Below, in pieces: positions 1 to 46,859 of a DNA stretch of 46,859 nucleotides (positions are counted from its first letter, which is position 1; each line of letters begins with the position of its first letter). Source of the stretch: an uncultured Methanosarcinales archaeon (GTDB lineage Archaea; Nanobdellota; Nanobdellia; Woesearchaeales; CAYSVS01); contig CAYSVS010000003.1 of the NCBI GenBank assembly GCA_964434475.1, positions 1 through 46,859 of the forward strand. The letters are read 5' to 3'. The notes under the pieces are model-generated. The model did not search any database, was not told the origin of the DNA, and worked only from the letters and a program-made list of their open reading frames with translations. Made by a program: the position numbers and the translations under genes.

Positions 1-171
1 GTGCAATTAATCTAAAAAGCTAAGCTAAACAGCAATTATGCAAAGTTCTCTTTACTATAAAAACAATATAAAACCGTAACTTATTTAAATAAGTATTACA
101 TTAAGTATAATTTAAGATATACTTTTGAATATTATTCAAAATGTTATCTAAAATATTATATATGGTATTAC

Positions 172-354
172 ATGAAATTTAAGACAAAGTTATGGAAGAG
201 AAGCCAGAAATCTTTTGCTACTACGATTCCTCATGTAGCATTGCTTGATGTAGATGAAACTATGCCTCACGAAGTAGAATGGGAATATAATAAAGAACTG
301 GGCAAGTGGACTATTTCTTTTAAGCCGATCAAAAAAGAGGTGCGTAAAAAATGA
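172..354 (+). CDS. Small basic protein (60 aa), possibly an AbrB/SpoVT-like DNA-binding protein
   Basis: ORF track. K-rich N-terminus followed by SFATTIPHVAL, resembling the xxTIPKxxxxxL core of AbrB/SpoVT swapped-hairpin domains. Its TGA overlaps the ATG of the giant ORF (ATGA at 351-354). Confidence 0.45.
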   Translation: MKFKTKLWKRSQKSFATTIPHVALLDVDETMPHEVEWEYNKELGKWTISFKPIKKEVRKK

Positions 355-3300
355 GAAAACGTATTTCTTTAGCAGGCATCATTATATTGGCATTGTTGTT
401 GTCAGTCTGTTTTGTAAGCGCAGCTCCGTGGTATGTTGATCTTTTCAACTGGTTTAAATCAGACAATAAGATAACTGGCTTTGCTACTCTGGATGATAAT
501 AGTTCTATATTGTCTACGGATAATAGTACCACAATTATGGAAGGAGAAAATGAATCTTTAGGAATAATGACAATAAAAGAAGGAATGGCTATCTATGGGC
601 AGTTTAACAGAAGCAATGGAGGGTATGCTGTTGGTTTTAATACTTCTATTGTCGTAAATGTAACTAGAGATGGGACTATTTGTGAATGTTTGATCCAAAG
701 GCAATATATGGCAAGCAACGGTGTGACTGGAAGCACAGGAAATTATCAATGGAGCAACCAAGCTGATCAGAATGAGTGGAACTATAGTGTGTGTGAAAGT
801 TGCGACACTGCTTCGTGTAATAATTATTCAGGATTTAGCGGATTTGATCCTGCTTGTATTGATTGTACTGATTATACTGGCACTTGTTATTCTGACTTGC
901 CTGATGAATGTTTAGTTAATTGCGGAAGTAATCCACATTGTACAGAGAATTCAGATGGATTTAACGATACTGATAAAGGCTGCGAAGAAGACATAGAAAC
1001 AGGAGATGCTTTATGGGCTAGGATATATGGCTCAGAAAAGGGATGTCAAGACGCAGATTCTCCAAATACTACAATAGATGTTAATGCAGACTCTATTCAG
1101 ATACCTTATGGTTATGTTTATGGATGTAATGAAATCAATGAACCTTTGATAAATCTGATTGAGCCAATAGATAATGATCAAGTGTACATAACAACAATCA
1201 ATTTTACATTTAATGTAAGTGATGAATCAGGTATAGCAAACTGCTCTTTATTATTTGATGATGAGGTTAACTATACAATGTATGATGTAGAAAGAAACAT
1301 AATTATGAACATCACAAAAACATTGCCTTATGGAATATATAATTGGAGTATAGGATGTTATGATAATGTGAGCAACTATAATGTCTCAGAGTATAGAAGA
1401 TTAATAGTATCTGAAGTGAACAGAGCACCAAACATCACCAGTTTCAAAGCTCCGCCTGTAGTTTCAGGATTTACTGGACAGATTTTCAATGAAACCTTTG
1501 ATTTTTCAAATTCATCCATTCCTACAGATGAAGGAGATAATGTCAATTTTTATGTAAATGCAACAGACTATAACGGAAATGACTATAGGTTGATGATATG
1601 TACTTCTGGAAACATTGAATCAGATTTAACCTGCAGTGCTGCAATGATATGCAACAGCAGTTATGTGTCTTCAGGAAGTTTAGCAAGCTGCACAAATAAC
1701 ACATTAGGAAAATCAAATGAGGCTTATACTTGGTACTCATTTATTTGCGACAACCAAAATTGTTCTGGTCCTTATAATCATTATTCTCCTTATAATGTTA
1801 ACCATAAGCCAACCATAACAAGTCCGACAACTTCAGGCAACCAATATGATACTTCAATAATAACTTGTATAAATGGTACAGCTAGTGATTCTGATACTGA
1901 AGGTGGACAGGATACAGCATCTTTGAACAATTACAGGTGGTATAGTGGCGGAGCTGATCCTAATAATCTTATTTCTGGTCAGAACGGGAATACTTTGGAT
2001 TGCTCGGCAGTCGCGCAATGTGATTCAGGAATATATATCAAATGCTCACACAATGCAATAGACAACCATAATCTTGAAGGAGATTATTCAAACAGTTCAG
2101 GTGTATTGATAAAAGATTCGACTATAGTTTCGAATAACATTGACTGTTATAATGGAAGTATATGGAAAGACTGCAGTGCAATAAAATATGGTGAAACTAT
2201 AGAGCAGGTAAGGGCTAATTGTGTTGATTCTTATAATGCCTCATTTAAATTAGAGAACATTCCAGATAATGATGTTTATTTTGATGTTGGTGAAATAAGC
2301 GGAAGCGGCTGGATAATGTATAATAATGATGATGTTGTTGTAAATGAATCAGGAGATTGGAATATCAGCGTAGTATGTGAAAATGAAAATACAACAAGAC
2401 AGGGTAATAGTGAATGGCTTGTTAATTGGGGAACATTAAACGCGATAAATATAGATCCATTGAATGATTTTGGAGTTGGGCAGTATTCAATATTTAATTT
2501 CACTACAAATATAACTTGCAACGGAGGAGAGTGTGAAGACATAAATGCATGGATCAAGACTGATGATGAAGATGTCCCTGAAAATTCAGGAACTCCTGCT
2601 TATACTTTAGATAGTAATCCTGATTTATTATGCACAAATATGTACCCGGGTCAATCTTGCCAAACAAGATGGAGATTAAATGCTACCGGCAATATTGGAG
2701 GCTATAATATAACTGTAACCTATTCATCATCTAACTCAAATGTTGCAAACTCATCAACAAATGTGATAGTTATGACTATCCAGGATTCCGGAGCTCCTGT
2801 TGTAACTTTGACAAGCCCTGATGATCCTCATAATAATACAGACGGAAATCAGATGTTTACTGCAGAAGCTGTTGACGCTTCAAATATAAGCAATTGCTCT
2901 TTGTATACCAATATAACCGGACAGTTCATGATTAACGATACTGAATATGGCGATAAAGCATCTTATTCTTTTCAGATAAATAGTATTCCAGATGATACTT
3001 TATTTGTTTGGAATGTGCAATGCTGCGATAATATGAGCAATTGCGCTTTCGCTGAAGACAACAGGACAGTAAGGATAATGATCAATGATGCACCTTATAT
3101 AACAAGCCCTAATCCTATCCAGACAAATATAGCGATGGATGAGACAGATTCATATCCTTTTTCTATAGTCAAGAATGATGATGACTGGTGGGATACAGTT
3201 TCTGTAACATGGTATGTTAATGGAACATTGAACAAGTCTGGAACATCTCCTTCATATGATTTCTATACTTTTTATTCAGGATATGAGAGTGCAGGAGTAT

Positions 3301-6300
3301 ACAATATAACTGTTGTCCTCGAGGATCTAGAAGGATTAACAGACGAGCATACATGGACTTTGATAGTGAACAATAAGAATAGAGATCCTGTTATAAGTAG
3401 TTTTAATTTTACAAATTCAACAGACATAGATTATGACAGCAATGTGATTGCAAATGAGAACAGCTTGTTAGAGTTTGCAGTGAATGCATCTGATCCTGAT
3501 GATGACGCATTAGGATACTATTGGTATATTGACGATGTGCTTAATGAAACAGGCAGCAATGCTTGGCAGTGGCAGACAGATTATGACGATAATGGAACTT
3601 ACAATATAAGCGTAAAAGTTAATGATACTTATGGTGCTACAGTTTGGCAGAATTGGAGTTTGGTAATAAAAAATAATAACAGAGCTCCAAATATAACAAG
3701 CTATGCTCCTATAATCTTGATACCATCTATTGACGAAGGAGATAATTTGACTTTCAATGCAACAGCTATAGATTATGATGGAGATGATATAGGTTATTAT
3801 TGGTTTGTCAATGGTTCACTAGAACAGACAAATGGCAATTACACCTTTGAAGCTAATGAGACTAGTGCGGGCGTATATAATATAACTTTGATAGTGAATG
3901 ATAGTTTTGGTGATTCAGATTCCTTAACGTGGATACTGAATGTAAGCATAGTAAATTCAAACGCTTCTATAGATGCTTATCATCCTCTTGCAAATCCAAT
4001 TATAAACGAAACAGAAAGTCAAGAATTCAATATTACTGCAAGCGATGCTGATAATAGCATACCAACAGCGCAATGGCTTTTGAACGGCACTCCTGTTGAC
4101 TCGGATTATAGCTATACCTATAATTCAGATTATACAAGTGCTGGAAGCTATAATGTTACAGTATTATTGACAGATGTTGATTCTGGGCAAGTTACAGATA
4201 GACGTGAATGGCTGTTAGTAGTTACAAATGTGAATAGAATTCCAGTTATCCATGACTACAATTTCACAAATTCAACAGATATAGATTACGATAGCAATGT
4301 TATTGGCAAAGAAAATAGCACTTTAGTATTTGCAGTGAATGCATCAGATTTAGATGTTGATGATTCAATAGGATATTATTGGTATATAGATGATATGCTT
4401 AATGAAACAAGCAGCAATACTTGGCAGTGGCAGACAGATTATGATGATAATGGAACTTATAATATAAGCCTAAAAGTTAATGATACTTATGGTGCTTCAG
4501 TTTGGCAGAATTGGAGTTTAATTATAAATAACCAAAATAGGGCTCCTAATATTACATATTATGCTCCTATAAGTTTAAGTCCTTCTATTGATGAAGGCCA
4601 AAACCTTACTCTTAATATAACTGCAATAGATTATGATGGCGATAATATCAATATATATTGGTACGAGAATGAAACGTTAAAACAGATAGGAAGCAATTAT
4701 ACCTTTATTACAAACGAAACAAGTGCAGGAAGTTATGGTGTGAGTGTGTTGGTCAATGATACTTACGGAGACTATACTCTTTTGACATGGATCATAACAG
4801 TCAATGCAGTAAACTCAAACGCTACTATCTATACATATTATCCTCTTGCAAATCCAATTATAAACGAAACAGAAAGTCAAGAATTCAATATTACTGCAAG
4901 CGATGCTGATAATAGCATACCAACAGCGCAATGGCTTTTGAACGGCACTCCTGTTGACTCGGATTATAGCTATACCTATAATTCAGATTATACAAGTGCT
5001 GGAAACTATAATGTTACAGTATTATTGACAGATGTTGATTCTGGGCAGGTTACAGATAGACGTGAATGGATTTTTACTATAACAAATGTCAACAGATATC
5101 CTCAGATAACTCAGCAAGTACAATTCCTTAACCTTACTGATCAGCATGGATTTATAGCAAATGCTTCTGCAACAGATCCTGATGGATTATCTGAACTTCA
5201 AAATTGCATTGTTTATTATTATAATGCAAGCCATAATTTCAGTAAAGAAGGAGATTATAGCTCTGGAAAATGTCAAGCAGTAATAAACATGAGCGATGGA
5301 TTTAGTATTTTTGAGAAAATAAATGTCAGCATAGAGTTTACTGATATTTATGGCGCATCCAACATAACTGAAAATAGAAGCAATTCTATACCTAACAATA
5401 ATCCAAGCGTGACCGATGTACTGGTATCACCTGGTGCACCTACTACCTTGCAGAACCTTACTTGTAGTTACACTTTCTCAGATCCTGATGGTGATGAAAA
5501 TAATTCAATAATCAGATGGTATAAGGAGGACCTTGAACAAATTTCATTAGAAAATGTTTCTTTAGTATTATCAGGAAACACATCCAACGATGAAACGTGG
5601 AACTGTACTGTGATTCCTTTAGATAATTATGGCGGCATAGGTGCAAGCAAGTCTTATGCAGTTATAATAGGAAGCACAGCTCCTTATATAACAGAAACTT
5701 TGGATGTGTTTAACAGAACAGGCCATTACTTCAACATAACCGCAAAAGCATCTGATGCAGATGGAGTAGGAGATATAGCTAACTGCAGCTTATGGCACGG
5801 AATAGGAGCCCCAAGCAGCATAAAAAATGGAATATTCAATAATGTTACTGGAAGATGCATTATCAACTTAAGCATATACGATGGCTATGATGTTTTTGAT
5901 GCCATAACAGTTAAATTGCAATTTACAGATAAGTCTGGGAAGAGCATAAATACGAGCGTAAAAACAAATGCGATTCCTAACTATGCGCCAGATATAAACA
6001 AAGTATTTATCCCTTTAGTTGTCAACGAAACAGACTGGTTAAATGTTTCTTTTGCGGCAACAGATGCAGATGGAGACGTCATTAACTATAAAATATACAG
6101 GAACGATTCAGAACAAGCATCAACTAATATAAGTGACTGGCTTACTACATACGATGATGCAGGATATTATGAATATAAACTAGTAGCAAACGATAGTTAT
6201 GAATCAGATATAAATTACAGCTATGTTACTATATTGGACGTAAATAGGGCGCCTATAATCTACAGCTATAATTTCAGCAACGGAACAGACATAGATTATG

Positions 6301-9300
6301 ACAGCGATGTAATTGCGAACGAAGGCGATTCTTTAGATTTTGTAATCAATGCATCTGATCCTGATGGAGAAGCAATAAATTATTATTGGTATTTTGATGA
6401 TGTCTTGAATCAGACAGGAAGTAAACTTTGGCAGTGGCAGCCAGGTTTTGATAATAATGGCACCTATAACATAACCGTTAAAGTCAATGATTCTCAAGGG
6501 TTGTATGATGTGCACGATTGGACTCTGGTGATCAATAATAAAAATAGGGCTCCGAATATTACAGGCTATACGCCTCTTAATCTACTGCCTATAATCTTTG
6601 AAGGTCAAAACATGACTTTTAATGTTTCCACAACAGATTATGATGGAGATGCTATGAATATTTATTGGTATGTCAATAGCTCTCTAGAACAGATAAATGG
6701 CGAATACGAATTTGAAGCGAATGCAACAAGCGAAGGCCATTATAACATCACTGCATTAGTAAATGATACTTTTGGCGATTATGATGTGATGTCGTGGATA
6801 CTTGAAGTAGTAGGAACAAATCAGAATGCAACAATAAACACATTCTATCCTGCAGTCGATCCAGTAATAAATGAGACAGATAGCCAAGAGTTCAATATCA
6901 CAGCGCATGATGATGACGGAAGTAGCCCAACAGCACAATGGCTATTGAACGGAAGCAATGAAGCCAGCGGCTATACTTATACTTATAATTCAGATTATAC
7001 GAGTGCAGGCAGCTATAATGTAACTGTATTGTTGACTGATGTAGATATTGCGCAGGTTACAGATAGACGTGAATGGATATTGACAATCAAAGATGTAAAT
7101 CAAGTTCCTGTGATTGTTGTTGATATATCTCTAAATAATTTCTCAGTAGGGCATGGATTTAACATATCTGCAAGAGCTAATGATGGGGATGATAACCTTC
7201 AGTCATGCAGATTATTTTATGGATATGGTTCTAGTTTGGACAATATTAAAGCAGGAAATTTAGATGGATTGGGAAATTGCAAAGTAAGTTTGGAAAATAC
7301 GACAGATAACCTTGCCGGCAATACTGCAATCAATATGACTGTCGAGTTTTCTGACAGCGAAAGTGCAAAAATAAATACCAGCTATGCTTCAAATACTTTA
7401 TCCAATAATGATCCGACTATCAATTTCGTGAATGTTCAGCCTGCCGATGCAAACGAGCTGGATAATTTAAGTTGTAATTATAGCATAAGTGATATGGATT
7501 CAGACGATTTTATAGTTAACTTTGATTGGTTCATAGATGGAATTTCTTTAGGCTTGAATATGAGTAATATTAGCTATGGTAACACAAGCATAGGAGATAA
7601 TGTAAGCTGTAAAGTAACAGCAACAGATACTTTTAACGGCATTAGCTCTGACAAGTCAAGCAACATAACGATCATACCTTCAAATCAGCCTCCTGTTGTT
7701 GATGCTATTGTCCTTACTAACTTGACAAACTTACATGGTTTTCATGTTTTTGCAAATGCGACAGATATAAACGCAAATTTTGATTCATGTATAGTATGGC
7801 ATTCTACTTTTTCTCCGCCAACAACAAAGACAATAGGCAGTATATATATAAACGGAAATTATGCTGAATGTAGATTAAATCTTACCAATTCAACATACAA
7901 TGTAGATGATAATGTATATGTAAAAGTACAGTTCAATGATACTTATGGTTATAGTGTGAATAGTTCAATATCATCTAACCATATATCTAATATCAAACCA
8001 ACTGTTGTAGATGTAAGTATAGTTCCTTCATCACCTACTGCTGAAGATGATCTGTCGTGCAGCTATAATGTGATAGAGCCTGAAAATGATGCATATTATA
8101 CTAATATATTTTGGTACAATGATGATGTTTTAGTTCCTGAACTGAATAACCTGACTAACATAAGCTATACAAATACTTCGAATGGTGAAGAATGGTATTG
8201 CAATGTATCAGCTGTAGATAGTTATGGTCTGATAAGTGCTTATAACGCATCTTCCAGTATAACAATACAAAACATAACTGCTTGGACAAATTTAACTCTG
8301 CCAGAAGGTATATACAGCATAAAGCCTGCTCCTGCGCCTGATTATGGAACTTTCAAATATAATTTTACTTTAGGGTTTGATGATTTTACAAGCTCAGCAG
8401 GTAATGAAGTTAAGTGTTATATAGAAGAATCTGACTGTAATGGAGGGTTTGGAACTTGTACAATACTTGAACTGAACAAAACAGTCACAAGCACTATAAC
8501 AAATGGAAATTTCAACATAACTCATGAGCTTCAGCCAAGCGATGTCATAAATACATCTCAAGCTGGAACAACATCCATATATGTGCCTTGGGAGATAAAG
8601 AATTGCAGTTTATACAAAGAGGGCAATCTACTTTATACAAATAACATCAGCTGGAGGATACATGTACATCCTACTAATTGGTCATCTGGAGATATAGCTA
8701 ATGCAAACAATTGTTATAATGAAGGTAAAGGTCAATTCTTCTTGAATACTGTAAAATGTGATTTCTATGGTGATGTTGCTTTTGCAAGCTTTATGTACTC
8801 TGGAACAAAGGTAGAAGGTTATTGTCACGATAATATAGATAACAACGACATATTCCCAGAAATCGACTGCAATGATGACAACTGTAAGGGCATAACTTAC
8901 TCATGTCTTGATAAAAAGGATTTAGATAATAATACTTTATACTATTCTCCATCAGGAAGTCATGGCACTTTAGCAAGCGAAATAAAGACAGGGGATATAG
9001 ATTCAGTTGTTTCAGATGTTGCAACATCAAATACAGATATACAATGGACACAACATTCTATGCCTAACGGTACATTCAAGATAAGGTTTAGGAAATGGGC
9101 ATTGGATAAGATAGCAACTATCAAGATTAAAGGTTTGCCTGAGATTAAAAGAGTGAATAAGTATGCTCCTGCGATGGATCAAGCCAATGGTTTGATGGAG
9201 TATTTTATAAACGGAAGTGATGCGACTGTTGATACTGATGTTCTGGAAGAAGGACAAAACTATGCAAACGAAATATGGTTGAAATCTTTTATCACAGACC

Positions 9301-12300
9301 AAAAAATAACAAATCTTGATACAACACTCAATGTAACTTTCTTACATCCAGAACTTATAGATATGAGTGAAGGTTATAATGTGACTATAACATTATCTTA
9401 TTGTGAAGGAGGAAGCTGTGATAATTATGAAACATATATAGATGTTTATTTTGATGACCCTACTTATGGCGGAACACCAGGAGGAGAATGGGCATCGGAC
9501 AATGAAAATGAATGGGAAATAGGTCTTGGAGTTTCTGGAATTACTTGGGCAGGATGTAATGATACCAAAAATTCTGATTTTGATTATCTTGGAACTGGAA
9601 GCACATCTTTTGATCAGTCAAGCTATGATTGCTATGATATAGACTGCGATGCAAAACAAGGGCCTGCAGCAAGAAATACATATACTGGCCAAGATACAAA
9701 AGGTTTATGCAGCTATAGCGGAGAGCATGCTAATGATGCTATGTGCTTTGATGAGTATAACAATGACTGGCATACAGAAGATACTACCTATGGGCATCTA
9801 AATACAAATGTTGATACTATGTTTACTGATTGCAGGGATAGTGACTGTGATGGCGTAGTTAATCCTGCAAACGCGTCACAGATTTGTGAGCACAGCATAG
9901 AATTAAATTGCAGCGATGGATTTGACAATGACCATTGGCAGGTTGCTGACTGCAATAGAGCAGCGGGTGCTGATTACAATAGCCTTGAATATGATTGTGC
10001 AGCATACTGCAGAGCAACAATAGATTCTTCTGAAAAAGGAAGCGAATGTGATGATGGCATAGACAATGATTGGGACAAATATTATACAGATGGAGGAGGA
10101 AGAACAGGTTATTCTTTGAACACTACTTATGGTGCAGGAATGGACTGTGCATGGGGTTCAGGTGCAGACGAAGATTGTGATAATGAAATATTGAGCAATG
10201 GAAAAAGATGCGAGCTAAACAATGAATCTACGTGTGATGATAGTTTTGATAATGATTATGATGACGGACATACGATCCAAGCAGGCTGGTCTGCTGCTTA
10301 TTATAACCAATACTTTGGTCAATTTGGCATGACATACAGCAGCAATGCTGATTGCGATGATTATGACTGCTACAATAAATTGAATTGTCCTACAGATGAG
10401 TCTTTGAACTTGTCCTGGTGTTTTGACGGAGCAGATAATGATCTTGACGGTTTAATTGATTGTGCAGACAGCGATTGCCTTGGCAAGACCAATCCAGAAA
10501 ATGAAAACGAAACCTGCTATCCTGATGAGTTTTTAGTAGATAGTTATCAGGTATGCAATAATGATTTTATGAGTTTTACTCTGCCTTCAAATGTTGCGAT
10601 AACTCCGAGAGATGATGATGGCGATGGTAATGCTAACTGCCAGGACAGTTCATGTAAGCAGGCATTTGGAAATTGCGGTCCTTGTCCTGATGTAGAGAAT
10701 GTTACATATGATTCCTGCGCTAATTCAAAAGATGATGATCTTGATGCTAATATAGATTGTGCTGATACCGATTGTTACGGCATGATAGGAAATTATGAAG
10801 GGGCTTTATGCAGCAGCGAAGAGAACAGTGATGCCTTATGCTCTGATGGTTTTGATAATGATAATGACGGAGGAGCTGACTGTGCTGACAGCAATTGCAG
10901 AAATAATAATTTTGCTTCCTGTTCAGCTGCAGAGAACTGCAATGATGCTGTTGATAATAATGGTAATGGCTTGATCGACTGTCAAGATTCAACTTGCTTA
11001 GCTGCTTGTGATTTAGTTACTGATTTTAGTTCTACATTATACGGGCCTTCGACAGATTATTTGTCTCTGGACAACGAAAAACTAAAGATTTATTGGAACA
11101 ACAGGGTAAGAAAAGGCAGTAATCATACTGTAAGGTTTACTTTCAGCGATCCTTATACTTACTCGCAGCTAACTTTAGGTAATCTCGGCGGAGATGCTTT
11201 GCCTGTAGGTCAAGGTTTGCAAGGAAATAACTTTGCGCTAAGTGGACCAGATGCTTCATTGTTTGAAACTCAGAACTATAACGAAAACGGAGCTCATGAC
11301 AAAGGACAGATTGCTGTAGTTGATTCAGACGATGGCGGAAGCAGCCTTGATGTCACTATCAATATACCTACTGATAGCGCTATGTCTCAAAAACAATATG
11401 AACTTATCACTTTAATAAATTCAAAAAGTATAACTGGCAACCTTCTAGATGTTTTGGTTCTTGATGATATTGCGCCAACTATAGATAATGTAGTTATACA
11501 ACCTTCGAGTTTGGAAGTTGAGTATGGCGATACTTTCTGGGTAAGAGCAAAAGCAACAGATCCTGATAATGGGGATCCTTATGAAGGAGAAATTTATGAT
11601 TGTAGGTTTAAAATTACAGGGCCAGGAGGTTATTCTCATACAACTTCAAGCAGCAGCTGTCAGTATACAAGCAATGCAATCACAAGTTCTGGAACATATA
11701 CTGTAAATGTAACTGCAAGAGATGCAACAGGAAATTATGGCAGTGTAAACAGCACATCCTATGCTATAACAGTCAAGCCAAAGTATGTTTCTGGAACCAA
11801 TACCTATCCTATGATTCCGTGGTATAAAAACGGTCAGAGTATGCAGGTTAGTGCAGATTTTAAATCAGAGAAAGCAATATCTGGAAATTCTTGTACTGTA
11901 TATAGAGAAGGAGGAATAAGTTTAGGAACTATAACTGCAACAAAAATTGGAGATTCAGTTAGTTGCAATGGAACAGTTAATGTGCCGGCAGTTAGCACAA
12001 ATATGTATAAGATTTATGTAAATATAACAGATGCAAATTCTAACACTGCAAAAAGCGATAATAAGGTAGTGCATGTATGTGATACAAGCTACTCAGGAAT
12101 ATGCAAATATGCTGACTTTGATCTAGACGGAGCACCTGAAGGTATTAAATATAAATATAATGATTCCCTTGTTTGTGATAATTGTCCTAATACATATAAT
12201 CCTGACCAGTATGATTCTGATGGAGATGGAGTGGGAGATGTCTGTGAGGATATGAGTCCTCATATAGACAATAAGATATACAACAGCCGCGAGGATGAGA

Positions 12301-13439
12301 ATGTAACACAGGTTGATCTTTGGGCAGTAACAAGAGATGCAGATAATTTAACGTCTGAACTTATTTATATTTTATTGGATCAATCTAATTCAAGTTTTAT
12401 AAATTGCAACATAATAAGCAACAGGTATATTGGTTGTTCTGCTCCTGGAAAAGATCTTTATGGCTATAACAATCTTTCAATAAACATAAGTGATGGTGAA
12501 CATTACACTATTGAAACAATAAAGATGAATGTTTTGTCTGTGATTGACTTTAATGTTACATCGCCTGTTGATAATAATACTTACTACGGATATTTTGTTG
12601 GCGTAAATTTCACAGCTGATGAAATCATATCGAGCGCATGGTATCACTTGGATAATGAAACAGATAATATCACTATACCTACAGATGACATCAATGCGTA
12701 TAAGCTTGCTTATGTGAAAGAGTTTGGCAATCACAGTATTAGGCTTTATGCGAAGAACTCTAACAACATAGTAAGCGAGAAAGTGATAAACTTTACAACA
12801 CAATCACAGCCTGCATGGGTACAGGGCTATGTTTCAGATGAGAATAATTATATTTATAGGGCAGGCGTGAAGTTAATCCAGCACGGAAGTGTTGTCGCTA
12901 CATATCTGACAAATGAATCTGGTTTCTATAAGTTTAAGACAGTGGGAGGAGATTTTATAGTTAAAGCAACCAAGTATGGTTATGATAATTATCAAAGTAG
13001 CGTGACTTTGACTCCAGGAAGTACAACAACAAATGATATTGGGTTAACACCTTCAAGCTTGAGCGGAAGCTTTGTCGGACAATTATACATTATAGATTCT
13101 GCTACATATATGCCTTTGGATCCTCAAGGTTATAAGGTTAAGCTTATCAAGAATATAGGCGGAGAAGAGGAAATTTTACAGGTCGCAGAGATAACATCTG
13201 TTTCAACAGACGCTTTTGGTTATTCTTTCGGCACCCATAGGTTTAACGGCTTGTTGTCAACAAGCTCAAGCAATGCGATGTACAGGACAGAGTTGTACGA
13301 TGATTGTATCGACAACGGAACTTGCACATATTGGTCAAAGCCATCCTTGTTTGGGTTAGATGCTGGACAGATTGTAAATTTTGATCCAGATAATAGTACA
13401 TGGTATGATTCAGGAGAGATTATGGTAGGTAGAAGCTGA
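351..13439 (+). CDS. Giant secreted surface/adhesin-like protein (4,362 aa), mosaic of Ig/PKD-like repeats, Cys/Asp-rich repeats, a TSP3-like repeat and a CarboxypepD_reg-like C-terminus
   Basis: Uninterrupted 13,089-nt ORF in AT-rich DNA. Signal peptide MRKRISLAGIIILALLLSVCFVSAAPW. Repeated modules of the form NRAPNIT..DYDGD..YYW..NGTYNITV. Very dense N-x-S/T sequons. Ends ..GEIMVGRS with no TM helix or sorting signal. Confidence 0.95.
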   Translation: MRKRISLAGIIILALLLSVCFVSAAPWYVDLFNWFKSDNKITGFATLDDNSSILSTDNSTTIMEGENESLGIMTIKEGMAIYGQFNRSNGGYAVGFNTSIVVNVTRDGTICECLIQRQYMASNGVTGSTGNYQWSNQADQNEWNYSVCESCDTASCNNYSGFSGFDPACIDCTDYTGTCYSDLPDECLVNCGSNPHCTENSDGFNDTDKGCEEDIETGDALWARIYGSEKGCQDADSPNTTIDVNADSIQIPYGYVYGCNEINEPLINLIEPIDNDQVYITTINFTFNVSDESGIANCSLLFDDEVNYTMYDVERNIIMNITKTLPYGIYNWSIGCYDNVSNYNVSEYRRLIVSEVNRAPNITSFKAPPVVSGFTGQIFNETFDFSNSSIPTDEGDNVNFYVNATDYNGNDYRLMICTSGNIESDLTCSAAMICNSSYVSSGSLASCTNNTLGKSNEAYTWYSFICDNQNCSGPYNHYSPYNVNHKPTITSPTTSGNQYDTSIITCINGTASDSDTEGGQDTASLNNYRWYSGGADPNNLISGQNGNTLDCSAVAQCDSGIYIKCSHNAIDNHNLEGDYSNSSGVLIKDSTIVSNNIDCYNGSIWKDCSAIKYGETIEQVRANCVDSYNASFKLENIPDNDVYFDVGEISGSGWIMYNNDDVVVNESGDWNISVVCENENTTRQGNSEWLVNWGTLNAINIDPLNDFGVGQYSIFNFTTNITCNGGECEDINAWIKTDDEDVPENSGTPAYTLDSNPDLLCTNMYPGQSCQTRWRLNATGNIGGYNITVTYSSSNSNVANSSTNVIVMTIQDSGAPVVTLTSPDDPHNNTDGNQMFTAEAVDASNISNCSLYTNITGQFMINDTEYGDKASYSFQINSIPDDTLFVWNVQCCDNMSNCAFAEDNRTVRIMINDAPYITSPNPIQTNIAMDETDSYPFSIVKNDDDWWDTVSVTWYVNGTLNKSGTSPSYDFYTFYSGYESAGVYNITVVLEDLEGLTDEHTWTLIVNNKNRDPVISSFNFTNSTDIDYDSNVIANENSLLEFAVNASDPDDDALGYYWYIDDVLNETGSNAWQWQTDYDDNGTYNISVKVNDTYGATVWQNWSLVIKNNNRAPNITSYAPIILIPSIDEGDNLTFNATAIDYDGDDIGYYWFVNGSLEQTNGNYTFEANETSAGVYNITLIVNDSFGDSDSLTWILNVSIVNSNASIDAYHPLANPIINETESQEFNITASDADNSIPTAQWLLNGTPVDSDYSYTYNSDYTSAGSYNVTVLLTDVDSGQVTDRREWLLVVTNVNRIPVIHDYNFTNSTDIDYDSNVIGKENSTLVFAVNASDLDVDDSIGYYWYIDDMLNETSSNTWQWQTDYDDNGTYNISLKVNDTYGASVWQNWSLIINNQNRAPNITYYAPISLSPSIDEGQNLTLNITAIDYDGDNINIYWYENETLKQIGSNYTFITNETSAGSYGVSVLVNDTYGDYTLLTWIITVNAVNSNATIYTYYPLANPIINETESQEFNITASDADNSIPTAQWLLNGTPVDSDYSYTYNSDYTSAGNYNVTVLLTDVDSGQVTDRREWIFTITNVNRYPQITQQVQFLNLTDQHGFIANASATDPDGLSELQNCIVYYYNASHNFSKEGDYSSGKCQAVINMSDGFSIFEKINVSIEFTDIYGASNITENRSNSIPNNNPSVTDVLVSPGAPTTLQNLTCSYTFSDPDGDENNSIIRWYKEDLEQISLENVSLVLSGNTSNDETWNCTVIPLDNYGGIGASKSYAVIIGSTAPYITETLDVFNRTGHYFNITAKASDADGVGDIANCSLWHGIGAPSSIKNGIFNNVTGRCIINLSIYDGYDVFDAITVKLQFTDKSGKSINTSVKTNAIPNYAPDINKVFIPLVVNETDWLNVSFAATDADGDVINYKIYRNDSEQASTNISDWLTTYDDAGYYEYKLVANDSYESDINYSYVTILDVNRAPIIYSYNFSNGTDIDYDSDVIANEGDSLDFVINASDPDGEAINYYWYFDDVLNQTGSKLWQWQPGFDNNGTYNITVKVNDSQGLYDVHDWTLVINNKNRAPNITGYTPLNLLPIIFEGQNMTFNVSTTDYDGDAMNIYWYVNSSLEQINGEYEFEANATSEGHYNITALVNDTFGDYDVMSWILEVVGTNQNATINTFYPAVDPVINETDSQEFNITAHDDDGSSPTAQWLLNGSNEASGYTYTYNSDYTSAGSYNVTVLLTDVDIAQVTDRREWILTIKDVNQVPVIVVDISLNNFSVGHGFNISARANDGDDNLQSCRLFYGYGSSLDNIKAGNLDGLGNCKVSLENTTDNLAGNTAINMTVEFSDSESAKINTSYASNTLSNNDPTINFVNVQPADANELDNLSCNYSISDMDSDDFIVNFDWFIDGISLGLNMSNISYGNTSIGDNVSCKVTATDTFNGISSDKSSNITIIPSNQPPVVDAIVLTNLTNLHGFHVFANATDINANFDSCIVWHSTFSPPTTKTIGSIYINGNYAECRLNLTNSTYNVDDNVYVKVQFNDTYGYSVNSSISSNHISNIKPTVVDVSIVPSSPTAEDDLSCSYNVIEPENDAYYTNIFWYNDDVLVPELNNLTNISYTNTSNGEEWYCNVSAVDSYGLISAYNASSSITIQNITAWTNLTLPEGIYSIKPAPAPDYGTFKYNFTLGFDDFTSSAGNEVKCYIEESDCNGGFGTCTILELNKTVTSTITNGNFNITHELQPSDVINTSQAGTTSIYVPWEIKNCSLYKEGNLLYTNNISWRIHVHPTNWSSGDIANANNCYNEGKGQFFLNTVKCDFYGDVAFASFMYSGTKVEGYCHDNIDNNDIFPEIDCNDDNCKGITYSCLDKKDLDNNTLYYSPSGSHGTLASEIKTGDIDSVVSDVATSNTDIQWTQHSMPNGTFKIRFRKWALDKIATIKIKGLPEIKRVNKYAPAMDQANGLMEYFINGSDATVDTDVLEEGQNYANEIWLKSFITDQKITNLDTTLNVTFLHPELIDMSEGYNVTITLSYCEGGSCDNYETYIDVYFDDPTYGGTPGGEWASDNENEWEIGLGVSGITWAGCNDTKNSDFDYLGTGSTSFDQSSYDCYDIDCDAKQGPAARNTYTGQDTKGLCSYSGEHANDAMCFDEYNNDWHTEDTTYGHLNTNVDTMFTDCRDSDCDGVVNPANASQICEHSIELNCSDGFDNDHWQVADCNRAAGADYNSLEYDCAAYCRATIDSSEKGSECDDGIDNDWDKYYTDGGGRTGYSLNTTYGAGMDCAWGSGADEDCDNEILSNGKRCELNNESTCDDSFDNDYDDGHTIQAGWSAAYYNQYFGQFGMTYSSNADCDDYDCYNKLNCPTDESLNLSWCFDGADNDLDGLIDCADSDCLGKTNPENENETCYPDEFLVDSYQVCNNDFMSFTLPSNVAITPRDDDGDGNANCQDSSCKQAFGNCGPCPDVENVTYDSCANSKDDDLDANIDCADTDCYGMIGNYEGALCSSEENSDALCSDGFDNDNDGGADCADSNCRNNNFASCSAAENCNDAVDNNGNGLIDCQDSTCLAACDLVTDFSSTLYGPSTDYLSLDNEKLKIYWNNRVRKGSNHTVRFTFSDPYTYSQLTLGNLGGDALPVGQGLQGNNFALSGPDASLFETQNYNENGAHDKGQIAVVDSDDGGSSLDVTINIPTDSAMSQKQYELITLINSKSITGNLLDVLVLDDIAPTIDNVVIQPSSLEVEYGDTFWVRAKATDPDNGDPYEGEIYDCRFKITGPGGYSHTTSSSSCQYTSNAITSSGTYTVNVTARDATGNYGSVNSTSYAITVKPKYVSGTNTYPMIPWYKNGQSMQVSADFKSEKAISGNSCTVYREGGISLGTITATKIGDSVSCNGTVNVPAVSTNMYKIYVNITDANSNTAKSDNKVVHVCDTSYSGICKYADFDLDGAPEGIKYKYNDSLVCDNCPNTYNPDQYDSDGDGVGDVCEDMSPHIDNKIYNSREDENVTQVDLWAVTRDADNLTSELIYILLDQSNSSFINCNIISNRYIGCSAPGKDLYGYNNLSINISDGEHYTIETIKMNVLSVIDFNVTSPVDNNTYYGYFVGVNFTADEIISSAWYHLDNETDNITIPTDDINAYKLAYVKEFGNHSIRLYAKNSNNIVSEKVINFTTQSQPAWVQGYVSDENNYIYRAGVKLIQHGSVVATYLTNESGFYKFKTVGGDFIVKATKYGYDNYQSSVTLTPGSTTTNDIGLTPSSLSGSFVGQLYIIDSATYMPLDPQGYKVKLIKNIGGEEEILQVAEITSVSTDAFGYSFGTHRFNGLLSTSSSNAMYRTELYDDCIDNGTCTYWSKPSLFGLDAGQIVNFDPDNSTWYDSGEIMVGRS
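3982..4211 (+). repeat. Near-identical 230-nt core (module C), copy 1
   Basis: Base-by-base comparison with 4840-5069 shows only 2 mismatches (agc/aac and caa/cag). Confidence 0.9.
4840..5069 (+). repeat. Near-identical 230-nt core (module C), copy 2
   Basis: Same as 3982-4211, at an offset of 858 nt. Confidence 0.9.
6243..7100 (+). repeat. Third, more diverged copy (858 nt) of the A-B-C super-repeat
   Basis: NRAPIIYSYNFSNGTDIDYD.. / NRAPNITGYTP.. / QNATINTFYPAVDP..DRREWILTIKDVN, collinear with copies 1 and 2. Confidence 0.85.
8823..11009 (+). other. Cys/Asp-rich region of the giant protein with repeated C.DG.DND.DG..DC.D.DC motifs (putative metal/Ca-binding, MopE-like motif)
   Basis: Examples: CFDGADNDLDGLIDCADSDC (10419-10478), CANSKDDDLDANIDCADTDC, CSDGFDNDNDGGADCADSNC, CNDAVDNNGNGLIDCQDSTC. 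Confidence 0.6.
12174..12250 (+). other. Thrombospondin type-3-like calcium-binding repeat within the giant protein
   Basis: CDNCPNTYNPDQYDSDGDGVGDVCED matches the C.N.PNP.Q.D.D.DG.GD.C pattern of TSP3 repeats. Confidence 0.65.
12825..13052 (+). other. Carboxypeptidase-regulatory-like beta-sandwich domain near the C-terminus of the giant protein
   Basis: GYVSDENNYIYRAGVKLIQHGSVVATYLTNESGFYKFKTVGGDFIVKATKYGYDNYQSSVTLTPGSTTTNDIGL follows the typical G.V.D..G.P...A.V......T.TD..G.Y......G.Y.l.....GY pattern. Confidence 0.6.
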
Positions 13440-16228
13440 TGAGACAAAAATATAAGATGATAAGGATATGTATGTTGGTTCTTATAGCTTTAGCTTTGTC
13501 TAGTTTCACTTATGCGTTTACAGTAGAAGGAACAATAACTGATGCGAGCAACAGTAGTTTATATATCAATAATGCAACAGTTAAACTATATAATGATAAT
13601 ACAGATGCGTTAATAGCTGAAGATACGACCGATGCTTCTGGTTATTACGTGATAGTCGATGCTTCATGTGCAGTGCCTATAACTTATAGATTAGAATATT
13701 CTGCAGTAAACTATAGCTCTAAGAATGATACGATTACATTGATGCCTTTCCCACCTGGAGCTTGCGGATTGACAGTAACAAGAGATCAGGATCTAGTAAA
13801 GGTAAGGATGCCTGAAGGTTATATAACTGGTACTGTGAGAGATTCTTTTACTATGTTGGGGTTGGATAAGACCGATATAGCATTGTCAATAACAGGAATG
13901 ACTATTCAGGAAAAGACAACATCTAAAATAGGAACATATAATTTTACTGTTTCGCCTGACAACTATGATGCAGAATACACAAGAGACAGATATTTTACAC
14001 AGGAGAAAAACATTAGCGTAATAGATAATCAAACAACAACACAGGATGTCGACTTGATAGAGATTCCTAGATTAGGAGGGTTAGTAAAAGATGATTCTGG
14101 CAATGCTGTAGGTGGTGCAATTGTTTCTGCATATGAGCTTGATATCGTAAATACGACATATTCTAATGAAACTAGGACCAGCAGTTATAAGACTGGTGAA
14201 GCGGTTGATTATTCAGGGGCTGTTTTCGATAATACTGTGCTGAATTCAAGCGAAGGTTATATAGAACTTAACAGCAGTTTTACTCAAGGAAATCTTACAT
14301 CAGCATCTTATAAGGCGGAAAGTATTCCTGCATATGATTCGATTGACTGGGATTCCTTTACTCCGGGCAATTCTAGTATTAAGTTTCAGATAGCGACCAA
14401 TACAGATAATTCAACTTGGAATTTTAAAGGGCCAGATGGAACAAATAACAGTTATTATGAATCTCCTGCGACAATTCCGCAATTACATGACAATGATCCT
14501 TATATGAGATATAAGGCTTATTTTGAGACAGACAATACTAATTATGTGCCTGTATTAAACAATGTAACCATAAGCTATACTTATGAAAGTCAGGTTGCGC
14601 ATCATACATATAATGAAACTTTGCTTAATTATACTGCTATTACAGGACAAGGAGGAGAATTTGTTGTAATTACTTCTATATCGCTTATCAAGTTAGTGGC
14701 AGAAAAATCAGGTTATAGTTCTAATTCAGTGATACTCAATGCAACAGGCGGAGAAAATACAGGAACCATAATTGTTATAGAATCATTGGACGAGCAGGAA
14801 GAACCTCCTTCTGCTTCAGGAGGGGGCGGCGGCGGAGCTTATGTGGGCTGTCTGCCAGAGTGGAACTGTACTGAATGGAGCATATGTTATCCTGATGGAA
14901 CAAAAACAAGAACATGTATAGATTTGAACGAGTGTCCTGATCCTGCTCGCATACCTGCAGAAATTGCATCCTGCGTATATGGACCTTATGTTGAAGAGCC
15001 AGGAGAAAAATTACCAAGAAAAGAATCGCCTTTGGTTTATGGATATATTCCTGAAATAGAGGAAGGTGTTGAAGATTTCAATGTAACTTTATTTGAAGAT
15101 ATGATATATGGTTTTAGGTTTGAAAAAGAAGATCATCAGCTGATAGTTTATGACATAGAAAGTAACAATGCAAAGATGTTATTCTATTCTGAACCAAAAA
15201 ACATAACTTTATTTATTGAACAGACTCAATCTATTGATCTTGATGATGACGGAACATATGATTATGTGATAAGTCTGCTTATAACAACGGATAATTCCAT
15301 AATATTGAATTTTGAAAAGATAACATTCTGGGATTTATTCTTTGAATGGATTTCAGAAAAAGGTTATGTTGTAAAATATTTGTTTATAGCTATATTTTTA
15401 GTAATCTTCCTTATATTGTTGGAAAGATTAACCAGAGGTTTGTTTGTTATATCCAGAAAAAAGAAGATGGCAAGATATGAATACTTTGAGAAACAGCTTA
15501 AACTTAAGGAACAGACATATAAAGATAAAAAAGATATAGAAAGCAGGATTGAACTGCTTAATATACAAGCTTCAAGGATTAAGTTTAAGGCAAAGCGCGA
15601 TAAATTACTGGCTAAGATAAGGAACAAGAACAATATGCTTAAATTGATGTCAGATAAGATAAAGATAGATCATGAGAAGAAGAAGCAGCTGTTGGATGTT
15701 GAGATGAGACAGAAAGAGCTCGCTTATGAGAAGCAGAAGAGAATGAAACTAAAAGATGTGCAGAAGAAAAAAGCAGACATAACTTTAGATAAAAAAGAAC
15801 TAAGTATAGATGATACTAAGCAGAGAAGACTGCTTGATCTGGAAAGAGCAAAAAGAAAGCTAGAAAAAGAAAAAGATATGGGCCAGCACAAGTTTAAGTA
15901 CGATATGGAAAAGGCAAGGATAGATGCTGAAATAGAAGAGTTGAAGAGGAGAAAGAAAAAAATGTTAGGATTGTTCAAAAATAAAAAATCAGAAGATATG
16001 TTGCTTGAGCCTAAGAAAGAAAGGAATAAGGATGTTAAAAAAGTCATCAGTAAGAGAAAAACAAGAAAAGTAAAAAATAAAAAAGAGAAGCCTCTGAAAA
16101 CAAGATCCAAAAGAAAAACAAATAATAAAAACGCCAAGAAAAGAAAAACATCAAGAAAGAAAAAAGAATCAAAAGAGAAAAAGATAATAGATAAAGTCGA
16201 TAATATTTTGAATAAGGGTGATTTATGA
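13439..16228 (+). CDS. Type-I membrane protein (929 aa): CarboxypepD_reg-like ectodomain repeats, Cys knot, one TM helix, long K/E-rich coiled-coil and polybasic cytoplasmic tail
   Basis: Start overlaps the giant ORF stop (TGATG at 13437-13441). Signal peptide MIRICMLVLIALALSSFTYAF. FTVEGTITD..ATVKLYN..TDASGYYVI repeats. Gly6 linker followed by CLPEWNCTEWSICYPDGTKTRTCIDLNECP (from 14849). TM helix YVVKYLFIAIFLVIFLILLERL (about 15363-15428), then about 265 aa rich in K/E/R. Confidence 0.9.
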   Translation: MRQKYKMIRICMLVLIALALSSFTYAFTVEGTITDASNSSLYINNATVKLYNDNTDALIAEDTTDASGYYVIVDASCAVPITYRLEYSAVNYSSKNDTITLMPFPPGACGLTVTRDQDLVKVRMPEGYITGTVRDSFTMLGLDKTDIALSITGMTIQEKTTSKIGTYNFTVSPDNYDAEYTRDRYFTQEKNISVIDNQTTTQDVDLIEIPRLGGLVKDDSGNAVGGAIVSAYELDIVNTTYSNETRTSSYKTGEAVDYSGAVFDNTVLNSSEGYIELNSSFTQGNLTSASYKAESIPAYDSIDWDSFTPGNSSIKFQIATNTDNSTWNFKGPDGTNNSYYESPATIPQLHDNDPYMRYKAYFETDNTNYVPVLNNVTISYTYESQVAHHTYNETLLNYTAITGQGGEFVVITSISLIKLVAEKSGYSSNSVILNATGGENTGTIIVIESLDEQEEPPSASGGGGGGAYVGCLPEWNCTEWSICYPDGTKTRTCIDLNECPDPARIPAEIASCVYGPYVEEPGEKLPRKESPLVYGYIPEIEEGVEDFNVTLFEDMIYGFRFEKEDHQLIVYDIESNNAKMLFYSEPKNITLFIEQTQSIDLDDDGTYDYVISLLITTDNSIILNFEKITFWDLFFEWISEKGYVVKYLFIAIFLVIFLILLERLTRGLFVISRKKKMARYEYFEKQLKLKEQTYKDKKDIESRIELLNIQASRIKFKAKRDKLLAKIRNKNNMLKLMSDKIKIDHEKKKQLLDVEMRQKELAYEKQKRMKLKDVQKKKADITLDKKELSIDDTKQRRLLDLERAKRKLEKEKDMGQHKFKYDMEKARIDAEIEELKRRKKKMLGLFKNKKSEDMLLEPKKERNKDVKKVISKRKTRKVKNKKEKPLKTRSKRKTNNKNAKKRKTSRKKKESKEKKIIDKVDNILNKGDL

Positions 16229-16713
16229 TGAAAGATATGGAAGAAACGCTAAAATCCATAAACAAGGAGATATTGACTGAAAAGAATTCAGCTTTGAAAT
16301 CGATAACCAAGTTAGAGAAAAAGCAGAACTTGAAGGTTGCTGATATTGAGTATGAACTTGATGAGTTGAAATCCAAATATTCTAAATTGGATGAGAAGAA
16401 AAAATATCTCGATAAGAAGATAACCGCTGCAGATAAGAAGTTAGAATCTTTGTCGAAAAAGAAAGAAAGGAAGCAGAACTCGATAGATAAGCTTAAGAAA
16501 GCGGTTGAAAAACTGAAAGAGATAGAGAAAGAATACAATAGCCTGGATAAGGATGAAAAGAATATGAAAGAGAACAAAAATACCATATCTGGTCTTCTAA
16601 AGGAACTGAAGAACATAATTAAGATAAAGCAGAAAAAAGAAAAAATGCTCAAATCTGCTTTGAAAAAGTTGAAGAAGGAAGAATATCAGCTTAAGAATAT
16701 AAGGTTCAAATGA
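16225..16713 (+). CDS. K/E-rich coiled-coil protein (162 aa), function unknown
   Basis: ATGA overlap with the upstream stop (16225-16228) and GGTGA 4 nt upstream. Heptad-like K/E/L composition throughout. Confidence 0.7.
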   Translation: MMKDMEETLKSINKEILTEKNSALKSITKLEKKQNLKVADIEYELDELKSKYSKLDEKKKYLDKKITAADKKLESLSKKKERKQNSIDKLKKAVEKLKEIEKEYNSLDKDEKNMKENKNTISGLLKELKNIIKIKQKKEKMLKSALKKLKKEEYQLKNIRFK

Positions 16714-17822
16714 AATCTCGTATAGCATCATTGGAAGCTGCATGTGTTGTAAAGGAATTGCAATTTTTGATATCTGGCAAGATAGATAAGATATTTCAGC
16801 CAAAGAAAAATGAACTTGTGCTTCAGATGCACATACCTAATCTTGGCAAAAGATTCTTGAGGATATTATCTGGAAAACTTATTTATCTTGCTTCCATAAA
16901 AGAGAGTACAGAAAAACCGCCTGGATTCTGCATGTACCTTAGAAAACATCTTAGTAATTCCAGGATAAGGCAGATAAGGCAGATAGGTTTTGAAAGGATA
17001 GTTGAATTCGTATTTGAGACCAAAAGTTCTAAATATTCTTTGATAGTTGAGTTATTTGGTAATGGAAATATTATCTTATTGAAAGACAATATTATACTAT
17101 CTGCTTTGGAATATAAAAAATGGAAAGACCGGCTGATAATGCCTAAACAAGAATATAGCTGCCCTAAGTTCAAGTATGATTTCTTGAAATTAAAGGAATC
17201 TGACCTGATAAGGCTTTTTGAAGAGACAAATAAAGAGTCTGTGGTGAAATGTCTTGCTTTGGATTTGGGATTAGGCGGAGTATACGCTGAAGAACTTTGT
17301 TTGAGGGCAAAAATCGACAAAAACAATGTTCCTAAAAAATTCAAGAAAATAGACAAGCTTTTTGCAGAGATAAAAAATATAAGAAAACTTAGGATTAATG
17401 CTTTTGTGATAGATAAAGGCAAAGATATAGTGCCTTTTGATATGCTTTATTATCCAGATAATCTTAAAGAGCAAAATGAAAGCTATAATTCTGCATTGGA
17501 TTCTGTCTTCACAAAAGCAAAGCTCAAGGAAAGGAAAAAAAGGCTTACAAACAAACAGTCAAAAGTCCTGGAAAAATACGAAAGGATGATTGCAGACCAA
17601 GAAAAGAATATAGAGAAGTTGAATAAAGATGAAGATAAGAACAGAAAAAAGGGTAATGCTATATTCAATAATTATCAACTGATCAATGATATAATCAATG
17701 AGCTGAAAAAGGCCCTTAAAAAATATTCATATAAAGAGGTTAAGGCAAAGCTTAAAGACCATAAGATTATTAAAGAATTCAATACTAAGGATAGATCAGT
17801 AGTTGTAGAGCTGGAGGAATAG
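16710..17822 (+). CDS. NFACT-N family protein (FbpA/RqcH/Tae2-like ribosome quality-control factor), short form
   Basis: MKSRIASLEAACVVKELQFLISGKIDKIFQPKKNELVLQMH.., GFERIVEFVFE, LIVELFGNGNIILL, and an HhH-like LDLGLGGVYAEELCLRAKID followed by a coiled coil. ATGA overlap at 16710-16713. Confidence 0.8.
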   Translation: MKSRIASLEAACVVKELQFLISGKIDKIFQPKKNELVLQMHIPNLGKRFLRILSGKLIYLASIKESTEKPPGFCMYLRKHLSNSRIRQIRQIGFERIVEFVFETKSSKYSLIVELFGNGNIILLKDNIILSALEYKKWKDRLIMPKQEYSCPKFKYDFLKLKESDLIRLFEETNKESVVKCLALDLGLGGVYAEELCLRAKIDKNNVPKKFKKIDKLFAEIKNIRKLRINAFVIDKGKDIVPFDMLYYPDNLKEQNESYNSALDSVFTKAKLKERKKRLTNKQSKVLEKYERMIADQEKNIEKLNKDEDKNRKKGNAIFNNYQLINDIINELKKALKKYSYKEVKAKLKDHKIIKEFNTKDRSVVVELEE

Positions 17823-17826
17823 TCTT

Positions 17827-18813
17827 ATGCAAAATTCAAGAAACAGAAAAAAATTTAGGCCTAAAGTTTTTTTTAAAAAAAAGAACTTTTTTAAAAACAA
17901 GTCTGGTAAGTCTAAAGATATAAGAGATGAAAACAACATTTTTCTTAAAAGATATTCTAAACTAGGGCAAGAGATTGATGTTAAGAGTATCGAGCTGAAG
18001 AAAACTATAAGAGTTAATTCTCTTAAGATAGATTCTGATGAGTTGGTCAATAGGCTGGAGAAAAAGAGAGTTAAACTTGAGAAGATTGATTTTCTTGATT
18101 TTGGCTATAGTTATAGATCATACTTTTCTTTAGGATCTACTCCTGAGTATCTTATGGGATATTATTTTCTACAGAAAACAGCTTCACAGATTCCTGTTCA
18201 AGTTTTAGATGCTGTGCCTGGAGAAGTTATATTGGATATGTGTGCTGCACCTGGTGGAAAAACATCGCAGATTGCACAGTATATGAATAATAAAGGTGTA
18301 GTTGTAGCGATAGATAACAGAAGTAGAAGAGTAGATGCTTTGAAAAACAATCTACAACGTATGGGTGTGAATAATTGCATAGTATATAAGATGGATGCTT
18401 TGGATGTTGCCAAATTAGGGATTAAGTTTGATAAGATTATCCTGGATGCTCCTTGTTCAGGTAATTTTGTTACAGACGAGGATTGGTTCAATAAGAGAGA
18501 TATTGAAGGTGTACAGAAAAATGCTAAAAACCAGCGCGAGATGTTGAAAGCGGCGTTTTCTGTGCTTAAGAAAGATGGTGTTTTGGTTTACAGCACTTGT
18601 TCATTAGAGCCAGAAGAGAATGAGATGAACATCAATTGGCTTATGGACAATTTCAAGACAAAGATAGAGGATATAGATGTCAATATAGGTTCCAAAGGTT
18701 TGACTAAGGTTTTTAACAATAAATTAAGAAAAGAGTTAAGCAAAACAAGAAGATTCTGGCCTAATCTTACTGGTACACAAGGGTTTTATGTTGCAAAGAT
18801 CAGGAAGAGATAA
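17827..18813 (+). CDS. NOL1/NOP2/Sun-family RNA cytosine-C5 methyltransferase with a polybasic N-terminal extension
   Basis: SAM motif DMCAAPGGKTSQIAQ and catalytic Cys motifs DAPCSGNF and YSTCSLEPEENE. GGAGG at 17813-17817, 9 nt upstream of the ATG. Confidence 0.9.
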   Translation: MQNSRNRKKFRPKVFFKKKNFFKNKSGKSKDIRDENNIFLKRYSKLGQEIDVKSIELKKTIRVNSLKIDSDELVNRLEKKRVKLEKIDFLDFGYSYRSYFSLGSTPEYLMGYYFLQKTASQIPVQVLDAVPGEVILDMCAAPGGKTSQIAQYMNNKGVVVAIDNRSRRVDALKNNLQRMGVNNCIVYKMDALDVAKLGIKFDKIILDAPCSGNFVTDEDWFNKRDIEGVQKNAKNQREMLKAAFSVLKKDGVLVYSTCSLEPEENEMNINWLMDNFKTKIEDIDVNIGSKGLTKVFNNKLRKELSKTRRFWPNLTGTQGFYVAKIRKR

Positions 18814-18855
18814 AGGGACTAAATTCAAATATTTTTGCATTATGCTGAGGATTTT

Positions 18856-19731
18856 TCAATTATATTTTTCGTTATAAAATTGTTCTAAATCTTCTGGCTT
18901 GTTTTTTATCTGTTTTAGGATGCTTATAGCATAATCTCCTTCATATGAATCTCTGATAGACAATATTTTGACCATTTCAAGATTCTCTTTGTAGTACTGA
19001 AGAGTATTCCAAAAAAAATATTTGCTGACATTGAATTTGCCTTTTAATATACTGTTAAATTGTCTGTCCAACACATATGCTTCATCGCAGTTAATAAATA
19101 CTGGGATTATGTTCTTTGGAACAGTATTGTTTGGCTTAAGTTTAAAATAAAAACCTTCTGCATCCAATATCGTATGATTGCATTCATGGTCAATTGTCGA
19201 TTTTATATCATCCTCTTTATTTAAGCAAAATGCTGAATCAAATATGTATATCTTTGATTTAATGGTGTATTGGCCGAATATATCAAAGTCTCGCTTTGAA
19301 ATCCCGCATAGTGTGAATTCATTTTCATGTTCATAATCTCTTGCACTTTTTATTTGAGGTATCTCGCTCTGAATAAATTTTTTTTTAATTCCTTTGCATT
19401 CATTTGCCGCAATCTCATATTTTTCAAGAAGCCTATCTAATGTACAGCAATATTCTACTTCTGTTACATATTTAAACTCAAAATTTTTTTTATGGTCTTC
19501 CACTAGCTTTGCAATGTATTTTTGCCTTAATCTTGGCTTGTTAATCGCATTATTGTATGTTAATCTGTTAGAATATAGCCACCCTCCTATACTAATTCCT
19601 AAGAAAAGTGCAGATATGCCTATTTTTTGGCATAATGATGCTGTAGCTGTATTTTTATTCCATTCACTATTAATTTTTTGGTCTTTGTCATTATCTACGT
19701 AACTCTTATTTATCATATCTCCGATAGGCAT
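18856..19731 (-). CDS. Hypothetical single-pass membrane protein with an HExxH motif (possible zinc metallopeptidase)
   Basis: ORF track gives 18856-19776 from a TTG. In-frame ATGs at 19731 (MPIGD) and 19716 (MINKSY) sit downstream of TATA-like boxes. TM helix IGISALFLGISIGGWLY. Motif IDHECNHTI. Confidence 0.6.
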   Translation of the reverse strand: MPIGDMINKSYVDNDKDQKINSEWNKNTATASLCQKIGISALFLGISIGGWLYSNRLTYNNAINKPRLRQKYIAKLVEDHKKNFEFKYVTEVEYCCTLDRLLEKYEIAANECKGIKKKFIQSEIPQIKSARDYEHENEFTLCGISKRDFDIFGQYTIKSKIYIFDSAFCLNKEDDIKSTIDHECNHTILDAEGFYFKLKPNNTVPKNIIPVFINCDEAYVLDRQFNSILKGKFNVSKYFFWNTLQYYKENLEMVKILSIRDSYEGDYAISILKQIKNKPEDLEQFYNEKYN

Positions 19732-19758
19732 TAAAAATATATAAATCAATCCAAAAGA

Positions 19759-19769
19759 TTTATAAATAA
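19759..19769 (+). promoter_or_regulatory. TATA box candidate for the 5S rRNA gene
   Basis: TTTATAAATAA is centred about 25 nt upstream of the predicted 5S 5' end (G19789). Confidence 0.45.
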
Positions 19770-19788
19770 GCCTCAAATTCTATATATT

Positions 19789-19931
19789 GGACGGCCATAG
19801 GGGTGGGGTTCACCTGTTCCCATATTCTGATGGTTAATCCCACAGGAGGGGAGTTCGAACACAGAAGTTAAGACTACTTCCGTTCGTGTGTGTACTGCAC
19901 TTATGTGCGGGAAATCACGAAAGCTGTCCAT
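19789..19931 (+). rRNA. 5S: 5S ribosomal RNA (about 143 nt) with a roughly 30-nt insertion in loop C; ends +/-3 nt
   Basis: GGACGGCCATAG..CACCTGTTCCCAT[30 nt]TTCGAACACAGAAGTTAAGAC..GTACTGCACTTATGTGCGGGAA. Helix I pairs GGACGGC (19789-19795) with GCTGTCC (19923-19929). Helix III pairs CTGT/ACAG, helix V pairs TTCGTG/CACGAA, and helix IV is GCAC-TTAT-GTGC. The gene is a GC-rich island in AT-rich DNA. Confidence 0.9.
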
Positions 19932-19951
19932 CTTTTTATTATTTCTTTTTT
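19932..19951 (+). terminator. Oligo-T tracts after the 5S gene (archaeal-type termination signal)
   Basis: CTTTTTATTATTTCTTTTTT lies immediately 3' of helix I. Confidence 0.5.
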
Positions 19952-20039
19952 AGATTATTGTGGTTATTTAATATTTGTCTTTAATGTATCTCTAATTACT
20001 GATTGTTGCACTGGACACACTGGACAGGTGTGCGTGAGA

Positions 20040-20047
20040 TATATAAA
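20040..20047 (+). promoter_or_regulatory. TATA box candidate for the LAGLIDADG gene (leaderless)
   Basis: TATATAAA is centred about 25-26 nt upstream of the ATG at 20069. Confidence 0.45.
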
Positions 20048-20068
20048 TGGGCTTTGCATTATAATTTT

Positions 20069-20896
20069 ATGAAATATAATCAAGTAATTGTTTTAAGAAA
20101 AAAAGGACATTCTATTCGAGAAATCTCTAGAATTCTCAATCTGCCATATTCTGTTGTTCAAAGATTGTGCAAAAAAGTTACGATGTCTGAATTAGGTAAG
20201 AACAGATATCATATGAATGTCAAAGGTATAATAAAACAGGCGAATATTGAATTCTTTCTCTCAAAGGAAAAGGTAAGGATTATGTCTAATCTGTTATTTG
20301 ATGGTTCTGTATATGTTAGTGGTTATCATTATTCTGTAATGTATGTGAATTCGTCTTATGATCTAGTTAAACAATTTATTGATGATATGTTTAAAGTATA
20401 TGGTGTTAATTATTCTTCTTTTGAAACTCATGATGGGAAAATTAACAAATATTATAGGGTCAAGTATATTTCAAAATTAATTTATTCAGATTTATTGAAA
20501 TATTTTAATACATATTCTACTTCTGATATTAAATGTAGTATTCCTGAATTTTTTTTTGATAATGATATATTTATAAGAACATTGCTTAGGTCTTTTTGGG
20601 ATAATGAAGGTTCAATATCAAAATCAGGTAAACTATCTGCTGATTTAAAGAATGAAAACGTAATTAAACAGCTTTCACGATTACATAATTATCTTAAGTT
20701 AAATCATTATATTTCTAGGTATTGGAAATCCGGATGGGCTTATAAAATAATATTGAATAAGTCTCGTCAAAATTATATGAGATTTATAGATTTAGGTTTG
20801 TTTTCTGATTCTATAATTTGTAAAGGAATATTTGCTGGAAAAAAGAAAAGAGATATCTTGCAAAAATATTTTGAAAATCACAAATTTAGATTGTGA
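20069..20896 (+). CDS. Free-standing double-motif LAGLIDADG homing-endonuclease-like protein with an N-terminal HTH
   Basis: HTH-like VLRKKGHSIREISRILNLPYSVVQRL. Motif 1 is NLLFDGSVY and motif 2 is LRSFWDNEGSI, with both acidic residues retained. The ATG at 20069 is preferred over the track start at 20003 because of the TATA box spacing. Confidence 0.8.
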   Translation: MKYNQVIVLRKKGHSIREISRILNLPYSVVQRLCKKVTMSELGKNRYHMNVKGIIKQANIEFFLSKEKVRIMSNLLFDGSVYVSGYHYSVMYVNSSYDLVKQFIDDMFKVYGVNYSSFETHDGKINKYYRVKYISKLIYSDLLKYFNTYSTSDIKCSIPEFFFDNDIFIRTLLRSFWDNEGSISKSGKLSADLKNENVIKQLSRLHNYLKLNHYISRYWKSGWAYKIILNKSRQNYMRFIDLGLFSDSIICKGIFAGKKKRDILQKYFENHKFRL

Positions 20897-21695
20897 TTCC
20901 TCTAAACTTCTTTACATCTGCTTTTGTGTGTATATGTACTTCTTTTTCGCTTGACAGATGTCCTGATAATAGTCCTCTTTCAGCAAGCTTTGGAAACACT
21001 TCGTATTCTAAGCTTGTTCCATCATAGTTTAGAAGTTGCGGATCTGCTATAAAAATACTGCTAAATCCTAGATATATGTCAGTTTTTTTTGGCTTTTGTT
21101 CGAATGCTAATATTTTATTTCCTTCTATCTTTACTATGCCTTTCTTTGAAGGTGTTGGACTTGTTGTTAACATTAATGTTGCAATGGATTTTGTCATTAT
21201 ATGTTGCTTCCATATTTCTTCGATGTTTATTTTAGAAAATATCAAGTCTCCATATACTACGAGGAAGTTTGAATTTATTTTGCCTTTCAGTAATTTCAAT
21301 GATGTTGCTGTGCCTTTATTTTCTTTGTCTTCTATATAGTTGATTTTTACTCCATACTCTGATCCGTCTTTAAGAATTTCAAAAATTGAAGTCAAAACTT
21401 TGTGTTCTGCTACAATAAATATGCTTTTGAAATTATTTTCCCTTAATTTTTTAACTGCTAATTCGCATACTGTTGAAGAGTTTATTCTCGCAGTAGGCCT
21501 ATACTCTGTTTCAGAGATTTTTAATTGATCTGCTTTGCCTCCTGCTAAAATAACTGCTGTTTTGTTCTCGCCTAATGCTGCGTTTGCAAGATATTCGATG
21601 GCTTGACTTCTATTTTGTATAAATATATTATCTACTGTTCTATCTATATCTTTTAGTGTTTTTTCGCTTATTGTGATTGATATTTTTTTCTTCAT
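20886..21695 (-). CDS. Ribbon-helix-helix (CopG-like) domain fused to a nucleotidyltransferase-fold (sugar-1-P NTP-transferase-like) domain with a degenerate signature
   Basis: MKKKISITISEKTLKDIDRTVDNIFIQNRSQAIEYLANAAL follows the CopG/RHH pattern. It is followed by AVILAGGKADQL (canonical LAGGxGTRL), GTATSL and VVYGDLIF. A TATA box (RC of 21717-21724) lies about 26 nt upstream of the ATG. Confidence 0.7.
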   Translation of the reverse strand: MKKKISITISEKTLKDIDRTVDNIFIQNRSQAIEYLANAALGENKTAVILAGGKADQLKISETEYRPTARINSSTVCELAVKKLRENNFKSIFIVAEHKVLTSIFEILKDGSEYGVKINYIEDKENKGTATSLKLLKGKINSNFLVVYGDLIFSKINIEEIWKQHIMTKSIATLMLTTSPTPSKKGIVKIEGNKILAFEQKPKKTDIYLGFSSIFIADPQLLNYDGTSLEYEVFPKLAERGLLSGHLSSEKEVHIHTKADVKKFRGITI

Positions 21696-21736
21696 TTGTT
21701 AAAATTATGTCTTTTTATATTTAAGTTTTGCGCAAG

Positions 21737-21766
21737 GGTAAGATAAAGTAGGATACTGGTAAGATA
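21737..21766. promoter_or_regulatory. Two copies of GGTAAGATA spaced 21 bp apart, abutting the ugd TATA-like box (candidate operator)
   Basis: GGTAAGATA occurs at 21737-21745 and 21758-21766. ATATATAAAT follows at 21764-21773. The SD-like AAGGTGA precedes the ATG at 21818. Confidence 0.3.
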
Positions 21767-21817
21767 TATAAATGTTTTGAAATTATAGTTTTTTATTATA
21801 TTAATTAAGGTGATAAT

Positions 21818-23110
21818 ATGAAAATAACAATTATAGGTACTGGATATGTTGGACTGGTTACAGGAACTTGCTTGGCTAATCTAGGTAATGAAGTCGTTTG
21901 TTTAGACATAGACAAAGAAAAGATAGATAATCTTAACAAAGGTATATTGCCGATTTATGAATCAGGATTAAAGGAGCTTGTGGAAATAAATGTCAATGAA
22001 AAAAGGCTTGTTTTTACAACAGATTATGAGTATGCAGTAAAAGCTTCAGAAATAATATTTATCGCTGTAGGCACTCCTCAAGCAGAGAACGGAGAAGCAG
22101 ATTTAAGTTATGTAAAAGCAGCTGCAAAGAGCATAGGCCAATACATGGATGGATATAAGGTTGTTGTTGATAAAAGCACTGTGCCAGTAGGAACTGCTGA
22201 TATGGTAAAAGAAATAATATCTGAAAATTCAGATAAGGAAGTGGATGTTGTCAGTAATCCTGAATTTTTAAGGGAAGGAGCAGCTATAAAAGATTTTATG
22301 ACTCCTGATAGGATAGTTATAGGTGTAGAAAGCGAGAAAGCTAAAGAAATCATGCTGAAGCTTTACAAGCCTCTAGAAAGGGTAGGAAAGCCCATAGTTA
22401 TTACAGACATCAAAAGCTCTGAAATGACCAAGTACGCTTCAAATGCTATGCTTGCAACAAGGATTAGTTTTATGAATGAAATCTCAAGATTGTGTGAGAA
22501 AACAGGCGGAGATGTTAAGGCTGTTGCTAGAGGCATTGGCCTTGATACAAGGATAGGTCCTAGATTTTTGCAGGCAGGAGTAGGTTATGGAGGAAGCTGC
22601 TTTCCGAAAGATGTTCGTGCTTTGATCAAAACTGGAGAAAATAATGATGTTGAGTTTAAGATATTAAAGTCAGTAGATGATGTTAATGAAGAGCAGAAGA
22701 AATTATTGCTTCCTAAAATTGAAAAATTAGCAGGGGATTTAGAAGGCAAGAAAATCGCGATATGGGGTTTGGCATTTAAACCAAAGACAGATGATATAAG
22801 AGAAGCGCCTGCAATAATTGTGATTAAACAATTATTGGAAAAAGGTGCTAAAATTTCAGCTTTTGATCCAGTAGCAAAAGATAATTTTTCAAAATTATTT
22901 GACAATATAGAGTATGGAGATACACCTTATGATGTTCTTCAGGATGCGGATGCTTTAGTTATATTGACAGAGTGGGATAATTTCAGGGAGCTTGATAAGG
23001 TGAAGATGAAATATCTGATGAATAGTCCTAATGTTGTGGATGGAAGAAATGTATATGATCCAAAAGATATGAGGGATGCTGGGTTTGAATATGTTGGGGT
23101 TGGAAGATAG
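21818..23110 (+). CDS. ugd: UDP-glucose 6-dehydrogenase
   Basis: MKITIIGTGYVGLVTG (Rossmann fold), the catalytic GGSCFPKDV motif, typical length of 430 aa. Confidence 0.92.
   Translation: MKITIIGTGYVGLVTGTCLANLGNEVVCLDIDKEKIDNLNKGILPIYESGLKELVEINVNEKRLVFTTDYEYAVKASEIIFIAVGTPQAENGEADLSYVKAAAKSIGQYMDGYKVVVDKSTVPVGTADMVKEIISENSDKEVDVVSNPEFLREGAAIKDFMTPDRIVIGVESEKAKEIMLKLYKPLERVGKPIVITDIKSSEMTKYASNAMLATRISFMNEISRLCEKTGGDVKAVARGIGLDTRIGPRFLQAGVGYGGSCFPKDVRALIKTGENNDVEFKILKSVDDVNEEQKKLLLPKIEKLAGDLEGKKIAIWGLAFKPKTDDIREAPAIIVIKQLLEKGAKISAFDPVAKDNFSKLFDNIEYGDTPYDVLQDADALVILTEWDNFRELDKVKMKYLMNSPNVVDGRNVYDPKDMRDAGFEYVGVGR
23084..23108. repeat. 25-bp direct repeat, left copy (last 8 codons of ugd)
   Basis: TTTGAATATGTTGGGGTTGGAAGAT is identical to 25955-25979. 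Confidence 0.95.
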
Positions 23111-23545
23111 ATTATTCATGATTTTGTATGTTATATCTTTTATTTATATTCAAGGTATTAGCATACATTCATATCATATTTAATATTTTTTTAATTTTTA
23201 TAAGTAAGCACTAAAAATAAAGTTTTTAGACGTTTAAGGATAATCTTTGATTAGATTTTTATTTTGAATTTATGGTATATATTTCATAAACAATATTTAG
23301 TCTTTTGATCTATATAAAAAAGATACAGATTGAATTCCTTTTTTTTTAAAATATATTTTGGTATTGAATCTTTGCACAATATTATTGACCTAAGTTGTTG
23401 TTAATTATATCTAAATAATTACTATAAATTTTGTTACAAAAACAAAATAATCCTAAATAGCGAAATTTGAGAGTAGATTTTTTATCTAGAATATGAACTA
23501 GAAATAAAATTGTATTTTTATCAGATAATTTTTAGTTTGGTTTTG

Positions 23546-24010
23546 TTATAAAATATCTATTAAATTTCTTGCTTTTTTTATATCATCATCGCTTATGTTA
23601 TCAAGAATTATTCGTATTTTTAAAAGTAAATCTCTTAATTTGTTGGAATCATAATCAACAGGCCTGTTTTTTAGATAATATTGGTTGTCTATACGAAGTT
23701 GTTTATCATATTCCAGGATTAAAGATAATTTAATATCTATGAATTGTTCTTTTTCTAGTAATTTTATAATTTCAATTGTGCATGAATGAATCTCACACTT
23801 GATACCTAGTTTCATTAGGATAGCATAAGATGCTAAATATTCCATGTAATACTTTTGTGTTGAAAGCCACATGTTTGAGCCGGATTTCTTTATCATATTG
23901 CTAACGCGTAAGGTCTCTTCTGCATTGCTAAAATATTCTTCTGATAGGTTATTGTTAGGCTCTATTAGCTTTAATCCTTGTTTTTTACACCATTTTAAAC
24001 TCGTTTTCAT
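23546..24010 (-). CDS. HEPN-domain protein (UPF0332-like), partner of the adjacent nucleotidyltransferase
   Basis: EEYFSNAEETLRVSNMIKKSGSNMWLSTQKYYMEYLASYAILMKLGIKCEIHSCTIEII matches the HEPN helix pattern (A...L......YYA...A..ALL...G......H...I). Its start overlaps the MNT gene by 26 nt. Confidence 0.6.
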   Translation of the reverse strand: MKTSLKWCKKQGLKLIEPNNNLSEEYFSNAEETLRVSNMIKKSGSNMWLSTQKYYMEYLASYAILMKLGIKCEIHSCTIEIIKLLEKEQFIDIKLSLILEYDKQLRIDNQYYLKNRPVDYDSNKLRDLLLKIRIILDNISDDDIKKARNLIDIL

Positions 24011-24548
24011 AAAGTAACCTCACAAAAAGATCATGATTGCTTAATATGATGTGTTTTTTTCTTAGCTCTTCTAAGAATGTTTTTGTTATTGCACTTTTAT
24101 TTGTATTGACTGTATGGACCTTGATGTTATATGTTTGCTCAAAATTCTTTATTATTTTCTTAGGATATTCTTTACCTAATATAAGCAAATCTATATCATT
24201 AAATTTATTATCTGTTGCTGCTGAGCCGAATATGAGAAGATTGATATTAAATGGTCTGATATGTTCGTATAACCGATTAAGTAATGGTTGTTTTTGTAAT
24301 AGTTCGATTGTCCTATTTTTTTCACACATCAATATATATTCTATAGTGATAGGATTAGTTAGGTTTAAATGATAATATAGAAATCTTTCTTTCTTGTTTA
24401 TTATCAATATGTTTCTTTTGACTAGCTTTGCTAAACGAGGCTTTATCTTTTGATGAGCATCAGAGAAAAATCTCTCAAATTCAGATAATTTAACTTCCTT
24501 TCGTAGATTATCGAGGTATATTTCCAAGTAAGTAAAAAAGTTTACCAT
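23985..24548 (-). CDS. Minimal nucleotidyltransferase (MNT) with an N-terminal wHTH-like region
   Basis: The pol-beta NTase signature LIFGSAATDNKFNDIDLLILG (GS..x..DxD). Operonic with the HEPN gene. Confidence 0.7.
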   Translation of the reverse strand: MVNFFTYLEIYLDNLRKEVKLSEFERFFSDAHQKIKPRLAKLVKRNILIINKKERFLYYHLNLTNPITIEYILMCEKNRTIELLQKQPLLNRLYEHIRPFNINLLIFGSAATDNKFNDIDLLILGKEYPKKIIKNFEQTYNIKVHTVNTNKSAITKTFLEELRKKHIILSNHDLFVRLLYENEFKMV

Positions 24549-24606
24549 GAGGTAAGATTTATTACCTTAACTATTTAAACTTTTCTTTTTTTTGTTGGAA
24601 GGTAGA

Positions 24607-25776
24607 TTATTCACTCATCCATTTCCAAACAGGGATGATTTTTATATCATCTATCTTGTCTTCTTGATCTAATGTTATTATTATTCCTTTTTTACATTTA
24701 GTTTTTTTCATTGCTTCTTTTAAGCCATCTATTTCTCTTTTTAAGTTGTCTTGATTTAGATTATAGCATACCTGTATTGCTTTTATTATTGAGTTTTTTT
24801 CTTTAATTAAAAAGTCACATTCATTGTCTTCTAAAAAATAATGTATTTTTTTGTGCATTCTTCTTAGATGTAGATATACAGCATTTTCAAGTATCCTGCC
24901 TTTGTCTTTAGAAAACGATAGTGTGTTTGCTCTTATTAGGCCTGTATCTATTGCATAAGTTTTTTTTGGATTTACTAGCTGTTTTGATATTGATTGACTA
25001 TATTGTGTTATTGATTCTATTAGATAACTTTCTTCTAGATAATTGCAGTAATCTATTGTTGTTCTTACTGATTTTATGCCTAATTTTTTTGAGATTTTAT
25101 TATATGAAAAAATTTTTGCAACATTGCTTAGTATAAAATTAGCTAATTCATATATTGTACTTTCATTTTTTATATTATTTCTTACTATTATGTCTCTAGC
25201 TATTATATTTTCGACAAGTCTTTGAAGATATTCATCTTCTTTGGATCTTAAATATTCTGGAAAACCTCCATCTTCTAGATATCTTTCAAATGTTTTTAGT
25301 GATGGTTCTAATTTTTTAAATCGTAAGTATTCATTATATGAAAAAGGAAATAGTTCAATTAATTTGTATCGTCCTGTTAGCTTTGTGCCTAATTCTTTAC
25401 TTAACATTGTTGCATTTGAGCCAGTGATGAATATTTTTTTATTATTGTCGTGTGCTGATCTTATATAGCTTTCCCAATTATCTATGTTTTGAATTTCATC
25501 AAATAGATATATTTTGCTCTTAAACAAATCTTCAAGCTTTATGAAGTCTTCTACCTCAAATTTTAGTAATCTAGGGTCTTCAAAGGTTAGAAAATTATAA
25601 TCTTTATCTTTTAATGCATTTTTTAGAAGTGTACTTTTTCCACATCTTCTTATTCCTGAAATTATAACTATTTGATCTGTTTTAAAGTCTAATTTTGTAT
25701 CCCTTTTTATTATATCTTTCTTTAAAGGCGTTTTTCTTTGTTTCTCGATTATTTTTATTAATTCTTCTTTTAGCAT
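24607..25776 (-). CDS. AAA ATPase of the COG1373 type (AAA_14 + DUF4143-like C-terminus)
   Basis: P-loop ISGIRRCGKSTLL, Walker B-like IYLFDEIQ, and a C-terminal ECDFLIKEKNSIIKAIQVCY resembling the EVDFV...IEVK segment of this family. Confidence 0.75.
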   Translation of the reverse strand: MLKEELIKIIEKQRKTPLKKDIIKRDTKLDFKTDQIVIISGIRRCGKSTLLKNALKDKDYNFLTFEDPRLLKFEVEDFIKLEDLFKSKIYLFDEIQNIDNWESYIRSAHDNNKKIFITGSNATMLSKELGTKLTGRYKLIELFPFSYNEYLRFKKLEPSLKTFERYLEDGGFPEYLRSKEDEYLQRLVENIIARDIIVRNNIKNESTIYELANFILSNVAKIFSYNKISKKLGIKSVRTTIDYCNYLEESYLIESITQYSQSISKQLVNPKKTYAIDTGLIRANTLSFSKDKGRILENAVYLHLRRMHKKIHYFLEDNECDFLIKEKNSIIKAIQVCYNLNQDNLKREIDGLKEAMKKTKCKKGIIITLDQEDKIDDIKIIPVWKWMSE

Positions 25777-25873
25777 AATACTTTGATAATTGTTGTTTAT
25801 TTATAAATGTTTGTATTACCAATACAAGCTTTTATGTATTTGCAGTACAAGCTTTTATTTACTCTTAGTAAGT

Positions 25874-25881
25874 TTTATATA
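25874..25881 (+). promoter_or_regulatory. Outward-facing TATA box candidate at the right end of the insertion
   Basis: TTTATATA is centred about 26 nt upstream of the ATG at 25904. Confidence 0.4.
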
Positions 25882-25903
25882 ATATTTCTTGTTTTTTTCT
25901 AAT

Positions 25904-25981
25904 ATGAAAGCGATGAGTTTTAAGTCAAGGCTGTATGTTTTAAAAATATCACGATTTGAATATGTTGGGGTTGGAAGATGA
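25904..25981 (+). other. 25-codon mini-ORF ending in the duplicated ugd tail (MKAMSFKSRLYVLKISRFEYVGVGR*), with its stop overlapping the downstream ATG
   Basis: Read directly: ATG at 25904 is in frame with the repeat copy. The TGA at 25979-25981 overlaps the ATG at 25978-25980. Confidence 0.35.
25955..25979. repeat. 25-bp direct repeat, right copy
   Basis: Identical to 23084-23108. Confidence 0.95.
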
Positions 25982-27228
25982 ATGAGCATTCAAAGTTATC
26001 TTTGGATAATATTGATTCTTACATGAAGTCTGCTTTAGTATCTGTTAAAGAGCAGTTAGAAAAGCATTACTCTGATCTAAGCCTTGTTAATATAGATTCA
26101 CTTGATGTTGATAAGATAAATGTATATCCTAGATTAAAGGAACTTCGTGACCTATCGCATGATGATATATTTGTCTTGGATGATGTTGATACAACCGCTG
26201 CGAAAAAGGCAATATTAGATGGTAAGATTATTTTTGAGCATGCATTTGCTGGTGAGGCAACAAGGCTAGGGCTTGGAACTAAGTATCTTATCAGGCCAAA
26301 GGATATTGATGCTTCAGTTTTGGATTATTCACTTGGCGAGCGTCATATGATGCAGCTTGCTTATGAGATAAAGAAACTTGCTAAAGAAAAAAGTTTGGAT
26401 GCTAGTGAAATATTGTCTAAGCAGGTTAATATAGTAATACTAAATGAGAAGACTTATCAGGATATAATAGATAATTTTATTGCTAATGATTTTTTTGGAT
26501 TCTTGCCTAAGAATACATTATTTATGGTGCAATTTAGCTTTAATGGTATGAGTATTAAGGATGGAGAGCTTGTTTATGATAAATTGGGTGATAAGCGTCT
26601 TCATAATCATGGTCAGATGGTGATGCAAAAGGCGCATGATAATAGTTTGTTTTATATTGATGATAATAAGAAAGTATATCTGAGTTCTTTAGAGTTTGAA
26701 GATATCCTAACTAGACATCTTAACCTGATGTCATTTCCTATAGAAGATGTTGGGCTTCTTACTGAGTTCTTGGACTTAAAAAGCATAGCAAAGTCTTTAG
26801 AGTTAGCTAAAGATGGTTATGAGATGGTAATGGAGATAGTTGGGCAGAATAAGGATAATCCACAGAAAGGTGGTGCAGCATTTTATGATCCTTTATTGAA
26901 GCGTAATGTGATGATTGAGAGCAATAGGCTTCTTGGGCTTAGAAATGAGGAGATTAAGCATCTAAATAAGAATGTAAACCATTACCCTAATCCTGTTAAG
27001 TCGTTTCGTGCTTTAAAGAATAGTGGTATTCACATGTGCTTTGCTGTAAAAAAGTCTGATAAGCCTTATATCTATCCGTGTCCTGTTCAGGGTGATATTA
27101 ATTTCTTGGTTAAGACAGCTTTTGTTATGCGAAAGAAGCCTAAGCCGATTATGGCATGGAAGAAGCTAGAGGATACTGATTTGGCTGTTTTGCAGATGAA
27201 AAAGCAGGATTCTGTGAGCAAGATTTAA
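25978..27228 (+). CDS. UDPGP-family-like nucleotide-sugar pyrophosphorylase (divergent)
   Basis: FAGEATRLGLGTKYL resembles LAGGQGTRLG..PKG. The ordered motifs VQFSF, HNHGQMV, PIEDVG and NPQKGGAAF are collinear with UDP-sugar pyrophosphorylases. Ancestrally coupled to ugd. Confidence 0.45.
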   Translation: MNEHSKLSLDNIDSYMKSALVSVKEQLEKHYSDLSLVNIDSLDVDKINVYPRLKELRDLSHDDIFVLDDVDTTAAKKAILDGKIIFEHAFAGEATRLGLGTKYLIRPKDIDASVLDYSLGERHMMQLAYEIKKLAKEKSLDASEILSKQVNIVILNEKTYQDIIDNFIANDFFGFLPKNTLFMVQFSFNGMSIKDGELVYDKLGDKRLHNHGQMVMQKAHDNSLFYIDDNKKVYLSSLEFEDILTRHLNLMSFPIEDVGLLTEFLDLKSIAKSLELAKDGYEMVMEIVGQNKDNPQKGGAAFYDPLLKRNVMIESNRLLGLRNEEIKHLNKNVNHYPNPVKSFRALKNSGIHMCFAVKKSDKPYIYPCPVQGDINFLVKTAFVMRKKPKPIMAWKKLEDTDLAVLQMKKQDSVSKI

Positions 27229-27253
27229 ATAATAATATCTGTTTTTAATTTTC

Positions 27254-28408
27254 ATGGTTAATATCAATAAGAACAAACCTTCTTTGAATGTTGCTGTTAT
27301 TGGTCCAGTGTATCCTTATAGGGGTGGAATTTCTCATTCAAATACTCAACTATGCAGTAATGTGTCTAAGAATCATAATCTTGTCGCATATTCTTTTAAG
27401 ATGATGTTTCCTAAGTTTCTTTATCCAGGCAAGCAACAAAAATACGAAGAAAACAGGAGACTTGATTTTAATGTTAAGCATATCTTAAATTCCCTTAATC
27501 CTTTTAACTGGCTTAATGTTTTTATGAAATTAAGGAAACAAAATCCTGATGTGGTTATATTTCAATGGTGGACTATATTTATGTTTCCTATGTATATTAC
27601 ATTGGCGCTTATGCTTAGATTATTTACAAAGGCAAAAATATGTATATGGTGTCAAAATGTTATGGATCATGAGCGTAGATTTATTACTGTTTTTTTGACG
27701 AAATTGTTTTATCGTATAGGTGATTATTTCATAGTTATGGCAAATCAGGAAAAGAAAGAACTGTTAAATTTGCTTCCAAATGCTAAAGTAGAAGTGATAT
27801 TCGAGCCAACATATGAACAGCATTTTAGCATACCTCTTGGTTTGACAAAAGAAAAGGCAAAGTCAGATCTAGGTCTTGATAAAAAAGTGATATTGTTCTT
27901 TGGATTTGTTCGCGCATATAAAGGTTTAAAATATCTCTTGAAAGCAATGCCCAAAATATTAGATAATGTGGATGTCCAGCTTCTTGTTGTAGGTGAGTTT
28001 TGGAATGATAAGAAAGATTATCTTAAACTTATAACTGATTTTAACATAACAGATAATGTCAAGATAGTTGATAAATTTGTACCTGATGACAAGGTTGCAC
28101 CTTATTTTATAGCTTCTGATGTTTTTGTGCTTCCTTATACAAGTGCAACACAGAGCGGTATTATCCAAGTAGCGTTGGGTTTTGATAAGCCTGTTATAGT
28201 TACAGATGTTGGAGGGTTGACTGATTTAGTAGAGAATGAAAAGAATGGGTTGGTTGTTCCTAATAAGGATATTGATAAATTAGCGGATGCTGTTGTTACT
28301 TTTTTCAAAGACAAAAAAGAGACGAAGTTTGCTGAAGGTGCAAGAAAAGTTAAAGAATCCCTTAGATGGGATAAAGAAAAAGAAGAAAGATTGTTTAAGT
28401 ATGTTTAG
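27254..28408 (+). CDS. Glycosyltransferase family 4 (GT-B)
   Basis: C-terminal LPYTSATQSGIIQVALGFDKPVIVTDVGGLTDLVENEKNGLVVP (the E-x7-E region of GT4). Confidence 0.8.
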   Translation: MVNINKNKPSLNVAVIGPVYPYRGGISHSNTQLCSNVSKNHNLVAYSFKMMFPKFLYPGKQQKYEENRRLDFNVKHILNSLNPFNWLNVFMKLRKQNPDVVIFQWWTIFMFPMYITLALMLRLFTKAKICIWCQNVMDHERRFITVFLTKLFYRIGDYFIVMANQEKKELLNLLPNAKVEVIFEPTYEQHFSIPLGLTKEKAKSDLGLDKKVILFFGFVRAYKGLKYLLKAMPKILDNVDVQLLVVGEFWNDKKDYLKLITDFNITDNVKIVDKFVPDDKVAPYFIASDVFVLPYTSATQSGIIQVALGFDKPVIVTDVGGLTDLVENEKNGLVVPNKDIDKLADAVVTFFKDKKETKFAEGARKVKESLRWDKEKEERLFKYV

Positions 28409-29475
28409 TTTTGATAAAATTCTTTTATAGCATCGCATATTTTGCTTATTGTTTTACTATCAAGAGATGCGGTTGAAGGTAATGATAATCCATGTTCGTA
28501 AGCATATTCGGCGTTAGGATATTCTCCTTCAAAATTATAACATGGTTGTTTGTGCATGGGATAGAAAAACCTTCTTGAACTTATGTTTCTTTCCTTTAAG
28601 AAATCGGAAAGGCCCTGGACATCTTTAACTAAAATGTTTGTAAACCAATGTACTGGTGTGCATCTTTCATCTATTTTTGTAAATTCAACTATTCCTTCAA
28701 GCTCTTTCATATATTGTTCTCTGATTTCTTTTTTTCTTTTGATTATATAGTTTAATTTTTTCATCTGTACTACTGCTATTGCTGCTTGCATATCTGTATA
28801 ACTAAAGTTAAATCCTATTTTTTCATGTATAAAAATTCCTTTCTTATCTCTACCGTGGTTTTTCATACGGTATGCGTCTTTCGCTATCTCTTCGTTGTTT
28901 GTTGTAAAGACTCCTCCTTCTCCGCTGGTTATAGTTTTATTTCCGTATAAACTGAAACTTCCTGCCTCGCCAAATGTACCTACATGTTTTCCTTTAAATT
29001 TTACTCCTACTCCTTGAGCGGCATCTTCAATAACTTTTAGGTTATGTTTTTTAGCAATTTTCATTATAGCATCCATATCTGCAGATTGGCCGTATAAGTG
29101 GACAGGCATGATAGCTTTTGTTTTGTTTGTTATTCTTTCTTCAATTTTTTTAGGATCTATATTGAATGTTTCTTTATCTATGTCTACTAAGACAGGTTTT
29201 GCATTAGCAAATAAAATGGAATTTATTGTTGCAACAAATGTTATGCTTGGTACTATAATCTCGTCTCCCTCTTTGATGCCTAATATCTTTAATGCAGTAA
29301 ATAGTGTTGCTGTCCCGTTGCAGAATGCTAATGCGTACTTAGATTTTGTCAATTCTTTGAACATATCTTCAAATTTCTTTGTTTCTTTTCCTTCGGTCAA
29401 CCATGTTGATTTGATGACTTTAGTCATCTCTTTAAGTTCTTCTTCATCTATTATGGGTTCAATTTGTGGTATCAT
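28405..29475 (-). CDS. DegT/DnrJ/EryC1/StrS-family sugar aminotransferase (PLP-dependent)
   Basis: [31 protein letters not shown] and DAAQGVG. PLP-binding Lys in SFSLYGNKTITSGEGG. Confidence 0.85.
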   Translation of the reverse strand: MIPQIEPIIDEEELKEMTKVIKSTWLTEGKETKKFEDMFKELTKSKYALAFCNGTATLFTALKILGIKEGDEIIVPSITFVATINSILFANAKPVLVDIDKETFNIDPKKIEERITNKTKAIMPVHLYGQSADMDAIMKIAKKHNLKVIEDAAQGVGVKFKGKHVGTFGEAGSFSLYGNKTITSGEGGVFTTNNEEIAKDAYRMKNHGRDKKGIFIHEKIGFNFSYTDMQAAIAVVQMKKLNYIIKRKKEIREQYMKELEGIVEFTKIDERCTPVHWFTNILVKDVQGLSDFLKERNISSRRFFYPMHKQPCYNFEGEYPNAEYAYEHGLSLPSTASLDSKTISKICDAIKEFYQN

Positions 29476-30682
29476 CTTTGACTACTTCCTTTAATGTTTT
29501 TATTATGTATTCTATATCTTCTTGTTTAAGATATTGGTGGCATCCTATGTAAAATCCTTTTTTTCCTATTCTGTCGCTGTTTGGTAGTTTGCCTTCATAC
29601 TCTATTTTATACTTGCTGAAGGCAGGTTGTTGTGTGGGTATAGAACCGAATAAAGGTCTTGTTTCTATGCCTTTTTTCTCTAGTTTATTCATCAATATTT
29701 CTCTATCTATATTATTTTTTATGACAAGAGGATAAGCTATGTAACTTACATCTTTGGAAAAATTAGGCAGTTTTAACTGTTCGCTTAAGCAGGAAATACC
29801 TTCGTTTATCTGTTTTATGTTTTCTTGTCTTTTTTTGATTATTTCATTAATTTTTTTGAACTGAGCGCAGGCTATCGCCGCTTGAAATTCGGTAGTTTTA
29901 AAATTATATCCTATCATGTCGTGAAGAAATCTTGGATCAGGAGAATCATTTTTTTCTCTTTTTGGACAATAACCTTTATTTCTGGTACATATAGGGCAAT
30001 CACACATTCTTCCATTGGCTTTTATTTTTCTGATAACTCTTGCAAGCTCGTCATCATCCGTAACTATTGCACCCATTTCTCCTGCTTGTATGTTGTGTGC
30101 TATATAGAATGAGTAATCAGAAAGTTTTGACATGCTCCCGCACACTTTTCCGTTAAATTTGGTTCCGTGAGCTTGGGCACTGTCCTCAAACGTGATTAAT
30201 CCATGTTTTTTAGCAATCTTGTTGATTTTATTCATATCGCAAGGATATCCCATCAGATGTACGGGAAATATTAAAGAATAATCTGATGAGTCTTCTAATG
30301 ATTCAAGATGTTCTTTGATTTTTTCAGGATTTATATTGAACGTTTCAGGTTCTATATCTATGTAGACAGGAGTATGGTTTGTATTTATTATTGCGTTGCT
30401 TGTTGCAACATATGTTAATGGAGTGGTTATTATTTTTGAGTTCTGCTTTATGTCTTCTTTATACTCTATTGCTTTTATTCCTGCCATTATAGCTGTTGTA
30501 CCAGAATTAGTCAATATGCAATTTTTAACGCCTATAAAATCTGCCCACTTTTGTTCAAACTCATTTACAAACTTTCCTTCTGATATTCTGCCTGATTCAA
30601 CTACTTGGTTTATGTTATTCTTCTCTTCAAATCCTATTTTGATTGAGCCTACGCTTATTCTTCTTTTAGAATCTTTCGTCAT
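29459..30682 (-). CDS. DegT-family sugar 3-dehydratase-like enzyme (ColD / E1-RfbH type, Lys replaced by His) with an extra Cys cluster
   Basis: [25 protein letters not shown], compared with ColD FSSFYSHHIATMEGGCIVTDDEE (from memory). Cys cluster [19 protein letters not shown]. 17-nt overlaps with both neighbouring genes. Confidence 0.65.
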
Positions 30683-31715
30683 GTTCCTTAAGCATCCTCA
30701 TGTCTGATTCTATCATTATTTTAACTAATTTTTTTAGATCTGTTTTTGGTTCCCATTTTAATTCTTCTTTTGCTTTTGTTGGATCGCCAAGAAGAAGTTC
30801 AACTTCAGCAGGTCTAAAGTATTTTTCGTTAATTTTTACTAGTGTTTTACCTGATTTTTTATCTACTCCTATTTCATCTAGGCTTTTGCCTTTCCATTCT
30901 ATTTCGTATCCTAATTCTTCTGCACATAGTTCAACAAATTCTCTTACTGATTTTGTTTCGCCTGTCGCTATGACATAATCATCTGGTTTGTCTTGCTGAA
31001 GCATTAGCCACATAGCTTCAACATAATCTCTTGCAAAACCCCAGTCTCTCTTAGCATCTAGATTTCCTAAAGATATGCTGTCTTTTAGTCCTTGTTTTAT
31101 CTCGCAGAATGCTCTTGTTATCTTTCTTGTCACAAAATTTCTGCCTCTTCTTGGAGATTCGTGATTGAATAATATTCCGTTGCATGTGAACATGTTGTAT
31201 GATTCTCTGTAATTTTTGATTATCCAATATGCATATAATTTAGCACATCCATAAGGACTTCTTGGATAAAATGGTGTAGTTTCTTTTTGCGGTGTTTCAT
31301 GTACTTTGCCAAAAAGTTCGGATGATGATGCTTGATATACTTTTATCTTTGGGTCTACTGCTCTTACTGCTTCCAGCAATCTCACAACTCCAACTCCTGT
31401 AACATCTGCAGTATATTCTGGAATCTCAAAGCTTATCCTTACATGGCTTTGTGCTCCCAGATTGTAGATTTCTGTTGGTCTAATCGTATTGATTACTCTG
31501 AATAATGAGCTTGAATCTGCTAAGTCTGCATAGTGTAATGTGATCTTTGATTTAGGTCCTTCTTCAGGTGTATGTATGTGGTCTATTCTTCCTGTATTAA
31601 ATGAAGAACTTCTTCTCATAAGACCATGTACTTCATATCCTTTTTCTAATAGAAATTCAGCCAAGTACGAGCCGTCCTGGCCCGTTATTCCGGTTATTAA
31701 AGCTATTTTTTTCAT
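30666..31715 (-). CDS. gmd: GDP-mannose 4,6-dehydratase
   Basis: [47 protein letters not shown] is a textbook Gmd N-terminus. 349 aa. Confidence 0.93.
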
Positions 31716-31818
31716 TTTGAATTTAAGTTTTTTTAACTTTATTTAAACTTTGTTGTGTTTTTTAGTGTTTGTTTAAAAATAAATAATAATATTTAAATAG
31801 TATACTATTTGGCTTTTA

Positions 31819-33003
31819 ATGATGATACCTAAGCTTAGGCCTTATTACAATTGGAAAGAGATATTTGCTGCTTTTAGTTTTGATGATGAATCTGTTTATA
31901 AATTTGAAGAAAAATTCGCTAAATATTTTAATGTGAAACACGCTGTAAGTTTCTCTTATGGGAGAGGAGGACTTTATGCATTGATGAAAGCTTTAGGTTA
32001 TAATAATGCAGAAACAATAATGCCTGCATATACTTGTACTGTTGTACCAAATGCTGTTGCTTTATCTGGAAATATTCCTAAATTTGTTGATGTAAGTTTG
32101 AAAGATTATAATATGGATATTTTTAAGTTTAAAAAAAGAATAAGCAAAAAAACTAAAGTTGTAATTCCTACTAGTTTATTTGGTTATCCTATGGATCCTG
32201 ATGAAGTTAACAGTATAGCTAAAAATAAATTAATAGTGCAGGATTGTGCTTTAGCTTTTGGCGCTACAAAAAAGGGAAAACTTGTAGCAAATCAAGGAGA
32301 TGTTGCTTTTTACGGAATGGGTATAGGAAAGCATATTTCTGTTTTAGATGGAGGTATGTTTACTACAGATGATTTTAAAATTTATACTAAACTGAAGGAT
32401 TATAGAGATAAAAATTATAAAACTCCTACTTTATATAGAAAAAGCTACAAACTTTTTTACTTTTTGGGGTTGTTTGCAGTATTGAATAACTTAAGTTATA
32501 ATGTAGTATATTATTTATGGAAAAACACAAAGCTTCTTCATCCATTTACTCAATATTATAGCGGGGATAAGATTTCACTTCCTGAAGATTATAATATTAA
32601 ATTGACAAATATTCAAGCAAGATTAGGGATAGAGCAGTTGAAAAAATTACCTGAAATACTTGAAAAAAGAAGAAGAATTGTCAAGTACTATAATTCTAAA
32701 TTGAAAGATTTGCAAGAAATAGAATTACCTCCTATTATTGAAGGTGCTTCATATTCTCATTATTGTCCCAGGGTTAAAGAAAGGGATTATTTTTTAGAAC
32801 AAATGGCAAAAAGAGGCATCAATTGTGGTTATAATTTTGAATATGCTGTTCCTGATCTTAAGGCTTATTTAAAGTTTAAGGATAAAGAATTTCCGAATGC
32901 GACTAAATGCGGTGCAGAGATTGTTAATTTACCTAATTATCCTGGATTAAGGAAAAAAGAACAGAAGCATATAATTAGTTCTGTTATTGATGTTTTTTCT
33001 TAG
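31819..33003 (+). CDS. DegT/DnrJ/EryC1/StrS-family aminotransferase-like protein
   Basis: IMPAYTCTVVPNAVALSGNIPKFVDV and QDCALAFGA. Lys retained in GMGIGKHISVLDGGMFTT. Confidence 0.75.
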   Translation: MMIPKLRPYYNWKEIFAAFSFDDESVYKFEEKFAKYFNVKHAVSFSYGRGGLYALMKALGYNNAETIMPAYTCTVVPNAVALSGNIPKFVDVSLKDYNMDIFKFKKRISKKTKVVIPTSLFGYPMDPDEVNSIAKNKLIVQDCALAFGATKKGKLVANQGDVAFYGMGIGKHISVLDGGMFTTDDFKIYTKLKDYRDKNYKTPTLYRKSYKLFYFLGLFAVLNNLSYNVVYYLWKNTKLLHPFTQYYSGDKISLPEDYNIKLTNIQARLGIEQLKKLPEILEKRRRIVKYYNSKLKDLQEIELPPIIEGASYSHYCPRVKERDYFLEQMAKRGINCGYNFEYAVPDLKAYLKFKDKEFPNATKCGAEIVNLPNYPGLRKKEQKHIISSVIDVFS

Positions 33004-33385
33004 CTCTTTCTTCAAGCGCTTTTTTTCTTGAGAAATATTTTTTTATTTCTTTATTGCTAACTCCTAGTCTTTTGAGGTCGTCAAGAGTCCAATAATAACC
33101 GCAAGGTTCGAAGAAATCAACATCTTTATAGTCTATAGGAGCTAATACGCAAGCAACTGGTTGTTTAAGCGTATAATATACTTTGCATCTGCCCTTTTCA
33201 TCTTGATTTTTGCATATTTTTATCCTGTTATTACTGCAGCAAGAACATTGTCTGCACCCGCCTTTTCTTAATGTCAAAGAAAGCATAGCATATCTTGGTC
33301 TAAAATGGTAAATAAGTGGTCTTCTTATTTTTCGCCAAAGTTTTTTTAAGTATGGTTGGTTTATCTTTTTTTTCATATTTATCAT
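32984..33385 (-). CDS. Small basic Cys-rich protein, possibly a YkgJ/CxxCxxCC-type Zn/Fe-chelating domain
   Basis: CRQCSCC..C..GRCKVYYTLKQPVACVLAP resembles the C..C..CC ... C.iY..RP..C..fP pattern. Starts directly after the sulfotransferase stop codon. Confidence 0.4.
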   Translation of the reverse strand: MINMKKKINQPYLKKLWRKIRRPLIYHFRPRYAMLSLTLRKGGCRQCSCCSNNRIKICKNQDEKGRCKVYYTLKQPVACVLAPIDYKDVDFFEPCGYYWTLDDLKRLGVSNKEIKKYFSRKKALEERAKKKHQ

Positions 33386-34147
33386 CTACTCAATCTTTTC
33401 TCTTAATGGAGAAAGTATTTTTTTGAATGGCCCTGTTTTTATCCATTTACAGTAAATATATCTTGTTTTTTTTAGTAAGAAATATTCTACCTTTTCACTT
33501 ATCTTGATTTTTCTCTTGGGCCAATTTTTTGGGAATTTATAGTCAAATTCTTCCATGAATGGTCCAAATATTTTGAGTGCATGTTGTATTCCTTTTTTGC
33601 TGTAGTATTCAGTAAAGTGTTTTTTGCCTTTAGTTTTGTTGAATACTGGCAAATTTCTTGCTTTTTTGATATTAAGCATTTTTAATGCTTTTGTGAAGTC
33701 TTCTTCCAGATATTCAAACCTCGCTATGAAATTGCAATATTTTCTGTCTGTGTTGATATTGCTTGTATATGGATGCTTATAAAATTTGATCAAAAAATCA
33801 TTGAAATCATTTTTCGGGTTTTTTACAAAGTAAAACATTTGTTTTTGTTTTTTTGTTACCCAGCCGCCTTTTTTAAAGGTTCTTTTTGGGTTTGTGTAAT
33901 CTGAATGGTGATTGCTGTTTAATTTTGCATATATGCTTGTTGCTTCATCAAGCGGGTTTCTTATGCTTGCAAATGCAAAATATTTTCTTTGTTTTTTGTT
34001 TGCAACTCTAAAAAATTCAAAATAATTTGCATGATCATGAAGTATTGGCTTTCCACCATACTTTTCGCAAAGTTCTTTGCTTATTGCACTAGATCCTGTG
34101 TGTGGTGTTGCCATATAAATGTATTTGTTCTTATTGCTTAAAATCAT
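33386..34147 (-). CDS. Sulfotransferase-family protein (Sulfotransfer_2-like)
   Basis: YIYMATPHTGSSAI compares with the 5'-PSB motif IPKTGGTS. FAFASIRNPLDEATSIY compares with the 3'-PB motif F.FVRNP.DR.vS.Y. Confidence 0.6.
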   Translation of the reverse strand: MILSNKNKYIYMATPHTGSSAISKELCEKYGGKPILHDHANYFEFFRVANKKQRKYFAFASIRNPLDEATSIYAKLNSNHHSDYTNPKRTFKKGGWVTKKQKQMFYFVKNPKNDFNDFLIKFYKHPYTSNINTDRKYCNFIARFEYLEEDFTKALKMLNIKKARNLPVFNKTKGKKHFTEYYSKKGIQHALKIFGPFMEEFDYKFPKNWPKRKIKISEKVEYFLLKKTRYIYCKWIKTGPFKKILSPLREKIE

Positions 34148-34201
34148 TTTTTATTGTAATCTTGTAATTAAAATTTTATGTTTGTTTGACTTATTTAAAA
34201 T

Positions 34202-35137
34202 TTATTGTTTTGTAAGCTTGAAATATATTAGATTTGTAAATATGGAATAAATGATGAACGCTATGAGATATGTCTTTATGAGTTCCATAATCATGACATT
34301 TGCAGTTACGGACGTATCTATTCCTGCAAGTATATAATATAAATATGTGCTTGATGCTTCGTTAATTCCAAGGCCTGAAAAACTTATAGGGATTAGCGAG
34401 ATTATTTTTACCATTGCTGAGACAAATAATATAAAATAAAAAGGTATTTTTTCTCCGAATGCCATGAATAAAAACCAAAAACCTATAAACGACATTGTCC
34501 ATTTGATCATTGTGTTCATCGTATTAAGGAGTAGATATTTTTTCTTTTTCTTCAATATGTATTTAAAAGTTTTTGAAAAACCAGTGAAATGCTTTGAATG
34601 TTTTCTTAAAATATATTTTTTAATTAGTGTTCTTATTTTTTCTGAGTAGATGAAGAATAAACCTGCTCCTAATACTATGCTGCATATAACCAATATGGTT
34701 AAGAATAGTTTGATGTTAAAGAACCAGATAAGTGATATTAAGGTTAAACAAACAAAAATAAAAAAAGTGATGATTTTATCTAATATAGTTAATGCTAAAC
34801 CTTCTCCATATGTTATGCCTTTTTTCCTTAAGAAAAATATCATAGAGAATTCTCCTAACCTTCCTGGAGATACTTGCCCTAAAGAATGACTCAGAGTTTG
34901 AGTCTTAAAAAGATAAATCAAGCTTACATTTTTTTCTATCGCTTTAAGAAGAAGTTTGTAGTTGAAAGCCGCAAATATCTGTACAGGGATATATACTAAA
35001 ATCCAAGGTATTAGCCAAAGAGGCTTAACTTTTTTGAAAACTTGCCAGATATTATTGATTCCTATGCTTTTAATAAATATGAATAGTATTATTATGCCTA
35101 TAGATATTTTGATTATGTTTTTGGTGATTTTTTTCAT
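34202..35137 (-). CDS. Polytopic membrane protein, flippase-like / LPG-synthase-TM (UPF0104) family
   Basis: About 8 TM helices. N-terminal KISIGIIILFIFIKSIG..IWQVFKKVKPLWLIPWILVYIPVQIFAAFNYKLLL. 4-nt overlap with the upstream GT2 gene. Confidence 0.5.
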   Translation of the reverse strand: MKKITKNIIKISIGIIILFIFIKSIGINNIWQVFKKVKPLWLIPWILVYIPVQIFAAFNYKLLLKAIEKNVSLIYLFKTQTLSHSLGQVSPGRLGEFSMIFFLRKKGITYGEGLALTILDKIITFFIFVCLTLISLIWFFNIKLFLTILVICSIVLGAGLFFIYSEKIRTLIKKYILRKHSKHFTGFSKTFKYILKKKKKYLLLNTMNTMIKWTMSFIGFWFLFMAFGEKIPFYFILFVSAMVKIISLIPISFSGLGINEASSTYLYYILAGIDTSVTANVMIMELIKTYLIAFIIYSIFTNLIYFKLTKQ

Positions 35138-36009
35138 TTTCTTTGCATGTCTGCTAAAAAACCAAATAGTCCTATTTGAATTCCTACAATAATCAATAAC
35201 ATACTAAGGATAACGCGAGGAATTCCTCCTGCAGAACCAGTATTAAGTACACAATAAAGTATGTATAGTCCAAGAATAGCTCCTGCTAAAATGAATATAA
35301 GTCCTATTCTTCCAAAGAACTTAAGAGGTTCATAATCCCTATAAATCCTGAATATGTTTATCCATGCTTTTATAGCATAATCTAAAGGGTTTTTGAATAG
35401 TCTGCTTTCTCTTGTTTTTCTTGTTGTTATAGGTATTTCTGTAACTTTCATGTTGGATTTTCCTGCTCTTATTAATTGCTCTTGTGTATATGTAAAACTG
35501 TTGATCAATGGCAATTTAGCAACGTCTGATGTGAATGCTCTGAATCCTGTTGTTGTATCTGTTATCTTTGTTTTTAATAGGCTCGAGAAAACTTTTGCAA
35601 AAGCAATATTTCCAATCTTTTTCATGATTGAACCACTATAATTGCCTTTTCCAAATCTGCTGCCTAGAATAATATCATTTCCTTCTTCTATTTTTTTAAT
35701 CATTATAGGAATGTATTTTGCAGGATACTGTCCATCTGCGTCAGTATGTATAATTATGTCTGCATTAAGTTTAATGCATTCTTCCATCTCTTTTTTGAAT
35801 GTTTCAGCGAGACCGAGATTTCTTTTGTTCTTTGTAACTATCGCTCCTGCTTTTTTTGCAATATCAGAAGTTCTATCTTTGCTTCCATCATCACGCACAT
35901 GTATTAGGTAATCATATTCTGTAGAATTCATGACTTCTTTTATCTCTTTGATTACTTTTGGCAGTGTTTTTTCTTCGTTATATGCGGGAATGGATATTAT
36001 GAGTTTCAT
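35134..36009 (-). CDS. GT2 glycosyltransferase with two C-terminal TM helices (polyprenyl-phosphate sugar synthase, GtrB/Dpm1-like)
   Basis: ISIPAYNEEKTL, DDGSKDRT, HTDADGQYP. C-terminal helices IGLIFILAGAILGLYILYCVL and ILSMLLIIVGIQIGLFGFLADM. Confidence 0.8.
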   Translation of the reverse strand: MKLIISIPAYNEEKTLPKVIKEIKEVMNSTEYDYLIHVRDDGSKDRTSDIAKKAGAIVTKNKRNLGLAETFKKEMEECIKLNADIIIHTDADGQYPAKYIPIMIKKIEEGNDIILGSRFGKGNYSGSIMKKIGNIAFAKVFSSLLKTKITDTTTGFRAFTSDVAKLPLINSFTYTQEQLIRAGKSNMKVTEIPITTRKTRESRLFKNPLDYAIKAWINIFRIYRDYEPLKFFGRIGLIFILAGAILGLYILYCVLNTGSAGGIPRVILSMLLIIVGIQIGLFGFLADMQRK

Positions 36010-36060
36010 GAATACTATATAACAACAAACTATTTAAATATGTTTTGTTTTTTATATTGA

Positions 36061-36747
36061 ATGAAAAGCAATTGGGACATAGTCTGGGAAAAGAAAAAGG
36101 TTGATTCTGATTATACTTTGAAGTTATATGATTTTCTTAAAAACATATCAAAAGGACTGCCAAAAAACGCAAGAATTTTGGAAGCAGGATGCGGATGTGG
36201 CGAAGGATTGTCTAGTTTCAAAGGGAAGATAACTTATGGTTTAGATCTATCTGAGAAATCTATTAAGCTAGCGAAAAGATATACTCCTAATCCTATTTTA
36301 GGAGATATTTTTGATATGCCTTTTAAAGAAGGTTTCTTTGATTTAGTATATAATTCAGGAGTAATTGAACATTTTAAATATCCAACCAATGTAGCTTCTG
36401 TAAAGGAAATGGCAAGAGTAACTAAAAAAAGGGGAAAAGTAATAATAATTGTGCCTAATAGATCTTGTTTATTTTATCAATTCTTTAAATGGTTATCAAG
36501 AAGGTTTAATACTTGGGATTTTGGGTATGAAGAGGATTATACCATAAAAAGATTAAGAAATGTAGTGGAAAAAGCAGGATTGAGAGTGAACTGCTTTTTC
36601 GGATTACAGGCTTTACCTCCTTTGGCTACTAATAATACTCAATTGTTGCCTAGGTTTTTGCGTATTCCTTTTATATATCTCGAAAAGTTATTTCCTTTTA
36701 AACAGTATTATGCTTATGGTTTAGGTGTAATTTGCGAGAAAAGGTGA
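36061..36747 (+). CDS. Class I SAM-dependent methyltransferase
   Basis: Motif I ILEAGCGCGEGL. FDLVYNSGVIEHF. Confidence 0.8.
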   Translation: MKSNWDIVWEKKKVDSDYTLKLYDFLKNISKGLPKNARILEAGCGCGEGLSSFKGKITYGLDLSEKSIKLAKRYTPNPILGDIFDMPFKEGFFDLVYNSGVIEHFKYPTNVASVKEMARVTKKRGKVIIIVPNRSCLFYQFFKWLSRRFNTWDFGYEEDYTIKRLRNVVEKAGLRVNCFFGLQALPPLATNNTQLLPRFLRIPFIYLEKLFPFKQYYAYGLGVICEKR

Positions 36748-37133
36748 ATAAATTGTATTCTTTGCTAAGTTTTCAAGCAAAAATAGATGTTGAAACTGGA
36801 AATATGGCTTATTTGAGAACTTTGAAGAATAAAGCTTCAATTTTGCAATTTGAAATCATTCATAGCAAAAATTAGAAATTAAAATTTCTATGAACAAAAA
36901 TCAAAGATTTTTTAGTGAATTAGCAACTTGTTTATACTCTTTAGTTCTTATTTTCATTGGTAACATACTTCGTCAATATTTGTGTTTTCAAAGATATTTT
37001 ATATACAAGTGCTATTATTTATGTTTGCTTAGGGTTTCATATTAGCAGCAATAAAGCCAATATTTAAATATTTAAGCAAGAATACAACTTCTTTAACTTA
37101 TTCAGAATATATCCTAAAGATAGGGGATGAAAG

Positions 37134-38204
37134 ATGAAAATATGTATTGTTGTTGGGACAAGACCTGAAATAATAAAGATGAGTCCTTTAATAAGGGAAT
37201 CTGTTAAGAGAGACTTAGATTTTTTTATATTGCATACAGGTCAGCATTATTCTTACAACATGGATAAATCTTTTTTTGAAGATCTTGAGTTGCCAGAACC
37301 TAAATACAATCTTGAAGTTGGATCTGCAACGCATGGTAAACAAACAGCAGATATTTTGATGAAATCAGAGCAGATTTTTATTAATGAGAAGCCTGACGTT
37401 GTTTTGGTTCAAGGAGATACTAATTCAGTTTTGGCTTGTGCTTTAGCTGCGTCAAAGATGCATATAAGGGTAGGACATGTAGAAGCAGGTTTAAGAAGTT
37501 ATGATAGGGATATGCCTGAAGAGATTAACAGAATCATAGCGGATCATATATCTGATTACTTGTTTTGTCCAACTGATGACTCTAAAGAAATTATCTTAAA
37601 TGAAGGAATAGATAAAAGTAAAATATTTGTTACAGGAAATACAATAGTGGATGCTGTATTACAGAATCTAAAGATATCTCAAGAAAAATCAAATATATTG
37701 GAAAGATTAGAATTAGATACTAAAAATTATATTTTAGTAACTGCTCATAGACCTTCCAATGTAGATAATAAAGATTCATTGAATAATTTAATGAGTGCTT
37801 TTAAATCAGTATCTGAGAAATACGAAGTTTCTCTTGTTTATCCCATACATCCAAGAACTAAGAAGATGCTTGAAAAGTTTGATATTAAGGTTCCTTCAAA
37901 ATTAAGGTTTATAGAACCTGCATCTTTTCTTGATTTTTTGCAATTGGAAGCTAATGCTAAGCTTATTTTGACTGATTCTGGAGGAGTACAGGAAGAAGCA
38001 TGTATTTTAAAAGTTCCTTGTGTTACATTAAGAGAAAATACTGAAAGACCTGAAACAATAAAAGTAGGTTCAAATATTCTTGCAGGTAATGATTCCGATA
38101 AGATTATTGAATCTGTTAATATTATGCTTTTAAAGAACAATGATTTCAAGAATCCTTTAGGTGATGGTAGGGCAGCAGAGAAAATAATGGATATAATCCT
38201 GTAG
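37134..38204 (+). CDS. wecB: UDP-N-acetylglucosamine 2-epimerase (non-hydrolysing)
   Basis: MKICIVVGTRPEIIKMSPLI, HTGQHYSYNM, VLVQGDTNS, HVEAGLRS, MPEEINR. Confidence 0.9.
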   Translation: MKICIVVGTRPEIIKMSPLIRESVKRDLDFFILHTGQHYSYNMDKSFFEDLELPEPKYNLEVGSATHGKQTADILMKSEQIFINEKPDVVLVQGDTNSVLACALAASKMHIRVGHVEAGLRSYDRDMPEEINRIIADHISDYLFCPTDDSKEIILNEGIDKSKIFVTGNTIVDAVLQNLKISQEKSNILERLELDTKNYILVTAHRPSNVDNKDSLNNLMSAFKSVSEKYEVSLVYPIHPRTKKMLEKFDIKVPSKLRFIEPASFLDFLQLEANAKLILTDSGGVQEEACILKVPCVTLRENTERPETIKVGSNILAGNDSDKIIESVNIMLLKNNDFKNPLGDGRAAEKIMDIIL

Positions 38205-38230
38205 ATTATTTAAAGATAATTCATTATCAA

Positions 38231-39649
38231 TTAATTTTTCTTATTGAACTTGATAACTTCAATATCTTTATATTTATAAGTTTCTATAATCTGGTATCCT
38301 TTATCTTCTATTTTGTCTTTATAATAATCTCCTGTTCTCCAGTTATGCGATAGTATGAGCCATATATTTTGTTTATCTTCTATTTTATTCCAGGTTTTTG
38401 TAAAATTAATATTATTCAGTTTTTCGTCTTTTCCTGATAAGAGCATAAAACTATTTAATCTATTTGGATAGTAATAGTAAAAAACTTCGGACATATAATG
38501 CGCATCGAAAAGCACTATATCTTTATATGAGATATTATTTTCAGCCAGTTTTGCAACTTTTGACCATTGTTCTTTAGTGGGTGTATTATAATAAAAATAT
38601 AATCCAAAACAATTAAAGATTAAAATAGATATAATCAATAAAGTTTTGATGTTTTTATTTTTTATAATGGAGATTCTATGTGCAAAAACTATGTATATGA
38701 TAGGAAATATGAACATAGTATATCTTAATAGGAACATCTTATAAGGCGACATGATTAGATCTAAAACATAAATATACGATATGCCTAGGATAATTAAGGC
38801 TATCAAAAAGTTATTATCTTTTTTATATATTTTTGTTGCAATATTATATGTTTTTCTTATATTTTTCTTATTTAACATCAGAACAAAAGATATTAATATA
38901 ATCAAAGCGATAATTAAAGATATCTCTAAAAAACCTCTGCTGCATATAATATATATTATTCTTAGCATTATAAAAATACTTACTTTTATTAAAGGTATTA
39001 ATATGGGGATGATTAATATAAATAAAATTATTTGAGAAAATATCCAATTATTTAATTTATTTTTACTCTCTTTTTTTATATGTGTCAAAGCAATGAATAT
39101 TATATTATATGCAACAAATAGTATTGCAGTTAGATAATGTGTGTAAAAACTAAGTGTTAATATTATTATGAATGGAACGAAATTCTTGTTACTTTTGACA
39201 ATGTCAATAAAAAATATTGACGATAATAGTGCAAGAAAAGACAACAAGGAGTAACTCCGTAATTCCTGCGCATACACTATCTGTAGCATTGCAGTGGACA
39301 TAAGAAGTGTACTTAATAATGCCGTTTTTGAATCAAATAATGTTTTAGATATCCTAAATATTATATATAAAGATGAAATACTGAACAAAACAGGCAATAC
39401 TCTTAATGCAAAAAACGAATCTCCAAATAAAATTCTCCATAATCTTAATGTTATATAGAATAAAGGTGGATGTCCTTCATCTTGCACTTCCCCTGAAGCT
39501 AAATCTATAATATTATTATCTGAATATGTTATGCTTGCAACTTCATCTACCCACAAATCTTCTTCTCCTAAAGCAATTAATCTCAATGCTCCCCCTATAA
39601 GTAATATTAAAATCAAGAGAAGCATTGTTTTTTTTATTTTTAAAGTCAT
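38231..39649 (-). CDS. GT-C fold membrane glycosyltransferase, family 39 (ArnT/PMT_2-like)
   Basis: More than 10 TM helices. First-loop motif GEEDLWVDEVASITY (DE motif). Soluble C-terminal domain. Confidence 0.7.
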   Translation of the reverse strand: MTLKIKKTMLLLILILLIGGALRLIALGEEDLWVDEVASITYSDNNIIDLASGEVQDEGHPPLFYITLRLWRILFGDSFFALRVLPVLFSISSLYIIFRISKTLFDSKTALLSTLLMSTAMLQIVYAQELRSYSLLSFLALLSSIFFIDIVKSNKNFVPFIIILTLSFYTHYLTAILFVAYNIIFIALTHIKKESKNKLNNWIFSQIILFILIIPILIPLIKVSIFIMLRIIYIICSRGFLEISLIIALIILISFVLMLNKKNIRKTYNIATKIYKKDNNFLIALIILGISYIYVLDLIMSPYKMFLLRYTMFIFPIIYIVFAHRISIIKNKNIKTLLIISILIFNCFGLYFYYNTPTKEQWSKVAKLAENNISYKDIVLFDAHYMSEVFYYYYPNRLNSFMLLSGKDEKLNNINFTKTWNKIEDKQNIWLILSHNWRTGDYYKDKIEDKGYQIIETYKYKDIEVIKFNKKN

Positions 39650-39735
39650 TATTTTTTATATTTTATTTGTTTATATAAATATTTCTGCTATAAATTCAAA
39701 AGTTTTAAATATGTTCGTTGAAAAACAAAAATAAA

Positions 39736-40434
39736 ATGATAACAATACTTATACCTGCATATAATGAAGAAGGAGTAATTGAGAAGTGTATACTACAAAT
39801 AGTTAAAGATGTCGATATCAAAGAAGGATACGAACTTCTTGTTGTTAATGATGGTTCTAAAGATAAAACATTGGATATCCTAACTAATCTTTCAAAGAAA
39901 TATAAACAACTGAAAATAATAAATCATCCTGTAAATAAAGGGTTAGGTGGAGCTTTAAGGACTGGCTTCAAGAACGCAAAAGGAAGAATTATAATTACTA
40001 TGGATTCAGATTTAACTCATCCTCCTGTTCTTATTAATAAGCTTGTTGAAGAGATGACTCCTGATGTAGATGTTGTATTAGCTTCAAGATATGTTAAAGG
40101 AGGAGGCATGAAAAATGTTCCTTGGTATAGGGTTATGATAAGTGTTGCAGCTAATAAGTTTTTTGGCATCATACTTGGAACAAGTGTAAAAGATATTACT
40201 GCTGGCTTTAAAGCTTATAGGGCTGATGTTATAAAAAGCATAAAGACTAAAGAAAGAAATTTTGAAGTGCAGCTTGAAATAATGGTTAGGTTAATAAAGA
40301 AAAAGACTAGATTTAAAGAGATTCCTTTGATGCTTGTCAATAGGGAAATAGGAGAATCTAAATTCAATTTGTTTAAGGCAGTACCTAAATATGCATTGAA
40401 TATTATCAAGCTTTTCTTTGTGAGATGGTTCTGA
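39736..40434 (+). CDS. GT2 polyprenyl/dolichyl-phosphate sugar synthase (Dpm1/AglD-like)
   Basis: MITILIPAYNEEGVI, NDGSKDKT, MDSDLTHPP. The track start at 39718 is a TTG, so the ATG at 39736 is preferred. Confidence 0.8.
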   Translation: MITILIPAYNEEGVIEKCILQIVKDVDIKEGYELLVVNDGSKDKTLDILTNLSKKYKQLKIINHPVNKGLGGALRTGFKNAKGRIIITMDSDLTHPPVLINKLVEEMTPDVDVVLASRYVKGGGMKNVPWYRVMISVAANKFFGIILGTSVKDITAGFKAYRADVIKSIKTKERNFEVQLEIMVRLIKKKTRFKEIPLMLVNREIGESKFNLFKAVPKYALNIIKLFFVRWF

Positions 40435-40492
40435 CATATGGCAAGGAATAATAAAGAAAAGTTTATATATTAACTTTTTATGTTTTAATTTT

Positions 40493-42412
40493 ATGAGTAT
40501 AATTACTATATTATTATTTTTTGTATATATGTGGGGATTGGGTTTTACAGTATCTAGTTTTGTAAAGCTGCCTGAAGATATTTTTGAAAAGATAACTTTA
40601 CTTTTAGGATTAGGATTAGCGACTTTTCCCATACTTTCCATAATACTTAATCTTTTTCATATTCCTCTTGATTGGAAAATATTTTTATTTTTATCTTTAA
40701 TATTTCCTGTCTATAAGTTGTTCAAGAATAAGAATCATTTAACGTTTCCTAAATTGCAATTTAAGCTTAAAAAATCTCATATTTATTATTTGATTGCTTT
40801 TGCGTTGTTTATTTTCGTATTTTCTGTCTATTTAAAAGGCTCTTTTGCATATGGCTATCTTGAAGATACAGATCCTTGGGGTCATAGTCTTGGAATTAAA
40901 TATATATCAATGGAAAAAACAGCATATGATCCTCAAGAGTATTCAGGAATGCTTGATCAAGTATTAACATATATGGACCCTTATCCTCCTGCGTACGATA
41001 TTCTTATGGCTATGCTTCTTCAAACATCTCAAGATATGACTTGGACATTAAAATTTTTTAATGCTTTGATCATTTCATTAGGTTATCTATTTTTCTATAT
41101 TTTTGCTAAAGAGTTTATGGGAGATAGTAAAAAAGCTATATTTGCAACTTTTGTTTTAGCAGCTATACCTTCATATTTAAGTCATTTTATTTGGGCTCAT
41201 AGCTTAGTCATAACAATATTTTTTCCTACCATGTATGCATATTTAAAGATAGATGAAAATAAAAAATGGGCATTTATTGCTGCAATAGGTACTGCTAGTA
41301 TTTGGGTTTCACAAAATTTGTCCCAACCAATAAAACTATCTTGTTTGATACTTTTGTTTATAATAGTAAGTTCAATAATTCATAAAAAAGTATTAAAATA
41401 TCATTTGGCTGCTTTAGTATCAGGAGGTATTTTGGCTTTAAGCTGGTGGGGCATGATGATCAAGAAGTATGGGGTGAGTGGGTTTTTGCATTATTATAGA
41501 TATGGGCATCATGTTAATATATCAGAAACAGTAGGAACTTCCTCTTTTGATTTTAATGGTATTATAAATATTGTAAAAGCGGTTTTTAATCCTGGTGGAA
41601 CCGCTTCAAGAGCTTATACTTTTTCAGATTTCTTTTATGCAAAAGCAAATAATATGATAAATAATCCTATAGGTGTGGGTTTCTTTTTATCTATACTTAC
41701 AATAATTGGATTATTCTATATATTGATAAAATACAGAAAAAGACTTGTTTTGAAAGAAAACAGTTGGAGAGCTGTTGCCATATTTTGGTTAATTTTTACT
41801 TTTTGGGGTGTTAATGGTATGACTTTTCCTGTTTCAATAGCTAAGAGCGCTTTTAGGACCTGGATGCTTATGGCTATACCTATTGCATTGATAGCAACCG
41901 AAGGATTGTATTTTTTAAAAAGTTTATCTAGAAATAAGATATATAAATTTGCAATTATTTTATTATTTGTAGTAGGAATATACTTTACTTCTGCAACTGC
42001 TAAGATTGCAGTAAATACGTCTTATTGGCCGACTGATTCTTTTGCTTCATTACAGGAAGCACAAGCTTATGCTGATTATTTTGACTCATTGCCTGAGAAT
42101 TCAAAAGTATTCTTGTATTCTCCTCAAGATAGACTTGTTGTTGGATTTGGTATGTATAGTTGTGGATGGTGTAAAAATATTCTTGATTTTAGAGAGAAAA
42201 TATTAGAGAAAAATTCAGAAGAATTATACCATTTCCTTAAGAGGAACGAATATGAATATTTTGTGGTTAACCCTCAGATGGATTTTAAATATTTCAGGAA
42301 TAAATATAATGATACTGAAAATTTATTGAATAAAAGGTATTCTCAAATATTAAATCATACTGGTCTTAAAATGATTCATCAGGATACTTTCTCTGTTTTT
42401 AAGATTGTTTAA
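40493..42412 (+). CDS. Large polytopic membrane protein (639 aa), probable GT-C fold glycosyltransferase of uncertain family
   Basis: About 13 TM helices. Acidic first-loop motif GYLEDTDPWGH. C-terminal soluble domain of about 130 aa. Immediately downstream of the Dpm1-like GT2. Confidence 0.5.
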   Translation: MSIITILLFFVYMWGLGFTVSSFVKLPEDIFEKITLLLGLGLATFPILSIILNLFHIPLDWKIFLFLSLIFPVYKLFKNKNHLTFPKLQFKLKKSHIYYLIAFALFIFVFSVYLKGSFAYGYLEDTDPWGHSLGIKYISMEKTAYDPQEYSGMLDQVLTYMDPYPPAYDILMAMLLQTSQDMTWTLKFFNALIISLGYLFFYIFAKEFMGDSKKAIFATFVLAAIPSYLSHFIWAHSLVITIFFPTMYAYLKIDENKKWAFIAAIGTASIWVSQNLSQPIKLSCLILLFIIVSSIIHKKVLKYHLAALVSGGILALSWWGMMIKKYGVSGFLHYYRYGHHVNISETVGTSSFDFNGIINIVKAVFNPGGTASRAYTFSDFFYAKANNMINNPIGVGFFLSILTIIGLFYILIKYRKRLVLKENSWRAVAIFWLIFTFWGVNGMTFPVSIAKSAFRTWMLMAIPIALIATEGLYFLKSLSRNKIYKFAIILLFVVGIYFTSATAKIAVNTSYWPTDSFASLQEAQAYADYFDSLPENSKVFLYSPQDRLVVGFGMYSCGWCKNILDFREKILEKNSEELYHFLKRNEYEYFVVNPQMDFKYFRNKYNDTENLLNKRYSQILNHTGLKMIHQDTFSVFKIV

Positions 42413-42656
42413 ATTGGCAAGAGAATCCATTTTGTGTTTGGATTGTCTGTCCGCCTGCTCCTAAGCAGCAATTGTTTATCTCTCTGTATTTGCTGCAATA
42501 TTCTGTCCCCTGTTTGTCGCATTTATCTTGTATACATTTTTCATAGCCTTCTTGACCTATATTTTTAGTTGCCATTAAACTAAAAACTATCATAAGGATT
42601 ATTAATCCATACATAACAAATAAAAGACTTTTTTGATAATTATTGATTTTGTCCAT
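42399..42656 (-). CDS. Small membrane-anchored or secreted Cys-rich protein (85 aa)
   Basis: TM/signal helix LLFVMYGLIILMIVFSLMA followed by six Cys (..KC..KC...YC...CC...C). A TATA box (RC of 42680-42687) lies about 27 nt upstream of the ATG. Confidence 0.55.
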   Translation of the reverse strand: MDKINNYQKSLLFVMYGLIILMIVFSLMATKNIGQEGYEKCIQDKCDKQGTEYCSKYREINNCCLGAGGQTIQTQNGFSCQFKQS

Positions 42657-42743
42657 CTTATCTATATATTTAGATTGTCTATTTAAATTTTTCTTATTAT
42701 TTTTATAATAAGATTTAAGTAGAAGTTATGCATATTGTGGTTT

Positions 42744-44222
42744 ATGACATCCTATGTAGAAAAAGCGATAAAAGGTAGTGCTGCTGTTTTTATTATGGGT
42801 ATTTTGGCTTCTTTAGTCAGTTATATAACTAGGATATTTTTAGCAAGATATCTGACTCCTGATGAATATGGTCTTTTCTATGCTGTGTTTACTTTCATTG
42901 TATTCTTCTTGTTTTTTAGGGATTTGGGTTTGAATTCTTCTTTAGTAAAATATATTCCTGAATTTAAGGTAAAGAAGCAATATGATCATATAAAGACTGC
43001 GTTAGTATCTGCTTTGTCTTTTCAGATGTTATCTTCTGTGATTTTTATAATTTTAATATTTGTTTTTGGCAGATATCTGTCTATAAATTATTTTAAGAAT
43101 CCTTTATCTTATGATCTGCTTCGTATATTATCATTTTATGTTTTAGGAAGTGTTTTTTTTAGGTTGCTTCAGTCTTCTTTTCAAGGGTTTCAGAACATCA
43201 AGATATATTCTCTTTTTGAATTTCTTAAAAACAGCTTGTTTTTAATATTCTCTTTAGTGTTCTTTTACTTTGGTTTTGGAATATTTTCTCCGGCCGTATC
43301 TTATGTGCTGCTTTCTTTTGTAATAAGCTTAATACTTTTACCTTTTTTCTTAAAGATGTTTAATTTTTCAAGTCATAGAATTAGTGATTTTGGCTCTGTA
43401 ACCAAGAAATTGTTCTTGTTTGCTATTCCTGTTTTTTTTACTGGTATAGGGGGTAAGTTCATTAGTCATATCGATACTCTTATATTGACAGGATATGTTC
43501 CTATTGCAGAAGTGGGTATATATAATGTTATTCTTCCAACTTCTATGATGTTTTTATATTTTGGAAGTTCTATATCTGCTGCAGTTTTTCCTATGGTTAG
43601 TGAGTTATCTGCCAAGAATAGCTTTAAAAAAATATCTGACGGAGTAAAGCTTCTTCATAAATATTCTTTTGTTGCAATAATACCTCCTGCAATTATCCTA
43701 CTTATATTTTCTAAAAAGTTTATATCTTTGTTTTTTGGTTTAGAGTATGCTTCAGGATATTTTGCTATGCAGATACTTATGATAGGTATGCTTTTTTATG
43801 TTGTGGCGGGAATCAATAATAGTGTGATTTCTGGATTAGGCAAACCAAAAACAGTTGCAAAAATAATCTTGTTTGCAGCTATTATAAATACTATTATTAA
43901 TTTTATATTGATACCTAAATATGGCATTGGTGGGGCTGCTTTCTCTACTACTTTAAGCTATATTATTGTTTTTGTATTATCTACTGTTACTGTCAATAGT
44001 TATTTGATGAAAGCGCATGTTTATAATCTTTGGTTTAAGATTTTGATGGTAGGTGTTTTTTTTGGTGCATCACTATATTTTTTTAATGCTTTTTTTAGCG
44101 GTCTTATTGGTGTATTTGTCTCTATAATCTTATCTTCCGTTTTATATATTATTCTTTGTATCTTTTTCAAATTATTGGATTTTGCTGAACTCAAGTATTA
44201 TTTCAAACTGACTTTTAAATAG
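42744..44222 (+). CDS. Wzx/AglR-like oligosaccharide flippase (MOP superfamily polysaccharide biosynthesis protein)
   Basis: 12-14 TM helices and the typical N-terminus KGSAAVFIMGILASLVSYITRIFLARYLTPDEYGLFYAV. The track start at 42735 is a TTG; an ATG lies at 42744. Confidence 0.8.
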   Translation: MTSYVEKAIKGSAAVFIMGILASLVSYITRIFLARYLTPDEYGLFYAVFTFIVFFLFFRDLGLNSSLVKYIPEFKVKKQYDHIKTALVSALSFQMLSSVIFIILIFVFGRYLSINYFKNPLSYDLLRILSFYVLGSVFFRLLQSSFQGFQNIKIYSLFEFLKNSLFLIFSLVFFYFGFGIFSPAVSYVLLSFVISLILLPFFLKMFNFSSHRISDFGSVTKKLFLFAIPVFFTGIGGKFISHIDTLILTGYVPIAEVGIYNVILPTSMMFLYFGSSISAAVFPMVSELSAKNSFKKISDGVKLLHKYSFVAIIPPAIILLIFSKKFISLFFGLEYASGYFAMQILMIGMLFYVVAGINNSVISGLGKPKTVAKIILFAAIINTIINFILIPKYGIGGAAFSTTLSYIIVFVLSTVTVNSYLMKAHVYNLWFKILMVGVFFGASLYFFNAFFSGLIGVFVSIILSSVLYIILCIFFKLLDFAELKYYFKLTFK

Positions 44223-44234
44223 ATATATTTTTAA

Positions 44235-45554
44235 ATGAATGTTATTTTTTTATTGAACATGAAAGTCAATGATTTTTTTAAATCTGTATTGCAGGAATTC
44301 AATAAGCAAAATATTGGTTATGCAGTATTAAGAAATTATGAATTTCTTTTAGAAAATAAATATTCTGACCCTGGAGATTTTGATGTGATGATAAGTAGTG
44401 AGGATTTTTATAAGGCTGAAAAAATATTTTATTCATTTGGTTTTGTCAAAAATAGTCCTCAATTTTCTTTAAAACATAGAGCTTTTTCAAGGTTGGTTGA
44501 TGGTATAAGAATTGGATTTGATACTCAGAAAGGAGGAATTCATTGGAACGATAACCCTTATTTAATCGATAAACAGGTGTTGAAAAGAAAAAAAAAGATT
44601 GATTTTTTTTATACTCTTTCTGATGAGGATGCTTTCATAATGTATCTCTGTCATTCTGTTCTAGGTAAAAGAAGATTTAAACCAAAATATAAGAATAAAA
44701 TATTAGAATTGAACTCTAAAAAATTAGATAGGGATTATATCTATGCAAATTTGTCTAACATATTTTCAAATAAACTTGCTTCTGAAATACTTAAACTAGA
44801 TTTTAATAACATTACAAAAAAAAGCAAATATTATGCTTTTAGATTTGTTATAAAGAACTTTAAACGTTCTTCAACATTTTTTTTTCTTTTCTTTCGCTGG
44901 TTTTTTGGGCATCAAAAAAGCCCTTTAAGAAAAATACCTTTTGTAAAGTTTTTTTGTAAATCTGCGCCGATGATATCTTTTATGGGTCCTGATGGTAGTG
45001 GAAAGTCAACCAATGCAAAGCGCTTAGTGCAGCTATTAAGGAAAAATGGCTATAGATCTGAATATATATACTCTGGCAGAGGCGGAGGAAATATCTTGCC
45101 TATAAATAAGATAAGCAGTGCTTACAAGAAAAAAGAAAAATCAAGTACTAAGTTTAAACCTTTGATATATACTTTAGCTGCACCTATTTATGCCTTGGAT
45201 ATTTTAGTAAGATATTTTTTGAAAATATTTCCTAAACGAAAGAATTATGTAATTGTTGTGACAGATAGATTTGGAAGTGATATGCTTCTTATGAAATATG
45301 TTCCTCTTTTTTTTAGGAAATTTTTGTTATTGTTTTTTCCTAAGCCTACTCTTACTTTCTATCTTTATAATGATGTTGATGTTTTGCATAAGAGAAGAAA
45401 GCATCCCAAGGATGATCTTATCAGGCAGTTTAGCCTTTTTCCTATATTAAACAAAAGGTTTAATTCTGTAAAGATAAAAACATCAGAATTTGATAAGGAT
45501 TTTGGGAGTATTTCAAATACTGTTGTTAAAACTATAGATTCAAGCAGATATTAA
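44235..45554 (+). CDS. Fusion protein: N-terminal nucleotidyltransferase-like domain + C-terminal thymidylate-kinase-like P-loop domain
   Basis: N-terminal GYAVLRNYEFLL..PGDFDVMI. C-terminal P-loop ISFMGPDGSGKST and DRF motif VVTDRFGSD. Confidence 0.55.
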   Translation: MNVIFLLNMKVNDFFKSVLQEFNKQNIGYAVLRNYEFLLENKYSDPGDFDVMISSEDFYKAEKIFYSFGFVKNSPQFSLKHRAFSRLVDGIRIGFDTQKGGIHWNDNPYLIDKQVLKRKKKIDFFYTLSDEDAFIMYLCHSVLGKRRFKPKYKNKILELNSKKLDRDYIYANLSNIFSNKLASEILKLDFNNITKKSKYYAFRFVIKNFKRSSTFFFLFFRWFFGHQKSPLRKIPFVKFFCKSAPMISFMGPDGSGKSTNAKRLVQLLRKNGYRSEYIYSGRGGGNILPINKISSAYKKKEKSSTKFKPLIYTLAAPIYALDILVRYFLKIFPKRKNYVIVVTDRFGSDMLLMKYVPLFFRKFLLLFFPKPTLTFYLYNDVDVLHKRRKHPKDDLIRQFSLFPILNKRFNSVKIKTSEFDKDFGSISNTVVKTIDSSRY

Positions 45555-46664
45555 TTTTTCATATATTTTTATTATATCTTTTATTACTACTTTTATTCCG
45601 TATTTTTTAGAATCAATCAAGGCTCTTTTTGCTAATCTTTTTCTTAGTTTTTTATTTTTCATCAATTGTTCCAGCTCTTTTGCGAATTCTGTTCTATTCT
45701 TGACTATCTTTGCATTTTTTTCATTTAAAACTTCTCTTATCTCTGGAAAATCTGTTGTGATTATTGGTGTGTTACTTGCCATGGCTTCAAATATACAGGA
45801 AGGAGTGCCTTCAACACCTAAAAGTGAATTATATGGTAATGCTACTATGTCTGCTGCGTTTACATAATCTTCAACATTATCTATTGATTTTCCTATGAAT
45901 GTCATATTATCATGAATGTTAAATTCTTTAATTGCTTTTGTGTATTCTTTTTTTGTTATTCCTTTTCCCCATCTTATTACCATGATTAATTTCCAATCAG
46001 GATATTTTGTTAGAAGTTTTTCTGTAATTTTTCCAAGAAATTGTGGTCCTTTATTTTTTGCATTATTTCCATAATACAAAATGGTATTTTTATTTATGCC
46101 TAGTTTTTTTTTACTTTTTATTTTGTCTTTAGGTTTGAATTTTGAAAGATCAATAAATGAATCTAACTTTATACTATTTTTAACTCCTTTTTGTTTTAGT
46201 TCTTTATTTAACTTGTTAGATGTTGTTGTCGTAAGGTTTGAAAGATTAAGTAATTTGCTAAGACTATTTCCTAGTTTATAATAAGAATAACCTCTTATTG
46301 AATGTATGGTTTTTGCTTTACTTCTTGAAAGTATTTTGGCTAGCCATGTGCGTAAGACAAAGAACCTTGCTGAACTAAATGAGTGTATTATATCAAAATC
46401 TTTATTTTCAACTTTTATTAATCTTTTATATGCTAAAGCAGGAGATAATATTTTGTTGATTGTGAGGAATCTTGATACTTTAGGTCCCCTTATTATATCT
46501 ATTCCTTGAAATTTTTCTTTATTTTTGAATCCTTTTAACCCATCTGATATTATCTTGACTTCATGGCCTTTTTTTATCAATTCTTTTGCTTGTAATATTG
46601 TAGTAAGGTGAGCTGATTCATCTGTTCTGTTTACAAATACTGTGGGCATTAATGCTATTCTCAT
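45540..46664 (-). CDS. Glycosyltransferase family 4 (GT-B)
   Basis: EGTPSCIFEAMASNTPIITTDFPEIREVLNEKNAKIV (E-x7-E region). Confidence 0.8.
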   Translation of the reverse strand: MRIALMPTVFVNRTDESAHLTTILQAKELIKKGHEVKIISDGLKGFKNKEKFQGIDIIRGPKVSRFLTINKILSPALAYKRLIKVENKDFDIIHSFSSARFFVLRTWLAKILSRSKAKTIHSIRGYSYYKLGNSLSKLLNLSNLTTTTSNKLNKELKQKGVKNSIKLDSFIDLSKFKPKDKIKSKKKLGINKNTILYYGNNAKNKGPQFLGKITEKLLTKYPDWKLIMVIRWGKGITKKEYTKAIKEFNIHDNMTFIGKSIDNVEDYVNAADIVALPYNSLLGVEGTPSCIFEAMASNTPIITTDFPEIREVLNEKNAKIVKNRTEFAKELEQLMKNKKLRKRLAKRALIDSKKYGIKVVIKDIIKIYEKLISA

Positions 46665-46859
46665 ATTTTTGTATAATTTGTATTTATTATTAAACTTTTC
46701 TTTATTGATTACAAACTGGTTTTTATACCTCTTTGCTTTGCAACGGTTTTTTAGTTTGTAATCTTAAAAATTCCTATTCCATAGCAAAAATCTAGTGTAT
46801 ACTCTGTAGGGAACTTTGCAAAATTAGCAAAAACGTAAACTCTATATATCTACTTGATA

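What the first reader, a model, noticed from the sequence alone, without database searches (positions are those of the whole stretch)
172..16713. Translationally coupled surface module: AbrB-like protein, anchorless 4,362-aa secreted giant, type-I membrane partner with long cytoplasmic tail, coiled-coil protein
Seen in sequence: consecutive + strand ORFs joined by 1-4 nt overlaps (ATGA at 351-354, TGATG at 13437-13441, ATGA at 16225-16228, ATGA at 16710-16713). The giant protein has a signal peptide but ends ..GEIMVGRS, with no TM helix, PGF-CTERM-like tail or lipobox. The next ORF has its own signal peptide and repeats the same carboxypeptidase-regulatory-like fold that closes the giant protein. 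It then has a Gly6 linker, a Cys knot (CLPEWNCTEWSIC..), one TM helix (about 15363-15428) and about 265 aa of K/E-rich coiled coil ending in a tail that is roughly half K/R. A 162-aa coiled-coil protein follows. Inference: the giant ectoprotein is tethered non-covalently by the membrane partner, which links it to the cytoplasm, and the coiled-coil protein may pair with that tail. Giant surface proteins of small-genome archaea are usually discussed as single orphan ORFs. As far as I know, a defined regulator, cargo, anchor and cytoplasmic adaptor arrangement has not been described.
Basis: partly seen in the sequence, partly recalled or inferred. Interest (0 to 1): 0.75.

Follow-up and report, generated by a model that had tools for sequence, protein, structure and literature searches.

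The report
Giant archaeal adhesin with conserved small partner
This stretch of a tiny-genome (DPANN) archaeon encodes a 4,362-residue secreted adhesin whose only demonstrably conserved partner is the 60-residue protein just upstream, while the proposed membrane anchor and cytoplasmic adaptor remain untested and unsupported.

Summary
The ORFs, the four overlapping junctions and the protein features are all present as described.

- **Overlaps are not module-specific.** The overlap chain runs on into housekeeping genes. The ORF that overlaps ORF4 is the N-terminal half of the ribosome-rescue factor RqcH, followed by an RsmB-type methyltransferase. Overlaps are also common elsewhere in the window.
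- **ORF1 is the new result.** It belongs to an unannotated family of small basic proteins (50-135 aa, single or tandem). In six of ten organisms examined, a member sits directly upstream of a large secreted or membrane surface protein, often overlapping it. One of these is a homologue of the giant, at least 1,700 aa long. AbrB-likeness is only weakly suggested (hhalign probability 46%).
- **ORF3 is a surface protein in its own right.** It is a type-I membrane protein built from generic modules, with a helical, very basic tail. One positional homologue exists beside RqcH in the closest relative, and there ORF4 is absent.
- **ORF4 is an orphan.** It is a basic coiled-coil protein, so pairing with the equally basic ORF3 tail is not favoured.
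- **Anchoring of the giant by ORF3 stays untested.** It would mirror the known SlaA/SlaB arrangement of Sulfolobales.

Verdict: an ordinary DPANN surface-protein locus with one modestly new element, the conserved small-protein and giant-protein pair.

The parts
172..354 (+). ORF1: 60-aa basic (pI 9.8) cytoplasmic protein. Belongs to an unannotated small-protein family with consensus MKFxTKLWKRSxKSFATTIPHxxLLxLD..KKYxVxWEY....KWTVxF.
   Evidence: ORF. (29 hits at E<=1e-3 in 1.84 billion representatives; the real members are 50-135 aa, the long proteins are spurious repeat matches). (alignment). No Pfam, NCBIfam, PHROG or PDB hit. hhalign against AbrB/MazE-type sequences: probability 46%.
351..13439 (+). 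ORF2: 4,362-aa acidic (pI 4.05) secreted giant, rich in N, S, D and T, with 119 Cys and 200 N-X-S/T sequons. It has an N-terminal signal or signal-anchor (aa 1-~26), PKD / Big_7 / Big_9 / BiPBP_C Ig-like arrays (aa ~1,000-2,100), acidic double-disulfide (TSP3-like) repeats (aa ~3,160-3,960), and no C-terminal anchor.
   Evidence: Internal duplications were seen.
12819..13046 (+). Sub-threshold CarboxypepD_reg-like (transthyretin-like) domain in ORF2 (aa ~4,157-4,232). About 130 unassigned residues follow it.
   Evidence: 29.4-30 bits, cut-off 32.3.
13439..16228 (+). ORF3: 929-aa type-I membrane protein with an acidic ectodomain (pI 4.1) and a basic cytoplasmic tail (pI 10.3).
13520..13744 (+). 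ORF3 CarboxypepD_reg / transthyretin-like domain (aa 28-102). The model shows further beta-sandwich domains up to aa ~257.
   Evidence: 58.7 bits, above the 32.3 cut-off. (model). (5aq0_B transthyretin-like domain, probability 1.00, TMt 0.62).
14279..14581 (+). ORF3 conserved jelly-roll / CBM-like domain (aa 281-381). This is the only part of ORF3 with many homologues, mostly ~600-aa prepilin-type (N_methyl) proteins, several labelled Patescibacteria/Parcubacteria by their source.
   Evidence: 33-50% identity over ~100 aa. (pLDDT 84-96). (CBM32 4a42, CBM6 2cdo and PNGase C-domain 2g9f; probability 0.92-0.99, but E only 4e-3 to 1.5e-2).
14819..14980 (+). Gly6 linker followed by a 6-Cys module (C471..C512; C.P.WNCTEW..C...R.C.DLNEC). 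The same module precedes the TM helix in small DPANN surface proteins.
   Evidence: positions. (P0066-P0069, 46-52% identity). (their gene contexts are unrelated).
15107..15286 (+). Juxtamembrane beta domain of ORF3 with a DLDDDGTYD calcium-loop-like motif. It is conserved in the ORF3-like gene of relative L002.
   Evidence: strands, low pLDDT. (30% identity over 76 aa including the TM, pairwise E 9e-7).
15371..15430 (+). ORF3 transmembrane helix (aa 645-664), followed by RKKK (positive-inside).
15431..16225 (+). ORF3 cytoplasmic tail: 265 aa, 37% K+R. Predicted as four long helices (to aa ~846), then a disordered K/R-rich end. Its 3' part contains a 17-18 nt tandem repeat (16127-16182).
16225..16713 (+). 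ORF4: 162-aa basic (pI 9.7) coiled-coil protein. No homologue was found in the related loci searched; no database-wide search was run for it. It has its own GGGTGA Shine-Dalgarno-like site.
16710..17822 (+). ORF5 (context): N-terminal half of the ribosome-rescue factor RqcH. It overlaps ORF4 by ATGA.
   Evidence: NFACT_N, E 9e-53. (RqcH_arch positions 2-378 of 645)..
17827..18813 (+). ORF6 (context): RsmB/NOL1-type RNA methyltransferase, the last gene of the gap-free + strand string.
   Evidence: The same RqcH-RsmB order occurs in L002.

Best explanation
The region is the first two-thirds of a gap-free, probably co-transcribed six-gene string in a DPANN archaeon (Woesearchaeota/Nanoarchaeota-like). 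It mixes surface-protein genes with housekeeping genes.

The only evolutionarily conserved functional unit in it is ORF1 plus the giant gene. ORF1 is a small basic cytoplasmic protein that keeps a position immediately upstream of genes for large exported surface proteins. I infer that it is a dedicated DNA-binding (auto)regulator, possibly with an AbrB/MazE-like fold. A dedicated cytoplasmic helper for the giant's expression or export is less likely.

The giant is exported by Sec. It is probably heavily N-glycosylated, and the window carries a large glycan-synthesis cluster. It most likely acts as an Ig-repeat adhesin towards a host cell or a surface.

ORF3 is a second, independent surface protein. 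It is a membrane-anchored, lectin-like glycoprotein made of transthyretin-like and jelly-roll domains on the stalk module typical of DPANN (Gly linker plus 6-Cys module), with a helical, polybasic cytoplasmic tail. ORF4 is a lineage-specific coiled-coil protein with no demonstrable link to either.

Shown: the gene order, the domains, the conservation of the ORF1-giant pair, and the ORF3-like gene beside RqcH in one relative. Inferred: regulation by ORF1, the adhesin role, and glycosylation.
For: - ORF layout and overlaps.
- ORF5 is RqcH-N and ORF6 is RsmB-type.
- Shine-Dalgarno-like sites (GAGGTG, GGGTGA, GGAGG) lie before the internal genes.
- ORF1 family.
- Downstream neighbours of family members:
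  - P0073 (75% identical to ORF1) overlaps by 8 nt an ORF of at least 1,700 aa that is homologous to ORF2 (E 7e-40).
  - P0076 overlaps by 8 nt a membrane protein.
  - P0072 and P0075 precede signal-bearing Ig-like/CARDB-like proteins.
  - Tandem P0100 overlaps by 14 nt a secreted FG-GAP-like protein of at least 648 aa.
- Tandem-duplicated family members fit a fold that works as a dimer. The hhalign hit falls on the AbrB/MazE signature strand.
- ORF2 domains.
- ORF3 modules and their independent occurrence in other proteins.
- ORF3-like gene upstream of RqcH in L002 without ORF4.
- Glycan cluster.
Against: - ORF1's fold and activity are unproven. There is no Pfam or PDB sequence hit, the single-sequence AlphaFold2 model has low confidence (pLDDT 63.6), and the Foldseek result is meaningless.
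- Four more distant ORF1-family members are not next to large surface genes.
- All relatives' contigs end inside the large gene. What lies downstream of a giant in another organism is therefore unknown, and an ORF3-type partner there cannot be excluded.
- The tight 1-nt overlap of ORF2 and ORF3, and the lack of any other anchor in ORF2, remain compatible with a partnership.
Confidence: 0.6

Rival explanations
1. ORF3 is a dedicated, non-covalent membrane anchor for the anchorless giant, analogous to SlaB for SlaA. Its helical polybasic tail links the complex to the cytoplasm.
For: - The giant has no TM, sorting signal or canonical lipobox beyond its N-terminal segment.
- The ORF2 stop and the ORF3 start share a base.
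- ORF3 has the general shape of an anchor: signal peptide, beta-sandwich domains, a stalk and a TM.
- An ORF3-like juxtamembrane, TM and basic-tail gene is retained in the closest relative.
- In relative L091, small type-I membrane proteins that share a domain with the giant's N-terminus lie in the same cluster.
- The principle has a precedent in SlaA/SlaB (PMC10903991).
Against: - No homologue of the full-length ORF3 or of the giant's C-terminal 400 aa was found, so recurrence cannot be shown.
- ORF3's conserved parts are generic modules that also occur in pilin-like proteins and in small DPANN proteins in unrelated gene contexts.
- ORF2's C-terminus and ORF3 share no sequence similarity.
- Overlaps of the same kind join ORF4 to RqcH, so overlap does not indicate a functional link here.
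- ORF3's best-conserved domain resembles carbohydrate-binding modules, which suggests a ligand of its own.
Confidence: 0.17
2. The giant anchors itself. Its N-terminal hydrophobic segment, with an h-region of about 20 residues, is an uncleaved signal-anchor (type-II topology), so no partner is needed.
For: - The h-region ISLAGIIILALLLSVCFVSA is long for a cleaved Sec signal peptide.
- The homologous giant in L091 also starts with a ~20-residue hydrophobic stretch, IITIILFALVIILSASAIAG.
- Other large proteins in the L091 cluster are single-TM, N-in proteins.
Against: - A plausible signal-peptidase site (VSA|A) follows the h-region.
- No signal-peptide or topology predictor was available, so this rests on inspection of the sequence.
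Confidence: 0.15
3. The full four-part module. ORF1 is the regulator, ORF2 the cargo, ORF3 the anchor, and ORF4 a cytoplasmic adaptor that pairs with the ORF3 tail.
For: - Consecutive overlapping genes.
- Both ORF4 and the ORF3 tail are predicted to be helical or coiled-coil-like.
Against: - ORF4 has no homologue in about 0.9 Mb of related loci, and it is missing between the ORF3-like gene and RqcH in L002.
- Both putative partners are strongly basic, pI 9.7 and 10.3.
- ORF4 overlaps RqcH in exactly the same way as it overlaps ORF3.
- ORF4 and the tail share no significant similarity.
Confidence: 0.05

Closest known systems
SlaA/SlaB two-component S-layer of Sulfolobales (PMC10903991; PMC6911244)
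   Same: A large, glycosylated, secreted subunit without a TM, encoded next to a smaller subunit. [quoted passage not shown]
   Different: - SlaB's stalk is an extracellular trimeric coiled coil, and its TM lies at the very C-terminus (aa 448-470). ORF3 has a Gly/6-Cys stalk and a 265-aa basic cytoplasmic tail.
- ORF2 is three times larger than SlaA (1,424 aa) and is an Ig/PKD-repeat, adhesin-type protein rather than a lattice former.
- No sequence relationship was detected.
- No interaction was tested.
Giant surface ('SPEARE') proteins of Nanohaloarchaeota (PMC10266531)
   Same: DPANN archaea with very small genomes encode giant acidic (pI ~4) proteins with a Sec signal and Ig-like/fibronectin-like arrays. 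These are thought to mediate host contact, and their neighbouring genes have been considered part of the system.
   Different: - Those proteins are 8,900-9,400 aa, are described as membrane-anchored themselves, and carry a VirB4/TraG-like ATPase domain, with a second VirB4-like ATPase gene downstream.
- ORF2 has no ATPase domain and no TM. Its neighbours are a small basic protein and a type-I membrane protein.
AbrB/MazE/SpoVT swapped-hairpin DNA-binding domain (Pfam PF04014; accession and the MraZ comparison are from my own knowledge)
   Same: - A basic domain of about 50 aa with a beta-beta-alpha-beta-beta pattern.
- The conserved S..xTIP strand aligns with the GNSxxVxIP signature.
- The family occurs as single and as tandem-duplicated forms, as expected for a half-barrel that works as a dimer (as in MraZ).
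   Different: - No Pfam hit for any of 22 family members at E<=1.
- No PDB hit with the family profile.
- The structure model is not confident.
Prepilin-type ~600-aa proteins with CarboxypepD_reg domains, several labelled Patescibacteria/Parcubacteria (hits P0003-P0064)
   Same: They share with ORF3 the CarboxypepD_reg domains and the ~100-aa jelly-roll-like domain (33-50% identity; up to 41% of ORF3 is covered).
   Different: They are anchored by an N-terminal type-IV-pilin-like segment (PF07963). They lack ORF3's 6-Cys stalk, C-terminal TM and basic tail.

Membership tests
AbrB/MazE/SpoVT domain (ORF1) | Significant match to the Pfam family model (PF04014) or to solved AbrB/MazE-type structures by sequence | tested here: not met
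   No Pfam hit for ORF1 at E<=10 or for any of 22 family members at E<=1. The family profile against the PDB gives only an unrelated hit at E 0.16.
AbrB/MazE/SpoVT domain (ORF1) | Profile-profile similarity over the swapped-hairpin core | tested here: inconclusive
   hhalign of A2 against A3: probability 46%, E 2e-4, 33 aligned columns on the signature strand.
AbrB/MazE/SpoVT domain (ORF1) | Beta-beta-alpha-beta-beta fold forming a dimeric barrel | tested here: inconclusive
   Single-sequence AlphaFold2: pLDDT 63.6, elements E-H-E-E. Foldseek returned no match with E<=0.001.
SlaA/SlaB-type cargo and anchor pair | Adjacent genes on the same strand: a large secreted subunit without a TM, and a smaller subunit with a signal peptide, beta-sandwich domains and a single C-terminal-side TM | tested here: met
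SlaA/SlaB-type cargo and anchor pair | Anchor with an extracellular coiled-coil stalk and a TM at the extreme C-terminus | tested here: not met
   In ORF3 the helices start at the TM and lie on the cytoplasmic side (aa 643-846). The extracellular stalk is a Gly linker plus a 6-Cys module, and 265 aa follow the TM. SlaB description from PMC10903991.
SlaA/SlaB-type cargo and anchor pair | Physical binding of the large subunit to the anchor | not testable with these tools
   No multimer prediction was available. No homologues exist for co-evolution analysis.
Archaeosortase / PGF-CTERM or lipobox anchoring (ORF2) | C-terminal tripartite signal (motif, TM helix, basic tail), or an N-terminal lipobox [LVI][ASTVI][GAS]C (pattern from my own knowledge) | tested here: not met
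   There is no hydrophobic segment apart from aa 1-32 and no NCBIfam sorting-signal hit. The N-terminal L-S-V-C has V at position -1, and the Cys is absent from the L091 homologue.
CarboxypepD_reg (PF13620) | Score above Pfam's gathering threshold (32.3 bits) | tested here: met
   ORF3: 58.7 bits, two stretches, and a structural match to the transthyretin-like domain 5aq0. The ORF2 C-terminal copy scores only 29.4-30 bits, below threshold.
Nanohaloarchaeal SPEARE-type giant proteins | C-terminal membrane anchor with a VirB4/TraG-like ATPase domain, and a VirB4-like ATPase gene downstream | tested here: not met
   No ATPase domain in ORF2, ORF3 or ORF4. No TM in ORF2 apart from the N-terminal segment. 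Family description from PMC10266531.
RqcH / NFACT (ORF5, context gene) | NFACT-N, HhH and coiled-coil domains plus an NFACT-R domain | tested here: inconclusive
   The NFACT_N model is met at E 9e-53, but the gene ends at position 378 of the 645-position archaeal model. No NFACT-R is encoded in the window. The same short form occurs in 61 of 84 related loci.

The most novel reading that the evidence does not exclude
DPANN archaea carry a conserved cassette in which a member of a previously undescribed small basic protein family (ORF1-like, single or tandem, possibly a divergent AbrB-type fold) controls or assists a giant Sec-exported adhesin. In this lineage the adhesin is additionally held on the cell by a co-translated type-I membrane partner (ORF3), whose long polybasic helical tail reaches into the cytoplasm. 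That would be a SlaA/SlaB-like principle applied to a host-contact adhesin.
Probability: 0.15. Interest if true: 0.6.

Novelty: new variant of a known kind. Interest (0 to 1): 0.35.

Why it matters
Giant surface proteins are the leading candidates for how DPANN archaea attach to their hosts. How they are expressed and kept on the cell is not known.

The ORF1-family gene gives a concrete handle that can be searched for. It is a small conserved companion that marks such loci and could be tested as their regulator. If ORF3 did prove to be an anchor, the two-component principle of the Sulfolobales S-layer would extend to adhesins of ultra-small archaea.

As it stands, the locus is mostly an ordinary lineage-specific surface-protein cluster. 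The four-part module is not established.

Tried and rejected
- **Synteny anchored on RqcH.** A genome scan and a metagenome scan with an alignment gave 84 loci and about 0.9 Mb. Only the L002/L011 organism has an ORF3-like gene upstream. No ORF1, ORF2 or ORF4 homologue and no ORF of 1,200 aa or more were found.
- **Homologue searches.** Searches used the full ORF3, ORF3 aa 455-700 and the last 400 aa of ORF2. They returned only domain-level hits, four hits to the 6-Cys module, and nothing, respectively. A giant-plus-anchor synteny test was therefore impossible.
- **ORF1 as AbrB.** Pfam, NCBIfam, PHROGs and the PDB, searched with the sequence and with the family profile, were all negative. The single-sequence AlphaFold2 model and its Foldseek search were uninformative.
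- **Long proteins hit by ORF1** (P0077, P0085, P0090, P0094, P0095). P0077, P0085, P0094 and P0095 are repeat proteins and P0090 is a WD40/STAND NTPase. I rejected all five as spurious matches.
- **Scan of viral contigs with the ORF1 family.** Nothing was found.
- **ORF4 as a duplicate of the ORF3 tail, or as the missing half of RqcH.** No significant similarity was found.
- **UGA recoding or a frameshift fusing ORF2 and ORF3.** Rejected. TGA ends ORF1 to ORF4, there is no in-frame TGA within 4,362 codons, and ORF3 starts with its own signal peptide in another frame.
- **Self-BLAST of ORF2 to count repeats.** It returned only the identity hit, so repeats are documented only indirectly.


Full report
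**1. The observation**

The four ORFs and their junctions are as described: ORF1 172-354, ORF2 351-13439, ORF3 13439-16228 and ORF4 16225-16713. The stop/start overlaps are ATGA, TGATG, ATGA and ATGA.

A Kyte-Doolittle scan finds one hydrophobic segment in ORF2 (aa 1-32). It finds two in ORF3, at aa 5-31 and at the TM around aa 640-672. It finds none in ORF1 or ORF4.

The Gly6 run (aa 461-466), the six cysteines (aa 471-512) and the 265-aa tail are all present. The tail is 28% K and 9% R, and its last 90 aa are 43% K+R. ORF2 ends ..GEIMVGRS without any sorting-signal hit.

Two details are weaker than stated:
- The CarboxypepD_reg-like domain in ORF2 is below Pfam's threshold, and about 130 residues follow it.
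- BLAST finds no similarity between ORF3 and ORF2.

**2. What the overlaps mean**

The gene that overlaps ORF4 at 16710 is the N-terminal half of the ribosome-rescue factor RqcH (Pfam NFACT_N, E 9e-53; NCBIfam RqcH_arch positions 2-378 of 645). Four bases further on lies an RsmB/NOL1-type methyltransferase.

The gap-free string is therefore ORF1 to ORF6, and it joins surface genes to translation-related housekeeping genes. Elsewhere in the window, four of 13 same-strand junctions overlap and one abuts (coordinates). The internal genes carry their own Shine-Dalgarno-like sites: GAGGTG before ORF2, GGGTGA before ORF4 and GGAGG before ORF6.

Overlap here is a habit of a compact genome. It is not evidence of a functional module.

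The rest of the window is a glycan-biosynthesis cluster, a 5S rRNA gene and a LAGLIDADG ORF. The nearest relatives of the marker genes are labelled Woesearchaeota or Nanoarchaeota.

**3. ORF1**

Sequence searches give nothing for ORF1 itself in Pfam, NCBIfam, PHROGs or the PDB.

An exhaustive HMMER search of 1.84 billion representatives finds 29 hits. The genuine ones are proteins of 50-135 aa with the consensus MKFxTKLWKRSxKSFATTIPHxxLLxLD..KKYxVxWEY....KWTVxF. Some carry two tandem copies. The long hits are repeat artefacts.

The evidence on AbrB-likeness is as follows:
- The family has no Pfam match and no PDB match by profile.
It aligns WKRSxxSFATTIP with VKRWGNSPAVRIP.
- The single-sequence AlphaFold2 model is poor (pLDDT 63.6), and its Foldseek search is uninformative.

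'AbrB-like' is therefore a reasonable lead. The tandem forms fit a fold that acts as a dimer. It is not established.

**4. The ORF1-giant pair is conserved**

Ten organisms were examined for what lies downstream of an ORF1-family gene.

| Family member | Locus | Relation to ORF1 | Downstream gene |
|---|---|---|---|
| ORF1 | window | query | 4,362-aa giant, 4-nt overlap |
| P0073 | L091-L096 (16 Logan contigs) | 75% identical | ORF of at least 1,700 aa, cut by the contig end, 8-nt overlap; signal-like N-terminus; 41% identical to ORF2 aa 265-491 (E 7e-40) |
| P0076 (tandem) | L097 | 47% | membrane protein, 8-nt overlap |
| P0072 | L102 | 74% | CARDB-like protein with N-terminal hydrophobic segment |
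| P0075 | L103 | 61% | Ig-repeat protein with N-terminal hydrophobic segment |
| P0100 (tandem) | L104/L105 | its cluster representative P0089 is 31% | secreted FG-GAP-like protein of at least 648 aa, 14-nt overlap |
| P0099 | L100 | distant | no such neighbour |
| P0080 | L101 | distant | no such neighbour |
| P0086 | L106 | distant | no such neighbour |
| P0097 | L107/L108 | distant | no such neighbour |

Six of ten organisms show the arrangement, including all members at least 47% identical to ORF1 whose contexts were examined.

**5. ORF2**

ORF2 is acidic (pI 4.05), with 200 N-X-S/T sequons and 119 Cys. It contains PKD, Big_7, Big_9 and BiPBP_C Ig-like arrays, five acidic double-disulfide repeats and internal duplications.

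It has no TM, PGF-CTERM or canonical lipobox. The Cys in L-S-V-C is not conserved in the L091 homologue. Its N-terminal h-region of about 20 residues could be a cleaved signal or a signal-anchor. I had no predictor to decide between them.

**6. ORF3**

Among 5.8 billion proteins there is no full-length homologue. The shared pieces are:
- The CarboxypepD_reg domains.
- A domain of about 100 aa (aa 281-381) found mainly at the C-terminus of ~600-aa prepilin-type proteins, several labelled Patescibacteria/Parcubacteria.
- The Gly linker plus 6-Cys module, which occurs before the TM of small DPANN surface proteins in unrelated gene contexts.

AlphaFold2 with a 40-sequence alignment gives several features (mean pLDDT 62.5):
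- Confident beta domains, with pLDDT 84-96 for aa 281-381.
- A low-confidence stalk.
- A TM that continues into four long helices (aa 643-846).
- A disordered K/R-rich end.

Foldseek matches the transthyretin-like domain of carboxypeptidase D. More weakly, it matches carbohydrate-binding jelly-rolls (CBM32, CBM6 and the PNGase C-domain).

ORF3 therefore looks like a lectin-type surface protein in its own right.

In the closest relative (L002, RqcH 60% identical), an ORF running off the contig start lies directly upstream of RqcH. It carries a homologous juxtamembrane domain (VDIDGDGEYD against IDLDDDGTYD), a TM and a K/R/H-rich tail of about 170 aa (pairwise E 9e-7). ORF3 thus has a positional orthologue, but the contig is too short to show whether a giant precedes it. 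Other relatives, such as L012, L003 and L004, have unrelated genes there.

**7. ORF4**

ORF4 gives only coiled-coil-type, sub-threshold matches. No homologue exists in the related loci. It is absent from the 160-nt spacer between the ORF3-like gene and RqcH in L002.

It is basic (pI 9.7), like the tail it was proposed to bind (pI 10.3), and shows no similarity to that tail. The adaptor idea has no support.

**8. Comparison with known systems**

- *SlaA/SlaB.* The cargo-plus-anchor idea is the SlaA/SlaB principle of Sulfolobales. SlaB has three beta-sandwich domains, an extracellular trimeric coiled coil and a TM at aa 448-470 (PMC10903991). ORF3 shares the outline but not the stalk, and it adds a long cytoplasmic tail.
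- *Nanohaloarchaeal giants.* These are themselves membrane-anchored, carry a VirB4-like ATPase, and have been analysed together with their downstream genes (PMC10266531). The statement that such proteins are treated only as orphan ORFs is therefore too strong, and ORF2 is not of that type.

**9. Verdict**

- ORF1 with the giant: yes, by conserved synteny.
- ORF3 as anchor: possible but untested.
- ORF4 as adaptor: unsupported.
- Overlaps as evidence for a module: no.

The modest novelty is the unannotated ORF1 family as a recurrent companion of large exported surface proteins in DPANN archaea.

Noticed in passing
window 16710-17822; loci L002-L090: The RqcH gene ends after the NFACT-N, HhH, first coiled-coil helix and tip region (370 aa; positions 2-378 of the 645-position archaeal model). 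No NFACT-R domain is encoded in the window. The same short form occurs in 61 of 84 related loci, while 8 loci continue for 255-314 more residues. The search pattern favoured the short form.
   Followed up: partly
window 19787-19932 and 20003-20896: The 5S rRNA match spans 146 nt for a 120-position model, which suggests an insertion. A 297-aa ORF with a LAGLIDADG_3 homing-endonuclease domain lies 70 nt downstream.
   Followed up: no
window 20886-46664: A large glycan-biosynthesis cluster fills the rest of the contig beside the heavily sequon-rich giant. It includes GT1, GT2 and GT4 glycosyltransferases, three DegT aminotransferases, GDP-mannose dehydratase, UDP-glucose dehydrogenase, UDP-GlcNAc 2-epimerase, a sulfotransferase, a Wzx-type flippase and a PMT_2 protein.
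   Followed up: partly
L091 1-9827: This is the relative with the ORF1-like and giant pair. Upstream on the same strand are six small proteins with N-terminal hydrophobic (signal- or pilin-like) segments. One, of 360 aa, has a domain paralogous to the giant's N-terminal domain, a Gly-rich linker and a C-terminal TM. Divergently, there is a 91-aa HTH-like protein with an internal repeat, followed by N-in single-TM proteins of 563 aa and 1,468 aa (the latter running beyond the locus).
   Followed up: partly
L008-L010 (P0068) and L006/L007 (P0066): The Gly linker plus 6-Cys module (C.P.WNCTEW..C...R.C.DLNEC) occurs in small type-I membrane proteins. One set lies on contigs full of short unannotated ORFs with a resolvase gene next door, possibly a mobile element or a virus of DPANN archaea.
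   Followed up: no
window 16127-16182; L002 177-770: The K/R-rich end of the ORF3 tail is encoded by a 17-18 nt tandem repeat. The tail of the L002 homologue contains two copies of a ~58-aa repeat. The basic tails seem to evolve by local duplication, keeping their composition rather than their sequence.
   Followed up: no
L104 6905-10314: A tandem (127-aa) ORF1-family gene overlaps a secreted FG-GAP-like protein of at least 648 aa. It lies next to a divergently transcribed prepilin peptidase (Peptidase_A24) gene.
   Followed up: no

Follow-up and report, generated by a model that had tools for sequence, protein, structure and literature searches.

Within the window, which is the whole 46,859 bp stretch of DNA that was analysed, a 2.87 kb segment separates ugd from the gene downstream of it. 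The segment is flanked by the 25-mer TTTGAATATGTTGGGGTTGGAAGAT as a perfect direct repeat, with 2,846 bp between the two copies. There are exactly two copies in the 46,859 bp window and none further when up to 3 mismatches are allowed; 0 of 100 dinucleotide shuffles matched the 25-mer. The locus was first described as carrying this repeat, three ORFs on the minus strand, two AT-rich arms, the TATA box TTTTATATA and a 25-codon ORF, and all are present (Table 1). Also borne out is the absence of mobility functions: domain and defence profile searches found no integrase or transposase domain in any ORF checked, and neither the whole insert nor either of its sub-units has terminal inverted repeats (TIRs).

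The two AT-rich arms have a GC content of 18.5% and 23%, compared with 31.7% for the window, and the insert genes have 25.6–27.5%, compared with 34.6–35.8% for ugd and the downstream gene. The GC3 of the ATPase gene is 15.9%.

Table 1. Features of the ugd locus and its insert, by position in the window
Feature	Position	Strand	Basis or remarks
ugd, UDP-glucose/GDP-mannose dehydrogenase, insertion target	21818-23110	+	Three UDPG_MGDP_dh Pfam domains, E 1e-71 to 6e-34
Left 25 bp direct repeat copy (attL-like), perfect	23084-23108	+	Last 8 ugd codons (FEYVGVGR) and T of TAG stop
Hybrid junction repeat copy 1, 20 nt, GTTGGAAGATAGATTATTCA	23099-23118	+	10 nt of ugd tail and 10 nt identical to ATPase stop region
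Left AT-rich non-coding arm, 437 nt, unit A	23109-23545	.	Composition
HEPN-fold protein, UPF0332-like, 154 aa, putative PDC-M05-type MNT partner	23546-24010	-	Homologs, structure
Minimal nucleotidyltransferase (MNT), 187 aa	23985-24548	-	PF01909 NTP_transf_2, 22.6 bits against cut-off of 21
Candidate TATA box of MNT-HEPN operon, TTTAAATA	24572-24579	-	23 nt upstream of ATG; fits promoter pattern of window
Hybrid junction repeat copy 2, 20 nt, GTTGGAAGGTAGATTATTCA	24594-24613	+	1 mismatch; overlaps ATPase stop codon
AAA_14 and DUF4143 (COG1373-type) ATPase, unit B cargo	24607-25776	-	PF13173 E 3e-33, PF13635 E 6e-24
ATPase promoter/operator, TATA TTTATAAAT at 25799-25807 and two palindromes	25796-25859	-	Conserved upstream of homologs
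Outward TATA-like box TTTTATATA, candidate promoter for downstream genes	25873-25881	+	22 nt before mini-ORF ATG
Mini-ORF, 25 codons, MKAMSFKSRLYVLKISRFEYVGVGR then stop	25904-25981	+	Crosses right repeat copy, stops on downstream ATGA
Second candidate TATA-like box, TTTTAAAAATA	25938-25948	+	29 nt upstream of downstream ATG
Right 25 bp direct repeat copy (attR-like), perfect	25955-25979	+	Repeat searches
Downstream gene, 416 aa	25978-27228	+	Family without characterised function, conserved in DPANN, CPR and Desulfobacterota

The target gene pair

The ugd gene is intact. Its stop codon is now TAG in place of TGA, with the AG supplied by the insert, as had been read from the sequence initially. 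The right repeat copy keeps the native 23 nt 5' of the downstream start codon and the first two bases of that codon, and terminates in the ATGA that links the mini-ORF stop with the downstream ATG at 25978. Searches of Pfam and NCBIfam with the downstream protein gave no match. It has 595 homologs, and alignment with these shows an intact N-terminus. Against the PDB, the profile of this family matches UDP-GlcNAc pyrophosphorylases only (best E 0.0038), and the family may bear a weak resemblance to the UDP-sugar pyrophosphorylases.

In silico deletion of one 25-mer copy and the intervening 2,846 bp gives an ATGA-overlapped ugd/downstream pair again, and ATGA overlaps are also present at three other gene junctions of the window. 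In four related DPANN loci (L011, L021, L024 and L025), ugd precedes its partner in the same orientation, and the two genes overlap or are 2–5 nt apart, with neither repeat nor insert between them. This set includes both of the closest ugd relatives; the ugd proteins of L011 and L025 are 61–65% identical to that of the window. The direct adjacency in these relatives and the intact downstream N-terminus uphold the claim of the first-pass annotation that a once-coupled gene pair was split by insertion.

Three Logan contigs from run SRR7048224 tile the window at 100% identity. Both junctions are well within these contigs and are reproduced by this independent assembly, while the contig ends fall inside the insert, away from the 25 bp repeat. 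The Logan assembler uses a k of 31, longer than the repeat, therefore repeat-induced chimerism is unlikely. It is very improbable that there was no insertion and that the locus is instead an assembly chimera or an old fixed arrangement, in which the downstream block was translocated with 25 bp of the ugd tail. Although only one sample carries the locus, the Logan contigs break within the insert, and relatives differ in gene order near the downstream gene (ugd follows its partner in L018 and L028), precise deletion gives back an overlap conserved in the closest relatives and the cargo is modular and foreign in composition. For an old event, the two 25-mer copies are unexpectedly 100% identical.

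Composite structure and cargo

The insert was initially taken to be a single element. A 20 nt sequence spanning the left junction recurs inside it, against a chance expectation of 0.03 matches (≤3 mismatches). This partial junction copy at 24594-24613 was overlooked at first reading. It contains sequence from the 3' end of the ATPase gene, and the C-terminus encoded there (...WKWMSE, then stop) is native to the ATPase family; this indicates two events on one core. The internal copy separates unit A from unit B; the insert is composite, with two or more units that are nested or in tandem. Each cargo module is a self-contained unit with a promoter of its own, and both are found in many unrelated contexts elsewhere. 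The solo ATPase and MNT-HEPN modules found elsewhere have no comparable flanking repeats, with the exception of an operator duplication in L104.

Unit A consists of the MNT and HEPN-fold pair and the left arm. The two ORFs share 26 nt and make up a bicistronic TA-like module, which is also present in L089, L094 and L100 in unrelated contexts. The MNT matches the PADLOC model PDC-M05A (E 1.4e-6); no PADLOC model matched the HEPN protein. The latter has 877 homologs, those from DPANN being 60–75% identical and some annotated as UPF0332 or PF05168. PF05168 was the top family for 19 of the 19 aligned members, with a best E of 1.4e-5 and 0.13 for the copy in the window. An AF2 model of the protein (pLDDT 94.6) gave top Foldseek matches that are all HEPN proteins, including AF0298 (prob 1.00). 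The canonical Rx4-6H motif was not conserved when the protein was checked for it. No ORF, Rfam match or likeness to any fetched locus was found for the left arm, the oligo-T runs of which could terminate ugd transcripts.

Unit B consists of the ATPase with its own operator and promoter, and about 95 nt of unique sequence. The ATPase corresponds to the PADLOC phage-defence candidate PDC-S01 (E 5e-109), its closest homologs being 68% identical solo genes in unrelated contexts. The palindromes of the operator, TGTAYT-N3-ARTACA, are at 25812-25826 and 25835-25849 with 23 bp spacing, and the operator module is found upstream of the ATPase in 5 of the 5 other homolog loci examined, with 76–89% nucleotide identity. 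The right arm, previously described as non-coding, is in part this conserved operator and promoter.

The right arm also faces the downstream genes. The geometry of the TTTTATATA box fits that of genuine leaderless promoters in the window, and about 1% of shuffles in a post-hoc test gave a TATA with an in-frame ATG and a frame open to TGA. The downstream glycosylation genes probably owe their transcription to a TATA box in this arm, and the mini-ORF may have a coupling role. The TTTTAAAAATA box is a rival promoter, which could drive the downstream gene without mini-ORF coupling. The outward promoter originally proposed thus agrees with the leaderless pattern of the genome, while its claim on the downstream gene is shared with a second candidate.

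Origin of the insert

A history of at least two successive recombinations at one core in the last ugd codons is moderately likely for the composite islet, which now lacks any recombinase. The shared recombination core would be 10 nt, GTTGGAAGRT, at the 3' end of ugd. Starting from a ugd/downstream pair translationally coupled through an ATGA overlap, unit B (the PDC-S01 cassette) would have recombined into the ugd tail, generating the 25 bp repeat on both sides, giving ugd its new TAG stop and leaving the sequence 5' of the downstream gene in its native state. Unit A would then have entered the ugd/B junction, generating the second repeat of 20 nt, made up in equal parts of ugd tail and ATPase stop region. 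The process may have been att-site recombination followed by integrase loss, or the units may have been mobilised by an integrase whose gene lies elsewhere. The islet would then be an archaeal counterpart of the bacterial cis-mobilizable element built by accretion.

The internal repeat copies a hybrid target, the ugd tail and the end of unit B, which is an observation against the att model in that target-site duplication explains it more simply. The att model requires that the attP of unit A held the ATPase stop region by common descent. It is unlikely, however, that foreign DNA was inserted twice at nearly one place with the target duplicated each time and no attP x attB recombination, whether by some enzyme acting in trans with staggered cuts 20–25 nt apart or by template-switching (MMBIR/FoSTeS-type) at the G-rich TTGGGGTTGG tract. 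Both repeats do correspond to the target as it would have stood at insertion, 25 nt of ugd tail and then 20 nt over the ugd/B junction including native ATPase stop-codon sequence, and units A and B share no end sequences, have no TIRs and are not accompanied by an integrase. To our knowledge, though, no prokaryotic transposase or casposase makes regular 20–25 bp duplications; those of casposons are about 14–15 bp, and the TIRs and Cas1 that casposons carry are absent here. For two rare replication accidents to have occurred independently at the same spot would be unparsimonious unless it is a hotspot, and placement at a gene 3' end with exact ORF restoration is a hallmark of att recombination (PMC6563490).

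Entry independent of an integrase is quite improbable. A circle already bearing a short copy of the ugd tail, possibly DNA excised through repeat-repeat recombination in a sibling strain, would have been integrated by host homologous recombination over 20–25 bp of homology. While a single crossover gives exactly one homology-length direct repeat per side, and the repeats are perfect or near-perfect, 20–25 bp is short for RadA-type recombination. The origin of the first repeat-bearing circle would be left unexplained, and searches gave no donor, with no second copy of unit A, unit B or the arms in viral, phage and plasmid collections. In favour of this route, excision by homologous recombination independent of an integrase has been discussed for archaeal tandem arrays (PMC8371274).

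In L088, a different organism, a ugd with only 66% nucleotide identity has the identical 25-mer at its end. MGE-like genes come after it (Dcm methylases, a phage-type MTase and small zinc-ribbon ORFs) where the usual partner gene would be expected. This locus was located by searching with the 25-mer itself, and by our own estimate from codon usage a chance match is expected in roughly 1% of AT-rich ugd genes that encode this tail peptide; the locus is therefore only suggestive evidence. The single metagenome scan used the 25-mer only as query. The one 47 kb window and one sample yielded neither a cognate integrase nor a circular form, and no empty site at species level.

Comparison with known systems

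The best reading of the islet is as an att-flanked, integrase-less segment with putative defence cargo, which resembles the CIMEs of bacteria or a decayed integrated element of archaea. At the fda gene of Streptococcus thermophilus the repeat is 27 bp. CIMEs there, related to ICESt1/ICESt3, likewise consist of cargo flanked by attL and attR at the 3' end of a housekeeping protein gene, lack integration and transfer genes, and are composite, accretion through serial events at one site having left a chimeric internal att-like site (PMC5704250). These come from bacteria, mostly span many kb, and have a demonstrated relationship to integrase-bearing ICEs with the same att, whereas the islet has a DPANN host, is 2.9 kb, has no known cognate integrase-bearing element, and has an internal repeat that includes element-derived sequence.

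Like the islet, integrated elements of Thaumarchaeota have archaeal hosts and att sites at gene 3' ends, and one site is re-used in tandem. In these, 14 of 68 are in the 3' ends of protein genes, and tandem arrays and element-supplied stop codons are found (PMC6563490). The replacement of TGA by TAG in ugd parallels that of TAG by TAA at NitEve-E2; the new stop, once seen as part of a special 'repair kit', is documented behaviour of archaeal integrated elements and standard att biology. The repeat length, which had been considered anomalous, is within the archaeal att range of 8 to over 25 bp in Thaumarchaeota and 29–69 bp in Crenarchaeota (PMC6563490). Tandem integration and integrase loss after integration are also known in archaea (PMC8371274). 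The archaeal elements described so far are mostly larger proviruses or cryptic elements that retain the integrase, whereas the islet is a minimal structure of two putative defence units in another archaeal lineage, DPANN, and the targets quoted from PMC6563490 do not include ugd.

The cargo appears to comprise two putative anti-virus gene systems. The ATPase with its PD-(D/E)XK-type DUF4143 is like PDC-S01, and the MNT and HEPN-fold pair is organised like PDC-M05. Both are enriched in archaea, and compact candidates of this kind are enriched in DPANN genomes (PMC12988326). These names cover putative defence candidates, the cargo but not the insertion.

Prochlorococcus tycheposon islands are likewise found in a streamlined genome and grow through successive site-specific integrations with partial att copies between them; degenerate integrase-less remnants pile up, and the cargo includes defence or niche genes (bioRxiv 10.1101/2020.12.28.424599). 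Tycheposons target tRNA genes and have tyrosine or serine recombinases and replication modules, all absent from the ugd islet. The islet appears to be what is left, without an integrase, of at least two site-specific insertions, a pattern already known from other microbes.

The flanking repeat and its junctions

The insert of about 2.87 kb between ugd and the downstream gene is bounded by a perfect direct repeat of 25 bp (25-mer). Allowing up to three mismatches, the 25-mer is found at two sites only in the whole window and in none of 100 dinucleotide-preserving shuffles; the repeat is real and non-random. The left copy is made up of the final eight codons of ugd and the T of its TAG stop. The ugd gene is complete, with three UDPG_MGDP_dh domains and a new TAG stop at its 3' end. 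The right copy ends in ATGA, in which TGA is the stop of a 25-codon ORF (mini-ORF) and ATG is the start of the downstream gene. Between the copies are three minus-strand ORFs (ATPase, MNT and HEPN) and two AT-rich non-coding stretches, with GC contents of 18.5% and 23% against 31.7% for the whole window. The repeats, ORFs and arms are thus as described in the first-pass annotation.

The insert is spanned by three tiling Logan contigs of run SRR7048224, each of them 100% identical to the window; both junctions are internal to contigs and the breaks are located within the insert. The first-pass annotation had raised assembly chimerism as an alternative. Since the junctions lie inside contigs and the 25 bp repeat is presumably shorter than the k-mer of the Logan assembler, a repeat-induced chimera is unlikely, with all junction data coming from this one sample. 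A fixed rearrangement or artefact as the origin of the structure is regarded as highly improbable. The contigs cross both junctions unbroken, and therefore no abundant empty-site allele is inferred in this run. The breaks inside the insert could be due to locally low coverage of AT-rich DNA or to cargo that differs between strains. A 15 nt exact fragment of the 25-mer is also present within the 929-aa ORF, in another reading frame. First-order Markov simulations of the window did not produce a match of this length (0 out of 400), and the fragment may be a chance occurrence or a pseudo-attachment site.

Features of the insert, its surroundings and the related loci. Locations are in the window unless a related contig is named; junctions were reconstructed in silico.
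Feature	Location	Sequence or content
4,362-aa ORF, then overlapping 929-aa ORF	351-13439	
15 nt fragment of 25-mer	13852-13866	TATGTTGGGGTTGGA
306-aa ORF and HTH/LAGLIDADG_3 ORF	18856-20896	
ugd	21818-23110 (+)	
25-mer, left copy	23084-23108	TTTGAATATGTTGGGGTTGGAAGAT
20-mer, left junction	23099-23118	GTTGGAAGATAGATTATTCA
Unit A	23119-24593	AT-rich arm, HEPN, MNT, MNT promoter
Third junction-like sequence	24594-24613	GTTGGAAGGTAGATTATTCA
Unit B	24604-25954	ATPase, its operator and promoter, about 95 nt of unique sequence
ATPase operator/promoter	25796-25859	
Double palindrome	25812-25849	
Mini-ORF	25904-25981	25 codons
Second TATA-like box	25938-25948	TTTTAAAAATA
25-mer, right copy	25955-25979	TTTGAATATGTTGGGGTTGGAAGAT
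Downstream gene	25978-27228 (+)	
Logan contig	11818-23815	
Logan contig	23789-25852	
Logan contig	25842-37228	
Logan break	23789-23815	Within HEPN ORF, overlap 27 nt
Logan break	25842-25852	Within ATPase operator, overlap 11 nt
Double palindrome	L084 5880-5917	
Double palindrome	L087 2527-2564	
Double palindrome	L104 4627-4664	
Double palindrome	L105 4928-4965	
Double palindrome	L106 975-1012	
Operator pair and shared 10-mer	L104 4608-4664 and 5896-5992	AAAACAACCA
ATPase homolog neighbourhood	L105 5001-10194	
Dispersed intergenic motif	L094 860-6509; L095-L099	CGGCTGCCTTCT
Empty-site junction		...GATGCTGGG-25mer-GAATGAGC
B-only junction		...GTTGGAAGATAGATTATTCACTCATCC directly after ugd
A+B circle junction		...ATCACGA-25mer-AGATTATTCATGATTTTG
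A circle junction		...CTTTTCTTTTTTTT-20mer-TGATTTTG

The interrupted gene pair

The downstream gene belongs to an uncharacterised family whose proteins are about 480 aa long and which is represented in DPANN archaea, CPR bacteria and Desulfobacterota and has no Pfam or NCBIfam model. Its N-terminus aligns with those of its homologs, the best of which is 53–54% identical, and ATG 25978 is therefore the true start. The protein is shorter than its homologs because a variable internal loop (about 52 aa) and the C-terminal end (about 10 residues) are missing. The family profile resembles UDP-GlcNAc pyrophosphorylases alone, and weakly (E 0.0038), so that calling it a pyrophosphorylase, as was done earlier, is no more than a plausible guess.

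Of 80 related loci, each from a genome representing its species, four have ugd directly upstream in the same orientation, all of them in DPANN MAGs (L011, L021, L024 and L025). These span 41–65% amino acid identity in ugd and include its two closest relatives (61–65%). The overlap of the two genes is 17 nt in L011 and, if L021 uses a GTG start, at most 10 nt there, whereas 2–5 nt separate them in L024 and L025; in all four there is neither a repeat nor intervening sequence between them. Removal of the insert with one copy of the 25-mer in silico generates an ATGA overlap of ugd and the downstream gene, of the kind seen at three further gene junctions of the window. This supports the interruption of a formerly coupled gene pair by the insert. 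The empty site anticipated by the first-pass annotation is thus seen at the family level, but the collections searched held no conspecific genome; in these the ugd and downstream proteins occur in run SRR7048224 only, and a species-level empty site was not found. The GC content of ugd and the downstream gene is 34.6–35.8%; that of the ATPase gene is 25.6% (GC3 15.9%) and that of MNT and HEPN about 27%.

Composite structure of the insert

A repeat search of the window revealed a third junction-like sequence, which differs by one mismatch from a 20-mer at the left junction consisting of the last 10 nt of the 25-mer and the first 10 nt of the insert. The chance expectation for such a match is 0.03 with up to three mismatches allowed. 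The third copy splits the insert into two units, A on the MNT/HEPN side and B on the ATPase side. The second half of the 20-mer is the reverse complement of the last two codons of the ATPase gene, its TAA stop and 3 further nt. Since the ATPase C-terminus (...WKWMSE-stop) is typical of its family, this half is native ATPase sequence.

In the simplest history, B would have entered the ugd tail first, leaving the 25 bp repeat, and A would afterwards have entered the ugd/B junction, leaving the 20 bp hybrid repeat. The reverse order, by accretion, also reproduces the structure if both attP shared the core and 10 nt. Under either order there were at least two recombination events on one 10 nt core, GTTGGAAGRT. 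The att-like insertion proposed in the first-pass annotation is supported, but as serial insertion of two units on one core rather than a single event. A true target-site duplication (TSD) of 20–25 bp at each insertion would be more economical, as both repeats consist purely of the target as it then was, the inner one including native ATPase sequence. However, to our knowledge there is no enzyme that makes true duplications of 20–25 bp, and this explanation is considered unlikely.

The PDC-S01 ATPase and its operator

The ATPase has AAA_14 (PF13173) and DUF4143 (PF13635) domains, both above the cut-offs, and residues 19–388 match the PADLOC putative defence candidate PDC-S01 (PDLC04787) with an E-value of 5.3e-109. 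PDC-S01, in which an ATPase is joined to a domain of the PD-(D/E)XK superfamily, is the fourth commonest defence candidate in prokaryotes, is archaeal-enriched and is without experimental validation (PMC12988326). DUF4143 has been classed in the PD-(D/E)XK superfamily (PMC3424549). The nearest homologs of the ATPase are 68% identical and are solo genes at unrelated sites, as in L104, a Nanoarchaeota MAG, where the gene is between the Nop56-fibrillarin and EF-1alpha-S10 operons.

In six out of six loci the ATPase gene is closely preceded by a double palindrome (TGTAYT-N3-ARTACA), the two copies being spaced by exactly 23 bp, with a TTTATAA TATA box after them. This module is 76–89% conserved at the DNA level among organisms with ATPases that are 58–68% identical, and it is found nowhere else within the six ATPase loci except as duplicated in L104. 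As it is common to all six, the corresponding part of the window is the ATPase's own operator/promoter and not an anonymous arm, which revises the earlier description of this stretch as part of a non-coding right arm. The double palindrome is probably a regulatory, perhaps autoregulatory, operator of the PDC-S01 candidate.

Self-mobility of the ATPase was considered and rejected, as there are no target repeats at five homolog loci, the exception being L104, in which the operator itself is duplicated. Here the ATPase gene is bracketed by the operator pair and a shared 10-mer, and the duplication may be what is left of a former tandem cassette or may point to a role of the palindromes in the exchange of cassettes. 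In L105, a Nanobdellota MAG, the ATPase homolog adjoins an NTP_transf_2 ORF with a 173-aa partner, Fic, and a further NTP_transf_2 ORF. PDC-S01 and MNT-type nucleotidyltransferase modules therefore co-localise elsewhere too, in another orientation.

The MNT-HEPN pair

The MNT protein matches PF01909 (NTP_transf_2) at 22.6 bits, with a cut-off of 21, and weakly matches PADLOC PDC-M05A (E 1.4e-6). Its ORF overlaps that of HEPN by 26 nt, forming a bicistron like those of MNT-HEPN toxin-antitoxin pairs. On its own, the 154-aa HEPN ORF has no significant Pfam match (E 0.13, below threshold). Its family, with 877 matches, is tightly conserved in DPANN at 60–75% identity, with some members annotated as UPF0332 or HEPN, and PF05168 is the top family for all 19 of the members aligned. 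The AF2 model has a pLDDT of 94.6, and its best Foldseek matches in the PDB are all HEPN proteins, AF0298 with a probability of 1.00. Several lines therefore point to a HEPN fold. In the alignment of 19 sequences the canonical Rx4-6H motif is not conserved: the only arginine at this spacing, in LRIDNQYY, is not invariant and is followed by tyrosine instead of histidine. The invariant histidine of the family is within EIHSCT. Judging by the alignment, the HEPN protein could be inactive or of a non-canonical type.

Other DPANN contigs carry the MNT-HEPN bicistron within a type I R-M operon, alongside methyltransferases or adjacent to purD. The module is portable and agrees with the PDC-M05 architecture, which has been described (PMC12988326). 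Repeats flanking other such modules were considered as cassette ends; these are actually a dispersed intergenic motif of another DPANN population, CGGCTGCCTTCT. This GC-rich sequence is present on both strands, with 7 copies in 6.5 kb, and is often trailed by ...ggaatcgtcg(t/c)aaata.... The motif has no relation to the window and is a dispersed element of a regulatory or REP-like type.

The candidate outward promoter and mini-ORF

Genes that are first in their operons in the window have (A)AAG-TTTAAATA or TTTATATA ending about 20–26 nt before a leaderless ATG. The right arm has GTAAG-TTTTATATA, then 22 nt, then ATG 25904, which fits this pattern. When the right arm was shuffled 20,000 times, a properly spaced TATA with an in-frame ATG and an open frame to TGA arose in 1% of cases, a post hoc estimate. 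The insert genes are antisense and there are oligo-T runs in the left arm, so that a new promoter is plausibly required for the downstream genes, with the right arm as its putative source. The second TATA-like box, 29 nt before the downstream ATG, could instead give a near-leaderless mRNA in which the mini-ORF would have no role. Of the 'repair kit' proposed in the first-pass annotation, the restored ugd stop and the fit of the outward TATA to the promoter pattern stand, but stop restoration is ordinary att biology and the translational coupling through the mini-ORF is hypothetical.

Absence of mobility genes and search for other copies

No integrase, transposase, Cas1 or transfer gene was found among the insert ORFs using Pfam, NCBIfam, PHROGs and PADLOC, and no recombinase match among the scanned window ORFs, including the unknown 306-aa ORF. 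Terminal inverted repeats (TIRs) are absent, scores for the whole insert, unit A and unit B being no better than those of shuffles. IS/DDE transposons and casposons are recognised by a transposase or Cas1, TIRs and a short fixed TSD (2–15 bp); with none of these genes or TIRs, and duplications of 25 and 20 bp, the insert is neither. An SSV-type split integrase was likewise rejected, as in the reconstructed circle the mini-ORF still stops (TAG) directly after the 25-mer and is therefore not an int(N) fragment. A decayed ATPase or integrase gene in the left arm was rejected, as tblastn, tblastx and blastn gave no signal and the arm (437 nt) is too short. An RNA gene in the arms was also rejected, since Rfam gave no match with an E-value of 1 or less; the window is without tRNA genes. 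Host enzymes acting by a single crossover on short homology are judged quite unlikely to have made the insertions.

The arms are without ORFs, and the search for related islets proposed in the first-pass annotation gave no similarity of the left or outer right arm to any fetched sequence. Further copies of the 25-mer were also proposed as a lead; there are none elsewhere in the window, and neither the 25-mer, the 20-mer nor close ATPase and MNT relatives are present in IMG/VR. A degenerate ugd-tail pattern gave two matches there, both in an unrelated viral ORF without ugd and attributed to chance. The insert has no match among INPHARED phages or PLSDB plasmids.

The sole match to the 25-mer in a single metagenome scan is in contig L088 (Ga0210043_1003077, 1-4587). 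Its ugd is 66% identical to that of the window in nucleotide sequence and 62% in amino acid sequence, yet ends in an identical 25-mer, contained in the longest exact run between the two (26 nt). This gene is followed by small zinc-ribbon ORFs with PHROG matches, two Dcm-type C5-methylase ORFs and a phage-type phrog_799 DNA methyltransferase, with no usual partner gene, integrase or second repeat copy up to the contig end. The contig would fit a larger mobile element on the same attachment site, itself supplying the shared tail. This is suggestive only, since the 25-mer itself was the query and codon usage alone would produce a match in about 1% of AT-rich ugd genes that have the same tail peptide.

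Two other regions of the window were noted. Two genes upstream of ugd, between an RsmB-like methyltransferase and an NTP-transferase, the 306-aa ORF is paired with a free-standing N-terminal HTH/LAGLIDADG_3 ORF (GC 25%, GC3 18.5%); this pair may be another foreign insertion. In the first third of the window are the 4,362-aa ORF and the overlapping 929-aa ORF, the latter with a weak CarboxypepD_reg match; both probably encode surface proteins of the giant kind that is typical in DPANN.

Proposed acquisition of the islet and comparison with known systems

DPANN archaea have tiny genomes with few CRISPR or R-M systems, and their mobile elements are poorly known. The locus shows at base resolution how PDC-S01 and a PDC-M05-like pair, both compact and putatively defensive, have joined a DPANN genome. 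On the favoured reading they were gained serially at a short core at the 3' end of a housekeeping gene, with no resident recombinase and the flanking operon unbroken. Through L088, the ugd tail is nominated as a possible attachment hotspot, and the exact junction sequences in the table are supplied for read-level excision analysis. With the putative double-palindrome operator, PDC-S01, which is among the most frequent of the uncharacterised defence candidates, has a regulatory element that is open to experiment.

Alternatively, the nested 25 and 20 bp repeats, both purely target sequence, would be the marks of an undescribed integrase-independent DPANN mechanism. It would duplicate 20–25 bp of target at each event and place compact defence cassettes at the 3' ends of conserved genes, with an outward leaderless promoter and a mini-ORF recreating the coupling and keeping the interrupted operon functional. 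Such a mechanism is very unlikely, and more remote is a variant in which the PDC-S01 ATPase-nuclease and its palindromic operator, duplicated in L104, are involved in cassette mobility.

Serial site-specific recombination leaving an integrase-less islet is the somewhat probable explanation, favoured by the archaeal, cis-mobilizable element (CIME) and Prochlorococcus precedents for the repeats, the ORF restoration and the re-use of the site. The repeats at the insert ends are target sequence, as in att-flanked elements. Repeats at the 3' ends of protein genes, an ORF restored exactly by a stop from the element and re-use of the site are features documented for integration by tyrosine recombinases in archaeal genomes. 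In Thaumarchaeota, 14 out of 68 integrated elements are in the 3'-distal parts of protein genes, with att sites of 8 to >25 bp, one swap of TAG to TAA, and tandem arrays (PMC6563490). Archaeal integrated elements without an integrase have been ascribed to gene loss after integration (PMC8371274). Bacterial CIMEs are att-flanked relics without a recombinase, which become composite by accretion and then have a chimeric att site inside them (PMC5704250); the growth of Prochlorococcus islands follows the same course (bioRxiv 10.1101/2020.12.28.424599). On this reading the islet is a decayed or cis-mobilizable integrated element with putative defence cargo, of a known kind, in an under-studied lineage.
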